DNA of 64,000 nucleotides from the IMG/VR virus record IMGVR_UViG_3300027621_000003, positions 62,001-126,000 of that record; one strand, written 5' to 3'. The position numbers were made by a program, and so were the translations under genes. This document shows positions 1 through 64,000 of this stretch, piece by piece. Positions within the stretch are counted from its first letter, which is position 1. Every line of letters begins with the position of its first letter. The notes below the pieces were generated by a model. That model saw only the letters and a list, made by a program, of their open reading frames with translations, ran no database searches and was not told the DNA's origin.

Positions 1-797
1 GGGTTTTTTATTTTTATTTGTGGGAGATTAATATTTGAGAAGTATTTTGACCAACCTTTATAATTCTCTAAATCATAAGGAGTTCCCCACTGTAACATGT
101 TTTCAATCTCAAATATACCAACTTTAAGACCATCATTAACTAACAGGTTATAAAGTAAACTTACATAATATTCACCATTTATATTAATGTCTAAATCAAT
201 AAGTTTTTGAGAATATTCTTTTAATAAATTACCCGATTTAAAATAATACGTACCATTTGATGCGTATTCATTCATTTTGTTGTCAGTAAAAGGTTCTTTT
301 TCTTTTATTTGAATAAGCTCCATATTACTTTCTTTACAGAAAGCATAATTGTCACTACCTAACATATGTGGGTGAAATCCTGTATAACAAGGAATTGCAC
401 CATCAAGATTTTTATCATTTACGTAATTAATAAAATTTTCAAAATCCCAATAAGTTCCATAATCACAATAACTCACAATTGTTTGTTTGTTATTATCAAT
501 AAAATCAAATATTTGATGAATTGCGTTTATTGGTCCCTTTGTGTTATTAGCAACTTCAAATATTCTACAATTTGGGGAAATATCATTAAGAACTTTCCTC
601 ATATTTGTTTGTTTTAAATGAATATCATTACAAATAAAAATAACATCCTTTACACCAGGAAATAAATCAACAACATGTTTTATTATAGGATAACCATCAA
701 CATCAATTAATGATTTGGTTTTTTCATATCCAGCGTCTATGAACCTTTTACCAATACCTGACATTGGTATAATTAATTGAATATTATTATCAATCAT
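1..797 (-). CDS. Sugar nucleotidyltransferase-like protein (NTP_transferase fold), runs off left edge
   Basis: Not in the ORF track. Manual translation from ATG at 797 gives MIDNNIQLIIPMSGIGKRFIDAGYEKTKSLIDVDG...SYCDY...NGEYYVS...WGTPYDL, with the IPMxGxGxRF..K signature; frame open to position 1. Confidence 0.8.
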   Translation of the reverse strand, partial: MIDNNIQLIIPMSGIGKRFIDAGYEKTKSLIDVDGYPIIKHVVDLFPGVKDVIFICNDIHLKQTNMRKVLNDISPNCRIFEVANNTKGPINAIHQIFDFIDNNKQTIVSYCDYGTYWDFENFINYVNDKNLDGAIPCYTGFHPHMLGSDNYAFCKESNMELIQIKEKEPFTDNKMNEYASNGTYYFKSGNLLKEYSQKLIDLDININGEYYVSLLYNLLVNDGLKVGIFEIENMLQWGTPYDLENYKGWSKYFSNINLPQIKIKN

Positions 798-798
798 A

Positions 799-1671
799 TT
801 AAAATGGCATATCAATGAATTTTTCGGGGTCATCAATGATTTTATTTATAATTAAATCATTCATATTGTAATTGGCTCCCTTAAAGTGGTTATAAAAACT
901 AATAATTTTATCTTTAGTTTCTTTATTGTTGAATATTTGGCTTGTGTCGTGTGAAAAATTATAAAATTTAAGATTATAACTATCATAAACACAATTTGAC
1001 TCAAGTATGTTAGTATCTGAATATTTGTTTGGTATTTGGGGAATATTTAATCTTTCTAAGATTTGATTAGTTATCCATATATTGAAATAAGGTGTTAAAT
1101 GATTTTGTGTGACAAATAATCTCTTATCTTTATAATGTTCTAATATAAAATCAGATACTTTTATATCACAAATTTCATCTTTCTCTTTCAATAATTCCAT
1201 ACAAACATTCATTCTTTCTTCAAAATAAAAATCAATTAAACCATTGTCATACAAATTTATAATTTCATCAATTTTACGTTTTTCTAAAATCAAAGACATT
1301 ATATTTTTCCATCCACAATTAATTAATGTTTGAAGTGTCCATCTTGGCGAAGCGTCTTCCCAATAAGTGGTATAAAATGATGAGTTGTATACATAGGGAA
1401 AACTAATTTTTACACAACTGTCTTTTAACATTGATTTTAAATTCTCTGTACCATAAACTCCGTGACTTTCTCCAAGTGGTTGGTATATAAAAACATCACA
1501 GTTTTTAAGTTCATCAACATCAATATTTACTAATTTTTTTGTTTGTTCTCTATCATGATTCACATAGGATATTAAATCATAATGTTTTTTGAATTCAGGT
1601 AAATTATTTAATAATTCATAAACATAAATAATGGCCTGACAATTGCCATATAGTATACATTTTTTTTTCAT
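799..1671 (-). CDS. WcbI-family polysaccharide biosynthesis putative acetyltransferase
   Basis: N-terminal YGNCQ motif, DVFIYQP, LFVTQNH; glycan-cluster context. Confidence 0.7.
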   Translation of the reverse strand: MKKKCILYGNCQAIIYVYELLNNLPEFKKHYDLISYVNHDREQTKKLVNIDVDELKNCDVFIYQPLGESHGVYGTENLKSMLKDSCVKISFPYVYNSSFYTTYWEDASPRWTLQTLINCGWKNIMSLILEKRKIDEIINLYDNGLIDFYFEERMNVCMELLKEKDEICDIKVSDFILEHYKDKRLFVTQNHLTPYFNIWITNQILERLNIPQIPNKYSDTNILESNCVYDSYNLKFYNFSHDTSQIFNNKETKDKIISFYNHFKGANYNMNDLIINKIIDDPEKFIDMPF

Positions 1672-1675
1672 TTTT

Positions 1676-2686
1676 TTAAAGTAATTTTAACCAATCTTTA
1701 TAGTAATAGATATTTTCTAATTCCGACCACTTAGTATACACAATTTGACTATCTTCTAAAAGGTATACAAAATTGTTTTTATTAATAAAGGATGAAAACA
1801 TAGAAAAACCAGAATATCTTTGAGATAATAAAACATTTTTTGAAATGGACATCAAATACATATCATAATATGTTTGTTCAAAATCAAATTCAAATGATGG
1901 GGTTTTTAAATAATAATCCTTATACATATTTTCCCATTTTAATTTTTCTTTCTCATCATCAGAACAAAATAAAATTTTTGAGTTTGGTTTTTTTTCTAAA
2001 AAAGAATCAATAGCAATTTTAGTTAATTCATTTAAATCATTTAATTCTCTATAATCAATTACCTCGTTATTTAATTTAGACAATCTTACTTTATCTTCTC
2101 TTCTTAAGTGTACTGTTAAATCAGGAATAATATCTACTTTTGAAACATCTATAAGTTTTTTTGTTGGTTTAAAACTATTACAGACAGTATAAAAAGTTTC
2201 AATAAATGACTTCAAATCTATTCCCAATTTATTTGTTTTAAAAGGGGAATAATAACTCATAATTAAATTATCGTTTAATACGTATTTTTGATAAAACGTT
2301 ATTGGTGATTCAACTCCACCAATATACCCATCAAAATATGATAAATTTAATAAATCCGATTCATTTTTTTCAATAAATGTGTTTTCAGGTAATTCAAAAT
2401 ATTTTAAAAAATTTTCATGTTTATAGTCAGAATATCTAACATCTTTAAAAAATTTACAGATGTGACCACTATTATCTAATTTTAAATTGTCTAAACTTGT
2501 GTTATCATCTTCTTTTGTGTGATAGTAAGATTTACCATCCCCATGATTACTATATAGTGGTTTCCATTTTGAACTAAAATCTGAGTTGTTTAATTTAGCA
2601 TATGTTGCTATTAAAGAAAAATCAATAAGTCTATCACACAAACCAGATAGTGGAGAGTTAGTCCATATTAAAGTATTATTATTCAT
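1676..2686 (-). CDS. Fucosyltransferase-fold (GT11/GT23-like) glycosyltransferase
   Basis: SGLCDRL, VHLRREDK (HxRxxD GDP-sugar motif), FCSDD, SGFS. Confidence 0.55.
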   Translation of the reverse strand: MNNNTLIWTNSPLSGLCDRLIDFSLIATYAKLNNSDFSSKWKPLYSNHGDGKSYYHTKEDDNTSLDNLKLDNSGHICKFFKDVRYSDYKHENFLKYFELPENTFIEKNESDLLNLSYFDGYIGGVESPITFYQKYVLNDNLIMSYYSPFKTNKLGIDLKSFIETFYTVCNSFKPTKKLIDVSKVDIIPDLTVHLRREDKVRLSKLNNEVIDYRELNDLNELTKIAIDSFLEKKPNSKILFCSDDEKEKLKWENMYKDYYLKTPSFEFDFEQTYYDMYLMSISKNVLLSQRYSGFSMFSSFINKNNFVYLLEDSQIVYTKWSELENIYYYKDWLKLL

Positions 2687-2689
2687 AAA

Positions 2690-3511
2690 TTATTTAAGTA
2701 TTTGCCAATTTTCGGGTATAGGATTTTCATAAATTGTGTAACCTTCTCTTTGGTTAGCATAATAATGAAAATACTTTGGGATTTGTTTTATTTTTTCGTT
2801 AGTTAAAGATAAAAAATAAATCAAAACTGAATAACTTGAATCAATAAAATGAATTTCTTTTGCGTTTTCTAAAATTTTAATTTGGTCAACCATAGTTTTT
2901 GAACCATCGTTTAATTGGTGGACATAAATGTCATTAGGTAATTTAGACTTATCAATATTTATCCCTCTTTGACTATCATCATGTAATACAATGTAATCTT
3001 TTTCAGGTAACAATTCATATTTTTTATTTTCACTATCGTCATCTCTGTAAACAGAAAATTCAGTTTCTCTAACTTTTAAATCAAGATTTTCAAACAAATA
3101 AAAAGAATGTGAAAAAGAAATGTTGTTATTTATATTTTTTCCTAAAAATGATTTCCATAACTCATAATCTTCTTTAAAACAACCAACTTTAATATTGTCA
3201 TAATCACTCCACTCTGAATAATCAACAAATTTGTGTGTATCATACTTTGTATCATATCTACAAGAATAATGGTCTGATTGCATACAAATCAAACAAGAAC
3301 TATTGTATATGTTTTGGTTAATTAATTTAGGTATAACACATTTTATATTTGGTTTGTGTTTATACATTTCTTCAATAACAATCCTTCTTGATTCGTCTAA
3401 TGCAAATATAATTAATTCATCGTACAAATTAGCATAGTAATTACATAATGAATTATTTGTAAATAAATCACCAAATCCTTGGTGATGCATTATTGTTGCT
3501 TTCTTATTCAT
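2690..3511 (-). CDS. Putative GT-B glycosyltransferase, paralog of 4593..5339
   Basis: HHQGFGD N-terminus, ILENAKEIHFIDSS, C-terminal NWQILK shared with paralog. Confidence 0.45.
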   Translation of the reverse strand: MNKKATIMHHQGFGDLFTNNSLCNYYANLYDELIIFALDESRRIVIEEMYKHKPNIKCVIPKLINQNIYNSSCLICMQSDHYSCRYDTKYDTHKFVDYSEWSDYDNIKVGCFKEDYELWKSFLGKNINNNISFSHSFYLFENLDLKVRETEFSVYRDDDSENKKYELLPEKDYIVLHDDSQRGINIDKSKLPNDIYVHQLNDGSKTMVDQIKILENAKEIHFIDSSYSVLIYFLSLTNEKIKQIPKYFHYYANQREGYTIYENPIPENWQILK

Positions 3512-3512
3512 A

Positions 3513-4586
3513 TTAATTGGTGTTATTTTTTACTTGATAGTCAACCCAGTTATATGTTTCTTTAAGACCATCAATTAATAATTTGAAAGGTTCCCATCCT
3601 ATTTTTTTACGAAAAAGTTTATTATCCGATTTTCTACCTTTCACACCTAATGGACATTTAAATCCATACTTATTTAAAAATTCATCACCGTAAAGATTGT
3701 CTATTTTTACATTTTTCTGAGATATATCAATTGTCATTTGGGCTAATTGATTTATTGTTACCATCTCTTCACTTCCTATATTTACGGGTTCCATAAAATC
3801 ACTATTCATCAAACGTTCTACGGCCTCTAAACACTCATCTATAAATAAAAACGAGCGTGTTTGTTGACCATCACCCCACACTTCAATAGAACCATTATCT
3901 TCACATTCAGAAACCTTTCTACACATAGCCGCAGGGGATTTTTCTTTACCACCTTTCCAAGTACCCATAGGACCAAAAACATTATGAAATCTACCAATTC
4001 GTACATTTAGATTATAATTTCTATGATAAGCTAAAAACAATCTTTCTGAAAATAATTTTTCCCACCCATATTCTGAATCAGGATTTGCTGGATAGGCTGA
4101 AGACTCTTCACAGTTTGGATTGTTTGGGTCTAATTGATTATGTTCAGGATACATACACGCAGAAGATGAATAGAATATTTTCTTTATATCGTATTTAACC
4201 GACTCATTTAATACATTTAAATTTATTAAAGATGAATTATGCATAACGTTTGCATCATTTTCACCAGTAAAAATGTATGCCGCACCACCCATATCTGCCG
4301 CCAATTGATAAACTTCATCAAATGAATCACCAATTACCTCATCAATATGATTTTCAAAATCAACAAATTTTGTTATAATTTTTTGGTCAGGAGAAAGTAA
4401 AACGTTTTTAACAACATTAATATCTTTTAAGTCTCCCTGTACAAATTCATGACAAATTTCATTTTCTTGAAAGTATTCGTGTTTTTTTACATCACATATT
4501 CTGACCCAACACCCCTCATCTTTTAATTTTTTTGCGAGGTGTCCACCGATAAATCCACCACCACCTAATACTAAAATTTTTTTCAT
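3513..4586 (-). CDS. gme: GDP-mannose 3',5'-epimerase (extended SDR)
   Basis: GGGGFIG, LAADMGG, SSACMYP, YGWEK, GGKEKSPAAMCRKV, WGDGQQTRSF: GME-specific motifs including catalytic Cys and Lys. Confidence 0.88.
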   Translation of the reverse strand: MKKILVLGGGGFIGGHLAKKLKDEGCWVRICDVKKHEYFQENEICHEFVQGDLKDINVVKNVLLSPDQKIITKFVDFENHIDEVIGDSFDEVYQLAADMGGAAYIFTGENDANVMHNSSLINLNVLNESVKYDIKKIFYSSSACMYPEHNQLDPNNPNCEESSAYPANPDSEYGWEKLFSERLFLAYHRNYNLNVRIGRFHNVFGPMGTWKGGKEKSPAAMCRKVSECEDNGSIEVWGDGQQTRSFLFIDECLEAVERLMNSDFMEPVNIGSEEMVTINQLAQMTIDISQKNVKIDNLYGDEFLNKYGFKCPLGVKGRKSDNKLFRKKIGWEPFKLLIDGLKETYNWVDYQVKNNTN

Positions 4587-4592
4587 ATTAAT

Positions 4593-5339
4593 TTAAATAA
4601 TTTGCCAATTTGTTAAAGTTTTTGGTTTAAGAAACATTTCTTTATAACCACGTAAACAATATGTTGATATTGTAATATGATTAAATAATTCATATTTACT
4701 ATCTACTTGATATAAAAACGCTCCCCATACAGAATCCAACACATGAATATCTTTTGCGTTTTGAAGTATTTTAATATAGTCAAAAAAAGTGTTTGTTGAC
4801 TTATTTAAATCAACTAATTTACTTGTAGGATGTTTATCTCTAATACTTGAAATAATACTATCATTTAATCCATGGTATAACACATAATCATTACCATGTT
4901 CCGCAACAAATTTTGAATATGTAGATTCTTCTAAGTTTAAATCTCTATCAAACTCAAACATTGACACTCTTTCAGAGTAATCAATCCCATATGATTTATA
5001 AAATTTCTCAACAAAAAAAAGATTATGGTCTCTATTACTAAATGCTCCTTGATAAGAATCATTTCTATAACCATCAAACATACCAAAAATTAATAATGAA
5101 TTATTGTGACGGTAGTCGTTTAAAAGAGATGATAAATTATTATCAATTTGAGATTTATCAACATAACATGCGGTCACATTTGGTAAAGATTTTAAGTAAA
5201 AATCAATTATCTCCTTAAAATCGTTTCTCATTAATAAATTAATTTTATTAAATTTCTTTGAAAGAATATTAACCAATGGGAGACAGTTAATTACATCTGT
5301 AAAACCTTGGTGAAATAAAATTGTTCCTGTATTATTCAT
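4593..5339 (-). CDS. Putative GT-B glycosyltransferase, paralog of 2690..3511
   Basis: FHQGFTD, ILQNAKDIHVLDSVW, NWQII. Confidence 0.45.
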   Translation of the reverse strand: MNNTGTILFHQGFTDVINCLPLVNILSKKFNKINLLMRNDFKEIIDFYLKSLPNVTACYVDKSQIDNNLSSLLNDYRHNNSLLIFGMFDGYRNDSYQGAFSNRDHNLFFVEKFYKSYGIDYSERVSMFEFDRDLNLEESTYSKFVAEHGNDYVLYHGLNDSIISSIRDKHPTSKLVDLNKSTNTFFDYIKILQNAKDIHVLDSVWGAFLYQVDSKYELFNHITISTYCLRGYKEMFLKPKTLTNWQII

Positions 5340-5340
5340 T

Positions 5341-5898
5341 TTATAAAAATTTTAACCAGCTAGTGTCATTATATGTTTTGTCGGGTTTACCAAAAGTTTC
5401 ATTAACCGCATTTACAACACCCATAAAACATGCTTCTAAATAATCGTGACCTGCAATAATACCGCCTTGTTTTATTTTGGGTAGCCACATATTAATATCT
5501 TCTTTACAAGAATTATACGAATGGTCACCATCAATATATACAAAATCTAATGAACCATCGGCAATTTCTTTAACAAATTCCTTAGAAGTTGTTTTATGTT
5601 TTTTAATAACACTAAAATTTTTTGTTCTAATATCAAAATTAGATTCAACAACGCTCATTGGGTATTTATCTGAGCAAGCATCACCTGGTGCGTATCCATT
5701 GGACCATGGGTCAATTGCATGTAACTCCTGTAGTCCATTTATATTATCCGCAAAAATGATTGTTGATTCACCTTGGTAGGAACCAACTTCAACCATGTTT
5801 GTAATTTTATTGTCTAAATCGTTTATTAAATCAATCAACCCTTGTTTGTAGGTTGAGTTTCTACATGTTGCTTCATGCAACTCAATTAATTCAGTCAT
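5341..5898 (-). CDS. Class I SAM-dependent methyltransferase (Methyltransf_24-like)
   Basis: VEVGSYQGES, AIDPW, DFVYIDGDHSY, GGIIAGHDY. Confidence 0.85.
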   Translation of the reverse strand: MTELIELHEATCRNSTYKQGLIDLINDLDNKITNMVEVGSYQGESTIIFADNINGLQELHAIDPWSNGYAPGDACSDKYPMSVVESNFDIRTKNFSVIKKHKTTSKEFVKEIADGSLDFVYIDGDHSYNSCKEDINMWLPKIKQGGIIAGHDYLEACFMGVVNAVNETFGKPDKTYNDTSWLKFL

Positions 5899-6571
5899 TT
5901 TCGTGTATTATATCATATAGTTTATAGTACTCATCACCAAAAATATAATGAAAAGTAATTTGTTTTTTTATTTCTTCGTTAGTATAGTTCCAATATTTGG
6001 GTTCTCTTGGATTGAATAATGAACTATTGATTTGTTCAATATTATTGTCCGAACAAAAAATACCAACATTCGCATCTGCATATGGTGTTTGTTTGGCATT
6101 ATAATCCCCATTTTCTTCACGGAAATAACCGTATTTACCCGAAGGGTATGCGTTTTTTAGAATCTCTAAGGCTTTAAAATTAAATAATGTTCCAGCACCA
6201 CCTGAATGATAGTTTATACCAAAACCAGCACTATTCTCATTCAAACGACCTATTTTTACAATTTCATCTGTGGGAAGTGTTTTGACCAGTTCAATTAAAT
6301 TTTTATAGTTAACAAAACTATCGTCATCAACATTAATAAACCAATCAAAATCTTTACAGTTTTCAAATAGATAAACAAAAGATTTTAAATTTTTTTCAGG
6401 GGCACTTTCATAAGTTTTATTATCCGTAACTTTTACGGTATGATTTTCTTTATCATCATAATCTGAAATTATTAAATAATTTTCAAAATCTTTTAACCAA
6501 GTATCTTGAATAATTTTAATTCTAGAATCTAAGTGTTTTTCAGATGAAATAATTGTAACTAATATTTTCAT
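5891..6571 (-). CDS. GT31 Fringe/core-1 beta-1,3-galactosyltransferase-like glycosyltransferase
   Basis: IQDTW, DWFINVDDDSFV, SGGAG, DANVG, ITFHY. Confidence 0.75.
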   Translation of the reverse strand: MKILVTIISSEKHLDSRIKIIQDTWLKDFENYLIISDYDDKENHTVKVTDNKTYESAPEKNLKSFVYLFENCKDFDWFINVDDDSFVNYKNLIELVKTLPTDEIVKIGRLNENSAGFGINYHSGGAGTLFNFKALEILKNAYPSGKYGYFREENGDYNAKQTPYADANVGIFCSDNNIEQINSSLFNPREPKYWNYTNEEIKKQITFHYIFGDEYYKLYDIIHEND

Positions 6572-7278
6572 AATAAAGTATAATGATAATCTCTTTTATC
6601 TGTATCTAAATAAATTTCACCAACAAATTTACTATCATCTCTTTCTAAAGAAAATGGTTTACTCCATGGTTCCATGGCGTGAAATGAAGAATTCACATAA
6701 GAACTATCAATATAATTTGGGTAAATAATGTCTCTAAGAAAATGCATATCCCACCATTTTTCATACCAATCAACATCTACCCTATAATTTTTAGATGTAT
6801 TGTATTCTATGCAGGAACTTTCCATATTAAAATTTGGTTGTCTTCTCATACCCCACATCCCACCTAAAATATGGTATCCGTGGTGTGGATGGTCTCTCAT
6901 TATGTGTAGTATTTTTTCACTTTCAACCCACTCATCAACAGACACTTTTTCTCTTTCAGTAATTCTAGAATCAATATCACGAACAATAAATAACTCAACA
7001 TCTTCATCATCATTTGGTAAAAATCTCCATTGCATGGCACTTATTAAAGGATTTGTAATTAACTTGAATTCAAGTTTATCATAATCAATATTTTTTTGAA
7101 TTTCAGAAATATCAAATAACTCGTTATGATATAAGTAAATGTGCCAATTTGGATAGTACTTTTGAATTAAATTAATGTTTTGATACAATCCACTAATGTA
7201 TTTGTTGTGATTTGTTTCCATAACTCTTTCCCAATCTAAGGGTGCTTTATACAAACAAAAAGATATTACTCGTTTCAT
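6568..7278 (-). CDS. Conserved RDxDxR/RDHP/GGMWG protein, probable GT-A glycosyltransferase
   Basis: ISFCLY, WRF, VRDIDSR, HIMRDHPHH, ILGGMWG; paralog at 28590..29249. Confidence 0.5.
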   Translation of the reverse strand: MKRVISFCLYKAPLDWERVMETNHNKYISGLYQNINLIQKYYPNWHIYLYHNELFDISEIQKNIDYDKLEFKLITNPLISAMQWRFLPNDDEDVELFIVRDIDSRITEREKVSVDEWVESEKILHIMRDHPHHGYHILGGMWGMRRQPNFNMESSCIEYNTSKNYRVDVDWYEKWWDMHFLRDIIYPNYIDSSYVNSSFHAMEPWSKPFSLERDDSKFVGEIYLDTDKRDYHYTLL

Positions 7279-8000
7279 GTTAAAAATGTGTGTCTATCAT
7301 TTAAAAATTTATTTTTGTATTCATTGTGTAAATTAACCCAAGTTGAATAATCAGAATTATAATGAATGGCCTTTTTTTCAGGACATAAACTACATACCTT
7401 TATGTGGGTTAATGCCTTATGCTTATAACCAAATAAATGTGCTCTTATGGACATATCTGAATCGGCATAATAATATTTAAAGTCGGGGTGATACATACCA
7501 ATTTCTCTAAAAATGTTTTTTCTATAAATTCCATAATTCATGGTTATTTCACCAATAGTGTCATATTCATCAACAATACACCACCCTTTATTCTTTTGAT
7601 TTTCATGGTAACGACCTGTTATCCAATCATCGTCTGACACGTCAGTTCTATGACCATATTTCCAATTGAATAAATAAAAATCGTATCCGTCTTCAATTTC
7701 TGAAATTACGTCATCCCATGAATTAACTAATAAAACATCATCATTCCATTGACAGACTAATTCATGAGTAGCCTGTTCAATACCTAACTTCATAAAGTCA
7801 GGATAACTACTTCTTCCACCAACTTCAATTAACTTTATCCTTGGGTGGTTTAATTGTTTTATATATGTGGATGTTGGATTATTTAATTCTCCTCCATCAA
7901 CTAATACCAATTCTAATTTTTCGTGTGAATCAACGGTATTTTTAATTAAATCTGGTAAAAATTCCAATCGTTCAAGTGTTCCAGTAACAATACTTATCAT
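7275..8000 (-). CDS. GT2 glycosyltransferase
   Basis: ISIVTGT, VLVDGG, WNDD, YYADSDMSIR. Confidence 0.75.
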   Translation of the reverse strand: MISIVTGTLERLEFLPDLIKNTVDSHEKLELVLVDGGELNNPTSTYIKQLNHPRIKLIEVGGRSSYPDFMKLGIEQATHELVCQWNDDVLLVNSWDDVISEIEDGYDFYLFNWKYGHRTDVSDDDWITGRYHENQKNKGWCIVDEYDTIGEITMNYGIYRKNIFREIGMYHPDFKYYYADSDMSIRAHLFGYKHKALTHIKVCSLCPEKKAIHYNSDYSTWVNLHNEYKNKFLNDRHTFLT

Positions 8001-8004
8001 AATA

Positions 8005-8478
8005 TTAAGTATAAATAGATTTAGATATGTTTATATAGTCAGTACAAATTGCGTATACATTTTTTGTTGTGGTAGATATAAGGTCAGTATCACTTAATAA
8101 CGGAATTATACATTTATCATTTAAGTTAAGTTCTAAATCATGAACCCAAATATGGTTAGTGCTTGTTAACACAAAATTATCTGATGTATGACAAAAAAAC
8201 ATGTATGGTGTTTCATAATTTTTCTGTAATTCACACAATCTTGATGCTGCATTTAAATTTTTACAATGAAACCATATTTTATGTTTTCTTTTTTCTATCC
8301 AAGTTTCCGATATTTCATAATCAGGAGTATCGTGACCTAAAAAAAACTTATTGTTTAAATAGTTAATATCCACCTCAACATCATAACCCGCAGAAATTGC
8401 GGTATCAATATATGATGGTGAATTTTCTCTACTTGGATTAGGGCCAATCATATTACCTCTATGTGAAATTAATTTCAT
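8005..8478 (-). CDS. Glycerophosphodiester phosphodiesterase-like (PLC-like) small protein
   Basis: ISHRGN, GYDVEVD, LGHD, WFHCKN, ICTDY. Confidence 0.65.
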   Translation of the reverse strand: MKLISHRGNMIGPNPSRENSPSYIDTAISAGYDVEVDINYLNNKFFLGHDTPDYEISETWIEKRKHKIWFHCKNLNAASRLCELQKNYETPYMFFCHTSDNFVLTSTNHIWVHDLELNLNDKCIIPLLSDTDLISTTTKNVYAICTDYINISKSIYT

Positions 8479-8783
8479 ATTTCTTCAATTCTAAGTGTTT
8501 TATCATCAATGAATAAATCGTAATAAGGTTTTGTAACATTTAATTCGTGGTGTTTAGCACCCCACTCATTAAGTTGTTTTTTTGTTAAATCATACCAATT
8601 TATTTGTGTACGACTACCACGAGCTGTCCAATATACAATTGTATTCCCATCATCATATAATCTATTAATTTTATCAATATTTTCTTTGATGGGTTTGGCG
8701 TTGTAGTAGTTTCTAGGTTCTGGTGTTTCACAGATTGTTTCATCTATATCAACATAAATGACTCTTGTTTTATTTATTTCCAT
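8475..8783 (-). CDS. Small HAD-superfamily phosphatase (capsule biosynthesis phosphatase-like)
   Basis: VDIDETIC, YWTARG, KPYYDLFIDDK. Confidence 0.75.
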   Translation of the reverse strand: MEINKTRVIYVDIDETICETPEPRNYYNAKPIKENIDKINRLYDDGNTIVYWTARGSRTQINWYDLTKKQLNEWGAKHHELNVTKPYYDLFIDDKTLRIEEI

Positions 8784-9444
8784 TTTGTTTAATAAGGTTT
8801 TGTCTATAAATTTCTTTTTTATCAGTAATTAGGTTATTAACTTCAGTTTCATTCAAAAAATGTGTCTTACCTAAAACGTGACTACCAATAAAAATTTCGG
8901 CAGATTTTTCACAAATATCTGTAGACATTATACATTCTTGAATTGTTTCTCCACAACAAATAATACCATGATTTTGTAGTAATATTAATTTAGGAAAATA
9001 TTTTTCTTCTTTAATAAAAAGATTAATACAATCTTTAATAACATTTGTTAATTCTTCACCAGGTTTAGCATATGGTACAAAACAAGATTTAGTACCATTA
9101 AAAATAACTTGGTCAGGAAATAATCTGTTTTGTGCAAATGTTTTACTTAACTCACTACATAAAATTTTTACAGTATTTGATGGGTGTGTGTGAGAAACAT
9201 AATTAATGTCATCAAAACTTAATAGGTAGGTGTGAAAACTTAATTCCATACTACCTCTTTTTTTAAAATTATTTAATTGATTACCTTTAAAATCAAAAAA
9301 GACTAAATCTTTTTTTGTGAGAGATTCTAATCTTGTCCCACTTGCTTTAATAATTAAGCCATTTTTATACTTAGAGGAAACATTTCCTTCAAAACCGACA
9401 CAATGTTTTGATACAGATTTAGATAGTTCTAATATTTTTTTCAT
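8770..9444 (-). CDS. Class II aldolase/adducin family protein
   Basis: EGNVS, IKASG, SMELSFH, HTHP, LQNHG metal-binding motifs. Confidence 0.85.
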   Translation of the reverse strand: MKKILELSKSVSKHCVGFEGNVSSKYKNGLIIKASGTRLESLTKKDLVFFDFKGNQLNNFKKRGSMELSFHTYLLSFDDINYVSHTHPSNTVKILCSELSKTFAQNRLFPDQVIFNGTKSCFVPYAKPGEELTNVIKDCINLFIKEEKYFPKLILLQNHGIICCGETIQECIMSTDICEKSAEIFIGSHVLGKTHFLNETEVNNLITDKKEIYRQNLIKQNGNK

Positions 9445-9458
9445 TATTATATCTTATT

Positions 9459-10907
9459 TTAACCATTATAGTTAAGATTCAATATAAAATATAATATATA
9501 GTCATAAAAAGTGTAATTCTTATTTATATCAAAAAAGATTAATCTTTTATAATTTAAGAATGTTACCTTGTTAAATCTATTTTCGTCTTGTAAATCAAAT
9601 TCAATTTTATTGTCGGATAATTTTTTTAATATATGTTTAATATTAAATGATTTGTCAATTAATAGTTCTAAACTTAATTTAGGATTAACGTTCAAATTTT
9701 GTAAGTCAATATCATCAATTGTGAAAAATTTTATTATAACATCGGCATTGTCTTTTTGGGGTAATATAAATTGTTCAAAATCAGATTCTCTATTTTTTAT
9801 ATTAGATAAAACTTGGTCAGGAGTATATCCTCTCTCTTTAACATCACGTGATATTTTCCACTTCTTTTTTAATAAATCATCAGTATCCATATAAATTTTT
9901 AAATCATAAAGATTGTTTTCAGATTGATTAAATAAACTATGAAGTCCACAGACAATTAAATTGTTTGATGGTGAAATTGGTTTTTTTTCTGTAAATTTTC
10001 CGGTTGAATGGTCATAATCAACTTGGTAAATTTCATTTCCAACTTTTAAATTGAAAATATCCTCACTCATTTTTGTAATATGATTTGCATTTGGATTTAA
10101 ATGAGTGTAAGTTTTCCAATTGTTATTTGTTCTTTCCCATTTGTGATATCTATCACATTCTAACAAAAAGGAATCCGTAAAAGAAATTTTTAATAAATTA
10201 CTTAATGTGGATTTTCCCGAACCAGAGTCACCACAAATGGCAAAAACATTACATTTTGATAAAATAAAACTATAATCTAAATCAAACAACGTATAGTTAA
10301 TTTTATTTGAATTCAAATATTCATAAAGTAATGTTTCAGGACAAGTACCGTATAAACTAATTAAATTCTGAATGTTGTTATAAATGTTAAAATAATTGTT
10401 CATTATTTTGGAACTTCCAAAAGCAAACGCATCACAAATGTAATTGTCCGTTGGGGTTTCTAACTTTAATTTGTCTATTTTACTATCTTCAGGAATAAAC
10501 AAAGAATCCTTTTCAAAATTAAAAAAATTGGTAGACTTAATTAATAAATCAGGTCTAAGTCGTATTACTAAATCATATTCTTTTCCCGACAAATCCTCAT
10601 TTATTTTTCTTATTTCATTTAACTTATAAAGTTTTGACCAATGATTTATTACATTGTTAATTTTTTTATTCTCATCGTAAAAGATATTATCTTCAACAAG
10701 GGTTGTAATAGGATTTAAAAGATTTTTGATATGATTTAAATCAGATTCACTAATTTGATTAAAATATTTATCCTCTAAATTTTCATTATTAGTTATGTGA
10801 AGATAAACATCAACGTTTACAAAGTTATTAATAATTTCTTCTTTAATAAAATTAATATTTTCTTGGTAATTTCTAAGATAACCTGAAATTAATAACGCAA
10901 CCTTCAT
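9459..10907 (-). CDS. Fusion: N-terminal glycan-locus domain (RxRPD) plus phosphoribulokinase/uridine-kinase-like domain
   Basis: N-terminal KVALLISGYLR..RLRPDL..DAFAFG; C-terminal GDSGSGKST, DRYH, LNPNAN, YDHSTG, GLH, RDVKERG, FILPQK..ADV as in PRK. Confidence 0.75.
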   Translation of the reverse strand: MKVALLISGYLRNYQENINFIKEEIINNFVNVDVYLHITNNENLEDKYFNQISESDLNHIKNLLNPITTLVEDNIFYDENKKINNVINHWSKLYKLNEIRKINEDLSGKEYDLVIRLRPDLLIKSTNFFNFEKDSLFIPEDSKIDKLKLETPTDNYICDAFAFGSSKIMNNYFNIYNNIQNLISLYGTCPETLLYEYLNSNKINYTLFDLDYSFILSKCNVFAICGDSGSGKSTLSNLLKISFTDSFLLECDRYHKWERTNNNWKTYTHLNPNANHITKMSEDIFNLKVGNEIYQVDYDHSTGKFTEKKPISPSNNLIVCGLHSLFNQSENNLYDLKIYMDTDDLLKKKWKISRDVKERGYTPDQVLSNIKNRESDFEQFILPQKDNADVIIKFFTIDDIDLQNLNVNPKLSLELLIDKSFNIKHILKKLSDNKIEFDLQDENRFNKVTFLNYKRLIFFDINKNYTFYDYILYFILNLNYNG

Positions 10908-10917
10908 CGTTTTACTA

Positions 10918-12135
10918 TTAAAAATTAGTTTTAAAACTATCTAAATTTATTTCCCATGGTGAATTTAATCCACCATCTAATTTAATACAATCTTTTGGAT
11001 TAACTTGTTTACTCAAATATTTGGTATCATTATTCCAAGCGGTTAACATAGTATCACTATATGAAATAGTTAGACAATCATTTTCCACTTGGGTTATCTC
11101 CCCGACAATATTATCAACCTTCACTCTCATGTATGTTTTAAACTCACCATTTTCTGTGTGTGATGTGTTATCAAATAAGTTTAAATTAACTTTATTTAAT
11201 GAATATAAAAAACGTTTATTTATATCTAAAAAAAATGGAGATATGATGGCTGTTAAATTACAACTTTTTTTGGAAAATAAAACATTACAAATACCACCAC
11301 CTATTGCACCAACAACTTCTTCAACATTGGCAAATAAAAGTATTTTTTCCGTAGTTGTCATGTTTTCTGTGAATACCTCTGTAAAACCATTTTCAATTAA
11401 AAAATTAACCAAAGAATCTTCGTTGACTAATTTACGTTTAGTTGTGTAGTTTGTACCTATATTACTAAAATCACCATGTAACCAACTTCTTCGTGAAATA
11501 TAAACTTTCTTAGGTAAATTTTCTTGATTAGTATCTTTACTCACTCTCTTAACAATTTTACGATATAAATCATAAATTTCATTTCTTGGGGGTAAATTAG
11601 AATCAAAATCGTGTGTATATGATGTTGATACTAAAATTGATGAGTACTCAGTATTTTCATCTATTATTTTAATATCATTATCTGTAATTCCCAGTATATC
11701 TAAAAACTCAGAAACAAATCTATAATGTTCTTTTTTATTGGGATTTGGATAATTCATTAATAGTTTTAAATTTGGTTTTGTTTTCTTCATTTCCATAAAA
11801 CTTATCAAATATGGTAATGTGTCATAAACAAAATGAAAATAATTATCGGTATTATAAATAAAGTAGAATAAACTTTCTGACTCAAAATTTTTAGTTGTTT
11901 TTTCCTCATCAAATTTAATATCTTTTGAAATTCCTTTCAAAGACATTGTGGTTTCTTGAATAGGATTAACTATTTGATTTGTTTCATTTGAAATAAAAAA
12001 AATGTTTGGATAAAATAAGGATTCTCCAGTTGGGATTACATTTTTTAATTCATAGACATTTATTTCTCGTTGATTTGAGTCAACAGGAAATAAATTAATT
12101 TTATCAATTATTTCTTTATACGATACAAGATTCAT
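10918..12135 (-). CDS. GT61 (DUF563) glycosyltransferase
   Basis: NYFHFVYDTLP, KVYISRR, RKLVNE, VVGAIGGGICNVLF. Confidence 0.75.
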   Translation of the reverse strand: MNLVSYKEIIDKINLFPVDSNQREINVYELKNVIPTGESLFYPNIFFISNETNQIVNPIQETTMSLKGISKDIKFDEEKTTKNFESESLFYFIYNTDNYFHFVYDTLPYLISFMEMKKTKPNLKLLMNYPNPNKKEHYRFVSEFLDILGITDNDIKIIDENTEYSSILVSTSYTHDFDSNLPPRNEIYDLYRKIVKRVSKDTNQENLPKKVYISRRSWLHGDFSNIGTNYTTKRKLVNEDSLVNFLIENGFTEVFTENMTTTEKILLFANVEEVVGAIGGGICNVLFSKKSCNLTAIISPFFLDINKRFLYSLNKVNLNLFDNTSHTENGEFKTYMRVKVDNIVGEITQVENDCLTISYSDTMLTAWNNDTKYLSKQVNPKDCIKLDGGLNSPWEINLDSFKTNF

Positions 12136-13011
12136 TTAATTTAACTCTTCAAGTATTTTATAAAAACTTTTATTTAACCTTGTATGTTCTGCCATATCTG
12201 TACCTCCAACTCTTTCATCTTCATGCCACCAAATATCAAATTCTAATGTTACAAATAAATCAGGGTGGTTTCTATACATTAATGTCATTATGTCTTCTTC
12301 GTGATATAGTCTTTTATCATGTTCAGTAACTTGATAAACATATTTTTTGAAGAGTGTGATTATCTCGTTTAATAATTCTTTTTTTCCACCAAAAAAACCA
12401 CCGATGATGTGTCTAGAATTATCATATTCATTAAAATGTAATTCATTGACAGTACCTGACCAAAAATTTCTTGAGTTTTCTTTTGAAACAATGATAATTT
12501 TATCACCACTTTTAGAAATTAAATTGTTCAAAAATGTATTATTAAATAAAGAACTTTCATAATATTGACTATTATGAATACCTGTTTTTGCCAAATATCT
12601 GTTTGGTATTAAACCACAATGTGACAAACCAGCATCTATCCAATAATAATTGTCATAGGACATATCCTCCATTGATAACCATATGAACTTCATATACTGA
12701 ATCTCAATACATCTATCCCCTCTTTTAGTTCCTTCATAGTCTTTGTATTGACCAATCAAATCAGAAAATTCATTTTGTTTTAAATCAAATTTAACAAATT
12801 TAATTTTTTCAGGATTTATATTGTTTTCAACATAGAAAAAATCAACTAATTTATCGTACTCATCATCAGATGTGTAACATATAAAATCTGCGTCTGTCAT
12901 TTTTAATAATGATAGTAAGCTCCAAAAATAATGACCCTGTCTACCATTTCTCCCACCTAATTCAGTTCCATATAAATTAGAATAAATTGCTGTAATAATT
13001 TTAGTTTTCAT
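12136..13011 (-). CDS. HtrL/YibB-like glycosyltransferase
   Basis: ITAIY, MKF, YYWIDAGL, IIGGFFGG, EEDIM. Confidence 0.6.
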   Translation of the reverse strand: MKTKIITAIYSNLYGTELGGRNGRQGHYFWSLLSLLKMTDADFICYTSDDEYDKLVDFFYVENNINPEKIKFVKFDLKQNEFSDLIGQYKDYEGTKRGDRCIEIQYMKFIWLSMEDMSYDNYYWIDAGLSHCGLIPNRYLAKTGIHNSQYYESSLFNNTFLNNLISKSGDKIIIVSKENSRNFWSGTVNELHFNEYDNSRHIIGGFFGGKKELLNEIITLFKKYVYQVTEHDKRLYHEEDIMTLMYRNHPDLFVTLEFDIWWHEDERVGGTDMAEHTRLNKSFYKILEELN

Positions 13012-13735
13012 ATATAAATTCTTTATGTTCGTTGTTTTGTTTAGTTATTTGATTACGTTCGTAATCTAAAAATTCGCCAGAAATTTTATATGGAGAATAC
13101 CCATTCCAATTATAAGTTTGTATATAAAAATTACTATAAGACCCTTGTGTGACATCTGAAAAATCACTTTTTTGTGGTGCTATTGGTAATATTGGACAGT
13201 AACTTTGTTTTTTTGTTGTTATGTTATTATAAATGTACTCATCAATTGCATAATAACCTTGTAAATTATCGGTCACAATTTGTTTAACATCATTAAATAT
13301 TGATTTATGATATACCATCATATTTGTTGCAAATACACCCCTATGTCTTTCTTCTTTAGGTGGAAAATTAGTAATATCAATTAACAATTTATGGTTTTTA
13401 CTAACATCAACAGGTCTATTATGTGTTGGGGATAAATTTAAAATACCAAATTCAGTATTTTCTAACTCAATGTCCAATTTTTCAATAAATGATTTTGCGT
13501 ATGGCATAAATGAACAATCATCTTCTATAACCATAACATATTCATAATCTCTTTCAATTGCAATATCTATGATTGCAATATGAGATAACGTGCATCCTAA
13601 ATGACTACCTGTATCAACAGCTTTGAATAATTCATAATCCCACCCAATGTATGACATTTCTTTTTGGATGTGTTCTAATCTGTCAATACGTTTTTCTAAA
13701 TTTAGAACAAATTTTGGTATTTCATTTAATTTCAT
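13001..13735 (-). CDS. GT25 glycosyltransferase (likely start MKLNEIPK at 13735)
   Basis: VLNLEKRIDR, GCTLSH, VIEDD, AIDEY. Confidence 0.8.
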   Translation of the reverse strand: MKLNEIPKFVLNLEKRIDRLEHIQKEMSYIGWDYELFKAVDTGSHLGCTLSHIAIIDIAIERDYEYVMVIEDDCSFMPYAKSFIEKLDIELENTEFGILNLSPTHNRPVDVSKNHKLLIDITNFPPKEERHRGVFATNMMVYHKSIFNDVKQIVTDNLQGYYAIDEYIYNNITTKKQSYCPILPIAPQKSDFSDVTQGSYSNFYIQTYNWNGYSPYKISGEFLDYERNQITKQNNEHKEFIYEN

Positions 13736-13739
13736 ATCT

Positions 13740-14339
13740 TTATATTTTTTCCCAATTTTCCCACACAAACTCATAATCATAAGTTAATTTGTGTGTTAAA
13801 GTTAATTTTTCTCTTATCCAATTTCTTAAATTTACAGAATCTGGTATAAACTGATGAAATTGTACCTGTATGTTTTTAAACATATGTATAACATCATTAT
13901 CAATTAAACTCTTTAATACTGGAAATTCATCACCCTCAATATTAATCTTTATTAAATCAATGTTGTCTATGTTATTTTCATTTAAAAATTTAACAAATGA
14001 AACAACTTTGGCCAATATTTTATTTTCAGCGTTAATATAAAAAGAACTTCCATCGTTTAACAATGCAATCTCAATTGATTTATCTTCGTCTGAAATTCCA
14101 AAATTATAAACTTTTATTTTTTCTTTATCTTTAAATTTTTCTACCAAATTATTATATAACTCAGGTATAGGTTCAAAAACATGTACATAACATTGATATT
14201 TATCGTAAATTTTTTGAGTCCAACTTCCGTGATATCCACCTAAGTCAAACACAATTGAATTTTCGTTTAGGGGGTAATTAACTCTTAATGTGTCGTCACC
14301 ACCAATTTTAAACCATTCTTGTAAATCTTCGTAATTCAT
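13740..14339 (-). CDS. FkbM-family methyltransferase (likely start MNYEDL at 14339)
   Basis: VFDLGGYHG, VFEP, IKINIEGDE, QVQFH. Confidence 0.85.
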   Translation of the reverse strand: MNYEDLQEWFKIGGDDTLRVNYPLNENSIVFDLGGYHGSWTQKIYDKYQCYVHVFEPIPELYNNLVEKFKDKEKIKVYNFGISDEDKSIEIALLNDGSSFYINAENKILAKVVSFVKFLNENNIDNIDLIKINIEGDEFPVLKSLIDNDVIHMFKNIQVQFHQFIPDSVNLRNWIREKLTLTHKLTYDYEFVWENWEKI

Positions 14340-14358
14340 TTTTTTATTTTTTTTATGT

Positions 14359-15138
14359 TTATATGATAACCCAATTTTCTGGATAAAGGTCATCTGTAAT
14401 GTATGAATGTAATGTCGGACCAAACCATTTTTTTGGTGATATTACAATATTTTCTTTTTTATTTAACCATGCACCCCACCAACTAAAACTACTATTTGCA
14501 ATAATATTATTATTACAGAATGACATCAAATACAATTCTTCATAGTCGGATAAATCGGTAATAAAAACTTTGTTTTTAATATATTCAAACTGTGTTTTAC
14601 AATATTCAATATCATCTGAAAATATTAAATAAACTGATTCAGAACCAATTATTTCATATGATTTTTGATAGTAATCATGTGATAAAACTGGATGGTAATT
14701 TTCTAAATGAAGATAATCACCTCGTCTTACATGTATAGAACAAGTTTTATTTTTTAATATTTCTCCGTATATAGATTGTAATTTATTTTTAATTTCATCA
14801 TTTGGTTCAAACAAAGATAAAATTCCTTCTCGGTTTTTTTTAAAATATTTATCACTTTGAAAAAAACCTGATAATTTTATACTTCTATCAAACTTAGGTA
14901 TTTCACAGTAATGAAAACTACCCACATTATAAACTTCATACGGTACTTCTGTATTTGAAAATTTTACTTTTTGAAATATTGTGTTTTTATATGAGCTTAA
15001 TGGGTTGTGTCCATTATAATGTTTAGTTTCATCAACAATAAAATCTGAGTCTTCGTCTATTGAGGTAGAATACCCTGTAGCGATTTGAAACATTGTATTA
15101 CCAAGACCTCCGTGTATATTTGTTGAAATAACATTCAC
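14359..15138 (-). CDS. GT11 alpha-1,2-fucosyltransferase-like
   Basis: GGLGNTMFQ, GFFQS, IHVRRGDY, FSDD, IIANSSFSWWGAWL. Confidence 0.9.
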   Translation of the reverse strand: MNVISTNIHGGLGNTMFQIATGYSTSIDEDSDFIVDETKHYNGHNPLSSYKNTIFQKVKFSNTEVPYEVYNVGSFHYCEIPKFDRSIKLSGFFQSDKYFKKNREGILSLFEPNDEIKNKLQSIYGEILKNKTCSIHVRRGDYLHLENYHPVLSHDYYQKSYEIIGSESVYLIFSDDIEYCKTQFEYIKNKVFITDLSDYEELYLMSFCNNNIIANSSFSWWGAWLNKKENIVISPKKWFGPTLHSYITDDLYPENWVII

Positions 15139-15143
15139 TTGTT

Positions 15144-15908
15144 TTAATCTTTAAACATTAAATTTGATTTATCATCATATCCTCGTCTATGTGCAAAAAT
15201 TACAGAACCAATAGATTTTGCACCTTCCAAGTTTCTACTTGAATCCGTCCAATATCCGTATATGTCAATTTCTTGTTTTGAACAACCATATCTTGAAGCC
15301 AATATAGACAAAATACTTTGGTCATGACGATGATTTTCTTGATTTCCATCTAAACAACCTTCAATTAACGAAAACGCATACGCATCATCAAATAATTGTT
15401 GATATTTTCCATTAGATTTATATCCAACCAATCCAGCCCAAAGTTGGTTATCACTAAGTTCGCTTTCTGTAGCAGAAACACATTCAACACATTCTGAGTG
15501 TGTAAAATTTCTATTTATGTGAACATCACCAACTAAAAATATTTCTTCGTTTTCAATCTTATCATAGATTTCTTTAATTGATTTCAAAGGACATGCTCCT
15601 GAGTCCAACCATAAAACATTATGTCCCAAACTACTTGCATTTTTCATACAGTAAATTTTATAGATGTAAGATTTTGGTTCCAAAAATTTTGAATGTAATT
15701 CTGTTGCGTTTGATGGGAAATTTAAAACTTCAACATTTTTTAATGTGTTTAAATAATTAATTTCATTTTCTTCCAATCCCAAGTTAAAAACAAAAATTCT
15801 ATCAACAACTTCCAAACTATCTTTATGTACATTACTTATCAATGTTAAAAGAGAACTATAGTAGGGACTATTGGTCGCGGTAACTAAAATATTATTATAC
15901 ATTTTCAT
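15144..15908 (-). CDS. DUF1647-like putative GT-A glycosyltransferase
   Basis: FNLGL, VLWLDSG, NHRHDQSILSIL. Confidence 0.55.
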   Translation of the reverse strand: MKMYNNILVTATNSPYYSSLLTLISNVHKDSLEVVDRIFVFNLGLEENEINYLNTLKNVEVLNFPSNATELHSKFLEPKSYIYKIYCMKNASSLGHNVLWLDSGACPLKSIKEIYDKIENEEIFLVGDVHINRNFTHSECVECVSATESELSDNQLWAGLVGYKSNGKYQQLFDDAYAFSLIEGCLDGNQENHRHDQSILSILASRYGCSKQEIDIYGYWTDSSRNLEGAKSIGSVIFAHRRGYDDKSNLMFKD

Positions 15909-16710
15909 TTAAATAAGTTTCAATTATTTTTTCAGGGTAAATATATTTTTTAGCAGATTCAAAATTACTTTGGATTGAATTTATTTTAGAGTTATACAAT
16001 TCCACATCTAAAGTATCAATAATTGTTGATAATTCATTTTCATCGTTGATGAAAATAACACCATTAGTATCAAAATAATTTTCAATGTTTTTTGTACCCC
16101 AATAAATTGGAATGGTACCTGTCAAGAAACAATCTAATAGTTTTTCAGTAAAATAATCCGACTCAATTGAATTTTCAATTACAACTGAAAATCTATAGTC
16201 TTTTAGACCATCAACTTTTAAATCAATAGGTTTATCACAACCACTACCATAAAAATCAATTTTACCACTATCTTTAAACATATTATAGATTGAGTGTCTT
16301 AATCTATGACCATGATTCCAAGTTTTCCATGAAAAAATTGTGCTAATAGATTTTAATTTTTCGTGAATACCCATATCCTCTTCTCTCATCCATGTTCCAC
16401 CAGCTGGTATGTAAACAAAATTATCAATTCTGTCGTTTAAATCTTTTATGAAACTAAAAATATATTTAAAATTTTTGTAGTCTCTAACAGCCTTTCCTTG
16501 ATGGTCACCATTAATAATGGGTGGTTCTAATAACCAAACACAATTAATTTTTTCGGGATTTATTTCTTGTGAAAATGCCATACTGTCGGTGTATATTGCA
16601 ATATCATACTCGGTTGTTGTCCTTGACCATTCTACAGGACTTGGTAAATTTAAAGATATCCCTGACACACCGTCAAAGTTACCGTCAATTAATTTTATTG
16701 TTTTTGTCAT
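15895..16710 (-). CDS. GT10 alpha-1,3/4-fucosyltransferase-like
   Basis: YRFSVVIENSIESDYFTEKLLDCFLTGTIPIYWG matches the GT10 alpha-1,3 motif. Confidence 0.85.
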   Translation of the reverse strand: MTKTIKLIDGNFDGVSGISLNLPSPVEWSRTTTEYDIAIYTDSMAFSQEINPEKINCVWLLEPPIINGDHQGKAVRDYKNFKYIFSFIKDLNDRIDNFVYIPAGGTWMREEDMGIHEKLKSISTIFSWKTWNHGHRLRHSIYNMFKDSGKIDFYGSGCDKPIDLKVDGLKDYRFSVVIENSIESDYFTEKLLDCFLTGTIPIYWGTKNIENYFDTNGVIFINDENELSTIIDTLDVELYNSKINSIQSNFESAKKYIYPEKIIETYLNENV

Positions 16711-16721
16711 ATAAATAAGTA

Positions 16722-17969
16722 TTATAAATTACCTGTTATTCTTTCACACCAATCTTTAGATATTGAGTGTGGCCAAACAACCCAATACTTAGGTTTATGT
16801 TCTGTTTGGAATTCTCTCCATACCTTACAGTAACCATCTGGGTCATTCATCATTCTATTGATTTCATCTTTGTCAGCATCTTTTCTGTTCAATGTCTCAT
16901 CATTTTCACCGTGGAAAGCAACAACCCAAAAATCATAATCTTTTTCAGGGACTTGTGAGAATCCAATATCAATACAATGTTTAAATACTTGAGCAAAGTT
17001 TTTCTTCCACTCTTCCTCAGATTCAAAATTATATGGGTTTGGTGGGTAATTCTTATCTAACGTATGTTGTTGAACCGCTCTTTTTTCAAATAAAAGACCT
17101 GAATATTTTTCATAATCTCTTAATGTCCTAACGGGTCCAAAACCATAAGGTCCATCATGTCCTTCTTGTTGTTCACCATCCATACCAAACAATTTTCTAT
17201 TGGTAAAATGTGAATGACTATTTTTATTTCCCCACTCTTTATCATCATCCCACTGTTTTGTTCTACCTTTACGAGTATATTCGTGCCAAATTAAAACTTT
17301 ATGTGGGTGGAATAAATCATAACCCCAAGTGTAAGCACGAGCAGCAATTGATATTTCTTCACCGTGGAAATAGTATTCAGGATTGTGTTGTACTTCTTTT
17401 GAGAATTGTCCTAATGTAAAACAGTAGTGAGCTGAATAGAAACGAGATGTAACAGGTTCTGTTAAGCTCTGCCAACCTGGAATTGTCTCAGGTAGGAAGA
17501 ATACCGCACCTTCGGGAATAAATCTGTCAAACGCCATTCTCCATGGTTCTTGCATTCTCCCTGCTGGGTCATTGTCGGGGTCAAATGATGAAACATATCC
17601 TGTAAGTAATGGTTTTTCATGACCTTTCTTTTGGAGTTGTTTAATCATCTTAATCATTTCATCGTCCCAATTGGGTGCGAATCTCATGTGTGAGTCAATT
17701 TGAAGTGTATATTCTTCATCTTGATACACTTGTTGGACTTGGTGTCTTGCCCAACAAACACCCTTTGATTCCAAATATGGAATGTTAAGGATTCTAAATC
17801 TTTTATCTTTTTCGTACTCTGACAAATCATCAAATTTATCATCAGGATGAAATTGTCTTGCAATACCAATTCTTAAGTTTTTAGGTCTTTTAGCATTTTC
17901 TATCATACTTTTGATAGTAGCGATAAGTTGGGGGTCACGATAAGCGGCAATTTGAACAAATATTTTCAT
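16722..17969 (-). CDS. GT60 polypeptide/hydroxyproline alpha-GlcNAc transferase (Gnt1-like)
   Basis: IFVQIAAYRDP, SKGVCWAR, YTLQIDSHMRF..WD, FHGEEISIAARAYTWGYDLF, HEY, GPVRTLRDYE. Confidence 0.85.
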   Translation of the reverse strand: MKIFVQIAAYRDPQLIATIKSMIENAKRPKNLRIGIARQFHPDDKFDDLSEYEKDKRFRILNIPYLESKGVCWARHQVQQVYQDEEYTLQIDSHMRFAPNWDDEMIKMIKQLQKKGHEKPLLTGYVSSFDPDNDPAGRMQEPWRMAFDRFIPEGAVFFLPETIPGWQSLTEPVTSRFYSAHYCFTLGQFSKEVQHNPEYYFHGEEISIAARAYTWGYDLFHPHKVLIWHEYTRKGRTKQWDDDKEWGNKNSHSHFTNRKLFGMDGEQQEGHDGPYGFGPVRTLRDYEKYSGLLFEKRAVQQHTLDKNYPPNPYNFESEEEWKKNFAQVFKHCIDIGFSQVPEKDYDFWVVAFHGENDETLNRKDADKDEINRMMNDPDGYCKVWREFQTEHKPKYWVVWPHSISKDWCERITGNL

Positions 17970-18026
17970 GAATATATTTTTTCATAAAAATATTAAAGGA
18001 TTTGAAAAAGTTAATAGGAAATAATA

Positions 18027-21000
18027 TTATAATCCATATTTTGATTTATCGGCGTTAAAGTTTTGTAATACTTGTGCTGAGGTAAGTGCTGCGTTGTATA
18101 AACGAGTTATACCAATTTTTCCATCAAACCATTGAGAAAACTCTCCACCATTGTAACTACCAATGTAAAGTGGGTTAGTTGAGTTTAATATACTTGCCAA
18201 ACTATGACCCACACTTCCTATACTTACACCATTTACAAATGTTTGAAGTGTATTGGCGGCAACATTGGTAAACACATAAACTATTTGGTACCATGTGTTA
18301 GTTGTTCCAGTGTAGAAGGTACTATCAACAAATAATGATGAACCAGTACCACTACCTGAACCTAATTGAGCATAATATGTGGTGTTAGTTGTTCTAATAC
18401 TATAACTTACATCTTGGGATAGACCTCCATTATCAAACTTTCCAAGAACAACATCGTTACCTAACACTGCTTGATTAACCCATACTTCCATAGTCCAGTT
18501 CCCACTTCCTGGTTCTAATAAGGGATTATCCGCAACACTAACTTGAGATGAGGCTCCATTATATGTGAAGTATGGTGATGTATATGTGATATTGGACATT
18601 GAACCATTTAATTCATTTCCTGATAAATCATTAATTGTTGTACCAGTACCAGGGTAACTTGATAAATTACTTGGGTCATAATATAAAACAAGATTAGCGG
18701 TTACTGGAACCTCAGGTGTTGAGGTTGGTGTTGGTGTTGGTGTTGGTGTTGTTGTATTAGTTGGTGTAACTGTTACTGTTGGTGTTTGTGTTATTGTAGG
18801 AGTAGGCGTTTCAGTATTTGTTGGTGTTTGTGTTATTGTTGGTGTTTGTGTTATTGTAGGTGTGGGTGTTTCAGTATTTGTAAGTGTTGGAGTTACAGTC
18901 TGAGTCGGAGTTGGTGTCTGAGTCGGAGTTTCTGTATTTGTAAGTGTTGGAGTTATAGTATTAGTTGGAGTATTAGTTGGAGTTTCTGTAGGTGTTGGCG
19001 TATTAGTAGGAGTTTCAGTATTAGTCGGTGTAGATGTTGGTGTATTAGTAGGTGTTTCAGTGTTAGTAGGTGTTTGTGTTGGCGTATTAGTAGGAGTTTC
19101 AGTATTAGTCGGTGTATTAGTTGGTGTAACACTTGTTGTTGGTGTAACTGTCGGCGTAATAGTTGGAGTTGGAGTTGCCGATGGACACATACCTAAATCA
19201 ACAATAACCAAAGAATTAACACCACCAGTTCTTACAATACTATTTTTGGTTGCACATAAATAAACATCAGGATTTGGTGGTAAAATGTTTCCAACAATTA
19301 AAGTACCATAACAATCCGTATAAGAATAAATAACGTTTCCTCTATCAGATTCATTTATTAATTGATAATATTCACATCCTGTATATCCTGGTGTTGATGT
19401 AACACTTGGTGTTGGTGTTTTAGTTGATGTAACACTTGGTGTTGGTGTTTTAGTTTGTGTATTAGTTGGTGTTGGTGTTTTAGTTTGTGTGTTAGTTTGT
19501 GTGTTAGTAGGCGTTGTCGTAGGTGTTTTAGTGTTAGTAGGCGTTGTCGTAGGTGTTTTAGTATTAGTTGGTGTACGTGTTAAATTTATAGTGTTGGTCG
19601 GTGTCTGAGTAGATGTTACCGTTGGTGTTACCGTTGGTGTTAATGTCTGAGTAGATGTTACCGTTGGTGTTAATGTTTGTGTTGCAGTTGCGGTTGGAGT
19701 TAATCCAGTTGTTGCGGTTGGTGTAACCGTTTTTGTTGGTGTTAGAGTTAAAGTTGGTGTTACTGTAGGAGTTTCAGTGTTTGTTGGTGTTACTGATGAC
19801 GTAGGTGTGTTTGTGGGTGTATGTGTAGGTGTTATTGTAGGTGTAGGTGTAGGGAAATCACAATTTAAACAATATGGATTTAAAAAATTATAAATTGGTC
19901 TTAAAATTCTGGCGTTGTGTTGAATTTCAGGAACCGATAATGGTTTTGCATACATATTAAATTTGGATATTGCACCATCAAAAGTACCGGCAAAATTTTG
20001 TTCTATTAATATATTGGTTGTAAGGCCACTTAATGTTGTTCCACTCAAAATATTTGGTGGGAACAATTCAGGGTCTTGTGTGTAGTAATTAATGTCGTTT
20101 GTTGGTACCGCGCTAAAAATTAAATTTTCATGTAATCCTTGTGTTCCACCACCCCAAGAAATATTAAATGGTACTCCAACTTGATTTTCTTTGTGTCCAA
20201 ATAAACCACGAGGTATGATTTCTTCAACATCTTCAAATACATAAAATATTATACCATTAATGTAAATTTTCATTCTACCTCTACGGTATATTTTTTCTAA
20301 AATCCAAAGATTGTTTAACTCAACAAGTTCTTCTATTGTTGGAATTAATTCATAATGTGTTATTGGTGGTGATATTAATGAAACTGAATTATTTACGGTA
20401 CTGGCAGTATATGGGAAGATAGTGATTGTCCCAAGACCACCACGATAAAACAAATCGCACGTATCTAACCATGTATATCGTTCAAAGACTACATCCACTA
20501 AAACCCAATGTTCTTGTTCGTCATATGTTGTTCCACTACAATTATCATAAATTCCTCTATTGGTACAATAGTTATTTATTGAATAACCAGTTACTGAACC
20601 AGGACCTAAAGTTTCACAAGAACCTGTGTAAATACAATCACCTGTTATGGTTAAAGTTCTTATACAAATTTTTGGATTGTGTGGGTCACCACTAAATTTG
20701 ATTGCAATTGCATTAGACATTGAATCATATTCAGGATTATGTTCAGGAATTGGAACTGGTGGTTCGGGACAACAACAAAGGTCTACTTGAGTATGTGAAT
20801 CTGTAGTTCCTGTTGGTGGATATACTAATATACAATTAGAATCATTATATTGCAAATAACCCGGCTTGGTTATTATTGAAAATTTAATGGTTCCCAATCC
20901 AACTCGTTTTGTTGTTACAAATTTAAAATCTCCGGTTGATGCTGTGTATCCAACAACAGTTCCCTCAAGATATTGAGCGTCGTCATGATAAATTAATGCC

Positions 21001-21971
21001 GTATCACCCGAAACCCATAATAAATTTGGAGAAACAGTTAATGTTCTACCTGTTGTTGTTAAATCAAAAATTGTTGTTGATGAAGTTGTATATCCCGAAT
21101 ATAAATCAACACAAAAACAACTTGTTAATCCAGTCAACGGTGTTGTAATTCTGTAATAAGATGGGTCACCTGAATTTGTTCCGGCTGCGTGGTGCCAATA
21201 CTTATTTTCGGCTCTTGTACCCATGTAAAAGAATATACCAGCATTATTTGGGTAATATTCATTTAATGTGGTTTGTCCTGAACTTGGAGAATAGACATTT
21301 GATAATCTTGGCTTTAAAGTCATCTCTACCGTCCATCCTTTTGGATATCTTTCAGGTAAAATTTTATAATCGTATCCGAACAATTCATAAAATCCTTGAT
21401 AAAAACCACCATATAATTCTTGGTAATTTCCAATAGTTTGTGCACTATATGACACAACATTATAAATCGTTCCTGCGGTTACACCCGAAAATCTTGTGTT
21501 TGGAGTCCAAGTATAACCAGTAACTTGATGTAATTTTAATCTTCTATCAAATTTATACCTATCAAATTTTTCATTAGCAGGTAGTAAGCCATTAGTATAA
21601 GTTATTGATTGACCTGTCATTCCGGTTACCAATCCGTTGTCAGTTCCTGTTAATCCAATATCACAAATTGTTTTTGAAGAATAACAATCAATTAGAACAT
21701 CATTTGGGTTGTAGTAGTTTTCAGAAATTAAAATGTTATCAAAGTCATAATTTCCATATGTTAATGAAAAATTTTGATTACTTCCTGTAAAATTAATATC
21801 AAACTTAACTGGTAACACGTCACCATTATATGCGCCAATAATATATGGTGAAAAAATAACTTCTTCGTTATAATCTCGTTCATCTGATGCTAAAGAAAGG
21901 TCTGTAACCTCCAAAAATGGTGATAAATACCATTTTTTATAGACATATTGGTTAATGTTCTGATAAGCCAT
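18027..21971 (-). CDS. Large virion-type protein with two Thr/Pro mucin-like tracts and a C-terminal LamG/ConA domain
   Basis: 1314 aa; (TPT)n tracts separated by a small Cys-containing domain; C-terminal LVLYYD..SYPGTG..DLSGN..WYQIV..IGS..FDGKIG..LYNAAL..QNFNA LamG signature. Confidence 0.8.
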   Translation of the reverse strand: MAYQNINQYVYKKWYLSPFLEVTDLSLASDERDYNEEVIFSPYIIGAYNGDVLPVKFDINFTGSNQNFSLTYGNYDFDNILISENYYNPNDVLIDCYSSKTICDIGLTGTDNGLVTGMTGQSITYTNGLLPANEKFDRYKFDRRLKLHQVTGYTWTPNTRFSGVTAGTIYNVVSYSAQTIGNYQELYGGFYQGFYELFGYDYKILPERYPKGWTVEMTLKPRLSNVYSPSSGQTTLNEYYPNNAGIFFYMGTRAENKYWHHAAGTNSGDPSYYRITTPLTGLTSCFCVDLYSGYTTSSTTIFDLTTTGRTLTVSPNLLWVSGDTALIYHDDAQYLEGTVVGYTASTGDFKFVTTKRVGLGTIKFSIITKPGYLQYNDSNCILVYPPTGTTDSHTQVDLCCCPEPPVPIPEHNPEYDSMSNAIAIKFSGDPHNPKICIRTLTITGDCIYTGSCETLGPGSVTGYSINNYCTNRGIYDNCSGTTYDEQEHWVLVDVVFERYTWLDTCDLFYRGGLGTITIFPYTASTVNNSVSLISPPITHYELIPTIEELVELNNLWILEKIYRRGRMKIYINGIIFYVFEDVEEIIPRGLFGHKENQVGVPFNISWGGGTQGLHENLIFSAVPTNDINYYTQDPELFPPNILSGTTLSGLTTNILIEQNFAGTFDGAISKFNMYAKPLSVPEIQHNARILRPIYNFLNPYCLNCDFPTPTPTITPTHTPTNTPTSSVTPTNTETPTVTPTLTLTPTKTVTPTATTGLTPTATATQTLTPTVTSTQTLTPTVTPTVTSTQTPTNTINLTRTPTNTKTPTTTPTNTKTPTTTPTNTQTNTQTKTPTPTNTQTKTPTPSVTSTKTPTPSVTSTPGYTGCEYYQLINESDRGNVIYSYTDCYGTLIVGNILPPNPDVYLCATKNSIVRTGGVNSLVIVDLGMCPSATPTPTITPTVTPTTSVTPTNTPTNTETPTNTPTQTPTNTETPTNTPTSTPTNTETPTNTPTPTETPTNTPTNTITPTLTNTETPTQTPTPTQTVTPTLTNTETPTPTITQTPTITQTPTNTETPTPTITQTPTVTVTPTNTTTPTPTPTPTSTPEVPVTANLVLYYDPSNLSSYPGTGTTINDLSGNELNGSMSNITYTSPYFTYNGASSQVSVADNPLLEPGSGNWTMEVWVNQAVLGNDVVLGKFDNGGLSQDVSYSIRTTNTTYYAQLGSGSGTGSSLFVDSTFYTGTTNTWYQIVYVFTNVAANTLQTFVNGVSIGSVGHSLASILNSTNPLYIGSYNGGEFSQWFDGKIGITRLYNAALTSAQVLQNFNADKSKYGL
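18715..19180 (-). repeat. Thr/Pro low-complexity coding repeat 2 (TNTETPT-type units)
   Basis: Degenerate GGTGTT/GGAGTT tandem units on the + strand; boundaries approximate. Confidence 0.9.
19390..19855 (-). repeat. Thr/Pro low-complexity coding repeat 1
   Basis: Degenerate tandem units encoding TPTxT; boundaries approximate. Confidence 0.9.
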
Positions 21972-21975
21972 ATGA

Positions 21976-22003
21976 CATAAATACTTTTATTGTAGTATTT
22001 ATA
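21976..22003. promoter_or_regulatory. Back-to-back RTATTTAT putative late promoters for divergent genes
   Basis: GTATTTATG on the minus strand (21976-21984) before 21971; GTATTTATA on the plus strand (21995-22003) before 22019. Confidence 0.6.
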
Positions 22004-22018
22004 GTATAAAAAATCATT

Positions 22019-22828
22019 ATGGTTGAATTTGGTCGTGAATATTATAACAATGACATGTATTTTTTCTTAAAGAAAAGAAAAGATTCTATTGATGTCTACT
22101 ATTCTGTTGGTAATACAATTACAGAAGCCAGAACAATGGATGAAATTGTTAAAATACCTTTAATTAATGAAACTAAACTAAAATTAGTTATTGAAAAATT
22201 AACAAAGTCAAAGAAAAAATTTTCAAAAAAAGATATTAAAAGAATTATGGATAAAATTTCATCTGAAAAAGGTGAAATTGAAGAACTTGTTGATTACGAT
22301 GGTAGTTTTTCAAATTCAAAAGTTCCAATTCATGACCCTACTTTATCACCAACAAAAACTATGGACCAAACTGTGTTTGCCGCTAGACAAGCAACAAACC
22401 CATTATTACGTGGATATAGAGTTTACTATGGTGAAAGTGTTGTTAGAGAAATTGATGCTCGTGGAGCCTTTGGTTTTGAAGAAACTGAATTAGAAGGTGA
22501 AGATGCCAAAGAAGCGATTGAAACATTTAAAGAATTAGGTGTTGAGGACCCAAAAGGTAGAGCTAAAGAAATGGGTTATGACCCAAAATTAGAAAAGAAA
22601 AAATTACCAGGTTCTTTTACAAGAAAAAGATTAGAAGAAGTCCAAAAAGAAAAAATGATTAAAGTTCTTGAGGATATGGTAACAAAAAAATCAAAAGATA
22701 CTGACGTTCAAAATAAAGAAATAAACGCATCAAAATTATTAATTAAGAATTTAAGAACTCTTAAAAAAATGGCGGAAAAAGAAGGGTTAAGTAATTCTGA
22801 TATTTTAAAGTTACTAAAAAATGAATAA
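22019..22828 (+). CDS. Hypothetical protein (possible head-associated)
   Basis: 269-aa ORF behind the motif; several [ILV]xE motifs. Confidence 0.6.
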   Translation: MVEFGREYYNNDMYFFLKKRKDSIDVYYSVGNTITEARTMDEIVKIPLINETKLKLVIEKLTKSKKKFSKKDIKRIMDKISSEKGEIEELVDYDGSFSNSKVPIHDPTLSPTKTMDQTVFAARQATNPLLRGYRVYYGESVVREIDARGAFGFEETELEGEDAKEAIETFKELGVEDPKGRAKEMGYDPKLEKKKLPGSFTRKRLEEVQKEKMIKVLEDMVTKKSKDTDVQNKEINASKLLIKNLRTLKKMAEKEGLSNSDILKLLKNE

Positions 22829-23291
22829 AGAACTTTATGATAAGAGTTGGGATTTTCCAAAAGATTTGCAGAATCATATGAGAGTATGTTTTGCTAAGGT
22901 CAAAAACGCTGATGCAAATACTGAAGGATATAATCGTAACAGAAGATTACAGACGGCAACAACAATTTCTTATCCTGAATTAAAAAGAGTAAAAAACTTT
23001 TTTGATAATCACACAGGAACACCTCAAGACGCACCATTTATTTTAAACGGTGAAAGTAAAATGAGAGATTTTGTTAATTCATCATTATCAGGTGCAAGAC
23101 AATCACTAGCAACTTCCAAAAATATCAGACAAGACACTGGTATGGAAAAAGAATTTGTTCAAACACCAAATGCAAATGTAAATCTTAATATTTCAAAAGA
23201 CGGAGCAAATAAAACAAGTCTTGAAAAATATGATTTACAAGTAACCGAAAGCCTAAAAAGGATAAATAACATTATGAAAAAAATAATATAA
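22821..23291 (+). CDS. Hypothetical phage protein
   Basis: 156-aa ORF overlapping the upstream stop. Confidence 0.6.
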   Translation: MNKELYDKSWDFPKDLQNHMRVCFAKVKNADANTEGYNRNRRLQTATTISYPELKRVKNFFDNHTGTPQDAPFILNGESKMRDFVNSSLSGARQSLATSKNIRQDTGMEKEFVQTPNANVNLNISKDGANKTSLEKYDLQVTESLKRINNIMKKII

Positions 23292-23296
23292 AAGTT

Positions 23297-23590
23297 ATGG
23301 AAAAATTACCATTAGATTTTTCACAACCAGCTAATAGATTAACTGCGATTGCGGAAATAGAAAGAAAAAAGAACATTGTAAAAAATGATTTTATTCAACA
23401 AAGCAATGAATATGGCACCACTAATCCGGCCGCACTTGCGGATGGAGATTCGATGGGAAGAGGTATAGGTACTTCAGACACTCGTAATGAAAGTGCGGGA
23501 ACATCAATTGACATTTTTGAAAGAAAGATGAACATTAAATTTAATGCTTATCAAGCAGACAAACCTTACAACGTAAAAGGTGTAGAATAA
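23297..23590 (+). CDS. Hypothetical protein
   Basis: 97-aa ORF, operon-like spacing. Confidence 0.55.
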   Translation: MEKLPLDFSQPANRLTAIAEIERKKNIVKNDFIQQSNEYGTTNPAALADGDSMGRGIGTSDTRNESAGTSIDIFERKMNIKFNAYQADKPYNVKGVE

Positions 23591-23985
23591 TGAAATTAAT
23601 TGGTTCGTTAAAATCTTTAATAACTGAAGCGGCATCAATAGATGATATTAAAAAATCTATTGAACAAAAACAAGTATGCTCCATTTACTATGAAGGTGAT
23701 GAACCAGGAGGAAGAGGATTACGTGAAATTGAACCTGTTGCGTTAGGACGTTCAAAGGCGGGTAATTTAGTTCTTAGAGGATGGGATAGAACGGGAGCGT
23801 CTCACACCGCTTATAAAGGTGAACAACCATTACCATCTTGGAGATTATTTCGTGTTGATAAAATAACTATGTTAAAACCTACACGTGAAAACTTTACTCA
23901 GGCACAACCTGGCTATAACTTTAATGGAGATAAAAGTATGACCCAAGTTATCTTAATTGCAAAATTTGATAACACAACAACATAA
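23590..23985 (+). CDS. Stand-alone WYL-domain protein
   Basis: SIYYEG..REIEPVALG..LRGWD..WRLFRVDKI; no HTH or WCX domain. Confidence 0.7.
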   Translation: MKLIGSLKSLITEAASIDDIKKSIEQKQVCSIYYEGDEPGGRGLREIEPVALGRSKAGNLVLRGWDRTGASHTAYKGEQPLPSWRLFRVDKITMLKPTRENFTQAQPGYNFNGDKSMTQVILIAKFDNTTT

Positions 23986-23988
23986 TAT

Positions 23989-24594
23989 ATGAACTCAGAA
24001 AACGATTTAATGCAAAAATTAGTGGTGGCTAAAAAAATTATGGATGCCCATAATAAAACACCAAGAGCTGGAAACAGTGGTGGAATTCCATCAACACCGA
24101 TGTTAGAACAATTTAACACACCGCCAGCAATGTATAATATTCCACAAGAATATATGGAAGAACAAAAACAAGTTCAACCACAACAAACATCTCAATTACC
24201 CGTTAAAGACAGAATTTTAAATTCAAGATTACCTGATGAAATTAAAAGATTGATGATTGAACATCCTATTGACAAACCAAACAATATGGGTGGTCCAACA
24301 TTATCTAATGAAGTTGTTGAAGCGGCAGCGAGATTAATGAAAACAGATGCTCGTGGTAATGTAAGTGAATCAAACGTGCCAAGACAACCTCAAGTACAGT
24401 ATCAACAAGGACAAAATACCTCTGGTATTGACTATAGTCTATTAAAGTCAATTATTAGAGATACAATAACTGAAGTTTTGACTGAAAAAGGTATGGTTGT
24501 TGAAAGTGCGTCAAAAACTAAAGAACAAATTTCTTTTAGAGTTGGTCAACACGTGTTTGAAGGTGTTGTAACAAAAATTAAAAAGATGAAATAA
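23989..24594 (+). CDS. Hypothetical protein
   Basis: 201-aa ORF, Q/P-rich linkers. Confidence 0.6.
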   Translation: MNSENDLMQKLVVAKKIMDAHNKTPRAGNSGGIPSTPMLEQFNTPPAMYNIPQEYMEEQKQVQPQQTSQLPVKDRILNSRLPDEIKRLMIEHPIDKPNNMGGPTLSNEVVEAAARLMKTDARGNVSESNVPRQPQVQYQQGQNTSGIDYSLLKSIIRDTITEVLTEKGMVVESASKTKEQISFRVGQHVFEGVVTKIKKMK

Positions 24595-24643
24595 TACTTT
24601 GATTTATTGAGTAAACTTTCTATTATTATGAAAAAGTTTACTT

Positions 24644-25855
24644 ATGTCAAAAATCAAAGTTTTAGTTTTACCATCAGACAGAACAGGTGTCGGAAAATTC
24701 CGCTCTGTTGACCCCCACATTTTTTTACAAAATTTATATCCCGATGATTTTCATGTTGATATTGTTTTTGATTTAGATATCAACAACCCGTCAGTATGGG
24801 ATGATTATCAAATTGTTCATTTTCATAGGGTAATTGCTGGTAATTATGAAAACACACCAAACATTGTTAACTATCTAAAACAAAGAGGTATTAAAACCGT
24901 AATGGATTTGGATGATTATTGGTTACCAACCAAAGAACACCCAATTCACGATTTAATTCGTGTTAATAAAATTCACGAAAAAATTGTAGATAACATTAAA
25001 GTGGCTGATTATGTATTAACTACAACAACACTTTTTGCTGATGAAATTAAAAAATACAATAAAAATGTTTTTATTTTTCCAAATGCAATTAATCCAAAAG
25101 AACCACAGTTTTGTGAACCAACAATTAAATCAGAAAAATTACGATTTGGTTGGTTAGGTGGTTCATCCCACTTATATGATTTAATGTTATTAGATGGATT
25201 GTTTCAAAGAATGGAACCATATAAAAACAAAGTACAAACTTATTTATGTGGTTTTGACATTAGAGGTAGTGTAACAGAAATTAATTCTGAAACAAAAGAA
25301 CAAACTAAGAGAGACATTAAACCAGAAGAAACTGTTTGGTTTAAATATGAAAATATCTTTACAGATAATGGAAAGTTAATCAGTCCTGATTATAAAGATT
25401 TTTTATTAAAATTTAAAGAAGAAGATTATTCTAAATTTTCAGATGAATATTACCATCGTGTATGGACAAGACCTGTTCAAAGTTATGCTAAAAATTACAC
25501 AAAATTTGATGTGTCTTTGGCACCGATTAAAAATCATATATTTAACCGAGTTAAATCACAATTAAAAGTTATTGAAGCAGGTTTTTATAAGAAAGCATTA
25601 ATTGCATCAAATTTAGGACCATATACAATTGACTTGAAACATTCATTACAAAATGGTAACTTTGTTGACGGAAACGCATTGTTGGTTGACGAAAGTAGAA
25701 ATCATAGTGATTGGTTTAAATATGCTAAGAAACTTATTGACAACCCAAATTGGGCTCACGATTTAGGTGAAAGGTTGTATGAAACAGTAAAAGACACGTA
25801 TGACTTAAATGTCGTAACTAAAACAAGAGCAGAATTTTATAAATCTATAGTATGA
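24644..25855 (+). CDS. GT-B (GT4-like) glycosyltransferase
   Basis: MDLDDYW, PNAI, GWLGGSSH, DVSLAP..FNRVKSQLKVIEAG. Confidence 0.75.
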   Translation: MSKIKVLVLPSDRTGVGKFRSVDPHIFLQNLYPDDFHVDIVFDLDINNPSVWDDYQIVHFHRVIAGNYENTPNIVNYLKQRGIKTVMDLDDYWLPTKEHPIHDLIRVNKIHEKIVDNIKVADYVLTTTTLFADEIKKYNKNVFIFPNAINPKEPQFCEPTIKSEKLRFGWLGGSSHLYDLMLLDGLFQRMEPYKNKVQTYLCGFDIRGSVTEINSETKEQTKRDIKPEETVWFKYENIFTDNGKLISPDYKDFLLKFKEEDYSKFSDEYYHRVWTRPVQSYAKNYTKFDVSLAPIKNHIFNRVKSQLKVIEAGFYKKALIASNLGPYTIDLKHSLQNGNFVDGNALLVDESRNHSDWFKYAKKLIDNPNWAHDLGERLYETVKDTYDLNVVTKTRAEFYKSIV

Positions 25856-26553
25856 TACAGGTACCATTAACTAAACTATTATTTTTTGACATTGAAACTG
25901 TTGGATTGCATAAAGACTACGATGGTCTTGAACAAAATCATCCAGCACTCACAAAACAATTTAACAATTACTTTGATTGGTTTCAGAAAAGATTTCCTGA
26001 AGACCAAGGGTTGGACCCACAACAAGTTTTTGTAAACCGAGCGGCACTTGTTCCTGAGTTTTCAAAAATTGTCTGTGCAAGTTTTGCCTTTGTTGGTCCT
26101 GATGGAAAAACACACGCACAAACTTTCTCAGGTGATGATGAAAAAGAAATCTTATTGGGTATTAACGCCCTTTTGAATAAAGTATTCAAATTAGATTTTT
26201 GGTTATGTGGACATAACATTAAAAACTTTGATATTCCTGTGTTAAATAAACGTATGGTTATCAATGGAATTAAACCATCACCACTATTACCATCTTATGA
26301 TACAAAGCCTTGGGAAATCAAAGCAATTGATACTATGGATGTATGGAAAATGGGTAATAACTTTGCATTATCATCATTGGAACTTATGTGTGCTGCCATG
26401 GGTGTTAAATCACCAAAAGAAGGTGAAGTTACGGGTAACCGAGTACACGAAGCATACTACGATTTTAATCAACTTGACTTGATTGTTGAATATTGTGAAA
26501 GAGATGTAATGGTATTGATTGATATAATTAAAAAATTTAAAGAACTACAATAA
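25852..26553 (+). CDS. PolB-related 3'-5' exonuclease (RNase H-like)
   Basis: FFDIETV (ExoI), GHNIKNFDIP (ExoII), YCERDV (ExoIII). Confidence 0.85.
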   Translation: MIQVPLTKLLFFDIETVGLHKDYDGLEQNHPALTKQFNNYFDWFQKRFPEDQGLDPQQVFVNRAALVPEFSKIVCASFAFVGPDGKTHAQTFSGDDEKEILLGINALLNKVFKLDFWLCGHNIKNFDIPVLNKRMVINGIKPSPLLPSYDTKPWEIKAIDTMDVWKMGNNFALSSLELMCAAMGVKSPKEGEVTGNRVHEAYYDFNQLDLIVEYCERDVMVLIDIIKKFKELQ

Positions 26554-26554
26554 T

Positions 26555-27157
26555 ATGAATAACGAAAACGATGAAATGGACTTGTTGCAACAAGAATTAT
26601 CTAATATCTTGAAACAACTTCAAAATGAAATGGATGGTACTTCTGAACTTGAAATTGAAGAAATTCACGGTGTTAATTTAAAAGAATTAGAAAAAGCATT
26701 TAGTGAAAAAGAACCAAAATTAGATTTAAAATTTGTTAAATGTCATGCCGATGCTGTGTCACCAAGTTATAATTACCCAACAGATTCAGGATTTGATTTA
26801 CATTCAACAGAATCAACAATGATACCTCCATTATCAAGAATGGTGGTTGGAACAGGATTAAAGTTTAACATTAAAGACGGTTATGAAATTCAAATCAGAC
26901 CAAAGAGTGGTTTAGCATTAAAACAAGGATTAACTGTTTTAAACACACCAGGAACAATTGATTCTGGATATGACGGTGAAGTTAAAGTAATCCTATATAA
27001 CTCAACGCAAAACACAATTAAAGTTGATAAAGGTCAAAAAATTGCTCAGGCATGTGTTTGTCCTGTGGCAAATGGCAGATGGATAAACCCTGTTGAAGTT
27101 TCTGAAATTTCAGGTAAGGACAGAGGGGATAAAGGATTTGGTAGTACAGGGATATAA
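26555..27157 (+). CDS. dut: Trimeric dUTPase with N-terminal acidic extension
   Basis: SGFDL, RPKSGLA, GTIDSGYDGE, IAQ, RGDKGFGSTG. Confidence 0.95.
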   Translation: MNNENDEMDLLQQELSNILKQLQNEMDGTSELEIEEIHGVNLKELEKAFSEKEPKLDLKFVKCHADAVSPSYNYPTDSGFDLHSTESTMIPPLSRMVVGTGLKFNIKDGYEIQIRPKSGLALKQGLTVLNTPGTIDSGYDGEVKVILYNSTQNTIKVDKGQKIAQACVCPVANGRWINPVEVSEISGKDRGDKGFGSTGI

Positions 27158-27159
27158 GT

Positions 27160-28590
27160 ATGATTACAATAGGTTATAGTACAAGAAAAATTGATGAAAA
27201 TTACATCTTACAATTAGAAAAAAGTTGTGGAAGTAAAAATGTTCAGATTATTCCAATTGAAAATAATGGTGAGTATTCATTATCTGAAGTTTATAATAAG
27301 ATTTTAGAACAATCAGAAAATGATATTGTTGTTTTATGTCATGATGATTTAAAATTTGATACACATGGTTGGGCATATAAAATTAAATCCCATTTTGAAA
27401 AGAACCCTGAATATGGAATCATTGGTTTAGCCGGTTCCAAATACATGCCAAAGTCTGGTATGTGGTGGGAAGTACAACCAACAATGTATGGTATTGTAAA
27501 CCACGAAAATGAAGGTAAAAAATGGGAATCAAAATATTCAAAAGACATTGGAAATAAACTTGAATCAACGTTAATGGTTGATGGTTTATTTTTTGCATTA
27601 CATAAACAAAGAATTAAAAAGAATTTTGATGAAACTGTAAAAGGTTTTCATTTTTATGATGTAACATTCTCATTCCAAAATCATCTTGAAGGTGTTAAAG
27701 TTGGTGTTTGTACTGATATTCGTGTAACCCACCTATCCATTGGTCAAACAAACGAACAATGGGAGGCAAACAGAGTTGAATTTGCCAAAAAATTTGAAGA
27801 TGTATTACCAGTTGATATTACAATTACCGATAAAACATTAAAAACATTTATTTTTGTTCATGACCAAGATTTGGTAGAATTGTTTGAGGAAAATAGTAAA
27901 TTTAAAGGATTTAATAATTACACATATGTGTTTGTCGGTAATAGACCTATTGACAAAATTGAAAACTTACCAAATGTTATTATTTCTCGTAACTATGAGG
28001 GTCATTTAGAAGACTATCCAAAACTAACATCATTTAGCGGTTGGTACACATTATGGAAACATAAATTAATTGATACTGAATATGTTAATTTATTTGAATA
28101 TGATGTGAATTATGTTCATGATTTTTTACCACAAATTTCAAAGATGTTGTACGATAAGTTAGACATGATTGGATATATACCATTTCCCGCACCACACCCA
28201 ATGTTTATTCAACACCCACCATTTATTGAAACTTTATTTAAAACAATTAGAAAGACATATCATGTTGACATTCAAAAAATATTGATGGGGGTAATTTCTG
28301 AAGGAAAAATGGGTTATTGGTCATCAACATCAAACACTACTTTTAGAAAAAATGTATTTGACCAATATATGAATTGGATGTCACCAATGATTGACGAGAT
28401 TAAAGTTGACCCAAATGCTGGTCACCTACACGAAAGGTCAATTACCATTTTTGCATCTATGAAAAGTAAAAAATTAATTTTAACAAATGGTTACTTAAAA
28501 CATTATCAAATGGACTCACATAAGACACAGGGACATTATGTTGATGAAAAAAGTACAATAAACGAACTTCTTGAAAATAAAGTACAATAA
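27160..28590 (+). CDS. Two-domain glycosyltransferase (GT2-like N-terminus plus second GT-like domain)
   Basis: YNKIL, LCHDD, GIIGLAG, DGLF, FHFYDV; C-terminal FEYD, HERS. Confidence 0.65.
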   Translation: MITIGYSTRKIDENYILQLEKSCGSKNVQIIPIENNGEYSLSEVYNKILEQSENDIVVLCHDDLKFDTHGWAYKIKSHFEKNPEYGIIGLAGSKYMPKSGMWWEVQPTMYGIVNHENEGKKWESKYSKDIGNKLESTLMVDGLFFALHKQRIKKNFDETVKGFHFYDVTFSFQNHLEGVKVGVCTDIRVTHLSIGQTNEQWEANRVEFAKKFEDVLPVDITITDKTLKTFIFVHDQDLVELFEENSKFKGFNNYTYVFVGNRPIDKIENLPNVIISRNYEGHLEDYPKLTSFSGWYTLWKHKLIDTEYVNLFEYDVNYVHDFLPQISKMLYDKLDMIGYIPFPAPHPMFIQHPPFIETLFKTIRKTYHVDIQKILMGVISEGKMGYWSSTSNTTFRKNVFDQYMNWMSPMIDEIKVDPNAGHLHERSITIFASMKSKKLILTNGYLKHYQMDSHKTQGHYVDEKSTINELLENKVQ

Positions 28591-29249
28591 TGAATTATGT
28601 GAGTTTTAGTCTATGGGGAAATCAACCAATTTATAATGTTGGAGCAATTAGAAATGCTGAACTTATGAAAACAATCTACCCTAATTGGAAAATGATTGTT
28701 TATTATGATAATACAGTACCATCTGAAACAATTGATAAATTAAAAGAATTAGATGTTGTAGTTAAAGATATGACAGGAACTGATATCTATGGTATGTTTT
28801 GGAGATTTTTTGCTCACGATGAACCTAATTGTCAATATGCAATTTTTAGAGATACTGATGCTCGTTTAACTGAAAGAGAAAAACTTGCAGTTGATGAGTG
28901 GATTAATAGTAGAAAATCCATTCACGTAATGAGAGACCATCCAGCACATAGAATTCCTTATGGAAATACAGGTTTAGGTATCTTAGGCGGTATGTGGGGT
29001 ATTAAATCAGGGGTTATTCCATTAACAGATTTAATTAAAAAATTTCCAAAGTTAAAAGAACTTCAATATGGTAATGACCAAACATTCTTAAAAACTATAT
29101 ATTCAATATTTCAAGATGACAGATGTACACATGATGATTTTTTTGAAAATAAACCTTTTCCCATCAAAAGAAACCCTGGTGAGTTTATTGGAAGTCGTAT
29201 TGACCACAATGATATGCCAGTTGGGACAGATTATTTAGCGGTGTCATGA
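28590..29249 (+). CDS. RDxDxR/RDHP/GGMWG protein, paralog of 6568..7278
   Basis: SFSLWG, MFWRF, FRDTDAR, HVMRDHPAH, ILGGMWG, DQTFL. Confidence 0.5.
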   Translation: MNYVSFSLWGNQPIYNVGAIRNAELMKTIYPNWKMIVYYDNTVPSETIDKLKELDVVVKDMTGTDIYGMFWRFFAHDEPNCQYAIFRDTDARLTEREKLAVDEWINSRKSIHVMRDHPAHRIPYGNTGLGILGGMWGIKSGVIPLTDLIKKFPKLKELQYGNDQTFLKTIYSIFQDDRCTHDDFFENKPFPIKRNPGEFIGSRIDHNDMPVGTDYLAVS

Positions 29250-29908
29250 AAAAAATATTATATGTGATTCTTCACACCTGTACACGACCAGAAAGATATG
29301 ATGCTGTTGTTAATACGTGGGGTAAAGACGTGGATTTTATATTCTATGCTGATTGTGATGATAAAGAAAAAAAAATTATTAAAGTTTCTGATGATACTTC
29401 ATATAGCTCAAATGAAGCAAAACATGTAAATGTAATTAAATATTTATTTGATAATGATTATCAATATGAATGGTTCTTTTTTTGTGATGATGATACATTT
29501 GTAAACACTAAAAAATTAGAAGAAAATTTAAATAATTTTGATAAAGAAAAAATTATTGGACAAAAATTAAAAGGTACTTGGCCAACCGATACTAATCTAG
29601 AATACTGTTCAGGTGGAGCAGGTTATTTAATAAATAAAAATATTTTAGAAAAAATTGCACCAATGATTACAATAAAAGATACGGGATACTCTGATGTTAC
29701 ATTAGGTCTTTCTATTATAGAATTAGGTTTAAAGGTGGTAAATCAGATACCTAAACTAGTTACTCAAATAGAACATAATGAAAAATTTAATGGTCAATCA
29801 CCAACATATTATAATATAGATATATCATCAATTAAAGATGTGTTTACCTATCATTATATTGATTCTCAGACAATGGTTGAAATGTATGAAATATTAAACA
29901 ACAATTAA
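29246..29908 (+). CDS. GT31 Fringe-like glycosyltransferase, paralog of 5891..6571
   Basis: VNTW, WFFFCDDDTFV, SGGAG, SDVTLG, TYHY. Confidence 0.75.
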   Translation: MKKILYVILHTCTRPERYDAVVNTWGKDVDFIFYADCDDKEKKIIKVSDDTSYSSNEAKHVNVIKYLFDNDYQYEWFFFCDDDTFVNTKKLEENLNNFDKEKIIGQKLKGTWPTDTNLEYCSGGAGYLINKNILEKIAPMITIKDTGYSDVTLGLSIIELGLKVVNQIPKLVTQIEHNEKFNGQSPTYYNIDISSIKDVFTYHYIDSQTMVEMYEILNNN

Positions 29909-29909
29909 A

Positions 29910-30980
29910 ATGAATCTTGGTATAATTGGAGTTGGTAATTTAGGTTTAAATTTATTAAATTTTTTATCCGAACAACAACATGAAATTTATGTTTCAGATG
30001 TTGATGGTGATAATGTTGATGTTATACGTAATTCAGATATTATTTTTTGTTGTGTTGATACCAACATACTACCATCAAATTTTTTAGACATAACAAATGT
30101 TATGGCTGTTGTTGAAGATTTTGGTGTTTCATTTGAAGATGAAATCCCACTATATAACAAAACATTTGTTATTTGTTCAACATTAAATCCTGGTGACACT
30201 AAAAAAATCATGGAAATATTAAATCCAATGAATCTAAAAGTATGTTATCTACCATTAATAATCCAATCTGACAACATATTATCATCTCTAAGTAACTTAA
30301 AAACAATAGTAGTAGGTAGTCTTGATTCAGAAGTTATTAATACAATTACAGACCTATTCCAACCATCAAAAAATAATAAATTAAATGTTATTTCAATGAC
30401 AAGTAAGTCTGCGGAAATTTACAGATTGGCATATAGTTCGTATATCCACACCAAAATTAATTTTGCAAATTTTTTAGGTGAGTTAATGTTAAATTTTGGT
30501 ACTTCAGATGAAACAAAATTATTACTTAAAAGTTTAGGATATGATAAATCAATTTCAGATAATAATTTTAATTTTGGATTTGGTGTTGGTGGTCCTTGGG
30601 TTCCGACAGAAAATAGAGTGTTAGGCCAAGTATCTAATGATAACAAATTAGAATTTGTGTTACCATTTGTCAATGAGGATTTCAATTTAAATCATCATCA
30701 ATTTATTAAAAAACATTTTATCAATTTAAATCCTGACAAGACAATACCTTTTGTGTTTAACGGTATTGGATATAAAGACATGTCTATTGATATTACAGAA
30801 TCACCAAAATTTGAGTTGGTATCAGACTTTTTAAAAGAGGGTTATACTGTGTATATTGTTGAAAGTGATGAATTTATTCGTAACAAAAAAGTAGTTAAAG
30901 AATTAATTTTTGATTTTAATGATAAAGTAAAATTCTTTAAACAAGGTACATCGCCCAAAGGAGTATACGTTAATTTTTAA
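29910..30980 (+). CDS. UDP-glucose/GDP-mannose dehydrogenase homolog with degenerate active site
   Basis: GIIGVGNLG, CVDT, STLNPG, SAE..TKINFAN, GGPWVP (canonical GGxCLP), YK..DITESP. Confidence 0.75.
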   Translation: MNLGIIGVGNLGLNLLNFLSEQQHEIYVSDVDGDNVDVIRNSDIIFCCVDTNILPSNFLDITNVMAVVEDFGVSFEDEIPLYNKTFVICSTLNPGDTKKIMEILNPMNLKVCYLPLIIQSDNILSSLSNLKTIVVGSLDSEVINTITDLFQPSKNNKLNVISMTSKSAEIYRLAYSSYIHTKINFANFLGELMLNFGTSDETKLLLKSLGYDKSISDNNFNFGFGVGGPWVPTENRVLGQVSNDNKLEFVLPFVNEDFNLNHHQFIKKHFINLNPDKTIPFVFNGIGYKDMSIDITESPKFELVSDFLKEGYTVYIVESDEFIRNKKVVKELIFDFNDKVKFFKQGTSPKGVYVNF

Positions 30981-31017
30981 TCTTTCTTTTATTATTATAT
31001 TTCATAAATTATAATTA

Positions 31018-31770
31018 ATGGAAAAAAAACCAAGAAAGAAACCAACTGTTTCTACAAAACCAACAGTTTTTAGTGGAGAAACTAGAATTACCCCTAAGTC
31101 AAAAAAAGAAATTATTGCTTCTGTAATTTCAAAACCAACAAAAGAAAAATTTTTAACTGAAAATCAAAGATTGTATTATGATTTATTACAAAAAAATCAA
31201 ATAACAATATGTTCAGGTCCCGCTGGTGTTGGTAAAAGTTATATTGCAATGAAGGCGGCTGTAGATTTACTTGCAGACCCAACAACACCGTATGAAAAAA
31301 TTATTATTGTCAGACCAGCGGTTGAAGCCGAAGAAAAACTTGGAGCATTGCCAGGTAATGTTGAAGAAAAATTAGACCCGTATATTTTTCCATCTTACTA
31401 TCTATTAAATAAAATTATAGGAAAAGATAAAAGAGAATATTTAAAAAATATTGAAGCAATTGAAGTGTTTGCGTTGGCGTATATGAGAGGTATGAATATT
31501 GACAATTCAATTTTAATTTTTGAGGAGTCTCAAAATAGTACACCAAAACAAATGAAACTCTTATTAACTAGAATTGGTTTTAAAAGTAAATTTTTTATTT
31601 CAGGAGATTTAGAACAAACTGATAGATACAAAGACAAAACACAATCTGGATTATGGGATGTAATTGAAAAGTTTAAAAATATTAATGATATTGGTGTTTT
31701 TGAATTCAATGACAAAGATATTGTTAGAAACCCATTAATTTCACAAATTTTAAGTAAATACGAAGAATGA
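31018..31770 (+). CDS. phoH: PhoH-family ATPase
   Basis: GPAGVGKS, RPAVEAEEKLGALPG, AYMRG, LLTRIG, GDLEQTD, DIVRNP. Confidence 0.92.
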   Translation: MEKKPRKKPTVSTKPTVFSGETRITPKSKKEIIASVISKPTKEKFLTENQRLYYDLLQKNQITICSGPAGVGKSYIAMKAAVDLLADPTTPYEKIIIVRPAVEAEEKLGALPGNVEEKLDPYIFPSYYLLNKIIGKDKREYLKNIEAIEVFALAYMRGMNIDNSILIFEESQNSTPKQMKLLLTRIGFKSKFFISGDLEQTDRYKDKTQSGLWDVIEKFKNINDIGVFEFNDKDIVRNPLISQILSKYEE

Positions 31771-32360
31771 GAATTGCAATAGATATTGATGGTGTTTTAA
31801 GGGATACTTTTAATAAAATAGAACAAATTTATCAAAAATATTTTATAGATGAATTAGAACTTGTTGATGATGAATTTAACTATGAAATCATAACACCGTA
31901 TAGTACACCTGAATATTCAAATCACTTTAAATTTAAAACAGATGAGGAATATTTGTCATTTATGTATGAAGAGTTTGCTATGGAAATATTTGGACATTCA
32001 CCGTCAACTGAAATGTCCACCTTTTATGATTTAAATGACTTAATCGCAAAACACAAAGATAATATAAGTTTTTTATTAATTTCAAAACAAATTGGAAAAA
32101 CAAAACCAGCAACTTTATTTTTCATTTCAAAGTTTGGTTGTGAAATTGAAAAAGTAATTTTTTATAATCAGTTAACAAAAAATAAAATATGGAATGAATT
32201 TGATATTTTATTAACGTCAAATCCTGAATTATTATCACAAACTGAAAATAAAACTTTAATAAAGTATGAAACATCTTATAATTTAACAACAGAGTGTGAG
32301 CATACCATTACAACACTAAAAGAATTAGATAAAAAAATTGAAACTTTAATAGAAAAATGA
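31767..32360 (+). CDS. HAD-like 5'(3')-deoxyribonucleotidase-like protein
   Basis: MRIAIDIDGVLRD motif I; C-terminal motifs divergent. Confidence 0.55.
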   Translation: MRIAIDIDGVLRDTFNKIEQIYQKYFIDELELVDDEFNYEIITPYSTPEYSNHFKFKTDEEYLSFMYEEFAMEIFGHSPSTEMSTFYDLNDLIAKHKDNISFLLISKQIGKTKPATLFFISKFGCEIEKVIFYNQLTKNKIWNEFDILLTSNPELLSQTENKTLIKYETSYNLTTECEHTITTLKELDKKIETLIEK

Positions 32361-32632
32361 TTACAATATTTGGTGAAAACTACTACCTAAATTTAGATAA
32401 TATTGACAAATATGTTAATATGATATCTGAGCCAATATCAGGTTCAACAGAACCTGAGCAACATATTTCTATTGTAAAATACGAAATGGTTAAAACACTT
32501 ATTGATGTAATCTTAAGTGAAACTGAAGACATTGATGAAAAACTCGCAAATAAAGTATCGTCACAACTTACAATACCTTTTAAATTGGCGTGGAACACAA
32601 TGTTAGTAAATAAATTAATTGAAAAATTTTAA
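32357..32632 (+). CDS. Hypothetical protein
   Basis: 91-aa ORF with ATGA overlap. Confidence 0.6.
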   Translation: MITIFGENYYLNLDNIDKYVNMISEPISGSTEPEQHISIVKYEMVKTLIDVILSETEDIDEKLANKVSSQLTIPFKLAWNTMLVNKLIEKF

Positions 32633-32643
32633 GTAATCAGTAT

Positions 32644-33696
32644 ATGGAAAACGAAATGATTGAAAAAATCAAAGTGTCAATTAAAAACATTGACGAAAAA
32701 TTGAACAGAATTTATTTTTTTGTCCAAGACACTAAAGGAAATGCCAAAGCATCAATACGATACATTTATGAAATGGCTTTGACTTTAAAAAATAACGGAC
32801 ATAATGTTATCATGTTGTATGAAAAGAAAGAATACACTTCTGTAACTTCTTGGTTAAAGGGTTCTTATGATGAACTACAACATCAAACTTTGGAAGGTCA
32901 AAACTTAGCAATTGCACCTGAAGATGTTTTGGTTATACCAGAAATTTTTGGTTTTATCATGGAACAAGTTAAAAATTTACCTTGTGGTAAGATTGTTTTG
33001 TGTCAAGCGTATGACCACATTTTAGAAACTTTATCACCAGGTGGTACTTGGGAACAATATGGTTTCTTTAAGTGTATAACAACATCTGAAGAACAAAAAG
33101 ATTATATTAACTCATTAATGAGACATGTATCTGTTGATATTATAGAACCAACAATACACGAAAATTTTGAAACTTCTAAATTTCCTGCAAAAACATTAAT
33201 TGGTGTTTCAGCACGTGAACAAAGAGAAGGTCTTAATATTATTAAACAATTTTATTTAAAGTACCCACAATATAGATTTTTTACTTTCAAAGATTTAAGA
33301 GGTTTATCCCAAGATGATTTTTCTAAAGGTTTACAAGATTGTTTATTAGGTGTTTGGATTGACCCAACCTCAGGATTTGGAACATTTCCTTTAGAATGTA
33401 TGAAGAGTGGTGTACCAGTTGTTGGTAAAATACCAAATTTAAAACCAGGTTGGATGTCAGAAAAAAATGGTATTTGGATTGAAAATCAAAATCAAATGGT
33501 TGATGTTATTGCCGATGTTGTTCAAACATGGTTAGAAGATAATGTCTTAGCGGATTTATATACCGAAGGATTCAACACTGCTGAAAAATTTACAAACCAA
33601 GAGAATTTTAAAACGTCAGTTATTGACATATTTGAATCATTTATTAATAAACGTAAAGACGCTTTTGAAGCACAAATCACACAAGAAACCGAATAA
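32644..33696 (+). CDS. GT-B (GT4-like) glycosyltransferase
   Basis: VIPEIF, SGFGTFPLECMKSGVPVVG (E-x7-E-like motif, first Glu replaced by Ser). Confidence 0.65.
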   Translation: MENEMIEKIKVSIKNIDEKLNRIYFFVQDTKGNAKASIRYIYEMALTLKNNGHNVIMLYEKKEYTSVTSWLKGSYDELQHQTLEGQNLAIAPEDVLVIPEIFGFIMEQVKNLPCGKIVLCQAYDHILETLSPGGTWEQYGFFKCITTSEEQKDYINSLMRHVSVDIIEPTIHENFETSKFPAKTLIGVSAREQREGLNIIKQFYLKYPQYRFFTFKDLRGLSQDDFSKGLQDCLLGVWIDPTSGFGTFPLECMKSGVPVVGKIPNLKPGWMSEKNGIWIENQNQMVDVIADVVQTWLEDNVLADLYTEGFNTAEKFTNQENFKTSVIDIFESFINKRKDAFEAQITQETE

Positions 33697-33698
33697 TC

Positions 33699-34505
33699 AT
33701 GGAAAAGAAACTTAATTTATCAATAATATTACCTATCAAATCTACATTGGCAAAAGATTTTGATACATACTTTGAAAGTGCCATTAAATCTTTAATAATT
33801 CAAAAAACAACATTTAATGAGTTAATTATTGTTCATACTCAAGAAGAACAATTGGTTACTAAATTAAAAAATTATGATTTTGAAACTTTAAATGTAAAAC
33901 TTGTTGAATATATTGGAGAACCATCATTCCAAAAACAAATTTCATTTGGTGTTGAACACTCTGAAAGTGAATGGGTATCATTCTTTGAGTTTGATGATGA
34001 ATATTCGAATATTTGGTTTGACAATGTTTTAAAATATTCTGAAATATATCCAGATGTGGATGCGTTTTTACCAATAGTTGTTGATGTGGATAATAAAGGT
34101 ACTTTTGCAGGATTTACAAATGAAGCAACATTTGCGGCAAATTTCACACAAGAAATGGGTTATTTAAATAATGAGACATTATTAGATTATCAAAACTTTC
34201 AAACCGCTGGTATGGTAATTAAAAAAGAAAAACTTGTTGATTTTGGTGGATTTAAACCGTCAATTAAATTAACATTTGTTTATGAATTTTTATTAAGAAT
34301 GTCATATAATTCTTTAAGAATTATGACTATACCAAAACTTGGTTACAAACACACAAGTATGAGAGAAGGTTCAATATTTTGGAACTACAAAAATGGTGAC
34401 GATGTGATGACTGAAAATGAAGTAAAGTTTTGGATTTCTACAGCAAAAAAAGAATACTTTTTTAAAGACGACAGAAATATAAAGTATGAAGTTCAAAATG
34501 CTTAA
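33699..34505 (+). CDS. GT2 glycosyltransferase
   Basis: LSIILPI, ELIIV, FFEFDD, YEFLLR. Confidence 0.7.
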   Translation: MEKKLNLSIILPIKSTLAKDFDTYFESAIKSLIIQKTTFNELIIVHTQEEQLVTKLKNYDFETLNVKLVEYIGEPSFQKQISFGVEHSESEWVSFFEFDDEYSNIWFDNVLKYSEIYPDVDAFLPIVVDVDNKGTFAGFTNEATFAANFTQEMGYLNNETLLDYQNFQTAGMVIKKEKLVDFGGFKPSIKLTFVYEFLLRMSYNSLRIMTIPKLGYKHTSMREGSIFWNYKNGDDVMTENEVKFWISTAKKEYFFKDDRNIKYEVQNA

Positions 34506-35242
34506 TGTTATCCGCCGAAACAACCTCAGATTTGGTTAAAAAAAGAGGTAGAAAAGCAACTACTGTAAATTATTTTGATGTTGCCGAAGAAGCGGCGGTA
34601 AGACGATATCTTATTGCGGAAACTTTTGAAGAAAAAAACGCAATTTATAATGAGTTTTTGAGAGGTCCTTTAGATAAGATGATTTCTTCAATCATCCGTA
34701 GATATAAACTATATCGTAAAGATATGAATTTTACCGATATTCATACTGATACACATTCTTTTTTGATGACAAAGGTTGATAAATTTAAACCTTCAAAAGA
34801 AAAGAAAGCGTATTCTTATTTTGGTACTATTTGTAAAAATTATTTGATGGGTCAAATTATTAAAGACCAAAAAGATACAAATAGAAAAATATCATACGAA
34901 GATATATCATCAAGTTTAGAACAAAGACCTGACATGGTTTATTATATGGAACTTGAAAAACTCGAAACAGATGATATAATCCAAGGTTTCTTAAACGAAT
35001 TAAGACATTACATAGAAAATGAACCTTTAACCGAGAATGAAAAAAAGTTAGGTATATCATTATTGGAATTATTTGAAAATTATAAAACCATATTTTTGGG
35101 TACTGATAATAATAAATTTAATAAAAATATTATCTTACTTTCAATTCGTGAAATGACAAATCTTTCAACCAAAGAAATTAGAACAGCAATGAAACGTTTT
35201 AAAAAGTTATATTATGTTGTGTTAAATAAAATAATAGAGTAA
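34505..35242 (+). CDS. Phage sigma-factor-like protein (candidate late sigma)
   Basis: Region-2-like VDKFKPSKEKKAYSYFGTICKNYL and C-terminal HTH-like IREMTNLSTKEIRTAMKR. Confidence 0.55.
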   Translation: MLSAETTSDLVKKRGRKATTVNYFDVAEEAAVRRYLIAETFEEKNAIYNEFLRGPLDKMISSIIRRYKLYRKDMNFTDIHTDTHSFLMTKVDKFKPSKEKKAYSYFGTICKNYLMGQIIKDQKDTNRKISYEDISSSLEQRPDMVYYMELEKLETDDIIQGFLNELRHYIENEPLTENEKKLGISLLELFENYKTIFLGTDNNKFNKNIILLSIREMTNLSTKEIRTAMKRFKKLYYVVLNKIIE

Positions 35243-35271
35243 AAAAAATATTAAAAATAATATTTATCAAT

Positions 35272-35643
35272 ATGTCACGACCAAAAAAAAAGGAAATAAA
35301 TTTAACTAAAGATTCAGTTCTTTCGTTATTACAAGAAATCTACAATGAACTTGTAGAACAAAGGTCTACGGCAATTAGAGTTCAAAATAAAATGTTGGCA
35401 ATGTTAAAAGACCCCGAAGACATGACGGTTATTGGCCCTGTTTTAGAAAAACAACAAAAAATTATTAATGATGTTGTGGAGAAAAAATTAACATTGGCCA
35501 AATTACAATCAACTATTTGGGAAAAATCAAATAGAACTGAGGATGATTTATCATTAGGTGATATTGATGATGATATGTTACAGTCTTTAATTCAAAAAGA
35601 TATTGATGGGATGTCAAACGACAATTCATATAAGTTTAAATAA
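35272..35643 (+). CDS. Hypothetical coiled-coil protein
   Basis: 123-aa ORF preceded by ATATTTATC. Confidence 0.6.
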   Translation: MSRPKKKEINLTKDSVLSLLQEIYNELVEQRSTAIRVQNKMLAMLKDPEDMTVIGPVLEKQQKIINDVVEKKLTLAKLQSTIWEKSNRTEDDLSLGDIDDDMLQSLIQKDIDGMSNDNSYKFK

Positions 35644-35645
35644 TT

Positions 35646-37679
35646 ATGGCAGCTATTGTTGATTTAAATTCCGCTTATGACAACGCTGAAAGTTCTATAA
35701 AGGCGGTTCAGACTTTTAATCAAGTATCGGAAGATAACAAAAAAATTACATCTCAACAACAATCGTCTCAAGAAAAGGCAGCTGAAGAAACTGTAAGTCC
35801 TTTAACTCAATTACAGGAAAACAAAAAAAAATTCCAAAGACAAGCTGAGACACAATTAGATAAATTATTAAATCTTAATCAATTATTACCTGATAATAGA
35901 TTATCGGGTAAATCATCTAGTTCAGTTGTTTCATTAGTTAAAAATGATTTTTTAATAGCTTTAAATCAAATTAAATCTGAAATACCAGATATTATTAAAA
36001 AAGCAATGTTGAAACAATTAGGATGTTCACAAGAACAAACTTATGATGTATCAACCTTTTCTGCCGGTGGTATTTTTATTCCTGTTGAAAGTGTGGATTT
36101 ATTTGGTTTATTAAAAGAGTCACCAACAACTCCCATGGGTAGATTGATGTATGAAACATTACCAACAGATAAATCATTTAAAGATTTAACTAGTACCGCA
36201 ACAACAACTACAACAACTACAACATCTCGTTCAGGAGTTCAAAAAAATCCTTATTTTATGAATCGTCAATTATATGAAAGGATTCAAAGCGAAGGTGTGT
36301 CCTACGATGATACATATGGTCAAAATTATCTTGGTTTATCACAACAAGGTTTACTTGATGTTACATATGTAACAGAAGATGATAATGGGAACCAAGGAAG
36401 TTTTTTCCAAGTAAAATTACCAGACAGACTTGACAATAAAAATTTAGTTAGTCAATTTATCACCGATTATTTTGAGACTATCAAAATGGTTGATACTAAA
36501 AATATATATCTCCGAATATTTCAAGTTTTATTTGGGGCGATGTCAATACAATTAAAAAATGGTTCTGCAGAAACCGAAAGCCAATTATTCTTTCAAAGAA
36601 TATTAACTCGTATTTTAGGTCTATGTTTTGACGATAGGTCAGAAATTGATGTTAGTGGTGTTGCCAAAGTAGCACCTTTAGATGGTATTGATGAGTCTTT
36701 TTTTGAATTAACAGATGTTGATTTAAGAATAATTGAAAATGATTTATCAAACATTCAAAGAGGTGTTGTTGAATATCCTGACTGTACTACAGTAAAGTTA
36801 CCAATAGATACTGAAGCATTATTCAATACGTTTCTTGGAATTTTAGAAGTTGATGATAATAACTCTGACGGTAATAGTAAAATATTTAACAAGTCAATTG
36901 CATCTGTAACAAAAAATCCACAATGGCCGCAAGGACCTGAAATTCAATTTTCAGTGGATACCAATATAATCAAAGCAATACCACAAGCGTTGTACGCATC
37001 CGTTCTTTCACCAAAAGTATTATTACCATTTATGGTGATGTATAAAGCAATTGAAGGAATTGCTCTTGGTAAAGTTGGTTCTGTGGTAAATGAAGTTTAT
37101 AATTTACAAACATTTTTAAAAACTTTCCAAACATTAAACATAGATGTTATGTCTGAAATAGGAGCAAGATTTGTAAAAATTTTACGTGATTTAATTGTTA
37201 GAGACATTAGAAAACTTCTTCAAAGTGTTGTTAGAGATTTAAAAAAATCCCAAGTTGCAAAACAATACTCAGTTATATTTCAATTAATTGAAGGTGCAAT
37301 ATTAATAACCCAGTTGGTTACGGACTATAAAAAATGTAAAAGTGTTATTGGTGATATTATTAATATTATTGAATTTGCCTTACGAGGAACACGAATTGAA
37401 ATACCACCATTTTTATTGTTTTTATCAACATTTAGAACAGGATTTAATGACATAAGAGCATCATTAGAAGTAATTAAAGAATTACAAAAAGCTGGTATTC
37501 CAACGGGACCAATGCCTGATGGAAGTCCAAATTTATTTTTACAATCAATAGTATCTCAAATAAAAGGTACCGAATCTGAACGAACAAAAAATTCAAAGAT
37601 GGTGTCCATGACTCCAGCACAAGTAATAACACCAAGTGGATTTACAGTACCAAGACCAATGACAGGAGTTCCCTTATGA
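35646..37679 (+). CDS. Hypothetical (probable virion/baseplate) protein
   Basis: 677-aa ORF upstream of the spike-like gene; contains a poly-Thr run. Confidence 0.55.
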   Translation: MAAIVDLNSAYDNAESSIKAVQTFNQVSEDNKKITSQQQSSQEKAAEETVSPLTQLQENKKKFQRQAETQLDKLLNLNQLLPDNRLSGKSSSSVVSLVKNDFLIALNQIKSEIPDIIKKAMLKQLGCSQEQTYDVSTFSAGGIFIPVESVDLFGLLKESPTTPMGRLMYETLPTDKSFKDLTSTATTTTTTTTSRSGVQKNPYFMNRQLYERIQSEGVSYDDTYGQNYLGLSQQGLLDVTYVTEDDNGNQGSFFQVKLPDRLDNKNLVSQFITDYFETIKMVDTKNIYLRIFQVLFGAMSIQLKNGSAETESQLFFQRILTRILGLCFDDRSEIDVSGVAKVAPLDGIDESFFELTDVDLRIIENDLSNIQRGVVEYPDCTTVKLPIDTEALFNTFLGILEVDDNNSDGNSKIFNKSIASVTKNPQWPQGPEIQFSVDTNIIKAIPQALYASVLSPKVLLPFMVMYKAIEGIALGKVGSVVNEVYNLQTFLKTFQTLNIDVMSEIGARFVKILRDLIVRDIRKLLQSVVRDLKKSQVAKQYSVIFQLIEGAILITQLVTDYKKCKSVIGDIINIIEFALRGTRIEIPPFLLFLSTFRTGFNDIRASLEVIKELQKAGIPTGPMPDGSPNLFLQSIVSQIKGTESERTKNSKMVSMTPAQVITPSGFTVPRPMTGVPL

Positions 37680-37894
37680 TTACAACAAATAAAATATCGT
37701 TTGACGAAGCCAATGAAATTATCTCTGATATTAAAAACAGAGGAAATGGTGATTTAACAAAAGTTATGGATTTTTTAAATGAAGATTTTGAAGAAACAAA
37801 AAATCTTATTGTAGAATTGACCAAACACTTGGACAACATTGAATCTTTGTATGATAGCGTATTAAAAGAATATAATTCACGAAATAATGGATAA
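37676..37894 (+). CDS. Hypothetical protein
   Basis: 72-aa ORF overlapping both neighbours. Confidence 0.55.
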   Translation: MITTNKISFDEANEIISDIKNRGNGDLTKVMDFLNEDFEETKNLIVELTKHLDNIESLYDSVLKEYNSRNNG

Positions 37895-39398
37895 GTCACA
37901 AAAGAAAATAATATTTCCTGCCGAGGTTGTTAATAATCAAGACCCACAAATGTTGGGTCGTATTAGAGCATATCCGTTAGACCAAAATACAAGAGCCGTA
38001 TTGGAAGGTTATAGTTTTAATCCTGTAACCGATACTTGGGGACCAAAAGACCCCTTTGTACAATTACCATTATTACCAATGTTTTTTAGCCAAGTTCCTG
38101 ACGTTGGGGAAAGAGTTAACATTATTTACCAAAATAGTTTATATCCATTCCAAGACCAATATTATATTCAAGGAGCCTATTCATCACCAATGAGTTTACC
38201 CTTTGAAAATATTTTAGCGGCAAACAAATACACATCATTAGGTGATAGAGTTTTAAGTACATTATCCATTAAAAATAAAGATGGTACATACAAGAATGTA
38301 AAATCTTATGGTGTATTTCCTGAACCTGGTGACAACGCTTTATTGGGTAGAGGTGCGGCCGATGTCATTGTAAGAAGAAATAGTGTTATTTTAAGAGCCG
38401 GAAAAACAAAAAGGTTTGATACAAATAAACTACCTATTGCCAATACAAATAGAGCGTTTGTTCAATTATCAAATTTTGATTCATCAGAAAAAACTAAATA
38501 CACAGACCCAACTTTTATTAAAAAAACACAAACTTTTATTAAACTTGGAACTGCAAATCAACAAATTAAAAAATTAGTTGAGTGGGAAGTTCAAAATTTA
38601 GAAAACCAACAAAATGCCTTCACTGGTTCAATAAGATTATATTCATTAAAACCTGTTAATAAAACATTATCAGACAATATTGATTATGATAGTAATTTAG
38701 AAGATGTTAAATTTTTGGAATACTACCAAAATTTTATTGGTTTTTCATTTGAAAGAACCATTAAATTAATAAATGATTTTATTATTGGTGTTAATAATGG
38801 TCAACTACCAAATGGACCAATTGTTGAAAACCAATTTCCATTTATCTATAGACCAAACATTACCGCCAGAAAAATATTAAGAGACATTTCAACAACCGCA
38901 AATGCCGTTATCTTTACAAATGCATCAAGAATTGCAAATTCAATTACATTAAACCCCGGTTTAGGTACACAAGCCATAAAGTACGCGATTGTACGTTCAA
39001 AAGGTGAAGTAGGAAAACCCATTAAAGTTGATTTAGAAGATGTGGTTTCAAAACAAGTTGTTGCAGATTATGGAACATTTTTAGCCTCAGGTGCAGATAC
39101 AGTTTATCTTTTATCACATAAGTCAAACAAACCTGTTGATTTAGAGGGTACAATATATGGTATTACACAACAAGATATTATAGATAAAGTATTACCTTTT
39201 ACATCATCAATGGTTAGAGGTGAGGAGTTAATTGAATTACTTAATTTAATTGTTAGATTCTTAGTTGCTCACGTTCATCCAGTACCAGGAACCCCACCAG
39301 TTCCCGTTGCAACAGACGGAACACAATCCACACAAATATTGTTTGAATTACAAAATGCAGTAAATAAAATTCTAAATCCAAATATTAGAATTAATTGA
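37887..39398 (+). CDS. Baseplate central spike/hub protein (gp5/gpV-like)
   Basis: N-terminal OB-fold motif VVNNQDPQMLGRIRA..PDVGERVNI; C-terminal VRGEEL..AHVHP (HxH apex motif). Confidence 0.65.
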   Translation: MDKSQKKIIFPAEVVNNQDPQMLGRIRAYPLDQNTRAVLEGYSFNPVTDTWGPKDPFVQLPLLPMFFSQVPDVGERVNIIYQNSLYPFQDQYYIQGAYSSPMSLPFENILAANKYTSLGDRVLSTLSIKNKDGTYKNVKSYGVFPEPGDNALLGRGAADVIVRRNSVILRAGKTKRFDTNKLPIANTNRAFVQLSNFDSSEKTKYTDPTFIKKTQTFIKLGTANQQIKKLVEWEVQNLENQQNAFTGSIRLYSLKPVNKTLSDNIDYDSNLEDVKFLEYYQNFIGFSFERTIKLINDFIIGVNNGQLPNGPIVENQFPFIYRPNITARKILRDISTTANAVIFTNASRIANSITLNPGLGTQAIKYAIVRSKGEVGKPIKVDLEDVVSKQVVADYGTFLASGADTVYLLSHKSNKPVDLEGTIYGITQQDIIDKVLPFTSSMVRGEELIELLNLIVRFLVAHVHPVPGTPPVPVATDGTQSTQILFELQNAVNKILNPNIRIN

Positions 39399-39420
39399 TA
39401 TTTATATAGTAAAATATATA

Positions 39421-40908
39421 ATGTCAATTTTAAGGTCATATTTTAACAAGAACAACACAATCCAATTAAACAGTGTAGTTAATACGGGTAGAAACCCAAT
39501 TACACAACTTTATTTTGGGGGTGACTTAGCCACTTTTGCACCAAGAGGGTTTACAAGATTTCTTTTTGATTTGGATTTAGCAGATTTAATAGAAGGTGTT
39601 GCCACAGGCACAATATCAACAGGTTGTACAACAGGAATGACTCATGTATTAAACATGACAAATACATCAGCGTTTGATATTGATTTACTGAATACAACAA
39701 CAACTGATGGTTCTCGTAGAGCAACATCATTTGATTTAATATTATTCAGAATACCTGAATATTCAGGAACCACAGGTAATCCCCAAGATTGGGATGAAGG
39801 TGTTGGTTTTGATTATACATATCAACCTGTAGTGAGTCAATTCTCAGATAACGTACCATTTAGTGAAAGACCATCAAATTGGTTCCAAACAACCACTATA
39901 AATAATTGGTCATATCCAGGTCTATACAACAACACCAATACAATACCAACAACATCACTTTCAGGATTAAATTATTCGGCTTTAACAATTGTTGATACCC
40001 AACATTTTGAGTTTGGAAATGAAGATATTAACTTTAATATGACAAGTGAAATCAATGGTATTTTAAACGGTAGTATTACAGGTGTTACAGGTTGGGGTAT
40101 TGCATATGTTCCCGAGGTAGAAAACATCTCAGGATTGACTGAAACTTATTCTGTGGGGTTCTTTACCCGTCACACCCAAACGTTCTACCAGCCCTTCTTA
40201 CAAACCACATACGATGATATTATTAAGGATGATAGAAACACTTTTGCACAGAACAGAACAAATCAGTTATATTTGTATGTTTATCAAAATGGTGACTTTG
40301 TAAATTTGGACCAAAATCCTGTTGTTGATATTTTAAATCCTGATGGTGAACCTATTTCAGGTTATACTGGTCTAACTACTTGTTTACGTACAAAAGGTGT
40401 GTATGAAGTTGTAGTACCACCATTGAATGGATATTATACACCATGTCAATTCACAGATAAATGGACTAATATTGTTATTGATGGTAATAATTTATCTGAC
40501 ATTGAAAATGATTTTGTTTTATTACCAACATCTTCTGCATATCAAATTGGTGTTCAATCTAAAGACCCAATCCTTTATGGTTTTGATTTTAGTGGTATTA
40601 AACAAAATGAAAAAATACTTAACACCGACATTCGTAAAGTGATGGTAACTATTAAACAAGCTTACACAAGTCAGGTTGTTTTAAATAGTATTGACACATT
40701 TTATAGAGTATACGTTAGAGAAGGTAATACCGAAGTACAAGTTCAAGATTGGACACCAATTAATAGAACACCCAACGAATACTACTTTATGTTTGATACA
40801 AGAGATAAAATACCAAATCAATATTATGTTGATATAAAAGTGAATACTAGCGGAGAACGAGATACTTATCAAAAAGAATTAATGTTCCAAATCGTAAACA
40901 AAAAATGA
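39421..40908 (+). CDS. Probable virion structural protein
   Basis: 495 aa, T/G/N-rich beta-type composition, preceded by ATATTTATA. Confidence 0.5.
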   Translation: MSILRSYFNKNNTIQLNSVVNTGRNPITQLYFGGDLATFAPRGFTRFLFDLDLADLIEGVATGTISTGCTTGMTHVLNMTNTSAFDIDLLNTTTTDGSRRATSFDLILFRIPEYSGTTGNPQDWDEGVGFDYTYQPVVSQFSDNVPFSERPSNWFQTTTINNWSYPGLYNNTNTIPTTSLSGLNYSALTIVDTQHFEFGNEDINFNMTSEINGILNGSITGVTGWGIAYVPEVENISGLTETYSVGFFTRHTQTFYQPFLQTTYDDIIKDDRNTFAQNRTNQLYLYVYQNGDFVNLDQNPVVDILNPDGEPISGYTGLTTCLRTKGVYEVVVPPLNGYYTPCQFTDKWTNIVIDGNNLSDIENDFVLLPTSSAYQIGVQSKDPILYGFDFSGIKQNEKILNTDIRKVMVTIKQAYTSQVVLNSIDTFYRVYVREGNTEVQVQDWTPINRTPNEYYFMFDTRDKIPNQYYVDIKVNTSGERDTYQKELMFQIVNKK

Positions 40909-41375
40909 AAAAAATAGTTAGACTTAACGAATCTATGATTCAAGACCTTGTAAGAAAAGTATTACAAGAACAAAAAAATGAAAGATATATGTTCTTCTCT
41001 AATTTAGAACAAATGAAAAGACAATGTGAAATGTTGTTAGATTTAGATGAATCACAAATTGAAAGTATTCTTGACAATGGTCATGACTGGGCTCAAGACC
41101 ACATTTCTGAAGCAAAAAACAATATGGACCAAGTCTTTGATTTTTTAATGAATGAAATCAATGGGGGCGAAGACGAAACAATGGAGGTTGAACCTAATAT
41201 GATGGAAGGTAAGAAAAAAACGGGAACAAAATTATGTGTTCGTGGTAAAGCTGCGGCTAAAGCAAAATATGATGTTTACCCTTCGGCATATGCGAATGGT
41301 TATGCCGTTCAAGTGTGTAAAGGTAGGATGCCAGGTTTAGACGGAAAAAAACATTGTTCAGGTGCCTATTGTTAA
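40905..41375 (+). CDS. Hypothetical head-associated protein with C-terminal YPSAYANG/Cys motif
   Basis: RLNES/LQEQ motifs; LCVRGKAAAKAKYDVYPSAYANGYAVQVCKG. Confidence 0.55.
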   Translation: MKKIVRLNESMIQDLVRKVLQEQKNERYMFFSNLEQMKRQCEMLLDLDESQIESILDNGHDWAQDHISEAKNNMDQVFDFLMNEINGGEDETMEVEPNMMEGKKKTGTKLCVRGKAAAKAKYDVYPSAYANGYAVQVCKGRMPGLDGKKHCSGAYC

Positions 41376-41399
41376 TTCAAAAAAAAATTATTATCTTTG
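41369..41399 (+). promoter_or_regulatory. Bacteroidota-type housekeeping promoter (TTG-N20-TATCTTTG)
   Basis: TTG 41369-41371, TATCTTTG 41392-41399, ATG at 41413. Confidence 0.6.
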
Positions 41400-41412
41400 A
41401 ATCCATATTAAA

Positions 41413-41820
41413 ATGAAAGAATACAAACACATATTCAAAAGGTGGATTCAACGAATGTACATTGATTCTGCAAGAAAAATGGACTACGAACGTGGTCACA
41501 GGTCAAAATACGAGTTGGATTGTTTATCAATTTGTAAAAAATTGATTGATAAACCAGATACTCAATTATTGATGACACCACTTTCAAATAAAAAATACAT
41601 ACACAATCCTGCAAATTCTATTTTTATTACAATTGAAGGTAATACAGTTAATGTAATTAATCACAAATATTCATATACGGTTGTAATTCAAGACAAATCA
41701 AAAATTGAAATAACAAATCACTTTAATGAAGTTTTAGAAAGTCAAAGATTAAAAATGGAAGAAGAAATTACTTCCAATATCAAACATTCTCTTAAGAATA
41801 TATTACAAACATTAGTTTGA
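41413..41820 (+). CDS. Hypothetical protein
   Basis: 135-aa ORF with its own host-type promoter. Confidence 0.6.
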   Translation: MKEYKHIFKRWIQRMYIDSARKMDYERGHRSKYELDCLSICKKLIDKPDTQLLMTPLSNKKYIHNPANSIFITIEGNTVNVINHKYSYTVVIQDKSKIEITNHFNEVLESQRLKMEEEITSNIKHSLKNILQTLV

Positions 41821-42369
41821 TGGACAAACTTCCTTAGCGATTTTTTCTGTTTGTCCTTCTTCAATTAGTCCTATTCTGTGTAATACACAATAATATCTTG
41901 GGTTTTCATTTAAATGTTGTTGTGCAATTTTACGAGCTTCTTTTAAATCTTTAGCATATTGCGATTCAACCATTTCTCCAAGGTCTATCATTTTGTTTTT
42001 TCTGACCTGTTCGTTGAGGATGGACTTAATAAATTGTCTCATACCTTCATTAGTGTTTTTCTTTTTGGGTTTATAAGAGGTCATTATTGGTTTTTGACCT
42101 TTACCTGATTGAGTATCTTTTTTTTCAGCTTCTCTTTTTTGTCTACAAGCATTTTGTTTTGCGGAATCACTCATTTTACCCGCAACACCTGTTGCTCGAC
42201 ACTTTGGATAAGCACCTTTATCAGTGTCAGAACGACCACAAGGTGGATGTTTTCCATCTTTATCTTTCCTACAAATATTAACCCACGGCCCTTTAGGCTG
42301 ACTACTTCCTTTTGGCGCCTTTTTTTTGCCAAACCATACTGCCAAATCTTCATTTAATTGTTGTTCCAT
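41812..42369 (-). CDS. Hypothetical basic Cys-motif protein (WF..WVNI..PCGR..YPKC)
   Basis: 185-aa ORF; LNE motifs; upstream ATATTTATG at 42402-42410. Confidence 0.6.
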   Translation of the reverse strand: MEQQLNEDLAVWFGKKKAPKGSSQPKGPWVNICRKDKDGKHPPCGRSDTDKGAYPKCRATGVAGKMSDSAKQNACRQKREAEKKDTQSGKGQKPIMTSYKPKKKNTNEGMRQFIKSILNEQVRKNKMIDLGEMVESQYAKDLKEARKIAQQHLNENPRYYCVLHRIGLIEEGQTEKIAKEVCPSN

Positions 42370-42418
42370 GTTGTTTTTGTGAAAAAAATTACGATACTTA
42401 ACATAAATATAAAACCAT

Positions 42419-42658
42419 ATGGAAAATACTGAAAATACTGAAGAAATGTCAAAAAAAACACAAGAAATTATTGGTTCTCTTTTTGATACAATACATTACA
42501 CCTCAAATGAACAATTAAATTCACTTATTGATGGTATGAATGAAGAACAAGCGATATATTGTATAAGACAAGCATTAATCGCTTGCCACGTTAGAGGCGC
42601 ATTTACAATGGAAGAAACCGAAGCAGTTTCAAAGTCTTTAAGAGTTATAAATTCTTAA
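42419..42658 (+). CDS. Hypothetical protein
   Basis: 79-aa ORF. Confidence 0.55.
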   Translation: MENTENTEEMSKKTQEIIGSLFDTIHYTSNEQLNSLIDGMNEEQAIYCIRQALIACHVRGAFTMEETEAVSKSLRVINS

Positions 42659-43077
42659 GGTCTTGATGGTGTGGGTGTAGGTGTTTTTGTTGGAGTAACC
42701 GTAGGTGTTGATGTATTAGTTGTGGTTACACTTGGAGTAACCGTAGGTGTTACTGTATTTGTTGGAGTTACACTTGGTGTTACTGTATTTGTTGGAGTTA
42801 CACTTGGTGTTACTGTATTTGTTGGAGTTACACTTGGAGTTACTGAAGGAGTTGCGGTATTGCTTGGTGTTTGAGTAACTGGTGGCCATTCAATTGTAGA
42901 ATCTATTGTTAAATTTGAAAACGCCGTTTTATATGTACCATCAACATACCAAATGTTTACGGTTTCGTTTCCTTGAATTTCGTAATTATTAAATACAAAA
43001 TTATCATCACATCTTGTGTATGATATTACTTTAATACTTTCTGAAGTATTTGTTATTGTTGATTTTTTACAGGCCAT
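42655..43077 (-). CDS. Small Cys-domain protein with Thr/Pro mucin-like tail, directly downstream of the capsid gene
   Basis: MACKK..SYTRCDD domain then (SVTPTNTVTP)n; own GTATTTATA motif at 43101-43109. Confidence 0.7.
   Translation of the reverse strand: MACKKSTITNTSESIKVISYTRCDDNFVFNNYEIQGNETVNIWYVDGTYKTAFSNLTIDSTIEWPPVTQTPSNTATPSVTPSVTPTNTVTPSVTPTNTVTPSVTPTNTVTPTVTPSVTTTNTSTPTVTPTKTPTPTPSRP
42746..42835. repeat. Perfect 30-bp tandem repeat x3
   Basis: GGTGTTACTGTATTTGTTGGAGTTACACTT x3. Confidence 0.9.
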
Positions 43078-43120
43078 AATTTAATTATTTTTTTTATACA
43101 TATAAATACCACGTAAAAAC

Positions 43121-43149
43121 AAAAAAGGGAACCGAAGTTCCCTTTTTTT
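43121..43149 (-). terminator. Intrinsic terminator after the major capsid gene
   Basis: AAAAAAGGGAAC-CGAA-GTTCCCTTTTTTT hairpin (UUCG loop on the minus strand). Confidence 0.85.
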
Positions 43150-43166
43150 ATAAGTTTTAAGATAAA

Positions 43167-45023
43167 TTATCTTAATTCTTGTAAGTTGAATGTTCTTACA
43201 CCATCAACTGTTACTCTACCATAGAAACGGTTGTTAACCATTTTCTTAGCGTATCTTGTCATGATACCCTTGATAGGTGTGAAGTTGAATGGGTTATACA
43301 TAGTTGGAGTCAACTGTAAAGGAACATATGGAGCGTAGATGTACCCTGTATCCAACAAGCTAGTACCTTTGTGTCCGATTAACACTTGGTTAGCTGGGAA
43401 GTAAGGGTCACGATACACTTGGTATCTTCCTGACAATGTACCAACTCTTTCAATACCCATGTTGTATTGGTCTTGCTCAGGAGCTGCATTTGATACGTGG
43501 AAGTATTCCAAGTCATCAAAGATAGCAGATACTTCAGAAGATACAACAATCCAGTTAGCACCACCTCTTAAAGTTGATTTGTGAATTTGAGCAGACAATT
43601 GGTTAATTGCTGTAATCAAAGTTTGGTTCCAATCTTTTTGAGTGTAAGGAGTTGTACCAGCAGAAGATAGTCTCTTCCAACCGTTGTAATCCCATCTCAA
43701 GTTCCAAGCTGCACCTTTTCTCAAATCTCTCAAGATTTCTCTATCAATTTCTGCAGCAACTTGCTCAGATAATAATGCTGTTAATTCAGCCTCAGCATCA
43801 ATGTTGTGGAATGCCGCAACGTCTTGAGCTAATTCAGGAGACCATTGTGCTCTCAATTTTCTTTCTGTAACAGAAACAGTTACTGACTCAAGGTCAAAAG
43901 AAACTTCACCGATTTGGTCTTCAAATTCCAACTCTTTATACAATCTGTAAACTGCTAAGAATGCATTATTTGAACTTGTTGTAGATGAGAATGTTGAACC
44001 TGTGTAACCGTCCATAGATGAATCACCACAAGTAATACAAACTGGTACTTGTAAATCAATTTCTAAGAATATGAAACCATTAGCATCACATACGTTGTAG
44101 AAAGAACCACCTGAGTTAGCGTTGTAAGCACCAGGTCCACCAGGGAAATTAACTGTAACATTACTACCATACTGAACAATACCTTTACCATATCTTTGAG
44201 TTACAACTCTGAATAAGTAAGGGTTACTTGTGTTAGCTGAAGTTGTTCCGTTAGTAGAAACACCTAAGATGTTCAAACCTGATATGAATTCTTCAGTATC
44301 CATAGTATTACCATTAGGACCAATCAATTGACCAGCACCAGCGTTAGAGAAACCACTCATAACAATAATTACTTTTCTGTAATTATCTGTACCGTATGCT
44401 GCAGGTAATAAATAACCAGCGTTAGACCAAGCGTAAGTTACAGTTGAAGCAGTTACTGCTGTCCACTGACCTTTTGAATAGTCAAACAAACCAGGAGGAT
44501 TTAATCCAGCTTCGTTACCTTCGTAGAATAAGTCATATAAATCCTTATTGTAAATAGGGTTGAAGTCACCTGTTCCTGAATTGTAACCAGCATCTGGATT
44601 ACCATTATAGTTTCCTGGAGCACCTATAGGAGCGTAGTGTGAACCACTATTTCCAAATAGACCATCTGTTGATGTACCACCAGAATAACCTTGAATTTTA
44701 GGTACGAAGTAGAACAATTTACCGATTGGTAAGTTCATTGCTTGTACAGACACGATGTCGTTAGCTAATAATTTAGAGAATACTCTTCTCACGATTGGGA
44801 AAACAACCGTTTCAAAAGAACCTGAATCAGAAGTTGAAGAAGCTTCGTTAATTAAGTGTGAAGCTTGGTTTTCATACAACTGAGCCACGTTTTCTTTCAT
44901 GTGACCTTTTAGACCTTCTAAAAAGCCAAGTTTATCCCATTTGTTGATTGTGTCTTCTTTGATAACTTTAAGGTGTTTCAAACCAATGTTACCAACAAGA
45001 CCGCTTTCTAATAATGCACCCAT
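43167..45023 (-). CDS. Major capsid protein (T4 gp23-like)
   Basis: PIVRRVF..ANDIVSVQAMNLP, RKLRAQWSPELAQD..H.IDAEAEL..EIDREI, GYIYAPYVPL, FTPIKGIMTRYA. Confidence 0.95.
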   Translation of the reverse strand: MGALLESGLVGNIGLKHLKVIKEDTINKWDKLGFLEGLKGHMKENVAQLYENQASHLINEASSTSDSGSFETVVFPIVRRVFSKLLANDIVSVQAMNLPIGKLFYFVPKIQGYSGGTSTDGLFGNSGSHYAPIGAPGNYNGNPDAGYNSGTGDFNPIYNKDLYDLFYEGNEAGLNPPGLFDYSKGQWTAVTASTVTYAWSNAGYLLPAAYGTDNYRKVIIVMSGFSNAGAGQLIGPNGNTMDTEEFISGLNILGVSTNGTTSANTSNPYLFRVVTQRYGKGIVQYGSNVTVNFPGGPGAYNANSGGSFYNVCDANGFIFLEIDLQVPVCITCGDSSMDGYTGSTFSSTTSSNNAFLAVYRLYKELEFEDQIGEVSFDLESVTVSVTERKLRAQWSPELAQDVAAFHNIDAEAELTALLSEQVAAEIDREILRDLRKGAAWNLRWDYNGWKRLSSAGTTPYTQKDWNQTLITAINQLSAQIHKSTLRGGANWIVVSSEVSAIFDDLEYFHVSNAAPEQDQYNMGIERVGTLSGRYQVYRDPYFPANQVLIGHKGTSLLDTGYIYAPYVPLQLTPTMYNPFNFTPIKGIMTRYAKKMVNNRFYGRVTVDGVRTFNLQELR

Positions 45024-45059
45024 TTTAGTATTTTTTTTGTTTTTAAGTTTTATTTATTT

Positions 45060-46673
45060 TTATTTTTGTATTTTTTGCATAATATCCTTCATTCTTAAGA
45101 ACTGTGGATTTTCATACGTTTTTGACTCAATTAAGTTTTGTGAAGAACCTGATGCTGGAGATTTTCCAATTTTTTCAATAGATTCTGTTACAACACTTTG
45201 AGTACTACTTGTTGTGTTTAATTCTCCTTTAATTGATGAATATAAAGTTTTAGACTCTTTTAATGATTCAACATCATCAAATCTTCTTAAGATATTAATT
45301 TTTTCTTGTTTAGTTGTAGTATGTTCAGTAAACAATCTTGTAGCGTAAGCCAAGTTTGAATTAAATACTGCAACTTCATTTAATTTATCTCTGAAGATAT
45401 TAAGAGCTTTTCTATACTCTTCATTTTTTTCTCTTAATCTTTCAACTTCCTCAGCAAGAGCTTGATTTGGAATTACTTTCATTTTAGGTAAACCTTTTCT
45501 TTCAGCATAATTTCTAGTTCCATTACCTAATGTTCTAGCCGCTTCTTTAGTTTCCTCTTTTTCGTAATCTTTGTAATGACCATCTTTTTCACCAGCTTTC
45601 TTTTCAACACCATCAACATCCTTACGTCTGTATTCGTGTTTTTTAGAACCATACTTATCTTTCATTTCAGCTTCAGTGTATTCAAACTTTTTAGGTTTCA
45701 AATTCATACCAACTCCTTTAGCCATACCTTTTGGTTCAATAGCCGATTCTTTGGTTTCCATTTTTCTACCTTCTTTATATTCAAATTTAGCACTTCCGGT
45801 TTTAACACCTTTACCTACTACAGGTTTACTCATCATTGACCCTTCTTTAGTTTCCATTTTTTTAACTTTGTTAGTTAAAGAGGATTTAGTTAATTTACCC
45901 ATAACTGGTTTAATTGTCATTTTACCTTCAAACATGCTTTCATCACCACTATAATCATTCATGCTTTTATCATCACTATCATCATCCATGTAATCATCCA
46001 TTTCTATTTCATACACTACTTCATCCTCATCAACAACACCATCCTCATTATCATCACCATAATCATTCGGTTGTTCGTAAATGTTCATCTCTTCACCGAA
46101 AATATCAGCCATCATAGAATCTAAATCCTCGTCTGATAATTCTTCTTCTCCATCCATTTCTTGCATAGGTTCGTTTTCCATGTAACTTTCAGTTTGAATA
46201 ATGTATTCAACATCTTCGTCTTCATCACTCAAAGTAATTTGGTCGCCATCTTGTTTAACAATGATACCATCTTCATCACTCATAGATTTAAAAACCTTTA
46301 AGATTTCATCATCAGATGCGTTTGTAAGGTCAATTGGTAGTGTATCATCAGAATCCATATCAAAGTCCATCTCAAGTTCATCTTCCGATTCATCATCGTC
46401 AGAATCCATATCAATGTCCATTTCAACATCATCCATGTTTTCATCATCAGAATCCATATCCATATCCATGTCTAAATCATCTTCCGATTCATCATCCATT
46501 TCAACTCCCATTGATTCATCTTCAGCCTCGTTTTTCAAAGACTCTTTTACTAATTCTGAGATTTCTTCCTTCATTGTAGAAGCAAGTATTCCTTTTGCAT
46601 TTTCGGCAACTACTTGTTCCAAATTTCTCATTTGTAGTAGTGCTTCCTCAACTAACGACTTTTTTTCTGTCAT
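45060..46673 (-). CDS. Prohead scaffold/core protein (gp22-like position)
   Basis: Acidic D/E/M low-complexity region plus coiled coil, many LxE sites, directly upstream of the capsid gene. Confidence 0.7.
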   Translation of the reverse strand: MTEKKSLVEEALLQMRNLEQVVAENAKGILASTMKEEISELVKESLKNEAEDESMGVEMDDESEDDLDMDMDMDSDDENMDDVEMDIDMDSDDDESEDELEMDFDMDSDDTLPIDLTNASDDEILKVFKSMSDEDGIIVKQDGDQITLSDEDEDVEYIIQTESYMENEPMQEMDGEEELSDEDLDSMMADIFGEEMNIYEQPNDYGDDNEDGVVDEDEVVYEIEMDDYMDDDSDDKSMNDYSGDESMFEGKMTIKPVMGKLTKSSLTNKVKKMETKEGSMMSKPVVGKGVKTGSAKFEYKEGRKMETKESAIEPKGMAKGVGMNLKPKKFEYTEAEMKDKYGSKKHEYRRKDVDGVEKKAGEKDGHYKDYEKEETKEAARTLGNGTRNYAERKGLPKMKVIPNQALAEEVERLREKNEEYRKALNIFRDKLNEVAVFNSNLAYATRLFTEHTTTKQEKINILRRFDDVESLKESKTLYSSIKGELNTTSSTQSVVTESIEKIGKSPASGSSQNLIESKTYENPQFLRMKDIMQKIQK

Positions 46674-46755
46674 ATTATTATAGAATAATTTAACATATAA
46701 ATATATCCATATGCCAAAAAATTCTGTTTGGGCTTAGTAAAAACCCTAAATAAAT

Positions 46756-46784
46756 AAAAAACCCCTCGGTTATGAGGGGTTTTT
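46756..46784 (-). terminator. Intrinsic terminator
   Basis: AAAAAACCCCTC-GGTTAT-GAGGGGTTTTT hairpin. Confidence 0.8.
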
Positions 46785-46785
46785 A

Positions 46786-46998
46786 TTAATCTTGAATAAC
46801 TTCGTCTATTTTACTTTCGGAGACCGCTGTGATTCTCCAATCATGTTGAAACCCAGTATATCGGGATGTTACCTTGGCTTCAACATCAGTTACAGAGTAA
46901 CCTTTAACCAATTTTTCCTCTCGGATTTTTTTTAATTTTCCTGTATTTTCATCAGGTAAATCGTACTGTACTTTTGCTACAAAATATTTCTCGTCCAT
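46786..46998 (-). CDS. DUF4494-like small protein
   Basis: YFVAKVQY..ENTGKLKKIREEKLV..SVTDVEAKV resembles the Bacteroidota DUF4494 N-terminus. Confidence 0.55.
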   Translation of the reverse strand: MDEKYFVAKVQYDLPDENTGKLKKIREEKLVKGYSVTDVEAKVTSRYTGFQHDWRITAVSESKIDEVIQD

Positions 46999-47009
46999 GT
47001 TTTTTTAAA

Positions 47010-47741
47010 TTATTTGTCTAAATAATGATTTAATTTTTTTAATAAGTCAATAGAGCGATTCATTTTTGTTCCACTTTCTTGTTCTATTGGAGATGTTCTT
47101 AAAACTTTTTCTTCTTCTAAATTTTCTTCAAATTTGTTTCTATCATCAGGATTTGTAAATAAGTAAGCACCGGGTGTAGATGGTGAAGATACCAAATCAA
47201 AACAGATTAATTCAAAATCATCTTGTACTTCATTTTGTTCACCAGTCTTTTTTAATGAACCAACTCCACGTGAAGATATACCCAAAGTAACACCTTGTCT
47301 TAACAAGTTTGCTGCTTGGTCACCCTTTGTAGATACAATCCCTCTCTCATGGAATCCTGGTGAGGTTAGAAGACGTAACTTACCCATAAGGATATGTCCG
47401 TCCCACCAAATGTCATTAATGATGTGAGACACACGGTCAAGGTCAATTAATGATGATTCAGGGTGATTTAATTCTGAAAGAGATGTTCCTTTTTCAATCA
47501 TCTTTTTATAATTTTCAGATTCACGTTTTAAAATTCTTTCAGGGTACACCCTACCATTACGGTTTGGTGTGTTGTATTTTTGAAGTACGGCATAGAATTC
47601 AAAAGGTTTTGAATAATCCAAGAAATTCTTGTGATTTTCTTCAAGCATCTTTTTATTAAATTCATGAGATGGTGACACATATCCTGCGTCCATTTCAATC
47701 AATATTCCTTTACCTGTCTCGGTAGGTCCTAATATTTTCAT
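47010..47741 (-). CDS. Prohead maturation protease (T4 gp21-like)
   Basis: NRNGRVYP, ELNHP, VSH, GISSRGVGS, DLVSSPSTPGAY. Confidence 0.92.
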   Translation of the reverse strand: MKILGPTETGKGILIEMDAGYVSPSHEFNKKMLEENHKNFLDYSKPFEFYAVLQKYNTPNRNGRVYPERILKRESENYKKMIEKGTSLSELNHPESSLIDLDRVSHIINDIWWDGHILMGKLRLLTSPGFHERGIVSTKGDQAANLLRQGVTLGISSRGVGSLKKTGEQNEVQDDFELICFDLVSSPSTPGAYLFTNPDDRNKFEENLEEEKVLRTSPIEQESGTKMNRSIDLLKKLNHYLDK

Positions 47742-47763
47742 ACGTATGTTTTAGTAATAAATA

Positions 47764-48210
47764 CTAGGATGCTTCTTCTTTGCTCTTTTTAGATAGTGTA
47801 AAATCAAAATACTCGTTCTTTTTAAAGTTTTCAATATAAATTTCTTTGGCAATTCTTTTTAATTTATCTTTAAGAATTGTATCTTTAAAATCTATTTCTT
47901 GAGATAAGAATAAAGTAATTTCCAAATTCATAAAACTTTTCTTCCCGTAAACAATCCCGCTAGTTCTTAAATCCAAGTCAATAATATAATTGTCTTTAAA
48001 AAATGTTGGGTCTAGTATTTCAAATATTGTATGTTTTATCTGTCTACTAAAATTTGATACTATTCTTTCCCAATTGTTATAACTTTGTTTTGGTGAAACC
48101 CAACTTTGTAGATTAAGATAAACCGATTTAAAATTTTTGGAATCAACTGTTCCATAACTCACTTTTGAATTGTTGAATCCTACAATTCGTGATGTTTTTC
48201 CTTTTTTCAT
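47764..48210 (-). CDS. Hypothetical protein
   Basis: 148-aa ORF. Confidence 0.6.
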   Translation of the reverse strand: MKKGKTSRIVGFNNSKVSYGTVDSKNFKSVYLNLQSWVSPKQSYNNWERIVSNFSRQIKHTIFEILDPTFFKDNYIIDLDLRTSGIVYGKKSFMNLEITLFLSQEIDFKDTILKDKLKRIAKEIYIENFKKNEYFDFTLSKKSKEEAS

Positions 48211-48308
48211 TAATATTCATGTGTATAAATTGTTTATTGTTTGAAAAAAAATAATCTAATTTGTTTCTATTGTCAAATTTTTACCAACTTTGTATTATTT
48301 ACTATAAT

Positions 48309-48497
48309 ATGTTAAAAGTAAAAATTGATGCAAAAACTCCTTTGGAAAAAGCCTTGAAACAATTAAAAGGAAAGGTAATTAAAACCAAGCAAAATGAAAA
48401 ATTGAGAGAAAGACTTCAATATGAAAAACCATCTGTTACACGTAGAGTTCAAAAATTAAAGGCTCAATACGTTGAATCACAAAAACCTAAAGATTAA
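48309..48497 (+). CDS. rpsU: Ribosomal protein bS21 (phage-encoded); start at ATG 48309
   Basis: MLKVKIDAKTPLEKALKQLKGKVIKTKQNEKLRERLQYEKPSVTRRVQKLKAQY: LEKAL..K..LRER..YEKPS..RR bS21 signature, 62 aa. Confidence 0.85.
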   Translation: MLKVKIDAKTPLEKALKQLKGKVIKTKQNEKLRERLQYEKPSVTRRVQKLKAQYVESQKPKD

Positions 48498-49198
48498 TTA
48501 ATATTATTATACAAATTGTATAATTTTACATAATTGATTTTAGAAAACACCTCACCTTTAATTTGTTGGATGGTTTCTTGTAATTTTTTTGTTGTACTTT
48601 CATCCATTGATTCATTAAGATTACTTAATGAATGAATTGTTTTTGTTTTTAATTCTTCAAATTCTTTGGATAATTCAGTATCTTCAGTCATTAACACTTT
48701 AGATAAGTCTCTTTTAGAATCCTCATCTAAATTTTCAATATAAGAACTAATTTCTCTATTGGCAATATTCAATAAAGTTTCCATTGGTAGTTGTATCGCA
48801 GTTTTAACTTCAGTGGTTTCACTTAAAGTTTTTATCAAAGTGTTTCTGCTTTCAACATTCTCCATAATTTTATCAGGAGAATTATAAATTAAATTGTCAA
48901 TATTTTTGTAGTTATTTTCACTAACAACATCTTTAACCCAATATTCAATTTTTTGGGTATTTAATTTCGGAAGAATTTTTTCAACTTGTCTTAAAGATTC
49001 ATTGATGTAAGCCTCAGATAATGTCTTATCATAACCTTTTTTCTTGGACAATTCAGTATAAATGTAAAACATTGTACTAACATTTTTGTTTTCCAATACC
49101 AATTTTTTGAAGTTCCTCACCTCAAATTTTGTTGTTTCATTTACATAAGAATTAACCATTAATCCTTCAATTTTGCTAAGTAATTGTCCAAATTTCAT
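48494..49198 (-). CDS. Hypothetical head-module protein (likely start MKFGQLL at 49198)
   Basis: Helical protein with many xxE motifs; ATATTTATT at 49202-49210. Confidence 0.6.
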   Translation of the reverse strand: MKFGQLLSKIEGLMVNSYVNETTKFEVRNFKKLVLENKNVSTMFYIYTELSKKKGYDKTLSEAYINESLRQVEKILPKLNTQKIEYWVKDVVSENNYKNIDNLIYNSPDKIMENVESRNTLIKTLSETTEVKTAIQLPMETLLNIANREISSYIENLDEDSKRDLSKVLMTEDTELSKEFEELKTKTIHSLSNLNESMDESTTKKLQETIQQIKGEVFSKINYVKLYNLYNNIN

Positions 49199-49211
49199 AT
49201 TAATAAATATA

Positions 49212-51020
49212 TCAATCAATTAGTTTTCCTAATTGTTCTTCAATAATACCTAAAGAACGTCTACCTTTTTCCAAATCAATTTCATCAACACCATAAACAT
49301 TATCTCTTTCTAATAATATATTCATATTCTTTTTAACAGATTCAGGTGTGATTGCAGTTTCACCTTCAGCCGGTGGAAGTTCACCTCCTGCCGGTGGAGC
49401 TCCACCTAAATCAGCCCCTAATCCACCACCTTCAGCCGGTGGAGATGTTGTTCCTGATGATGGACCATTACCATAAAGTTTATCAATATTATCGAATAAT
49501 CCGGTATGTGTTATAACATTAGGTGTTGCTTCAATTTCAGCGGCAACCGCTTTCTCAACTCTTTGTTGTTGTAAATCAAGTTTAATATCTTCATCAGAAA
49601 AACCAAGAATGTGTTTCTTAGCCCATGTTTGTGATGTTGGAGCGATACCTTCAACCTTTGTTACAGCGTCTTTGTACAACAACATTTTTTCTTTCCAAAC
49701 ATCTATTGTTAGTAAGTCAGCTTGTTTAGATGGGTTAGTTAAACTCAATTGGAACGAGTTTAATTCGTCTTCAAAACCCAATAAAAATAAATGAACAATT
49801 GCAATTTTGTTAAGTTCTGCAACCATAGATTTTTGAATTCTATTGATTGTTCTTGCAAAACGAATATCTTGTAACGATAAATTTCTACCATCACCAACAA
49901 CCTCTTCAAATCCCAAGAATGCTTTTGGTATTCTTAACGCTGTTAAAAGTTTCTTTTGAATGTATTCAATGTCGGCAATCTCCGATAAGTTTGTCGCTCC
50001 TGGCAAAGTCTCAATTGGGTTTGGTGATGCCGGGTCTCTAACAGGTACAAAGAAATCTTGGTCAACCGCCATTTGATTGAATCTCATATCTACGTTTCCT
50101 GTTTGTGGGTCAGTTACTTGGTCTTTTTTAAATTGTTGAGCAAATCTTTGAACGTATGGTTGAATATCTGCATCATCCATGTTACCAACAAATACCTTAA
50201 ATACACGTCTTTCTGGTGCTCTTGATGTTCTATATACCAACATAGCATCTTCAGCAAGAATTAATTGTTTCCAAATTCTTCTTGCCTTTTCCAACATGGC
50301 GGTACCATATGGTAATTTTCTATCATCACCCAATAATCTAAAGTGAGCAACTTCCCAACTATTAAATTCCAAACTTTTGTTTTTCCAAGTAAATGTTAGG
50401 CTTTTGGCATCGCTACCCGAAGCAACCGCTCCACCCATACCTGAAGTTGCTTTACCTTTCATACCAACTTCAATACGTTCAATTTCAATGTTTGGTAATT
50501 GTAAACAACCAACAACACCTCTTTCAGGGTCCAACTTTAAAAACACGAAGTTGTCACCATATTTTGCGGTATTACGTGTCCACATTGGTAAGTTTGTGTT
50601 AATGTCCAAAGCGTTATTAAATAAATCTCCCAATACAGCCTTAATTCTTGGAGAATCGGAGTATATTTGTAACATGTATCCATTCTCATCAACTGTTGTT
50701 GATTCTTCAGCGTATGTATCTAATGCTGCAGAAATTTCAGGAGTATATTCCATTGACTCATAATCATAATACGATGCCAATCTAGTTGGTTGATAATAAA
50801 CCGCTTGTGAATATAAATTATTTTCAATTTTAGCCCATTGGCTTGTAATATAATATGTTTGTCTGGCTTGGAGTTTTTGTTTTTCATACTCATCCTTGTC
50901 AGTAGTTCTTAATAGTTCTTTTTTATCAAACTTATAAGTAGGTATGTCTTGACCCAACAATGAATTTGGTCCAAGTTCTTGGGACAATCGTTGCCATATT
51001 GTCAAGTTTTTTTCTTCCAT
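49212..51020 (-). CDS. Portal protein (T4 gp20-like)
   Basis: YESMEYTPEISAALD, KYGDNF, VAHFRL, EDAMLVYRTSRAPERRVF, IETLPGA, LRIPKAFL, QDIRFARTINRIQ. Confidence 0.93.
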   Translation of the reverse strand: MEEKNLTIWQRLSQELGPNSLLGQDIPTYKFDKKELLRTTDKDEYEKQKLQARQTYYITSQWAKIENNLYSQAVYYQPTRLASYYDYESMEYTPEISAALDTYAEESTTVDENGYMLQIYSDSPRIKAVLGDLFNNALDINTNLPMWTRNTAKYGDNFVFLKLDPERGVVGCLQLPNIEIERIEVGMKGKATSGMGGAVASGSDAKSLTFTWKNKSLEFNSWEVAHFRLLGDDRKLPYGTAMLEKARRIWKQLILAEDAMLVYRTSRAPERRVFKVFVGNMDDADIQPYVQRFAQQFKKDQVTDPQTGNVDMRFNQMAVDQDFFVPVRDPASPNPIETLPGATNLSEIADIEYIQKKLLTALRIPKAFLGFEEVVGDGRNLSLQDIRFARTINRIQKSMVAELNKIAIVHLFLLGFEDELNSFQLSLTNPSKQADLLTIDVWKEKMLLYKDAVTKVEGIAPTSQTWAKKHILGFSDEDIKLDLQQQRVEKAVAAEIEATPNVITHTGLFDNIDKLYGNGPSSGTTSPPAEGGGLGADLGGAPPAGGELPPAEGETAITPESVKKNMNILLERDNVYGVDEIDLEKGRRSLGIIEEQLGKLID

Positions 51021-51050
51021 AGTAAAAAGTTAATATATATGTATTTTTTA

Positions 51051-52820
51051 TCAACGCTTATATCCGCCGAACACCCATAAATAGTCTTGATAATCCTTTT
51101 GTGTTGGTTGATTTTGATATGCAATATTTGTTTTATATTGTGTATTTGGCATTGCCGGGTTAAAGTATTGTTCTTTTGGTGGGTCATAAGAAGTAACCTG
51201 CCAAGATTCCAACATTGTTTTTGCCTGTTGTGTGACCTTTGTAAGTTGTGAAAAAGATGAATCAGATACATAAACAGCCATAGCCAAAGACATAATTAAA
51301 TCATCATGTTGTCCTTTCATGTGGTCAGGTCTTCCATTAATATAAACAAATGTATTCATTTCATTCAATAATCTTGATGAATGAACTTTTAATCCGTGTC
51401 TTAATCCTTCCTCAAGAGCAGCAATAATTTGAACTCTTTTATTGTTAAAGTTAATACCAGGAATTTTTTCAGCCGCCTTTGGGTCATATTTCCATTTGTT
51501 ACCAAAATCTACACCATCAACATACAAATCTTTATATCCTAATTCTTGGAGTTTTCTTGCGGTAGCAACTCCCATACCACCCGTGATATCCACAACAATG
51601 AAACAGTTGTACATGTTACCCCATTTGTAAGCAATTTCTGCCAATACATCAGGAGGAAGTTTTCCAATATACTCAGCAACTTGGTCTCTTTCGTCAAAAT
51701 CATAAATTTGGAATGTTGAATAATCTTCAGAGTCCCCACGAGAAACGTCCACACCCATAATGTATCTGTGACCCATTTCAGGTTCTTTCCATATCCAAAG
51801 TCCACCACCCATCATTTTATTGATAGGTTCTTTAATCATATTATCTGTGATATTTTTAATTAAGTTAGAATCAAATACGTTATCACCTGAACCCAAAAAA
51901 TTACATTCCAATTCCTGTGAAACTTTACGCTTATCATACTTAAGTTTTTTAACCATCGCCTCAAACCAAGAGGAACATGGTTTATAACCTAAATCAAAAT
52001 AGGCTTTTAACTCATCATAATTTCTTTCATAAGGGTCACGACCTGAAAAATCAACAACACTATCGGCGGTATATTCTTCACGGTTTAACAGATAATGAAT
52101 AATTTCATTTGTTTTAACCAAATATAAATCTTTTGTATAACGAGGGTCACGATACCAATACATTTCTGTAATTTTGAAATCGTTCATTCCACGATTGGCT
52201 TGTTCGTAGATTTCATAGTAAATTGGGTCATATCCGTTTGGTGTTGATACAACAACAACTTTACCACCCGTAGACAACGAAGCCATACAGGCAGCCCAGA
52301 AATCACCATCCGCCTCAATATACGCAGCTTCATCAAATATCAACATAGTGGGGCTATAACCACGAAGTGCATCTTTTGATGTCGCAACGGCTTTAACTTC
52401 ACAACCGTTTGTTAATTTAAAATGTCTTGCCGCGTTTTTATCTGGTGAAAAACTTACACCAACCCAAGCAGGCCATTGTTCAGTAAATCCACGTATTTTG
52501 TTTGCCATTTCCACGGCAGTGTCCAATTTGTTCGCAATAATCAAAACCTTTTCAGGTCTTTGTTTTGATGCAAATACAAGTCTTTTACTTGCCCAAGCCG
52601 CAGTCACGGTAGATACACCCGCCTGACGGTATTTTAATGCAATGTTTTCGTTATAGGATTCATAATCCTCAACCAAATTAACTTGGTCAGGAAATAACTC
52701 TAATGGGACGTATCTTGACTGAGTATTATCATAAGTCTGAAGATACGTCTTAAGAGCGTATGGTGTATTTTTTATACACCTTGAATATTCTAATAGTAAT
52801 TGTTCTCTGGTTAAACCCAT
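51051..52820 (-). CDS. Terminase large subunit (T4 gp17-like)
   Basis: KYRQAGVST Walker A variant, LIFDEAA Walker B, VSTPNG, QELEC.F, GVDVSRG, HDDLIMS. Confidence 0.93.
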   Translation of the reverse strand: MGLTREQLLLEYSRCIKNTPYALKTYLQTYDNTQSRYVPLELFPDQVNLVEDYESYNENIALKYRQAGVSTVTAAWASKRLVFASKQRPEKVLIIANKLDTAVEMANKIRGFTEQWPAWVGVSFSPDKNAARHFKLTNGCEVKAVATSKDALRGYSPTMLIFDEAAYIEADGDFWAACMASLSTGGKVVVVSTPNGYDPIYYEIYEQANRGMNDFKITEMYWYRDPRYTKDLYLVKTNEIIHYLLNREEYTADSVVDFSGRDPYERNYDELKAYFDLGYKPCSSWFEAMVKKLKYDKRKVSQELECNFLGSGDNVFDSNLIKNITDNMIKEPINKMMGGGLWIWKEPEMGHRYIMGVDVSRGDSEDYSTFQIYDFDERDQVAEYIGKLPPDVLAEIAYKWGNMYNCFIVVDITGGMGVATARKLQELGYKDLYVDGVDFGNKWKYDPKAAEKIPGINFNNKRVQIIAALEEGLRHGLKVHSSRLLNEMNTFVYINGRPDHMKGQHDDLIMSLAMAVYVSDSSFSQLTKVTQQAKTMLESWQVTSYDPPKEQYFNPAMPNTQYKTNIAYQNQPTQKDYQDYLWVFGGYKR

Positions 52821-52832
52821 AAAAGGTTAGTG

Positions 52833-54128
52833 TTAGGACCTGTCAATACCTAAACTACCTAAGAAATCATCTAAATCACTCAAATCATCATCGTCAGGAC
52901 CCATAGTGTCACCATCTTCATCAGTATCATAGTCTTCGTCATCATCACTATGTACTTCATTCAAATGAGCTACAATTTCCTTAACCATTCTGTCCAAGAT
53001 TGATGTTGCTTTTGCATCACCTCTTAAAATCATTTTTGCTAATTTGAAAAACTCATCAGCCGAAAGTGCTGAAAATCTTGCAAAGAGGTAGTTTTGTATG
53101 AATTTTTTATCTTCTTCAAATAATTCTTCAGGATATGCTGCTAAGAATTTTTCCCACAATATTGGACCAATTCTTAAATCCCAAATTTCATTTGATAAGC
53201 TGTCAGTTGATGCCATGACCATTTCGGCTTGTTTTGGGTCATCAGGAAGACCTTGAGTACCCAAGATTTCCATTGTACCTTTAATTAACTCGTGAATTAA
53301 TATAGGAAAAAATACACCTGTCGCTTTAACTGTTGGAGGGTCAGTTTGAATATCTACTTCTTCTTTACCACCAACACCACCTTGACTCATCATCATGTCC
53401 ATCATTTCGTCAGGTAATACCCAATACAATAAATCATTTACAGACATAACAACACCGTACAAATTCAATAAGTCGGGGTCAACTCTATCTAATTCATCTC
53501 TAACTAATTCAAACATGTAATGTCCTTTTTTAGACGAACCTTGAATTAATGCGTTAATAAATCTTCTTTTTGCCTTTTCAATATCAAATCTTTCAAATGC
53601 TGAAATAAAATCTTCAAGGTCTTCTTCTTTTTCTTGGAAATTCTGTTCAACTTCTTCGTCTTCAGGTTCTTCACCTTGTTTTTGAAAACCAGACATATCA
53701 ATTTGACCTGGCATTACAAGTTCAGCAACATAATTAATTTGGTCTGGTCGTACACCCATTTCTTTTCTAACCAAATCAATCGCCAAATTTTCAAGATATT
53801 CTTTATGAGCCATTTGTTTTTGTAACAATTGCATGGCCATAGTCATCATCATTCTTTGTAATTGTTGTAAAGCGTTTCCTCTTGAGATGTCAGCACCAGC
53901 GTTTGGTACATAACGTCTAACTTTAGCAACAACATCTTTAAATCTTTTAGAAGCAACTAATTCTTCAAATGTCTCAGGTAAATTACCCTGTTCAATATTT
54001 GGAAATGCTGGATTTGTAGATAATGGAGTTCCTTTTGAAAGAATTGTTCTTTCAATATCAGGTGACATTCTTTCAGGTCTATCTCCATAATCAATTGGAG
54101 CTTCTCTAACGATTTGTTTCTTTTTCAT
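52833..54128 (-). CDS. Hypothetical protein (head module)
   Basis: 431-aa ORF with acidic tail. Confidence 0.65.
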   Translation of the reverse strand: MKKKQIVREAPIDYGDRPERMSPDIERTILSKGTPLSTNPAFPNIEQGNLPETFEELVASKRFKDVVAKVRRYVPNAGADISRGNALQQLQRMMMTMAMQLLQKQMAHKEYLENLAIDLVRKEMGVRPDQINYVAELVMPGQIDMSGFQKQGEEPEDEEVEQNFQEKEEDLEDFISAFERFDIEKAKRRFINALIQGSSKKGHYMFELVRDELDRVDPDLLNLYGVVMSVNDLLYWVLPDEMMDMMMSQGGVGGKEEVDIQTDPPTVKATGVFFPILIHELIKGTMEILGTQGLPDDPKQAEMVMASTDSLSNEIWDLRIGPILWEKFLAAYPEELFEEDKKFIQNYLFARFSALSADEFFKLAKMILRGDAKATSILDRMVKEIVAHLNEVHSDDDEDYDTDEDGDTMGPDDDDLSDLDDFLGSLGIDRS

Positions 54129-55105
54129 TATTGGTTTTTAAAGTCAATTTTTAATTGGTCAAATTCTAAATAATCAGGAATCTTAACAGTACCCATTTTT
54201 GGAGCTTCAGTAGACGCCTTTGGTTTTGGTTGATGTTTTGGGTTTTTAAAAGGGTCAGAAGTATTTGGTTTTTCTTTAGTACCAGGTTTTACTCTTGTAG
54301 GTGCTGGTGCTGTTTTTGTACCTTGTTCATCCATTTTTTCCGCTTTTGGTTTTGGTTGATGTTTTGGGTTTTTAAAAGGGTCCATTTTACCAGGTTTTTC
54401 CTTTTCTTTAGTACCAGGTTTTACTCTTGTAGGTGCTGTTTTTGTACTTTGTTCCATTGCTTCTTTTTTAGAAACATATGTGTTTTTATTTGATTTGTCC
54501 ATTTTTGTTTCATCAACAAATCCAATCATACTATTTTTAAATGGACGAGAAATTATTCCTTGTTCACTTAAAGTATTTAATAAATCAATTTTAGAAATTT
54601 TTGGTGATATATGTTTTTCAACCATTCTTAATAAAGAAGACTCAACAATTGGTAAATAAGGATTTTTACCTTCTTTAATATTTCTTTTTACATCCATCAC
54701 ACATCTTTCAAATTTTTTCTTATCTTCTCTACCAACTGATGAGGTACAAATTGCATATGGGTTATATTTTGATTTTTTCTTCGCTTCGCTAATATCTTCT
54801 TCTTTGTCAATACCATCATCGCCTTCATCATCCATACCATCAGGTGCTTGTACTTGATGTGGTTCTTGAGTAGTTTGACCAAGTTTTGAATCACTTTTAT
54901 CAACTTCTACACCTTGCTCATAAACTTCAAAAGGTTTTTTCTCGTTTTTTAATTTATCAATTGTTGCGGTGTCAGTTTTTGGTACCATTGTTATTTCAGA
55001 TACCATCATTTTATGCAATTGATTGATTTGACCTTCATTCATTGTTAATAACAATTTATGGCTCAATCCACGTTCCATTAGTTGTTTAATTTTTTTATTT
55101 TTCAT
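54128..55105 (-). CDS. Hypothetical K/P-rich protein with internal duplication
   Basis: Two copies of TKTAP..TRVKPGTKEK..DPFKNPKHQPKPKA; NPYAIC..FERCV motif; start could be 55111. Confidence 0.6.
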   Translation of the reverse strand: MKNKKIKQLMERGLSHKLLLTMNEGQINQLHKMMVSEITMVPKTDTATIDKLKNEKKPFEVYEQGVEVDKSDSKLGQTTQEPHQVQAPDGMDDEGDDGIDKEEDISEAKKKSKYNPYAICTSSVGREDKKKFERCVMDVKRNIKEGKNPYLPIVESSLLRMVEKHISPKISKIDLLNTLSEQGIISRPFKNSMIGFVDETKMDKSNKNTYVSKKEAMEQSTKTAPTRVKPGTKEKEKPGKMDPFKNPKHQPKPKAEKMDEQGTKTAPAPTRVKPGTKEKPNTSDPFKNPKHQPKPKASTEAPKMGTVKIPDYLEFDQLKIDFKNQ

Positions 55106-55493
55106 ATACAACGTCTTTTTCTAATTCTAAAATAATGTCTCTTTCGTACAATTTATCTTTTACTTTCTGTTCTGAATCTCCGAAACGAAAAACAAGACGG
55201 GTCTCATCTTCACAACTTTCATCTTTTTCCCAGGCTAACGCAATTACATCTTCCATTGCGTCTGTGACTCCCATAAAATCAGAGTCCTGTATAAGTTCAA
55301 GTTGGACCACCGTATTTTTCAGTAGTCCAACTTTCTTTATATGTTTTAATTCAGGTGGTTGTGGGTAACCGTGTGCTGGTCTTGAATCCCAATTTTCACC
55401 CCAAACGTCTAATTCATCACTAAAGATAAACTCATACATGTTATCTCCTCTATAATTTGGACCAAGTCCATTAATATAGATTAAATGACTCAT
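55095..55493 (-). CDS. Hypothetical protein
   Basis: 132-aa ORF, overlapping neighbours. Confidence 0.6.
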   Translation of the reverse strand: MSHLIYINGLGPNYRGDNMYEFIFSDELDVWGENWDSRPAHGYPQPPELKHIKKVGLLKNTVVQLELIQDSDFMGVTDAMEDVIALAWEKDESCEDETRLVFRFGDSEQKVKDKLYERDIILELEKDVVYEK

Positions 55494-56959
55494 AAAACTT
55501 CACCTTTTGGTGTTACTCTAATTTGTTCTCCGTTGTGTTCAAACACTAAATTACTTTTGTTTGTTTTTCCAACGAATTTAAAATTATTGTTTTCTTGTAA
55601 GATAAATTCAGACGCCAATTCTTGTTCGTAAGTTTCTGACAATTTTTTAACTTTGTCCATTACTTGTGTTTTTTGTTGCTTTGACTCAACAAGTTTTTTA
55701 CTTTTTGTTTTTTGTTCATTTTCATTTACAACAAAATATGATGATAAAACCTTATCAACTTTAGATTCACTAAAAATTTCATCCATAATTTTAGAAACAT
55801 GAGAATTAACTTTGTCTTCTTCAGACATTTCACTTCCCATTCTTTTAACTCTAACTTTCATTGGACCAAATTTTTCTTTGTATGCGTTGAACATTCTTTC
55901 ACCCTCAGGTCCTTTTTGAAACATCGCATTATTACTATGTTTTTTCATCATTGGTTCAAATTCATCAAACTCTTCCTCGTCAAAATCAAAGTCAAAACCA
56001 CCTTTATATGGTCTATCAGTTTCATCATACCATTCATCGTTTTTAAATGAACCATACATACCTTCTCCCATTTCACCATCAATTGGTTCTTCCATGTCCA
56101 TATCCATATCTACGTCCATATCTTCGTCATCACCCATAGAACCCATATCCATATCTGAATCATAATCAGATTCTTGGTCTTCTTCAAATTTTGACATGAT
56201 ATCTTCTTGGTCTTCTTCGTCAAGTTTGCTCAAATCCAATGCTGACAATAATGAATTAATAACATACTTAACATCTTCAGAAGTCATTCCAACAGAATCA
56301 TTCATCATTCTGATTTTTTGACCCAATTTGCCTGTAAGTTTTTGAATAGTTTTAAATGTAATATCTTCTTCCTCACCAGCCATTGGTTCTTCTTCAGAAC
56401 TCATATCCATATCCATATCACCTTCAGGTGTATCTAATTCCATGTCCATATCCATTTCATCACCAGCTGGCATATCCAAAGATGCATCATCTAATGGTGC
56501 ATCCATTGAACCTTCTTCAGGTGCAGGAGCAGGTGGTGGAAGTTCAGCTGCCGGTTCTGGCATTGGTGCCGGTGCTTTAGGAGTTTTTAATGTAAATTTT
56601 TTTTGTTCTGAAATTTGATACATTGAAACCTCTTCTTCGTTTTCAACAAGTCTATTAATTTCACCTGCCATAAGGTTCAATCTTTTTAATGCTTGTGAAT
56701 AAGAACGATAATACGTTCTATTTTTCATTGGCTCAATGTAATCCAAAGATTCATCAATTCTTTTCTTTATGATGTAACCAGTTTTTTCTTTTACAATCTC
56801 ATACTGATGACCATCTGCTAACGTTTTTTCAAACTCCACTCTTGAAGTTTCATTAATGTTAGATGGTGCGGTTTCTTTATATCTAGAAATTTCAAGGATT
56901 CTATTGATTTTATCTTGTCCTTGTAATCTCTCACTTCCGATTGGTTTTAAGTCAGCCAT
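55490..56959 (-). CDS. Acidic low-complexity head-associated protein
   Basis: D/M/E-rich tracts like the scaffold; multiple INE/ISE/LVE/LSE sites. Confidence 0.55.
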   Translation of the reverse strand: MADLKPIGSERLQGQDKINRILEISRYKETAPSNINETSRVEFEKTLADGHQYEIVKEKTGYIIKKRIDESLDYIEPMKNRTYYRSYSQALKRLNLMAGEINRLVENEEEVSMYQISEQKKFTLKTPKAPAPMPEPAAELPPPAPAPEEGSMDAPLDDASLDMPAGDEMDMDMELDTPEGDMDMDMSSEEEPMAGEEEDITFKTIQKLTGKLGQKIRMMNDSVGMTSEDVKYVINSLLSALDLSKLDEEDQEDIMSKFEEDQESDYDSDMDMGSMGDDEDMDVDMDMDMEEPIDGEMGEGMYGSFKNDEWYDETDRPYKGGFDFDFDEEEFDEFEPMMKKHSNNAMFQKGPEGERMFNAYKEKFGPMKVRVKRMGSEMSEEDKVNSHVSKIMDEIFSESKVDKVLSSYFVVNENEQKTKSKKLVESKQQKTQVMDKVKKLSETYEQELASEFILQENNNFKFVGKTNKSNLVFEHNGEQIRVTPKGEVL

Positions 56960-56983
56960 TTTTATATTTTTTGTTTTTTATGT

Positions 56984-57949
56984 TTAAGAGTTTAATCCAT
57001 TAAATCCACCAAGAGCAACTGAGTCAACTTGGACTACAGACCTTCCTTGTGCATTTGAATATATTGCGTGTGGCATTGCTTGTGTAGTTGTATCACCTGA
57101 ACATGTAATACAATCTTCATATACTATTGTTCCACTACTTGTATTAGTTGTTCCACCTGTAAGAGCAAATCCACTTAAGGTAGGTGTTGGTGTTAAGGTA
57201 GGTGTTTTAGTTACAGTCGCAGTAACACTTGGTGTAACTGTTTTTGTTGGAGTAACCGTTGGTGTTTTAGTTACAGTTGCGGTAACACTTGGTGTAACTG
57301 TTTTTGTTGGAGTAACCGTTGGTGTTTTAGTTACAGTTGCGGTAACACTTGGTGTAACTGTTTTTGTTGGAGTAACACTTGCGGTAACACTTGGTGTTTG
57401 TGTTTTAGTAACACTTGGTGTTGGTGTATTAGTTGTTGTAACTGTTGGTGTAACCGTTTTAGTTACAGTTGCGGTAACACTTGGTGTCACAGTATTTGTT
57501 GCAGTTACAGAAGGTGTTACGGTTTTAGTTGGTGTAACACTTGGTGTTGTAGTATTAGTTGGTGTAAGTGTTGGTGTCGCAGTTTTTGTTGGAGTTACTG
57601 ATGGTGTTGCAGTTTTTGTAACACTTGGTGTAACTGTATTTGTTGGTGTTACAGTAGGTGTTTTAGTTACAGTAGGTGTTACAGTTGCGGTAACACTTGG
57701 TGTTGGAGTAGGTGTTGAGGCTCCTTGACATGTGGCACAGTCATTATAATTTGTAGATTGAGTAGCAACAGTATCAATACCAACACCTGGTTCAGCGGTA
57801 TCTACAATTTCGTAACAACCACTATCAGTTGAACCTACAAATGTTAAGAAATAATTTCCTCCAACAACTGGAAGCGTACTACTACTAAATTCAACTAAAA
57901 TTGCCGATGGTCCTTCACAGGGTGCTATTAAATATGTTACTAATGCCAT
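56984..57949 (-). CDS. Cys-domain protein with long Thr/Pro mucin-like tract (start MALVTY at 57949)
   Basis: N- and C-terminal Cys motifs (YNDCATC, YEDCITC) flanking about 180 aa of TPSVTATVTK repeats; ATATTTATA at 57960-57968. Confidence 0.75.
   Translation of the reverse strand: MALVTYLIAPCEGPSAILVEFSSSTLPVVGGNYFLTFVGSTDSGCYEIVDTAEPGVGIDTVATQSTNYNDCATCQGASTPTPTPSVTATVTPTVTKTPTVTPTNTVTPSVTKTATPSVTPTKTATPTLTPTNTTTPSVTPTKTVTPSVTATNTVTPSVTATVTKTVTPTVTTTNTPTPSVTKTQTPSVTASVTPTKTVTPSVTATVTKTPTVTPTKTVTPSVTATVTKTPTVTPTKTVTPSVTATVTKTPTLTPTPTLSGFALTGGTTNTSSGTIVYEDCITCSGDTTTQAMPHAIYSNAQGRSVVQVDSVALGGFNGLNS
57180..57720. repeat. Thr/Pro coding repeat containing a 60-bp tandem unit
   Basis: 57241-57300 identical to 57301-57360, with degenerate flanking copies. 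Confidence 0.9.
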
Positions 57950-57991
57950 AATTTTACTATATAAATATAGCAATAATGGTAAATTGTTAAA

Positions 57992-58744
57992 TTATTCTAC
58001 GTCAGTATTTTCAATAGATAAATTTTTATCCATTAATTTGTTTTTAAAGTTGAATAATTTGTCAATATATCCGTTTCTACGAAGAAATTTAAAGACCAAA
58101 TTTTCGTATGAAAACTCACCATCTTTTTCCAAACCTGATGACCTATACTTCTTTAATTTTTCTTTAAAACTGTCAATATGTTTTACAGCTTTTTCATAAT
58201 TCTCACTTTTGGAATCCTCAATTGCATTATCAATTTTTGACATCATTGAATTTGCCTTTGATAATAACATTTCTTTATCAATTTTTACACTTTCTTTTTC
58301 AGGTTTGTGAACCCAAGTATCAAACATAACGGAATAGACACCGGTTGAAAAATGTGATTCATCAATATCTTCAGCATATAATTCCACATCAAAACCTTTT
58401 ACGGTAATATTGTGGGTGGTATTAAATAAAGTTTTTTTAAGTTGGAATAATTCTTTGTAAACTTCAACATCTTCAACATCAAATTGTGAGAAGTCAACAT
58501 AAAGGTGTAAATCAATATCTGAAAACTTGGACCAATTATAATTTGCTAGTGAACCAGTAAATCTAACATCATCAACAAATAAATCATCACCCAAGAAATC
58601 CATGAATTCTCCGGCAATCATTAACAATGCTTTTCTAATTTGTGGTTTTAATTTTGGTTCATCGCTTTCAACATCATCCCATATTTGAGGGTTCAATGTT
58701 TCTTGAGTTCCAAAAGAAGATAATATTTCTGAGTATTTATCCAT
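57992..58744 (-). CDS. Pol-beta-superfamily nucleotidyltransferase-like protein
   Basis: TGSLANYNWSKFSDIDLH (GS..DxD) plus VELY third acidic residue. Confidence 0.7.
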   Translation of the reverse strand: MDKYSEILSSFGTQETLNPQIWDDVESDEPKLKPQIRKALLMIAGEFMDFLGDDLFVDDVRFTGSLANYNWSKFSDIDLHLYVDFSQFDVEDVEVYKELFQLKKTLFNTTHNITVKGFDVELYAEDIDESHFSTGVYSVMFDTWVHKPEKESVKIDKEMLLSKANSMMSKIDNAIEDSKSENYEKAVKHIDSFKEKLKKYRSSGLEKDGEFSYENLVFKFLRRNGYIDKLFNFKNKLMDKNLSIENTDVE

Positions 58745-58769
58745 CTTATATAAATACTCAAGATTTTAT

Positions 58770-59015
58770 TTAAGGTAATTTTTTGTATTTGTATACTTTT
58801 GAAATTTTGGAATTGAAATATTTTCCTTGTGATTCTGACAATCTGAATTCTGCATATACATTGTGTGGTACATCTTCATATTCATAACGTGTACCATTTT
58901 TAAATTCTGTAATCATTGTTTTGTCTGCGGTATCATATTCAGTTCTAATAATATTAGATGAATTAATTTCATTAAGAATTTTTGTTCCTTTTATATCTTG
59001 TCTTCCTACTGCCAT
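58770..59015 (-). CDS. KTSC-domain protein
   Basis: SSNI..EYD..EFKNG..YEYEDVP..Y..F..SESQGKYFN..I. Confidence 0.85.
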   Translation of the reverse strand: MAVGRQDIKGTKILNEINSSNIIRTEYDTADKTMITEFKNGTRYEYEDVPHNVYAEFRLSESQGKYFNSKISKVYKYKKLP

Positions 59016-59030
59016 AATAGTATAAATATT

Positions 59031-59063
59031 AAAAGACCCCTGATTTTAGTCAAGGGTCTTTTT
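59031..59063 (-). terminator. Intrinsic terminator after the UVR-repeat gene
   Basis: AAAAGACCCCTGA..TCAAGGGTCTTTT hairpin. Confidence 0.7.
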
Positions 59064-59064
59064 G

Positions 59065-59511
59065 TTAGGGTCTCATTTTTCGTAGTTGGTCTCGGACTTC
59101 AATCGCTCTTTCAAAGTCTTGTCTTTCAATACAATCTTTTAACTCATCCTCAATCTTTTTAATTTCTTCTTGGTCTCTTTCAAAAGTTTTGATTTTATCA
59201 CGAAGATAAATTGCCAATTGGAAATCTTCTTTTTCAACTGCTTTGTCAAGTTGTTGTTTTAATGACTCCAAAGAATTTTTATTCTTTTTTGGTGGAACTG
59301 TTGAACTTGATGTTATGATATAGGTAAATTTTCCATCGGGTGTTGTATAGACTTGTTTTTCCCAATCCATACCATCATCATTTCCTGTTTCTGATTTATG
59401 TTCCATAGAAGAACTTTTAAAGTTAGGGTTGTAATCACCGAACATCTCGTTGAGTTCGTCCATCATTTGTTTTAGTGATTTTCTGCTGTTGTTTCCAAAT
59501 AAGTCAAACAT
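59065..59511 (-). CDS. Protein with two UvrB/UvrC (UVR) motifs; candidate Clp adaptor
   Basis: LDKAVEKEDFQLAIYLRDKI and LKDCIERQDFERAIEVRDQL. Confidence 0.75.
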   Translation of the reverse strand: MFDLFGNNSRKSLKQMMDELNEMFGDYNPNFKSSSMEHKSETGNDDGMDWEKQVYTTPDGKFTYIITSSSTVPPKKNKNSLESLKQQLDKAVEKEDFQLAIYLRDKIKTFERDQEEIKKIEDELKDCIERQDFERAIEVRDQLRKMRP

Positions 59512-59583
59512 ATTTTTTTTATTTTAATTTTTTTATGTATCTTTGTGAAACATAAATACAAAATTATGCCAAATCAACAGTAC

Positions 59584-59617
59584 TGACATTTTGTCATACC
59601 ATACTGACATATAGTCA
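59584..59617. promoter_or_regulatory. Two phased palindromic operators TGAC-N5-GTCA
   Basis: TGACATTTTGTCA (59584-59596) and TGACATATAGTCA (59605-59617), 21 bp apart, in a divergent intergenic region. Confidence 0.6.
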
Positions 59618-59620
59618 TTA

Positions 59621-59650
59621 TTGTTATTTGAAAATAAAATGGTATATTTG
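59621..59650 (+). promoter_or_regulatory. Bacteroidota-type promoter for the Clp ATPase (TTG-N19-TATATTTG)
   Basis: TTG 59621-59623, TATATTTG 59643-59650; a second TATCTTTG at 59538-59545. Confidence 0.6.
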
Positions 59651-59667
59651 TGGTAAGATAAAAGACT

Positions 59668-61662
59668 ATGATTGAATCAATGGATAACACAGAAGGTAAA
59701 TCAACACCTAAAAAGAAATCAGGAGGAACTCCTGTATTGGACAATTTCAGTAAGGACTTAATTAAAATGGCTCAAGAGGGTAAATTGGACCCTGTAATTG
59801 GTCGTGAGATGGAAATTAACCGAATTGCTCAAATCCTTTCCCGTAGAAAGAAAAATAACCCAATTATCATTGGAGAACCTGGTTGTGGTAAAACCGCAAT
59901 TGTTGAAGGTTTGGCAATGAAAATCTTTAACGGGGATTGTCCTCGTAACTTGCGTGATAAACGTATTGTATTATTGGATTTAACATCCATCGTTGCCGGT
60001 ACAAAGTATCGTGGTCAATTTGAAGAACGTATGAAAGTTATTATTGAAGAACTTTCAGAAAATCCTGACATTGTAATTTTCATTGATGAAATTCATACAA
60101 TTGTTGGAGCTGGTAATTCTTCAGGTTCAATGGACGCATCCAACATCTTTAAACCAGCTCTTGCTCGTGGTGAAATCCAATGTATCGGAGCTACCACTTT
60201 GGATGAGTATCGTACCAATTTTGAAAAAGACGGAGCCCTTGAGCGTCGTTTCCAAAAAGTTGTTGTTGACTCTCCAAATAAAGCTGAGACTTTAACAATT
60301 ATTACAAATGTTAAAGACAAGTATGAAGACTACCATAAGGTTAGTTATTCTGATGAAGTCTTGGAAATGTGTGTGAACTTGGCTGACCGTTACATTACTG
60401 ACCGTGAGTTCCCTGACAAAGCATTTGACATTATGGATGAAGTTGGTGCCCGTTCTCAAGTAGATACCAAAATCCCTGAAGCATTGGAGATTCTAAAACA
60501 AAAAGCGGCAGAACTTAAACAACAAAAACTTGATGTTGTTAAAAGACAAGACTTTGAACACGCTGCTGAACTACGTGATAAAGAAAAGAAACTTCTTGAG
60601 CGTTTAGAACTTGAAAAAGCAAAGTTTGAAAAGGAACAATCTGAAAATCGTAGACCGATTGACCCTGAGTTGGTATTGAATGTAGTTTCTTCAATGACAA
60701 AGATTCCAGTCAACAAATTAAATGTTGATGATAAAATGGCTTTGATTGGAATGGAAAAAACATTGATTTCTGAAGTTGTAGGTCAGGATGATGCAGTGTC
60801 AAAGATTTCAAAATCCATCCGTAGAAACCGTCTTGGTATTAAAGACCCAAACAAACCAATTGGTTCATTTATATTCTTGGGTTCAACAGGTGTGGGTAAA
60901 ACTCACTTGGCAAAACAATTGGCAAAACAAATCTTTGGTAGTTCAGATGCTCTTATCCGTGTGGACATGAGTGAGTACCAAGAGAAACATACCATTTCTC
61001 GTTTGATTGGTTCCCCTCCAGGTTATGTGGGTTATGAAGAAGGTGGACAATTAACCGAACAGGTTAAGAACAAACCTTATTCTGTAATCTTGTTTGATGA
61101 GGTAGAAAAGGCAAACAAAGAAATCTTCCATACACTTCTTCAGATGTTGGACGAAGGATACCTTACAGATTCTTTGGGTAGAAAGATTAACTTCAAAAAC
61201 TGTTTAATTATTATGACATCAAACATTGGAGTTAAGAAACTTCAAGACTTTGGAACAGGTATCGGTTTTTCAAGTAACGCTTATTCTAATGAAGAACAGA
61301 AGAAAGAAATCTTGAAAAAAGAAATGAAGAATTTTTTCTCTCCTGAGTTCTTGAACCGTATTGATGATGTGATTGTATTTAATTCTTTGAATGAAGAATC
61401 TATCAAAAAGATTGTTGACATTGAATTGAAGAAATTAATGGGTCGTTTATCAGAATTGAAACTTGTTTTCAAATATGATGATAAATTGGTTTCACACATC
61501 GCCAAAATTGGTTATGATGAAGTGTATGGTGCTCGTCCAATTAAAAGAGCAATTCAGGACCAAATTGAAGATTTGATATCTGAAGAAGTCCTAAACGGAA
61601 ATGTGGTTGAGGGTAAACAATATTCCCTATCGGTAAAATCTGAGAAAGTAATCATCAAATAA
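59668..61662 (+). CDS. clpC: ClpC-like AAA+ unfoldase lacking the N-terminal Clp_N domain
   Basis: [24 protein letters not shown]-type middle domain [30 protein letters not shown] ClpP-docking loop, GARP. Confidence 0.88.
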
Positions 61663-61687
61663 GTGAATAATATTCCTTATCGGTAAT

Positions 61688-61760
61688 AAAAGTGGGGTCA
61701 TTGACCCCATTTTTATTTATAAAGTTATAAGCATAAAAAAAAGGTCGTTAAGACCCTTTT
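61688..61760. terminator. Two hairpin terminators between convergent genes
   Basis: AAAAGTGGGGTCA-T-TGACCCCATTTTT and AAAAAAAAGGTC-GTTAA-GACCCTTTT. Confidence 0.75.
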
Positions 61761-61763
61761 CTA

Positions 61764-62591
61764 TTAAATATACCACTGAGATTTTGCGTATTCTTTATCG
61801 TACTGATACTCATGTTTCTCATACCCAAGTTTATCAATCATTGCATATGCGGTCTTGATTGAATTATCCAAATCATCAATTACAACATACTCACTTGGTC
61901 TGTGGTAGTTGTAATATCCACAAGAAATGTTGATACAAGAGAAATCAAACTTCATCTTCAACTGTGAAACATCGGTGTATGGGTGAACCATATACTCACG
62001 TTTTGGCATGTATTCATCCAATACCTTATCAACAATGGTAAAGAATTCACTGTCACGGTTGAATAGACGTACACCAGAACAAACTTCAGTAACCATGTAG
62101 TTCAACGGTGCGTCCAACTGAATTGCGTAAGCCACATCAACAAAGAAGTTTGGGTCGGCTTTACGAGAACCCCAACATCCTGTTTCTTCACTAACAAAGA
62201 ACGCCGCCTTTACGTGTGGTAAATCCAATAAAGCTGACATTGCTCCAAACACACCACATTTGTCATCACCACCAATACCGGTTTCTTTACCTTCAGGGGT
62301 GTAACCCTTAAGACATACTTTAAGGTTTCCTTCGTAATCAGGTAGAGTTTCTGTGTGAACAACAATCTCGTTCATTCCGTGAACAGTATCGGTATGACCA
62401 ACCATACATGGATAAAGTTTTCCTTCAAAACCTTCACTTGTTTTGGTTGCGTAAATGTTCATCATTTCATCTACCACGTAAGGAATGTTATTTTCCTTAA
62501 GCCAGTTGGAAATGAATTCCACCATATATTCTTCATGGTACGTAGCGGTTGGAACGCTAAGGACTCTTTCTAATAAATCTAATCTGTTCAT
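61764..62591 (-). CDS. M20/M28-clan zinc peptidase-like protein (likely start MNRLDL at 62591)
   Basis: GHTDTVH, GGDDKCG, SEETG, QLD, YNYH metal ligands. Confidence 0.8.
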   Translation of the reverse strand: MNRLDLLERVLSVPTATYHEEYMVEFISNWLKENNIPYVVDEMMNIYATKTSEGFEGKLYPCMVGHTDTVHGMNEIVVHTETLPDYEGNLKVCLKGYTPEGKETGIGGDDKCGVFGAMSALLDLPHVKAAFFVSEETGCWGSRKADPNFFVDVAYAIQLDAPLNYMVTEVCSGVRLFNRDSEFFTIVDKVLDEYMPKREYMVHPYTDVSQLKMKFDFSCINISCGYYNYHRPSEYVVIDDLDNSIKTAYAMIDKLGYEKHEYQYDKEYAKSQWYI

Positions 62592-62598
62592 CTTACCA

Positions 62599-62628
62599 CA
62601 AAGATACAACAAAATTATGAATTATCAA
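62599..62628 (-). promoter_or_regulatory. Bacteroidota-type promoter (TTG-N19-TATCTTTG)
   Basis: Minus-strand TTG at 62628-62626 and TATCTTTG at 62606-62599, 7 nt before the ATG. Confidence 0.6.
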
Positions 62629-64000
62629 AAAAGTTGTAGATTATAAATAAAATCTTTGAATTTTTCAAATGGTAATCTCATTTTTTTCAAATCTCTTGTT
62701 TCCCTATTTTGTAGTGCAAACGTTACCCTATCATCTTCCATGTCCAAATCGGTGATTTTTAACATGTATCTTTTGTCACCAGGCATATCAATCCACTCAT
62801 CAAAACCACCCAATTTTTTGATAAAATCATAATGGTCAATGTAATCACCTGTTATGTTTTCATTTTCATTGATAGTTTCTTCCATAGTGTCCAATAATTT
62901 TTCTATGGCACTGTTGGTACTACTATATTCATAATTATTAGTCCTAAACTCATATACACTATCAGCAATACTTGGGGGGTCAATATTTTCAAGATTAATA
63001 ATTCTTCTCAATAACCCATAAATTCCAATATTAAACGTTGGATTGTATTTTTGATACGTTTTTATAAGGTCATCTAATTTAACGGTTTTTTTATAAAAAG
63101 TTCCCGTCATTGGTAATCCATATTCGGCAAACATATTTGAATAATCTTTTTCCAAATATTCTCTAATACCTTGTTCGGTATCAGCATTCATGTCATAAGT
63201 ATATTCACTGGTTATGTTATCAACGGCATTTTCAAATGCTTTTGACAAGAATTCGGAAACTTTAATTCTACAATCATCACTATCTCGTTCTTTTAATCCC
63301 AACGTACATTCATATAATTTTGGATTAATAATTTTCATATACGTTTGAAGTCTTTTCATTTGTTCGTCATCAAAGTTAGAAAACAAATATCCCTCTTTCC
63401 ATTCTTCTTCAGCATAATAACTATCAAAAATTTCACCTGTACCGTAACTAGATAATGAAATATCTAAGTACATTCTATCACCGTCACCTTCGTTCCACTC
63501 AAATAAATCAAAATAATCGCTATCTCTTCCGTTAAAATCTAAATTCAAAGTGACATTATCTTCATTATCTCTATTGTAACTGGTGATTAATGGGTCCACC
63601 CTATCAGCATTCCAGCTTGAAATAGTTCCGTCTTTAATTCTTTCAAATCCTGATTTTACTTTTCCACCACCCAATAGTTTTTCAATAACAAAATTCTCAA
63701 CCTCGGGATAAACATGGTATAGAAAATCCACATCATGTCCAGTATCCGCAGCATCATACACAGTTGGGTCACCGTCTTTAATATATAAAGCAATCTTTTG
63801 TCTTCTATTTGATTTGTCAATAAAGTAATAAAGTTTACCGTCTTTGGTGTATTTGTTAAAATAATCTGGCTGTTGTCCCGCAGTACACCAACGTGTACCT
63901 GAACCATAATAACAAGAAGCATTATGTGTGATGGCTCTGATTCCCAATACATCACCATCTTCAAATACTTTTTCAGCTTCTTTTTTCGCCGCTCGTTCTT
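62625..64000 (-). CDS. Hypothetical phage protein (SCYYG..TRWC motif), 5' end beyond the window
   Basis: Frame stays open upstream of 63947 to the window edge (ERAAKKEAEKVFEDGDVLGIR...). Confidence 0.65.
   Translation of the reverse strand, partial: ERAAKKEAEKVFEDGDVLGIRAITHNASCYYGSGTRWCTAGQQPDYFNKYTKDGKLYYFIDKSNRRQKIALYIKDGDPTVYDAADTGHDVDFLYHVYPEVENFVIEKLLGGGKVKSGFERIKDGTISSWNADRVDPLITSYNRDNEDNVTLNLDFNGRDSDYFDLFEWNEGDGDRMYLDISLSSYGTGEIFDSYYAEEEWKEGYLFSNFDDEQMKRLQTYMKIINPKLYECTLGLKERDSDDCRIKVSEFLSKAFENAVDNITSEYTYDMNADTEQGIREYLEKDYSNMFAEYGLPMTGTFYKKTVKLDDLIKTYQKYNPTFNIGIYGLLRRIINLENIDPPSIADSVYEFRTNNYEYSSTNSAIEKLLDTMEETINENENITGDYIDHYDFIKKLGGFDEWIDMPGDKRYMLKITDLDMEDDRVTFALQNRETRDLKKMRLPFEKFKDFIYNLQLF

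Follow-up and report, generated by a model that had tools for sequence, protein, structure and literature searches.

A conserved cassette of T4-like phages in which a phosphoribulokinase-type kinase accompanies predicted sugar-activating and glycan-transfer enzymes

A large uncultured T4-like phage carries a widely conserved gene cassette in which a Calvin-cycle-type phosphoribulokinase (PRK), fused to a domain with a predicted glycosyltransferase-like (GT-A) fold, sits with a class II aldolase-like enzyme, a tiny phosphatase, a tiny phosphodiesterase, a double nucleotidyltransferase and a GT61-like glycosyltransferase. The cassette probably builds and attaches an unusual pentulose-derived sugar unit by an undescribed route, although its chemistry beyond the family level is inferred. 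The window analysed here is a stretch of 64,000 nucleotides from IMG/VR record IMGVR_UViG_3300027621_000003 (positions 62,001 to 126,000). The four central genes are real ORFs, all on the minus strand, at 8005-8478, 8475-8783, 8770-9444 and 9459-10907, with 4-nt and 14-nt overlaps between neighbours. The four-gene block reported in an earlier sequence-only reading is therefore confirmed, with the corrections given below.

The gene at 9459-10907 encodes a 482-aa fusion protein. Its residues 221-482 (nt 9459-10247) form a PRK-type P-loop kinase, in which Pfam PRK (PF00485) matches residues 221-397 (2.5e-34; 119 bits versus a cut-off of 22) and the P-loop GDSGSGKS at 226-233 is invariant. To distinguish PRK from uridine kinase, a distinction that the sequence-only reading had named as decisive, we compared subfamily scores. 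The kinase scores 188.5 bits against the plant/cyanobacterial PRK model of NCBIfam (PRK07429), whereas it scores only 72 and 84 bits against the uridine kinase models TIGR00235 and NF004018, whose cut-offs are 220 and 180. Similarly, PDB entries of PRK match at 103-116 bits and those of UCK at 33-38 bits (UCK2, 38). However, the PRK score is below the curated full-length cut-off (NF005655, 236 bits), only profile positions 10-220 of 326 are matched, and the C-terminal third of PRK is lacking. No phylogeny against PRK classes and Udk was built. In the Chlamydomonas enzyme, D57 and H105 form the catalytic dyad, and R64, Y103, R159, D160 and R164 serve ribulose-5-phosphate (Ru5P) binding (PMC9978339; bioRxiv 10.1101/422709). 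These residues map to D252, H300, R259, Y298, R354, D355 and R359, respectively, all of which are invariant in 27 family members; ATP-dependent conversion of Ru5P to ribulose-1,5-bisphosphate (RuBP) was not assayed. Compared with plant/cyanobacterial-type PRKs, such as Synechococcus PRK (6HZK/6KEV) and Chlamydomonas PRK (6H7G), the kinase aligns over about 175-200 residues at 114-116 bits and retains the P-loop, the Asp/His dyad, the Ru5P-phosphate ligands (Arg64, Tyr103) and the Arg159-Asp160-Arg164 loop, but it has no C-terminal dimerisation/CP12-regulation region, is fused to the N-terminal domain, and is encoded by a phage inside a glycan cluster. The loci examined show no RuBisCO.

Residues 1-215 of the fusion (nt 10263-10907) form the N-terminal domain, which the sequence-only reading had recognised by an RxRPD motif. 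The domain is real: G9, R12, Y111, R118 and D120 are invariant, and the sequence is DUF7796-like. Its structural model (pLDDT 92) adopts a GT-A Rossmann-like fold and matches BoGT6a, a GT6 enzyme, at a Foldseek E-value of 4e-8 and a VIA Z-score of 12.8 with 185 residues aligned. The GT-A fold is, however, shared with nucleotidyltransferases, and IspD scores nearly as well (Z 11.1), so that the domain might not be a glycosyltransferase. Sequence evidence does not decide between the two, since only R118-P119-D120 sits at the place expected for a DxD (or NxN) donor/metal motif, and there is no Pfam glycosyltransferase hit but only DUF7796 in relatives.

The gene at 8770-9444 encodes a 224-aa Zn enzyme of the class II aldolase/epimerase family (FucA/AraD/MtnB superfamily; PF00596, 8.8e-24, 84.8 bits versus a cut-off of 22.2). 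The phosphate-site residues G20-N21-x-S23 and S35-G36 and the Zn/base residues E67, H85, H87 and H159 are invariant in 24 family members, including long and fused forms. FucA is the best PDB match, although FucA Tyr113 is not conserved in the pairwise alignment. The protein does not belong to any known subfamily (FucA, AraD, MtnB, RhaD, ribulose-1-phosphate (Ru1P) aldolase): the best NCBIfam hit, L-Ru5P 4-epimerase, reaches 57.8 bits versus a cut-off of 251, and all others are lower, with every hit far below its cut-off. It cannot be assigned to the aldolase, epimerase or dehydratase type. We also considered whether the C-terminal extension of the long aldolase forms is a fused glycerophosphodiester phosphodiesterase (GDPD), but rejected this idea because the extension ends in the same E-x-Y-R motif as the short form and has no HRG/ExD motifs.

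The gene at 8475-8783 encodes a 102-aa capless (C0) HAD phosphatase of the BcbF/EcbF "capsule biosynthesis phosphatase" type. The hit to TIGR01689 is weak (1e-7; 31.9 bits versus a cut-off of 162), but the protein matches PDB 9iqw, a "capsule biosynthesis protein", at 2.8e-13, and HAD motifs I-IV (D12-x-D14-x-T16, T53, K85 and D94) are invariant in 21 sequences. Its mean column identity (72%) is the highest among the four alignments made of cassette proteins (fusion, its N-domain, GDPD and HAD). The gene at 8005-8478 encodes a 157-aa protein for which Pfam and NCBIfam gave no family; no Pfam hit was found even at an E-value of 10, including the GDPD model PF03009, and a profile search of the PDB gave only E 0.47 to 1zcc. 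It is nonetheless GDPD-like: H6-R7-G8, E18-N19, E35-x-D37 and H49-D50, a complete catalytic set, are invariant in 25 homologues, and its model (pLDDT 94) matches 22 GDPD/PLD structures at Z-scores of 8.8-11.4 over about 150 of 157 residues, after which the scores drop to 7.6. The protein is thus a minimal form of the predicted TIM barrel, which in full-size GDPDs has about 230-250 aa. A complex of the always-adjacent small HAD and mini-GDPD was not modelled, and we make no claim of binding. One alignment row (L037) was left out of structure prediction. In the divergent loci, a 200-aa GDPD-like gene replaces the 157-aa one.

Two further core members were missed or incompletely described in the sequence-only reading. 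The adjacent gene at 10918-12135 (minus strand) encodes a 405-aa GT61-like glycosyltransferase (PF04577, 4.3e-15; 56.6 bits versus a cut-off of 27), for which a sequence search of the PDB returned nothing. The nucleotidyltransferase, placed at 1..797 in that reading, is an ORF at 3-836 on the minus strand (feature 1..836) that runs off the window and represents the N-terminal 278 residues of the protein. In the full record (G000, locus L057, 2801-4423), it is a 540-aa tandem nucleotidyltransferase (NT1::NT2), with NTP_transferase/NTP_transf_3 hits in both halves. Both halves keep GxGxRF and WGTPxD; G27-x-G29-x-R31 with W250-G-T-P253-x-D255, and G290-x-G292-x-R294 with W516-G-T-P519-x-D521, are at least 93% conserved in 31 sequences, and both sites look active.

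To examine whether these genes co-occur elsewhere, the other point on which the sequence-only reading had staked its proposal, we collected 40 other distinct viral loci and recorded the genes within 10 kb of the PRK gene. A GDPD-like gene was found in 39 loci, a tandem nucleotidyltransferase in 39, a GT61-like transferase in 36, the GT-A domain in 35 (in the same frame as PRK in 33), the aldolase-like gene in 35, and the small HAD in 22, being absent from 18. This co-occurrence is far beyond chance. In addition, members are sometimes fused to each other, as PRK::aldolase in loci L050 and L051 and as HAD_2::aldolase in loci L001, L023, L024 and L031. More than 1,200 protein clusters (at 90% identity) match the fusion, and all of the 120 best listed are full length. 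In contrast, only one close hit was found in a pattern scan of one genome for each of 185,579 GTDB species, and isolate phages (INPHARED) gave no full-length relative but only weak Udk-like hits. Full-text literature searches found no description of the cassette, of DUF7796, or of PDB 9IQW or 9QKN.

The surrounding glycan cluster belongs to a T4-like phage and not to a bacterium. The same contig carries the Gp23 capsid, gp20 portal, terminase and DNA polymerase, with such genes on both sides of the block, and the capsid is closest to those of Microcystis and Flavobacterium myophages. The 22-gene cluster contains no transmembrane protein, flippase or polymerase, and all its proteins are predicted to be soluble. 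A giant-virus origin, suggested by GVMAG contig names and eukaryote-like GT families, was rejected for the records that were searched: two near-complete contigs of 318 kb and 385 kb that carry the cassette have Gp23 and no NCLDV capsid, although the NCLDV model gave no hit in any control genome either, and three other large contigs were not searched. Habitat and expression were not examined.

What the analysis itself establishes is the composition of the cassette, its tight co-inheritance with occasional fusions, the intactness of all the catalytic motifs and the predicted solubility of the cluster proteins; the reaction scheme that follows is our inference, to which we give a probability of about 0.5. 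In this view, the block is the enzymatic core of a cassette of T4-like aquatic phages that makes a pentulose-derived glycan unit and attaches it. The PRK domain would phosphorylate C1 of Ru5P, or of a very close omega-phospho-2-ketose, to give a 1,5-bisphosphate. The HAD phosphatase and the FucA-like enzyme would then process it, on the model of the proven archaeal pair of RuBP 5-phosphatase and Ru1P aldolase, with a net effect of moving the phosphate from C5 to C1 and probably epimerising the ketopentose-1-phosphate, or otherwise rebuilding it by aldol chemistry. The tandem nucleotidyltransferase would couple the sugar phosphate to an NMP, and the GDPD-like enzyme would act on the resulting phosphodiester or diphosphate linkage, either transferring, cyclising or trimming it. 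Finally, the GT-A domain and the GT61-like enzyme would place the unit on a glycan, most likely assembled in the cytoplasm on a soluble target such as a virion fibre or capsid protein, or on a host envelope precursor. No enzyme activity, substrate or product is known for any member, nor is the acceptor glycan. Moreover, a ketose 1-phosphate is not an anomeric phosphate, so an NDP-1-ketopentose is not an ordinary glycosyl donor, and the roles of the GDPD-like enzyme and of the second nucleotidyltransferase domain are therefore guesses.

The sequence-only reading had proposed a kinase, epimerase/aldolase, phosphatase and nucleotidyltransferase route to an activated pentulose/ketose (or polyol-phosphate) donor, with the fused domain possibly the transferase. 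This interpretation is partly supported. The PRK-type assignment, the predicted GT-A fold of the fused domain, the grouping of the genes with the GDPD-like gene into one conserved functional unit and the non-Calvin use of PRK are upheld, and neither of its two refuting conditions, a plain uridine kinase and a lack of co-occurrence, holds. The bacterial capsule setting is not supported, and the product and the order of steps are still inference.

Several individual steps have precedents. [quoted passage not shown] However, the haloarchaeal bisphosphate comes from ribose-1,5-bisphosphate isomerase rather than a PRK, that pathway is catabolic and not tied to nucleotidyltransferases and glycosyltransferases, and the sequences are not orthologous (46 bits versus a cut-off of 300). 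Activation of a non-anomeric ketose phosphate by an NTP_transferase-family enzyme for a glycan decoration occurs in the route from CDP-6-D-fructose to CDP-glucitol/mannitol (PMC10918830). CDP-xylulose is likewise converted to CDP-arabinitol in S. pneumoniae 17F. These routes use one nucleotidyltransferase plus an SDR reductase and have no kinase, aldolase-like, HAD or GDPD partner. In PRPP-dependent ribofuranosylation (Hib Bcs3 CriT/CrpP, PMC10299916; C. jejuni Cj1432, PMC13276843), a bisphosphorylated pentose is used, a phosphorylated residue is transferred, and a dedicated HAD enzyme removes the leftover phosphate, but the donor, which is made by PRPP synthetase and not by a PRK, and the transferase fold differ, and CrpP has a cap domain. 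The small HAD of the BcbF/EcbF type (TIGR01689; PDB 9IQW, 1XPJ) is the same minimal capless enzyme, and in two bacterial loci (L071 and L072) it sits between a GT61-like gene and an NT1-like gene. In this analogue (GT61-like, small HAD, NT, NT::APH-kinase), an APH-family kinase fused to a nucleotidyltransferase fills the slot of PRK, the GDPD-like and aldolase-like genes are lacking, and the function is also unknown. Glycosyltransferase-rich "host recognition clusters", large variable islands of glycan genes next to tail-fibre genes, have been described in pelagimyophages and cyanomyophages (PMC7029224), but that work does not mention a PRK, aldolase, GDPD or tandem-nucleotidyltransferase cassette.

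Among the alternatives, the least unlikely is that the GT-A domain adds a sugar to the growing glycan and the fused kinase phosphorylates that residue in place, so that no free bisphosphate is made and the nucleotidyltransferase, GDPD-like enzyme and HAD build and edit a phosphodiester-linked (teichoic-acid-like or phosphoglycan) decoration. The presence of both domains on one polypeptide in 33 of 40 loci fits this idea; capless C0 HADs usually act on large substrates, and the closest solved relative of the small HAD is a capsule biosynthesis protein; GDPD enzymes, moreover, cut phosphodiesters such as teichoic acid, and phage K gp155 is among the fold hits. On the other hand, all residues that bind the small substrate Ru5P in PRK are invariant, and the kinase also occurs free or fused to the aldolase-like enzyme instead of the GT-A domain (loci L045-L053), which fits a soluble metabolite better. 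We regard as more doubtful a catabolic module in which PRK, HAD and aldolase redirect host pentose phosphates during infection (Ru5P to RuBP to Ru1P to DHAP plus glycolaldehyde) and the neighbouring glycan genes are unrelated. The same three chemistries make up the proven haloarchaeal pathway, and Ru1P aldolase is among the NCBIfam hits (5e-12), but this hit is the one far below its cut-off mentioned above, no glycolaldehyde reductase was seen, the kinase is physically fused to a GT-A-fold domain, NT::NT, GDPD-like and GT61-like genes accompany it in 36-39 of 40 loci, and the cassette always lies among glycosyltransferases and methyltransferases.

Two other possibilities are very unlikely. An ordinary uridine/cytidine kinase that boosts UTP/CTP supply for nucleotide-sugar synthesis is suggested by the IMG annotation of the homologues as "uridine kinase" and by PF00485, which covers both enzymes, but it is contradicted by the subfamily scores and active-site residues described above. 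Mis-assembled or recently captured bacterial capsule DNA is suggested by one homologous locus in a MAG titled "uncultured proteobacterium" and by the partial bacterial analogue, but the phage genes on the same contig, the Gp23-encoding 318-kb and 385-kb contigs and the scarcity of bacterial relatives argue against it, and the GC content (25-29%) matches the rest of the left arm of the window. A speculative extension of the main reading, which is improbable but not excluded, is that RuBP or an epimer is the entry to a previously unknown way of donating 2-ketopentofuranose residues: after nucleotidylation of the 1-phosphate, the minimal GDPD would use the neighbouring anomeric C2 hydroxyl to expel NMP and form a strained 1,2-cyclic phosphate, the GT-A or GT61 enzyme would open that ring onto the acceptor, and the capless HAD would remove the phosphate left on the glycan. 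How ketoses such as xylulose, fructose or sorbose are activated for polysaccharide synthesis is an open question, which this scheme would answer while giving RuBP a second biological role.

PRK is regarded as one of the two signature enzymes of the Calvin cycle, whereas here a PRK with an intact Ru5P site is encoded by phages and locked into a cassette with nucleotide-activation and glycan-transfer genes. If the main inference holds, a pentulose bisphosphate is a precursor of a glycan building block, which would be a new nucleotide-sugar or phosphosugar pathway; abundant uncultured T4-like phages invest in an elaborate cytoplasmic glycosylation system built from unusually small enzymes; and the "uridine kinase" annotation of these proteins in public metagenome data is wrong.

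The cassette also has a recurrent accessory neighbour, a 248-aa protein of unknown family at 4593-5339 (minus strand) with an N-terminal HQGFxD motif, whose function was not tested. Its tblastn hits occur in 21 loci, often directly upstream of the kinase or downstream of GT61, and it has a paralogue at 2690-3511 with which it shares 25% identity (E 1e-12).

The four consecutive genes described in the sequence-only reading are present: window positions 8005-10907 hold four minus-strand ORFs, at 8005-8478, 8475-8783, 8770-9444 and 9459-10907, and neighbours overlap by 4 and 14 nt, as in a translationally coupled operon. These ORFs sit in a run of 22 same-strand genes (3-21971, minus strand) with 25-29% G+C. 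The window is not bacterial; it carries a T4-type major capsid protein (Gp23, 4.6e-73), a gp20 portal and a large terminase, and the parent record is a 117.6-kb IMG/VR viral contig with a family-B DNA polymerase just beyond the window start. The capsid is most like those of Microcystis and Flavobacterium myophages and of uncultured huge phages, at about 40-44% identity.

The largest of the four ORFs (9459-10907, 482 aa) encodes the kinase fusion, of which residues 221-397 match Pfam PRK (2.5e-34). In the NCBIfam comparison, the plant/cyanobacterial PRK subfamily scores 188.5 bits, uridine kinase 84 and 72 bits, and proteobacterial PRK 43 bits; among solved structures, PRKs score 82-116 bits, against 33-38 for uridine-cytidine kinases. 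The literature names Asp57/His105 as the catalytic dyad of Chlamydomonas PRK (PMC9978339), and Arg64, Tyr103, Arg159, Asp160 and Arg164 as the Ru5P ligands (bioRxiv 10.1101/422709). In the HMMER alignment these residues fall on D252, H300, R259, Y298, R354, D355 and R359, and every one of them is invariant in an alignment of 27 family members that are only 52-78% identical. However, the protein lacks the C-terminal third of PRK and misses the curated cut-off (236 bits). We conclude that it is a PRK-type kinase with an Ru5P-like site, although RuBP formation was not assayed here and no PRK/Udk tree was built. It is not a plain uridine kinase, an identity that had been specified in advance as one that would count against the sequence-only reading. 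The best solved relative of the kinase domain is 9QKN, which was deposited as 'uridine kinase' alongside the 'cyanobacteria-specific phosphoribulokinase' entries 9QKO/9QKP; no paper was found for these entries, which may be a PRK-like branch relevant to the origin of the phage enzyme.

The fused N-domain (residues 1-215) has no Pfam hit itself, but its relatives hit DUF7796, and G9, R12, Y111, R118 and D120 are invariant even at 23-28% identity. An AlphaFold model of this domain (pLDDT 92) is a GT-A fold. The structure predictions in this work rest on 25-29 sequences, with one alignment row left out. The best matches of the model are GT6 enzymes, with BoGT6a at Foldseek E 4e-8 and VIA Z 12.8 over 185 residues, but other GT-A families follow closely, and nucleotidyltransferases of the same fold score only slightly lower (IspD Z 11.1). 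There is no DxD motif; instead, R118-P-D120 sits where it would be. A glycosyltransferase is therefore the likeliest reading of this domain, but it is not proven.

The ORF at 8770-9444 encodes a class II aldolase-family protein (8.8e-24), in which the FucA-type phosphate loops and the Glu/His3 zinc site are invariant across short, long and fused forms. It reaches no subfamily cut-off, scoring 58 bits against the epimerase model, 53 against FucA, 46 against Ru1P aldolase and 45 against MtnB. The ORF at 8475-8783 encodes a 102-aa capless HAD with all four motifs, which has the highest mean column identity (72%) of the four cassette proteins that we aligned; its nearest relatives are the BcbF/EcbF 'capsule biosynthesis phosphatase' family and PDB 9IQW. 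The product of 8005-8478 has no Pfam hit but carries invariant HRG, EN, ExD and HD motifs, and its model (pLDDT 94) matches 22 GDPD/PLD structures at Z 8.8-11.4 over about 150 of its 157 residues, before a drop to Z 7.6. It is a pared-down GDPD barrel with a complete active site. Complex formation between these proteins was not modelled, and sequencing runs were not examined. The four-gene block is part of a larger conserved cassette.

The fusion has more than 1,225 relatives among 90%-identity clusters, and the best 120 are all 439-491 aa and at least 51% identical. A pattern scan of one genome for each of 185,579 prokaryotic species found one locus and IMG/VR gave 54, whereas GenBank phages gave none. 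To examine co-occurrence, the absence of which elsewhere had likewise been specified in advance as evidence against the sequence-only reading, we built HMMs from the family members and searched all open frames of 40 distinct loci with usable flanks. Within 10 kb of the PRK gene, we found a GDPD-like gene in 39 loci, a tandem nucleotidyltransferase (NT::NT) in 39, a GT61-like gene in 36, the GT-A domain in 35 (in the same frame as PRK in 33), the aldolase-like gene in 35 and the small HAD in 22. The usual order is GT61, fusion, aldolase, HAD, GDPD and NT::NT. In this phage the order is kept, but about 7 kb of further glycan genes separate the GDPD gene from the nucleotidyltransferase. The ORF at 3-836 is only the first half of that enzyme, which has 540 aa and in which both halves keep the GxGxRF and WGTPxD signatures.

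Gene fusions also tie the enzymes together. Among the cassette loci, PRK::aldolase occurs in L050 and L051, and HAD_2::aldolase in L001, L023, L024 and L031, while the PRK domain also occurs alone in L045-L053. A divergent subgroup replaces the 157-aa GDPD with a 200-aa protein carrying the same motifs. Many relatives (L006:11486-12211 and 11 other loci) carry a TylF/Methyltransf_24 O-methyltransferase between the kinase and the aldolase-like gene, where this window has none, although it has a Methyltransf_24 gene elsewhere in the cluster (5341-5898); the sugar unit may be O-methylated. In addition, two paralogous minus-strand proteins of the window (4593-5339 and 2690-3511; 25% identity) start with an HQGFxD motif and have no family hit, and their homologues are frequent neighbours of the cassette in other phages, often directly next to the kinase or GT61 gene. 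Two near-complete contigs with the cassette (318 kb and 385 kb) encode Gp23 and no detectable NCLDV capsid, so the carriers are T4-like phages, some of them jumbo. In a further carrier, a 540-kb viral contig, a 637-aa phage protein (L034:5579-7492, minus strand) that combines an NTP-transferase, a HAD domain and an EcKL/APH-like kinase lies a few kb from the PRK cassette, and thus is a second, differently built kinase/phosphatase/NT unit in the same phage.

A bacterial analogue was also found. Of 401 sampled genomes of the phylum of the single GTDB hit, 12 have the small HAD. In two of them (loci L071:8790-13311 and L072:7692-12342, in bacterial genomes G053 and G161), the small BcbF-type HAD (126 aa) lies between a GT61-like gene (595-630 aa) and an NT1-like nucleotidyltransferase gene (244-245 aa; E 1e-25 to 1e-26 against the phage NT profile), followed by an NT::APH-family kinase fusion (537 aa). 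This four-gene set, the function of which is unknown, has no GDPD-like or aldolase-like gene. The combination of kinase, HAD, nucleotidyltransferases and GT61 therefore recurs with a different kinase, which argues that the kinase feeds the nucleotidyltransferase rather than being a housekeeping enzyme. In about ten sampled bacterial genomes the same small HAD module is fused to a larger protein; in the two that we scanned, the partner is the C-terminus of an SDR epimerase/dehydratase (L073:10096-11595) or the N-terminus of a class IV aminotransferase (L074:9828-11255). This suggests that the module serves as a general add-on in sugar-modifying pathways.

The analysis itself establishes the families, the intact active sites, the co-inheritance and the fusions, together with the predicted solubility of the 22 cluster proteins (no 19-residue window above KD 1.6, apart from one borderline window in GT61) and the absence of any recognised flippase, polymerase or initiating transferase among them (no Wzx, Wzy, ABC exporter or initiating phosphoglycosyltransferase). 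The route itself is our inference. In this view, PRK would add a 1-phosphate to Ru5P or a close analogue, and the HAD and the FucA-like enzyme would handle the bisphosphate as the haloarchaeal RuBP 5-phosphatase and Ru1P aldolase do (PMC9700705), which would shift the phosphate to C1 and epimerise or rebuild the ketopentose. The tandem NT would then activate it, with a precedent in CDP-6-fructose (PMC10918830), the GDPD-like enzyme would work on the resulting phosphodiester, and the GT-A and GT61 enzymes would attach the unit. Alternatively, the HAD may clean up a phosphate left on the glycan, as CrpP does after PRPP-dependent ribosylation (PMC10299916). No activity data exist, and we give this general reading a probability of about 0.5, while any particular order of steps deserves much less. 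The interpretation offered in the sequence-only reading, a kinase, epimerase/aldolase, phosphatase and nucleotidyltransferase route to an unusual activated sugar donor, is thus supported in part.

The acceptor has not been identified. The cluster is rich in GT families known mostly from eukaryotes (PF11397 GlcNAc-T, GT10, GT11, GT25, Fringe/GT31 and GT61), which, together with the predicted solubility of its products and the lack of recognised export genes, points to cytoplasmic glycosylation of a soluble acceptor. The PF11397 GlcNAc transferase family glycosylates proteins in the cytoplasm, so virion-protein glycosylation is plausible. Directly upstream, the cluster abuts a 1314-aa lectin-domain protein (18027-21971, minus strand) with a C-terminal ConA-like/Laminin_G_3 domain (1.6e-18), which is a candidate fibre or decoration protein and a possible glycosylation target.

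Among the alternatives, phosphorylation at the level of the glycan by the fusion is possible but unlikely, and a purely catabolic pentose-bisphosphate shunt is more doubtful still. That the kinase is a uridine kinase, or that the block is captured host DNA, we regard as very improbable.

Each protein belongs to a known superfamily, and glycan islands in aquatic T4-like phages are known (PMC7029224). However, that paper does not mention this cassette, and full-text searches of the literature found no other description of it. What is new, in our assessment, is a viral nucleotide-sugar and glycosylation module with an unprecedented enzyme set, including a non-Calvin PRK.

Two further genes were observed outside the cassette. 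Just beyond the window start in the parent record, a 557-aa protein with an HtrL/YibB domain and a weak TET-associated glycosyltransferase (TAGT) hit (L057:4416-6089, plus strand) lies between the tandem NT and the DNA polymerase, and could relate to DNA or LPS modification. At 59668-61662 (plus strand), the window encodes a ClpB/Hsp104-like double AAA+ chaperone (AAA_2 1.5e-66, ClpB D2-small 5.8e-24), which is not a familiar gene of T4-like phages.

Follow-up and report, generated by a model that had tools for sequence, protein, structure and literature searches.

Thr/Pro-tract proteins of a freshwater T4-like jumbo phage and their genomic linkage to a GT60 glycosyltransferase homologue

The window, a stretch of 64,000 nucleotides from the virus record IMGVR_UViG_3300027621_000003, was analyzed with a focus on open reading frames (ORFs) that join a small module to a long Thr/Pro (T/P) tract. 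Only three T/P-tract ORFs were present in the whole 117.6-kb record, and all three were located in the window; these were designated P0001, P0002, and P0003. Table 1 summarizes the coordinates of the corresponding features. P0002 started 89 nt after the stop of a capsid gene, which was identified by PF07068 (E 4.6e-73) and phrog_138, and the variable insertion of the capsid protein was recognized from an alignment of 20 relatives. In the case of P0003, the ATG at 57949 was the start used by homologues. P0001 was followed directly by a gene for a glycosyltransferase homologue, which was part of a larger island of glycan-enzyme genes found by Pfam scans. A preliminary description had proposed that P0002 and P0003, together with a Cys module inside P0001, form a dispersed family of Cys-domain plus T/P-tail proteins in the head module, and the observation itself was confirmed, as both ORFs and their architecture were found as described.

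Table 1. Coordinates of the T/P-tract genes and neighboring features in the window.
Feature	Coordinates	Strand	Description
Glycan-enzyme island, remaining minus-strand part	799..16710	-	WcbI, an NAD epimerase/dehydratase, methyltransferases, Fringe-like, GT61, GT25, GT11, GT10
GT60-family (PF11397 'GlcNAc') glycosyltransferase homologue	16722..17969	-	415 aa
P0001	18027..21971	-	1314 aa; conserved N-terminal region of about 700 aa
P0001 C-terminal Laminin_G_3 domain	18069..18560	-	
P0001 T/P tract 2	18693..19178	-	
P0001 module C	19179..19388	-	4-Cys module
P0001 T/P tract 1	19389..19862	-	
Promoter-like motif of P0001	21977..21984	-	GTATTTAT, 13 nt upstream of P0001
Further GT gene	24644..25855	+	
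Further GT gene	27160..28590	+	
Further GT gene	29246..29908	+	
UDP-Glc dehydrogenase-like gene	29910..30980	+	
P0002	42655..43077	-	140 aa; stop codon 42655-42657
P0002 Thr/Pro tail	42658..42879	-	residues 67-140
P0002 repeat	42746..42837	-	three exact 30-bp coding units (PTNTVTPSVT)
P0002 module A	42880..43077	-	residues 1-66
Promoter-like motif of P0002	43102..43109	-	GTATTTAT, 32 nt upstream of the P0002 start
Terminator-like hairpin	43121..43148	-	between the capsid gene and P0002
Major capsid protein (Gp23 type)	43167..45023	-	618 aa; variable insertion at about residues 113-355
P0003	56984..57949	-	321 aa
P0003 C-terminal peptide	56987..57163	-	residues 263-321, conserved
P0003 Thr/Pro tract	57164..57715	-	residues 79-262
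P0003 repeat	57222..57376	-	about 2.6 exact 60-bp coding units
P0003 N-module	57716..57949	-	residues 1-78
Promoter-like motif of P0003	57961..57968	-	ATATTTAT, 19 nt upstream of the P0003 ATG

The predicted structures and compositions agreed with a folded module joined to a disordered tract. Module A of P0002 contains Cys and was modeled by AlphaFold2 as five beta strands with a mean pLDDT of 90, while its tail consisted of 41% Thr and 22% Pro. In the case of P0003, the N-module was predicted with pLDDT 85-94, whereas the tract of about 186 aa, with 43% Thr, and the C-terminus were below 50. Among 35 homologues of P0003, C11, C45, C71, and C74 were invariant, and the conserved C-terminal peptide ended in ...LGGFNGLN(S/N), with ...ALGGFNGLNS in P0003 itself. 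Overall, the tracts contained 41-48% Thr, 16-23% Pro, and 2-11% Ser over 74-186 aa, and as extended tandem repeats rich in Thr and Pro, they have the sequence properties of mucin-like domains. Moreover, no D-(S/T)-(A/I/L/V/M/T) motif was present in the tracts, and therefore the Bacteroidota O-glycosylation sequon of the host type is not what they offer.

The tracts were built from exact repeat units at the DNA level. In P0002, TRF found a period of 30 with 3.8 copies, a 62-nt exact self-match at period 30 started at 42746, and the exact unit was found twice in tandem at 42762-42821. In P0003, TRF found a period of 60 with 2.9 copies and 98% matches, and a 95-nt exact self-match was present at period 60. 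The preliminary description had suggested that such units can expand or contract in frame, and this was supported by strain variants, since near-identical metagenomic variants differed by 10-aa and 20-aa steps. Among P0002 homologues of 111-141 aa, which have a conserved module and a variable tail, modules with 96-100% identity (100% in the 120-aa and 131-aa forms) carried tails giving 120, 130, 131, and 140 aa. Similarly, N-modules of the P0003 type with 100% identity gave 261, 281, and 321 aa. However, these were short-read assemblies, and the Logan contigs broke inside the repeat at 42775-42808, so that the copy numbers rest on assemblies and not on reads. Among the wider relatives, the string attached to the conserved module ranged from none (66 aa) to more than 757 aa with extra domains.

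A resemblance between the modules of P0002 and P0001 (SYTDC versus SYTRC) had been suspected, and this kinship was supported. BLASTP found nothing, but an iterated profile started from the P0001 module reached module-A proteins over their whole length, and hhalign gave a probability of 75%, which increased to 93.7% (E 1.9e-7 over 50 columns) with intermediates added. In contrast, the N-module of P0003 was not detectably related to either. The hhalign probabilities were 1.1% and 0.3%, BLASTP found nothing, and the predicted topologies also differed, as P0003 has five strands plus a helix at its CxxC. Accordingly, P0003 shares the architecture but not the domain, and the proposed family is only half right.

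The RTATTTAT motif was found upstream of all three genes in gene orientation. However, the motif was not specific to them, since 13 of 21 occurrences were located within 60 nt upstream of a gene in the same orientation and 3 in the opposite orientation, while about 0.7 would be expected by position. It precedes at least 13 genes, including the protease, the scaffold-like gene, and other head-module genes, and is a general promoter-like element of this phage, not a mark of the family. The T4-type late promoter TATAAATA did not show this orientation, as it occurred 2 times in the same and 9 times in the opposite orientation within 60 nt upstream of genes, whereas TATTTATA / RTATTTAT occurred 10-13 times in the same and 2-3 times in the opposite orientation. 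The terminator-like hairpin consisted of a 12-pair stem followed by a T run. RNA contigs identical to the window covered P0002 at lower depth than the capsid gene; in one metatranscriptome run (X15), exact-contig depth fell from 44-90 on the capsid gene to 6-7 on P0002 and to zero further on.

P0001 carried the Laminin_G_3 domain (PF13385, E 1.6e-18), and this region also matched a PHROG annotated as a virion structural protein. Orthologues of P0001 in relatives kept the N-terminal part and varied in what follows the tract. Module C had 24 HMMER relatives, all of which were beads-on-a-string T/P proteins. In other phage contexts, a two-copy module-C protein with poly-Thr linkers followed a GT6 gene inside a crAss-like muzzle module, and another followed epimerase and PIG-L genes. 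Relatives of the modules were also located inside structural modules of several unrelated phages, some next to tail-fibre-type genes, although module-C proteins in two other phage contigs had no GT gene within 10 kb.

The gene downstream of P0001 gave the new result. It matched PF11397 with E 3.1e-64 and 218 bits against a cut-off of 21; PF11397 corresponds to CAZy GT60, in which DxH is the metal-binding motif. The motif was present as D-S-H in 'LQIDSHMRF' and was invariant in relatives, no N-terminal membrane anchor was found, and a sequence search returned no solved relative. The gene was conserved in 4 of 5 long related records and in 487 viral contig stretches. In the relatives G002, G003, and G005, 3-4 further T/P-linked module proteins were located between the P0001 orthologue and GT60, some of which started with a module-A-type 'MAC(K/S)KYTLTN...' domain. 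Over 47 related loci, 41 had 1-4 T/P-tract genes upstream of GT60, with a median gap of 89 nt and always on the same strand. The density was 2.49 per 10 kb upstream, compared with 0.30 downstream and 0.16 around the capsid gene, which was about 15 times the density around the capsid gene. However, all 80 GT60 loci came from one lineage (76-100% identity), so the linkage is conserved synteny and not independent co-occurrence. Moreover, P0002 and P0003 themselves were located 25 kb and 39 kb from GT60, and the GT60 homologues in the Xanthomonas phage XacN1 were not beside a mucin-like gene, as the nearby 3313-aa protein had only one short PT linker.

Characterized GT60 enzymes put GlcNAc on Thr of mucin-like repeats, as GlcNAc-alpha-O-Thr (PMC9472816, PMC8724618, PMC3769586). 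The most likely mechanism, held with moderate confidence, has three steps. The three proteins, which have no signal peptide, would be expressed late and made in the cytoplasm. Each is built as 'beads on a string', with one or more small, Cys-containing beta modules joined to a long T/P tract that does not fold on its own. The neighboring GT60 homologue, a soluble relative of the polypeptide alpha-GlcNAc-transferases that start mucin-type O-glycosylation in protists, would add a first sugar to the many Thr residues of the tracts in the infected cell. Subsequently, the surrounding GT10, GT11, GT25, GT31-like, and GT61 enzymes would extend the glycan and turn the tracts into stiff, protease-resistant, mucin-like stalks. 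Finally, the proteins would be built into the virion surface through a terminal module, for which module A of P0002 and the N-module or C-terminal peptide of P0003 are the candidates. In this view, the exact repeats let the stalk length change in frame by slippage or unequal recombination. Our analysis demonstrated the protein architecture, the predicted folded modules and disordered tracts, the homology of the P0002 module with the P0001 inner module, the length variants among assembled strains, the tight and directional linkage of T/P genes to GT60, the promoter-like motif, and the presence in metatranscriptomes. In contrast, the glycosylation of the tracts, the transferase activity of the GT60 homologue, the presence of the proteins in the virion, and their position on it are inferences without direct evidence of any glycan or a virion proteome from this lineage, and the capsid is possible for P0002 and P0003 but unproven.

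Thus, the interpretation in the preliminary description, namely capsid-anchored, length-variable mucin stalks as the substrate side of the glycosylation system, was partly supported. The substrate reading gained real, though indirect, support by genomic linkage only, and the length variation was supported, whereas capsid anchoring was not supported beyond gene position. That P0002 and P0003 are capsid decoration proteins in the manner of Hoc or Soc, with the Cys module binding the Gp23-type lattice and the stalk pointing outward, is considered unlikely on present evidence. In its favor, P0002 follows the capsid gene with its own promoter-like motif, module A is always N-terminal while what follows it is free to vary, and in the closest relatives (capsid identity mostly 83% or more), and only in these, the same slot holds module A alone (66 aa, about Soc size) or module A plus tails. 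In three others (76-77% capsid identity), the slot holds a P0003-type protein without a tract. However, most relatives have unrelated genes there, including HTH/nuclease-like ones, so that the slot is a variable hot spot and position is weak evidence. In more distant relatives, the module-A-type genes sit beside GT60 instead of the capsid gene, P0003-family genes occupy at least three different positions, and homologous modules occur in the middle of long multi-bead proteins. Pfam found no family for P0002 or P0003, and their only PHROG match was to phrog_15511 (function unknown), mainly over the T/P tract. No match to Soc, Hoc, gpD, or Dec was found; the best Z values among the Foldseek or VIA-align matches were 5.4 and 4.9 against generic beta folds, and no Foldseek hit was obtained at E <= 0.001. 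The modules had no match in 50,697 GenBank phage records, and the prediction of a complex between the capsid protein and the module gave no answer.

It is likewise unlikely, and slightly less favored, that the tracts are plain, unglycosylated Pro/Thr linkers that only space the domains of modular fibre or adhesin proteins, while the glycosyltransferase island serves another target, such as host surface polysaccharide, the capsid protein itself, or DNA. Unglycosylated Pro/Thr linkers are common in modular bacterial proteins, and the distance of P0002 and P0003 from the island, the module-C proteins without a nearby GT gene, and the XacN1 case are consistent with this view. However, the directional adjacency of T/P genes to GT60 is hard to explain if they are unrelated, and tracts of 74 to more than 600 aa with 41-48% Thr are far longer and more Thr-rich than a spacer needs. 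Moreover, P0002 and several relatives end in a tract with nothing to link, and the only characterized GT60 activities are on protein Thr, Ser, or hydroxyproline. That the proteins are not virion parts but act inside the infected cell or are released at lysis, for example as decoys, glycan sinks, or matrix-binding proteins, is very unlikely, because, although no proteomic evidence exists and the P0002 transcript depth was about a tenth of that of the capsid gene in one metatranscriptome, they share the promoter-like motif with head-module genes, relatives of the modules lie in structural modules of unrelated phages, and P0001 matches the virion structural PHROG.

On comparing these genes with described systems, one of the closest was virion O-glycosylation in mycobacteriophages (Freeman et al. 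2023, as summarized in PMC12619734), in which phage-encoded glycosyltransferases are thought to modify phage structural proteins in the host cytoplasm and the glycans sit on terminal extensions and shield the particle. In that system, short C-terminal stretches of the capsid and tail-tube subunits themselves are modified, whereas here the putative acceptors are separate genes with mucin-like tandem repeats of 74 to more than 600 aa and the initiating enzyme would be a GT60 homologue. In protist mucin-type O-glycosylation (T. cruzi TcOGNT and mucins; Dictyostelium), the enzyme family is the same and the acceptors are Thr-rich, Pro-containing tandem repeats (PMC9472816, PMC8724618, PMC3769586). 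Dictyostelium PsA has a length-polymorphic PTVT repeat spacer that carries O-GlcNAc. However, the protist enzymes are Golgi type-II membrane proteins acting on secreted or GPI-anchored proteins, except for cytoplasmic Gnt1, which acts on Skp1 hydroxyproline, while the phage enzyme would act in a bacterial cytoplasm on virion proteins. T4 Hoc and Soc are small or modular non-essential proteins added to a Gp23-type lattice, and Hoc displays domains outward, but it uses Ig-like domains and not Thr/Pro tracts. Similar to the glycosylated surface fibrils of Mimivirus and the chlorovirus capsid glycans, a large virus carries its own multi-enzyme glycosylation island and would decorate its particle independently of host machinery, although those are eukaryote-infecting Nucleocytoviricota with unrelated capsids and this is a tailed phage with a T4-type head module. 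The PT box linkers of bacterial cellulases and CBM proteins also separate small disulfide-stapled beta modules by (PT)n and are O-glycosylated in the native host in some cases, but those are secreted enzymes, while the phage proteins have no signal peptide and no catalytic domain, and their tracts are much longer and tandemly repeated at the DNA level.

As T/P-tract genes of this kind sit directly upstream of a phage homologue of the enzyme that starts mucin-type O-glycosylation in protists, this roughly 320-kb phage, whose complete relatives are about 321 kb, may coat part of its particle with its own mucin-like glycoproteins. A broader reading is possible but tentative, namely that a lineage of freshwater T4-like jumbo phages carries a complete, self-encoded mucin-type O-glycosylation system, in which a bacterial-cytoplasm GT60 initiator and a dozen extending enzymes act on a dedicated, rapidly evolving set of mucin-like virion proteins, including one encoded right after the capsid gene. 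If so, the particle would wear a length-variable glycocalyx of its own making, which would be a prokaryotic-virus counterpart of protist mucin coats and giant-virus fibrils.

The window corresponds to bases 47636-111635 (reverse strand) of a 117.6-kb IMG/VR virus record, which was rated 39% complete by CheckV. It has approximately 30% G+C, contains no tRNA genes, and carries a T4-type head module. The coordinates of the features are summarized in the table below. A megablast search of the region found no match, and the nearest capsid proteins among sequenced phages, from an uncultured 484-kb phage, Microcystis phage Mel-JY01 and Flavobacterium phage immuto, are 40-44% identical. However, relatives are very common in viral contigs, with at least 598 capsid matches. 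Two relatives are 321-kb records (L183 and L184), and the one that was checked (L183, also G006) has direct terminal repeats and is rated complete. This complete relative carries at least six dispersed T/P-tract ORFs, near 6 kb, 74 kb (the P0001 orthologue beside GT60), 118 kb (a P0003 orthologue, 60% identical), 181 kb, 252 kb and 310-313 kb. Moreover, 14 freshwater, lake or crustacean-associated DNA runs hold 99-100% of the sampled words, while six metatranscriptome runs hold 42-72%.

Features of the window and of related records
Record	Coordinates	Strand	Feature
window	16722-17969		PF11397 (GT60) glycosyltransferase homologue, directly downstream of P0001
window	18027-21971		P0001, 1314 aa
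window	25852-27157 and 31018-31770	+	PolB-exonuclease-like gene, dUTPase and PhoH gene
window	42655-43077		P0002, 140 aa
window	42655-43166		slot right after the capsid gene
window	43102-43109		GTATTTAT motif
window	43121-43148		terminator-like hairpin
window	43167-45023	-	Gp23-type major capsid protein; insertion at residues ~113-355
window	45060-46673	-	very acidic protein, 537 aa
window	47010-47741	-	prohead protease
window	49212-51020	-	Gp20-type portal
window	51051-52820	-	large terminase
window	54128-55111	-	protein of unknown function, 327 aa, upstream of the terminase
window	54215-54454	-	126-bp tandem repeat (1.9 copies) within the 327-aa protein gene
window	55490-56959	-	very acidic protein, 489 aa, following P0003
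window	56984-57949		P0003, 321 aa
window	59668-61662	+	ClpB-like double AAA+ chaperone (AAA_2, AAA_lid_9, ClpB_D2-small)
L023 (related locus)	4892-5218		module/T-P protein with the similar C-terminal peptide
L028 (related locus)	5607-5927		module/T-P protein with the similar C-terminal peptide
L110 (crAss-like contig)	8598-10696		GT6-family gene and two-copy module-C protein gene
AP018399.1 (XacN1)	222135-223508		ORF334, full-length GT60/PF11397 homologue

Within the head module, the capsid protein has a G/N/S/Y-rich insertion of about 240 aa that varies between relatives, while the rest of the protein is almost invariant, and the insertion is probably the exposed surface domain. The two very acidic proteins have D/E/M-rich repeats and no family match, and the first lies between the protease and the capsid gene, like a scaffold. 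The 126-bp repeat upstream of the terminase encodes a duplicated Lys/Pro-rich segment ('TKTAPTRVKPGTKEK...DPFKNPKHQPKPKA'). The chaperone gene lies next to the head module. A 2025 paper (PMC12619734) describes freshwater 'moraphages', large T4-related phages with chaperone genes, four core glycosyltransferase groups and predicted Flavobacteriia hosts, and this may be the same lineage.

The observation in the preliminary description was confirmed, as both the P0002 and P0003 ORFs exist as described. P0002 starts 89 nt after the capsid gene stop, and this gap holds the hairpin and the GTATTTAT motif. Residues 1-66 of P0002 (module A, with Cys3 and Cys23) were modelled as a five-stranded beta domain with a mean pLDDT of 90, while residues 67-140 are 41% Thr and 22% Pro. 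P0003 consists of a 78-aa N-module with pLDDT 85-94 and invariant C11, C45, C71 and C74, a tract of about 186 aa with 43% Thr and pLDDT below 50, and a conserved C-terminal peptide ending ...ALGGFNGLNS, which is not modelled as a domain on its own. The coding repeats include three exact 30-bp copies in P0002 and 2.6 exact 60-bp copies in P0003. To determine whether the two tracts exchange DNA, the exact P0002 30-mer was searched for in P0003, and no occurrence was found within 3 mismatches. Only three T/P-tract ORFs exist in the whole 117.6-kb record, and the third, P0001, has two tracts that flank a 70-aa four-Cys module (module C) and a C-terminal Laminin_G_3 domain.

The preliminary description had suggested that the modules are related, based on SYTDC versus SYTRC. 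Pairwise BLASTP between the modules found nothing. However, a full HMMER scan with the P0001 module found 24 relatives, nearly all of which are metagenomic proteins with such modules strung together by Thr/Pro or poly-Thr linkers, and a profile iterated from these relatives reached P0002-type modules over their whole length. Profile-profile comparison gave a probability of 75%, which rose to 93.7% (E 1.9e-7) after intermediate 'MAC(K/S)KYTLTN' modules from related phages were added. The suggestion is therefore supported for P0001 and P0002. In contrast, the N-module of P0003 is unrelated to both, with probabilities of 1% or less. Thus, the proposed family is an architecture shared by at least two unrelated module families.

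The only local BLASTP hit was the 'Y(N/E)DC(A/I)TC' motif on both sides of the P0003 tract. It was considered that the two CxxC motifs form a zinc or disulfide clasp that closes the tract into a loop, but this was rejected as a general feature because the second CxxC is absent in most homologues and AlphaFold2 does not pack the two ends together. Fold searches of both models against the PDB (Foldseek and wide VIA-align) and BFVD gave only generic small beta folds, namely, TRAP, cupin or jelly-roll half, and OB, Tudor or PriA 3'BD, and the best viral match was an uncharacterised 1322-aa protein of an uncultured phage. Atlas searches gave only unnamed viral clusters, and tblastn of module C and of the P0003 N-module against GenBank phages found no match. 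A complex prediction of the capsid protein with module A counted neither for nor against binding.

The length of the tracts varies among assembled homologues. P0002 homologues whose module is 96-100% identical have 120, 130, 131 or 140 aa and differ by blocks of 10 aa, and the 120-aa form lies in the same place after the capsid gene on at least 24 contigs from independent assemblies. Similarly, P0003 homologues with a 100% identical N-module have 261, 281, 281 and 321 aa and differ by blocks of 20 aa at different positions. However, these are short-read assemblies, and Logan contigs of four runs did not resolve the copy number because they end at 42775 and restart at 42808-42816, exactly in the P0002 repeat.

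To evaluate the gene after the capsid gene, 76 of the loci retrieved with the capsid protein were examined. In twelve loci, the slot holds a module-A gene, and the capsid identity in these is mostly 83-99%, with 79-80% in two. The module-A genes take several forms, namely, module A alone (66 aa), sometimes followed by a second paralogue, module A plus a bare T/P tail, module A plus tracts and extra globular domains up to more than 757 aa, and module A plus a short peptide, '...YFILYENGNIMTAQNNNGIEYQY'. A similar C-terminal peptide ends several otherwise different module/T-P proteins ('...YFILYENGNIMTAQNNNGIEYQY' and '...FFILIQNGDILTAQDGSGIEYQH'; in loci L023 and L028 and at the C-terminus of P0051), and it may be a shared docking or assembly tag. 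In three loci, the slot holds a 126-127-aa protein of the P0003 type, whose C-terminal part matches P0003 at E 1e-7 and which has no T/P tract at all. In most other loci, the slot holds unrelated genes, and across relatives (loci L009-L088) these include HTH/nuclease-like genes of about 230 aa, 240-260-aa 'MYYTTT...' genes and 350-500-aa 'MIKQTWNIS...' genes. P0003-family genes were also found at another position in a 56-kb contig. Thus, the module is the constant part and the tract and distal domains are accessory, and the position after the capsid gene is a plasticity hot spot, which weakens the argument from position.

The gene directly downstream of P0001 matches PF11397 at 218 bits (E 3e-64), has a D-S-H motif, and begins directly with the Rossmann strand, with no membrane anchor. 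PF11397 is CAZy GT60. Characterised GT60 enzymes are the polypeptide alpha-GlcNAc-transferases, which start mucin-type O-glycosylation on Thr-rich repeats in T. cruzi and Dictyostelium (PMC9472816, PMC8724618, PMC3769586). Other glycan-enzyme genes surround it, namely, GT10, GT11, GT25 and GT61, two Fringe-like genes, a GT2-like gene, methyltransferases, an epimerase/dehydratase and a UDP-sugar dehydrogenase-like gene. However, the PolB-exonuclease-like gene, the dUTPase and the PhoH gene are interspersed among the plus-strand glycosyltransferase genes, so this island is not purely glycan-related.

The GT60 gene is present in 4 of 5 long related records, and in three of those, three or four additional T/P-linked module proteins lie between the P0001 orthologue and GT60, some of which start with a module-A-type domain. 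Statistics were calculated over the 47 GT60 loci with at least 6 kb of upstream sequence, among the best 80 of at least 487 viral contig stretches carrying PF11397. In 41 of the 47 loci, 1-4 T/P-tract ORFs lie upstream, and the gap from the nearest T/P ORF to the GT60 start has a median of 89 nt, always on the same strand. The density of T/P ORFs per 10 kb is 2.49 upstream of GT60, compared with 0.30 downstream of GT60 and 0.16 around the capsid gene. As these loci all belong to one lineage (76-100% GT60 identity), this is conserved synteny rather than independent co-occurrence. The linkage nevertheless persists while the T/P genes themselves turn over.

Two unrelated contexts add a little to this linkage. 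In a crAss-like contig (L110), a 231-aa protein with two module-C copies and poly-Thr linkers lies directly after a 455-aa GT6-family gene, between the crAss_MUZ and crAss_MUZ_C muzzle genes, which is an independent pairing of a Thr-rich module protein with a glycosyltransferase inside a structural module. Another module-C protein follows epimerase and PIG-L genes. In contrast, other module-C proteins lie in the structural modules of small phages with no GT nearby. Moreover, full-length GT60/PF11397 homologues of 44-47% identity occur in the isolated Xanthomonas and Stenotrophomonas jumbo phages XacN1, Xoo-sp13, CM1 and RAS14 (AP018399.1, MN047793.1, OP883945.1, OP752703.1). In XacN1, the homologue lies beside a carbamoyltransferase and a GT9 gene and near a 3313-aa baseplate-adjacent protein, but it is not beside a mucin-like gene, as only one short PT linker was found nearby.

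In the case of expression signals, RTATTTAT is not enriched overall, with 21 occurrences against 25 expected, and its placement is what stands out. Of the 21 occurrences, 13 lie within 60 nt upstream of a gene in the gene's orientation and 3 lie in the opposite orientation, while about 0.7 would be expected by position. The 13 genes include P0001, P0002, P0003, the protease, the scaffold-like gene and others. It is therefore a general promoter-like element of this phage. It is not the T4 late promoter TATAAATA, which shows the opposite orientation bias. In one metatranscriptome run (X15), contigs identical to the window cover P0002 at depth 6-7 and the capsid gene at 44-90, and the depth falls to zero beyond 42400. 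This is the pattern expected for RNA, with attenuation at the hairpin, although DNA can be present in such libraries.

Accordingly, we propose that the proteins, none of which has a signal peptide, are made in the cytoplasm, where the soluble GT60 homologue would add the first sugar to the Thr-rich tracts and the neighbouring transferases would extend the glycan. The resulting stiff, mucin-like stalks would then be mounted on the virion through a terminal module, and repeat slippage or unequal recombination would change the stalk length in frame. The architecture, the module homology, the length variants among assembled strains, the synteny and the signals were shown by the analysis, whereas glycosylation, including the activity of the GT60 homologue, the virion location and the point of attachment are inferred. 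On present evidence, the whole chain is about as likely as not, and the version in which the stalks sit specifically on the capsid is doubtful. Thus, the interpretation in the preliminary description, that these proteins are capsid-anchored, length-variable stalks and the substrates of the glycosylation system, is supported only in part.

The closest known system is the phage-encoded O-glycosylation of the capsid and tail-tube termini in mycobacteriophages (cited in PMC12619734), from which the present case differs in having separate, long, tandem-repeat acceptor proteins, as inferred here, and a GT60-type candidate initiator. In the proposed view, it works like protist mucin glycosylation, but it would run in a bacterial cytoplasm. 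It resembles Hoc in idea only, with no family or fold membership. No paper describing such phage proteins was found in the literature search.

Virion glycosylation in phages is known from only a few cases, where short termini of the capsid or tail-tube proteins are modified. A phage that encodes both a GT60-type initiator and separate mucin-like acceptor proteins would extend mucin-type O-glycosylation to a bacterial cytoplasm and to tailed phages, and it would offer a soluble, anchor-free GT60 enzyme and natural acceptor peptides for biochemistry and glyco-engineering. Moreover, it would give a concrete explanation for the large glycosyltransferase islands seen in abundant freshwater jumbo phages, and it would suggest how such particles tune surface properties, such as adhesion, protection from proteases or grazers, and host-range steps, through simple in-frame repeat changes.
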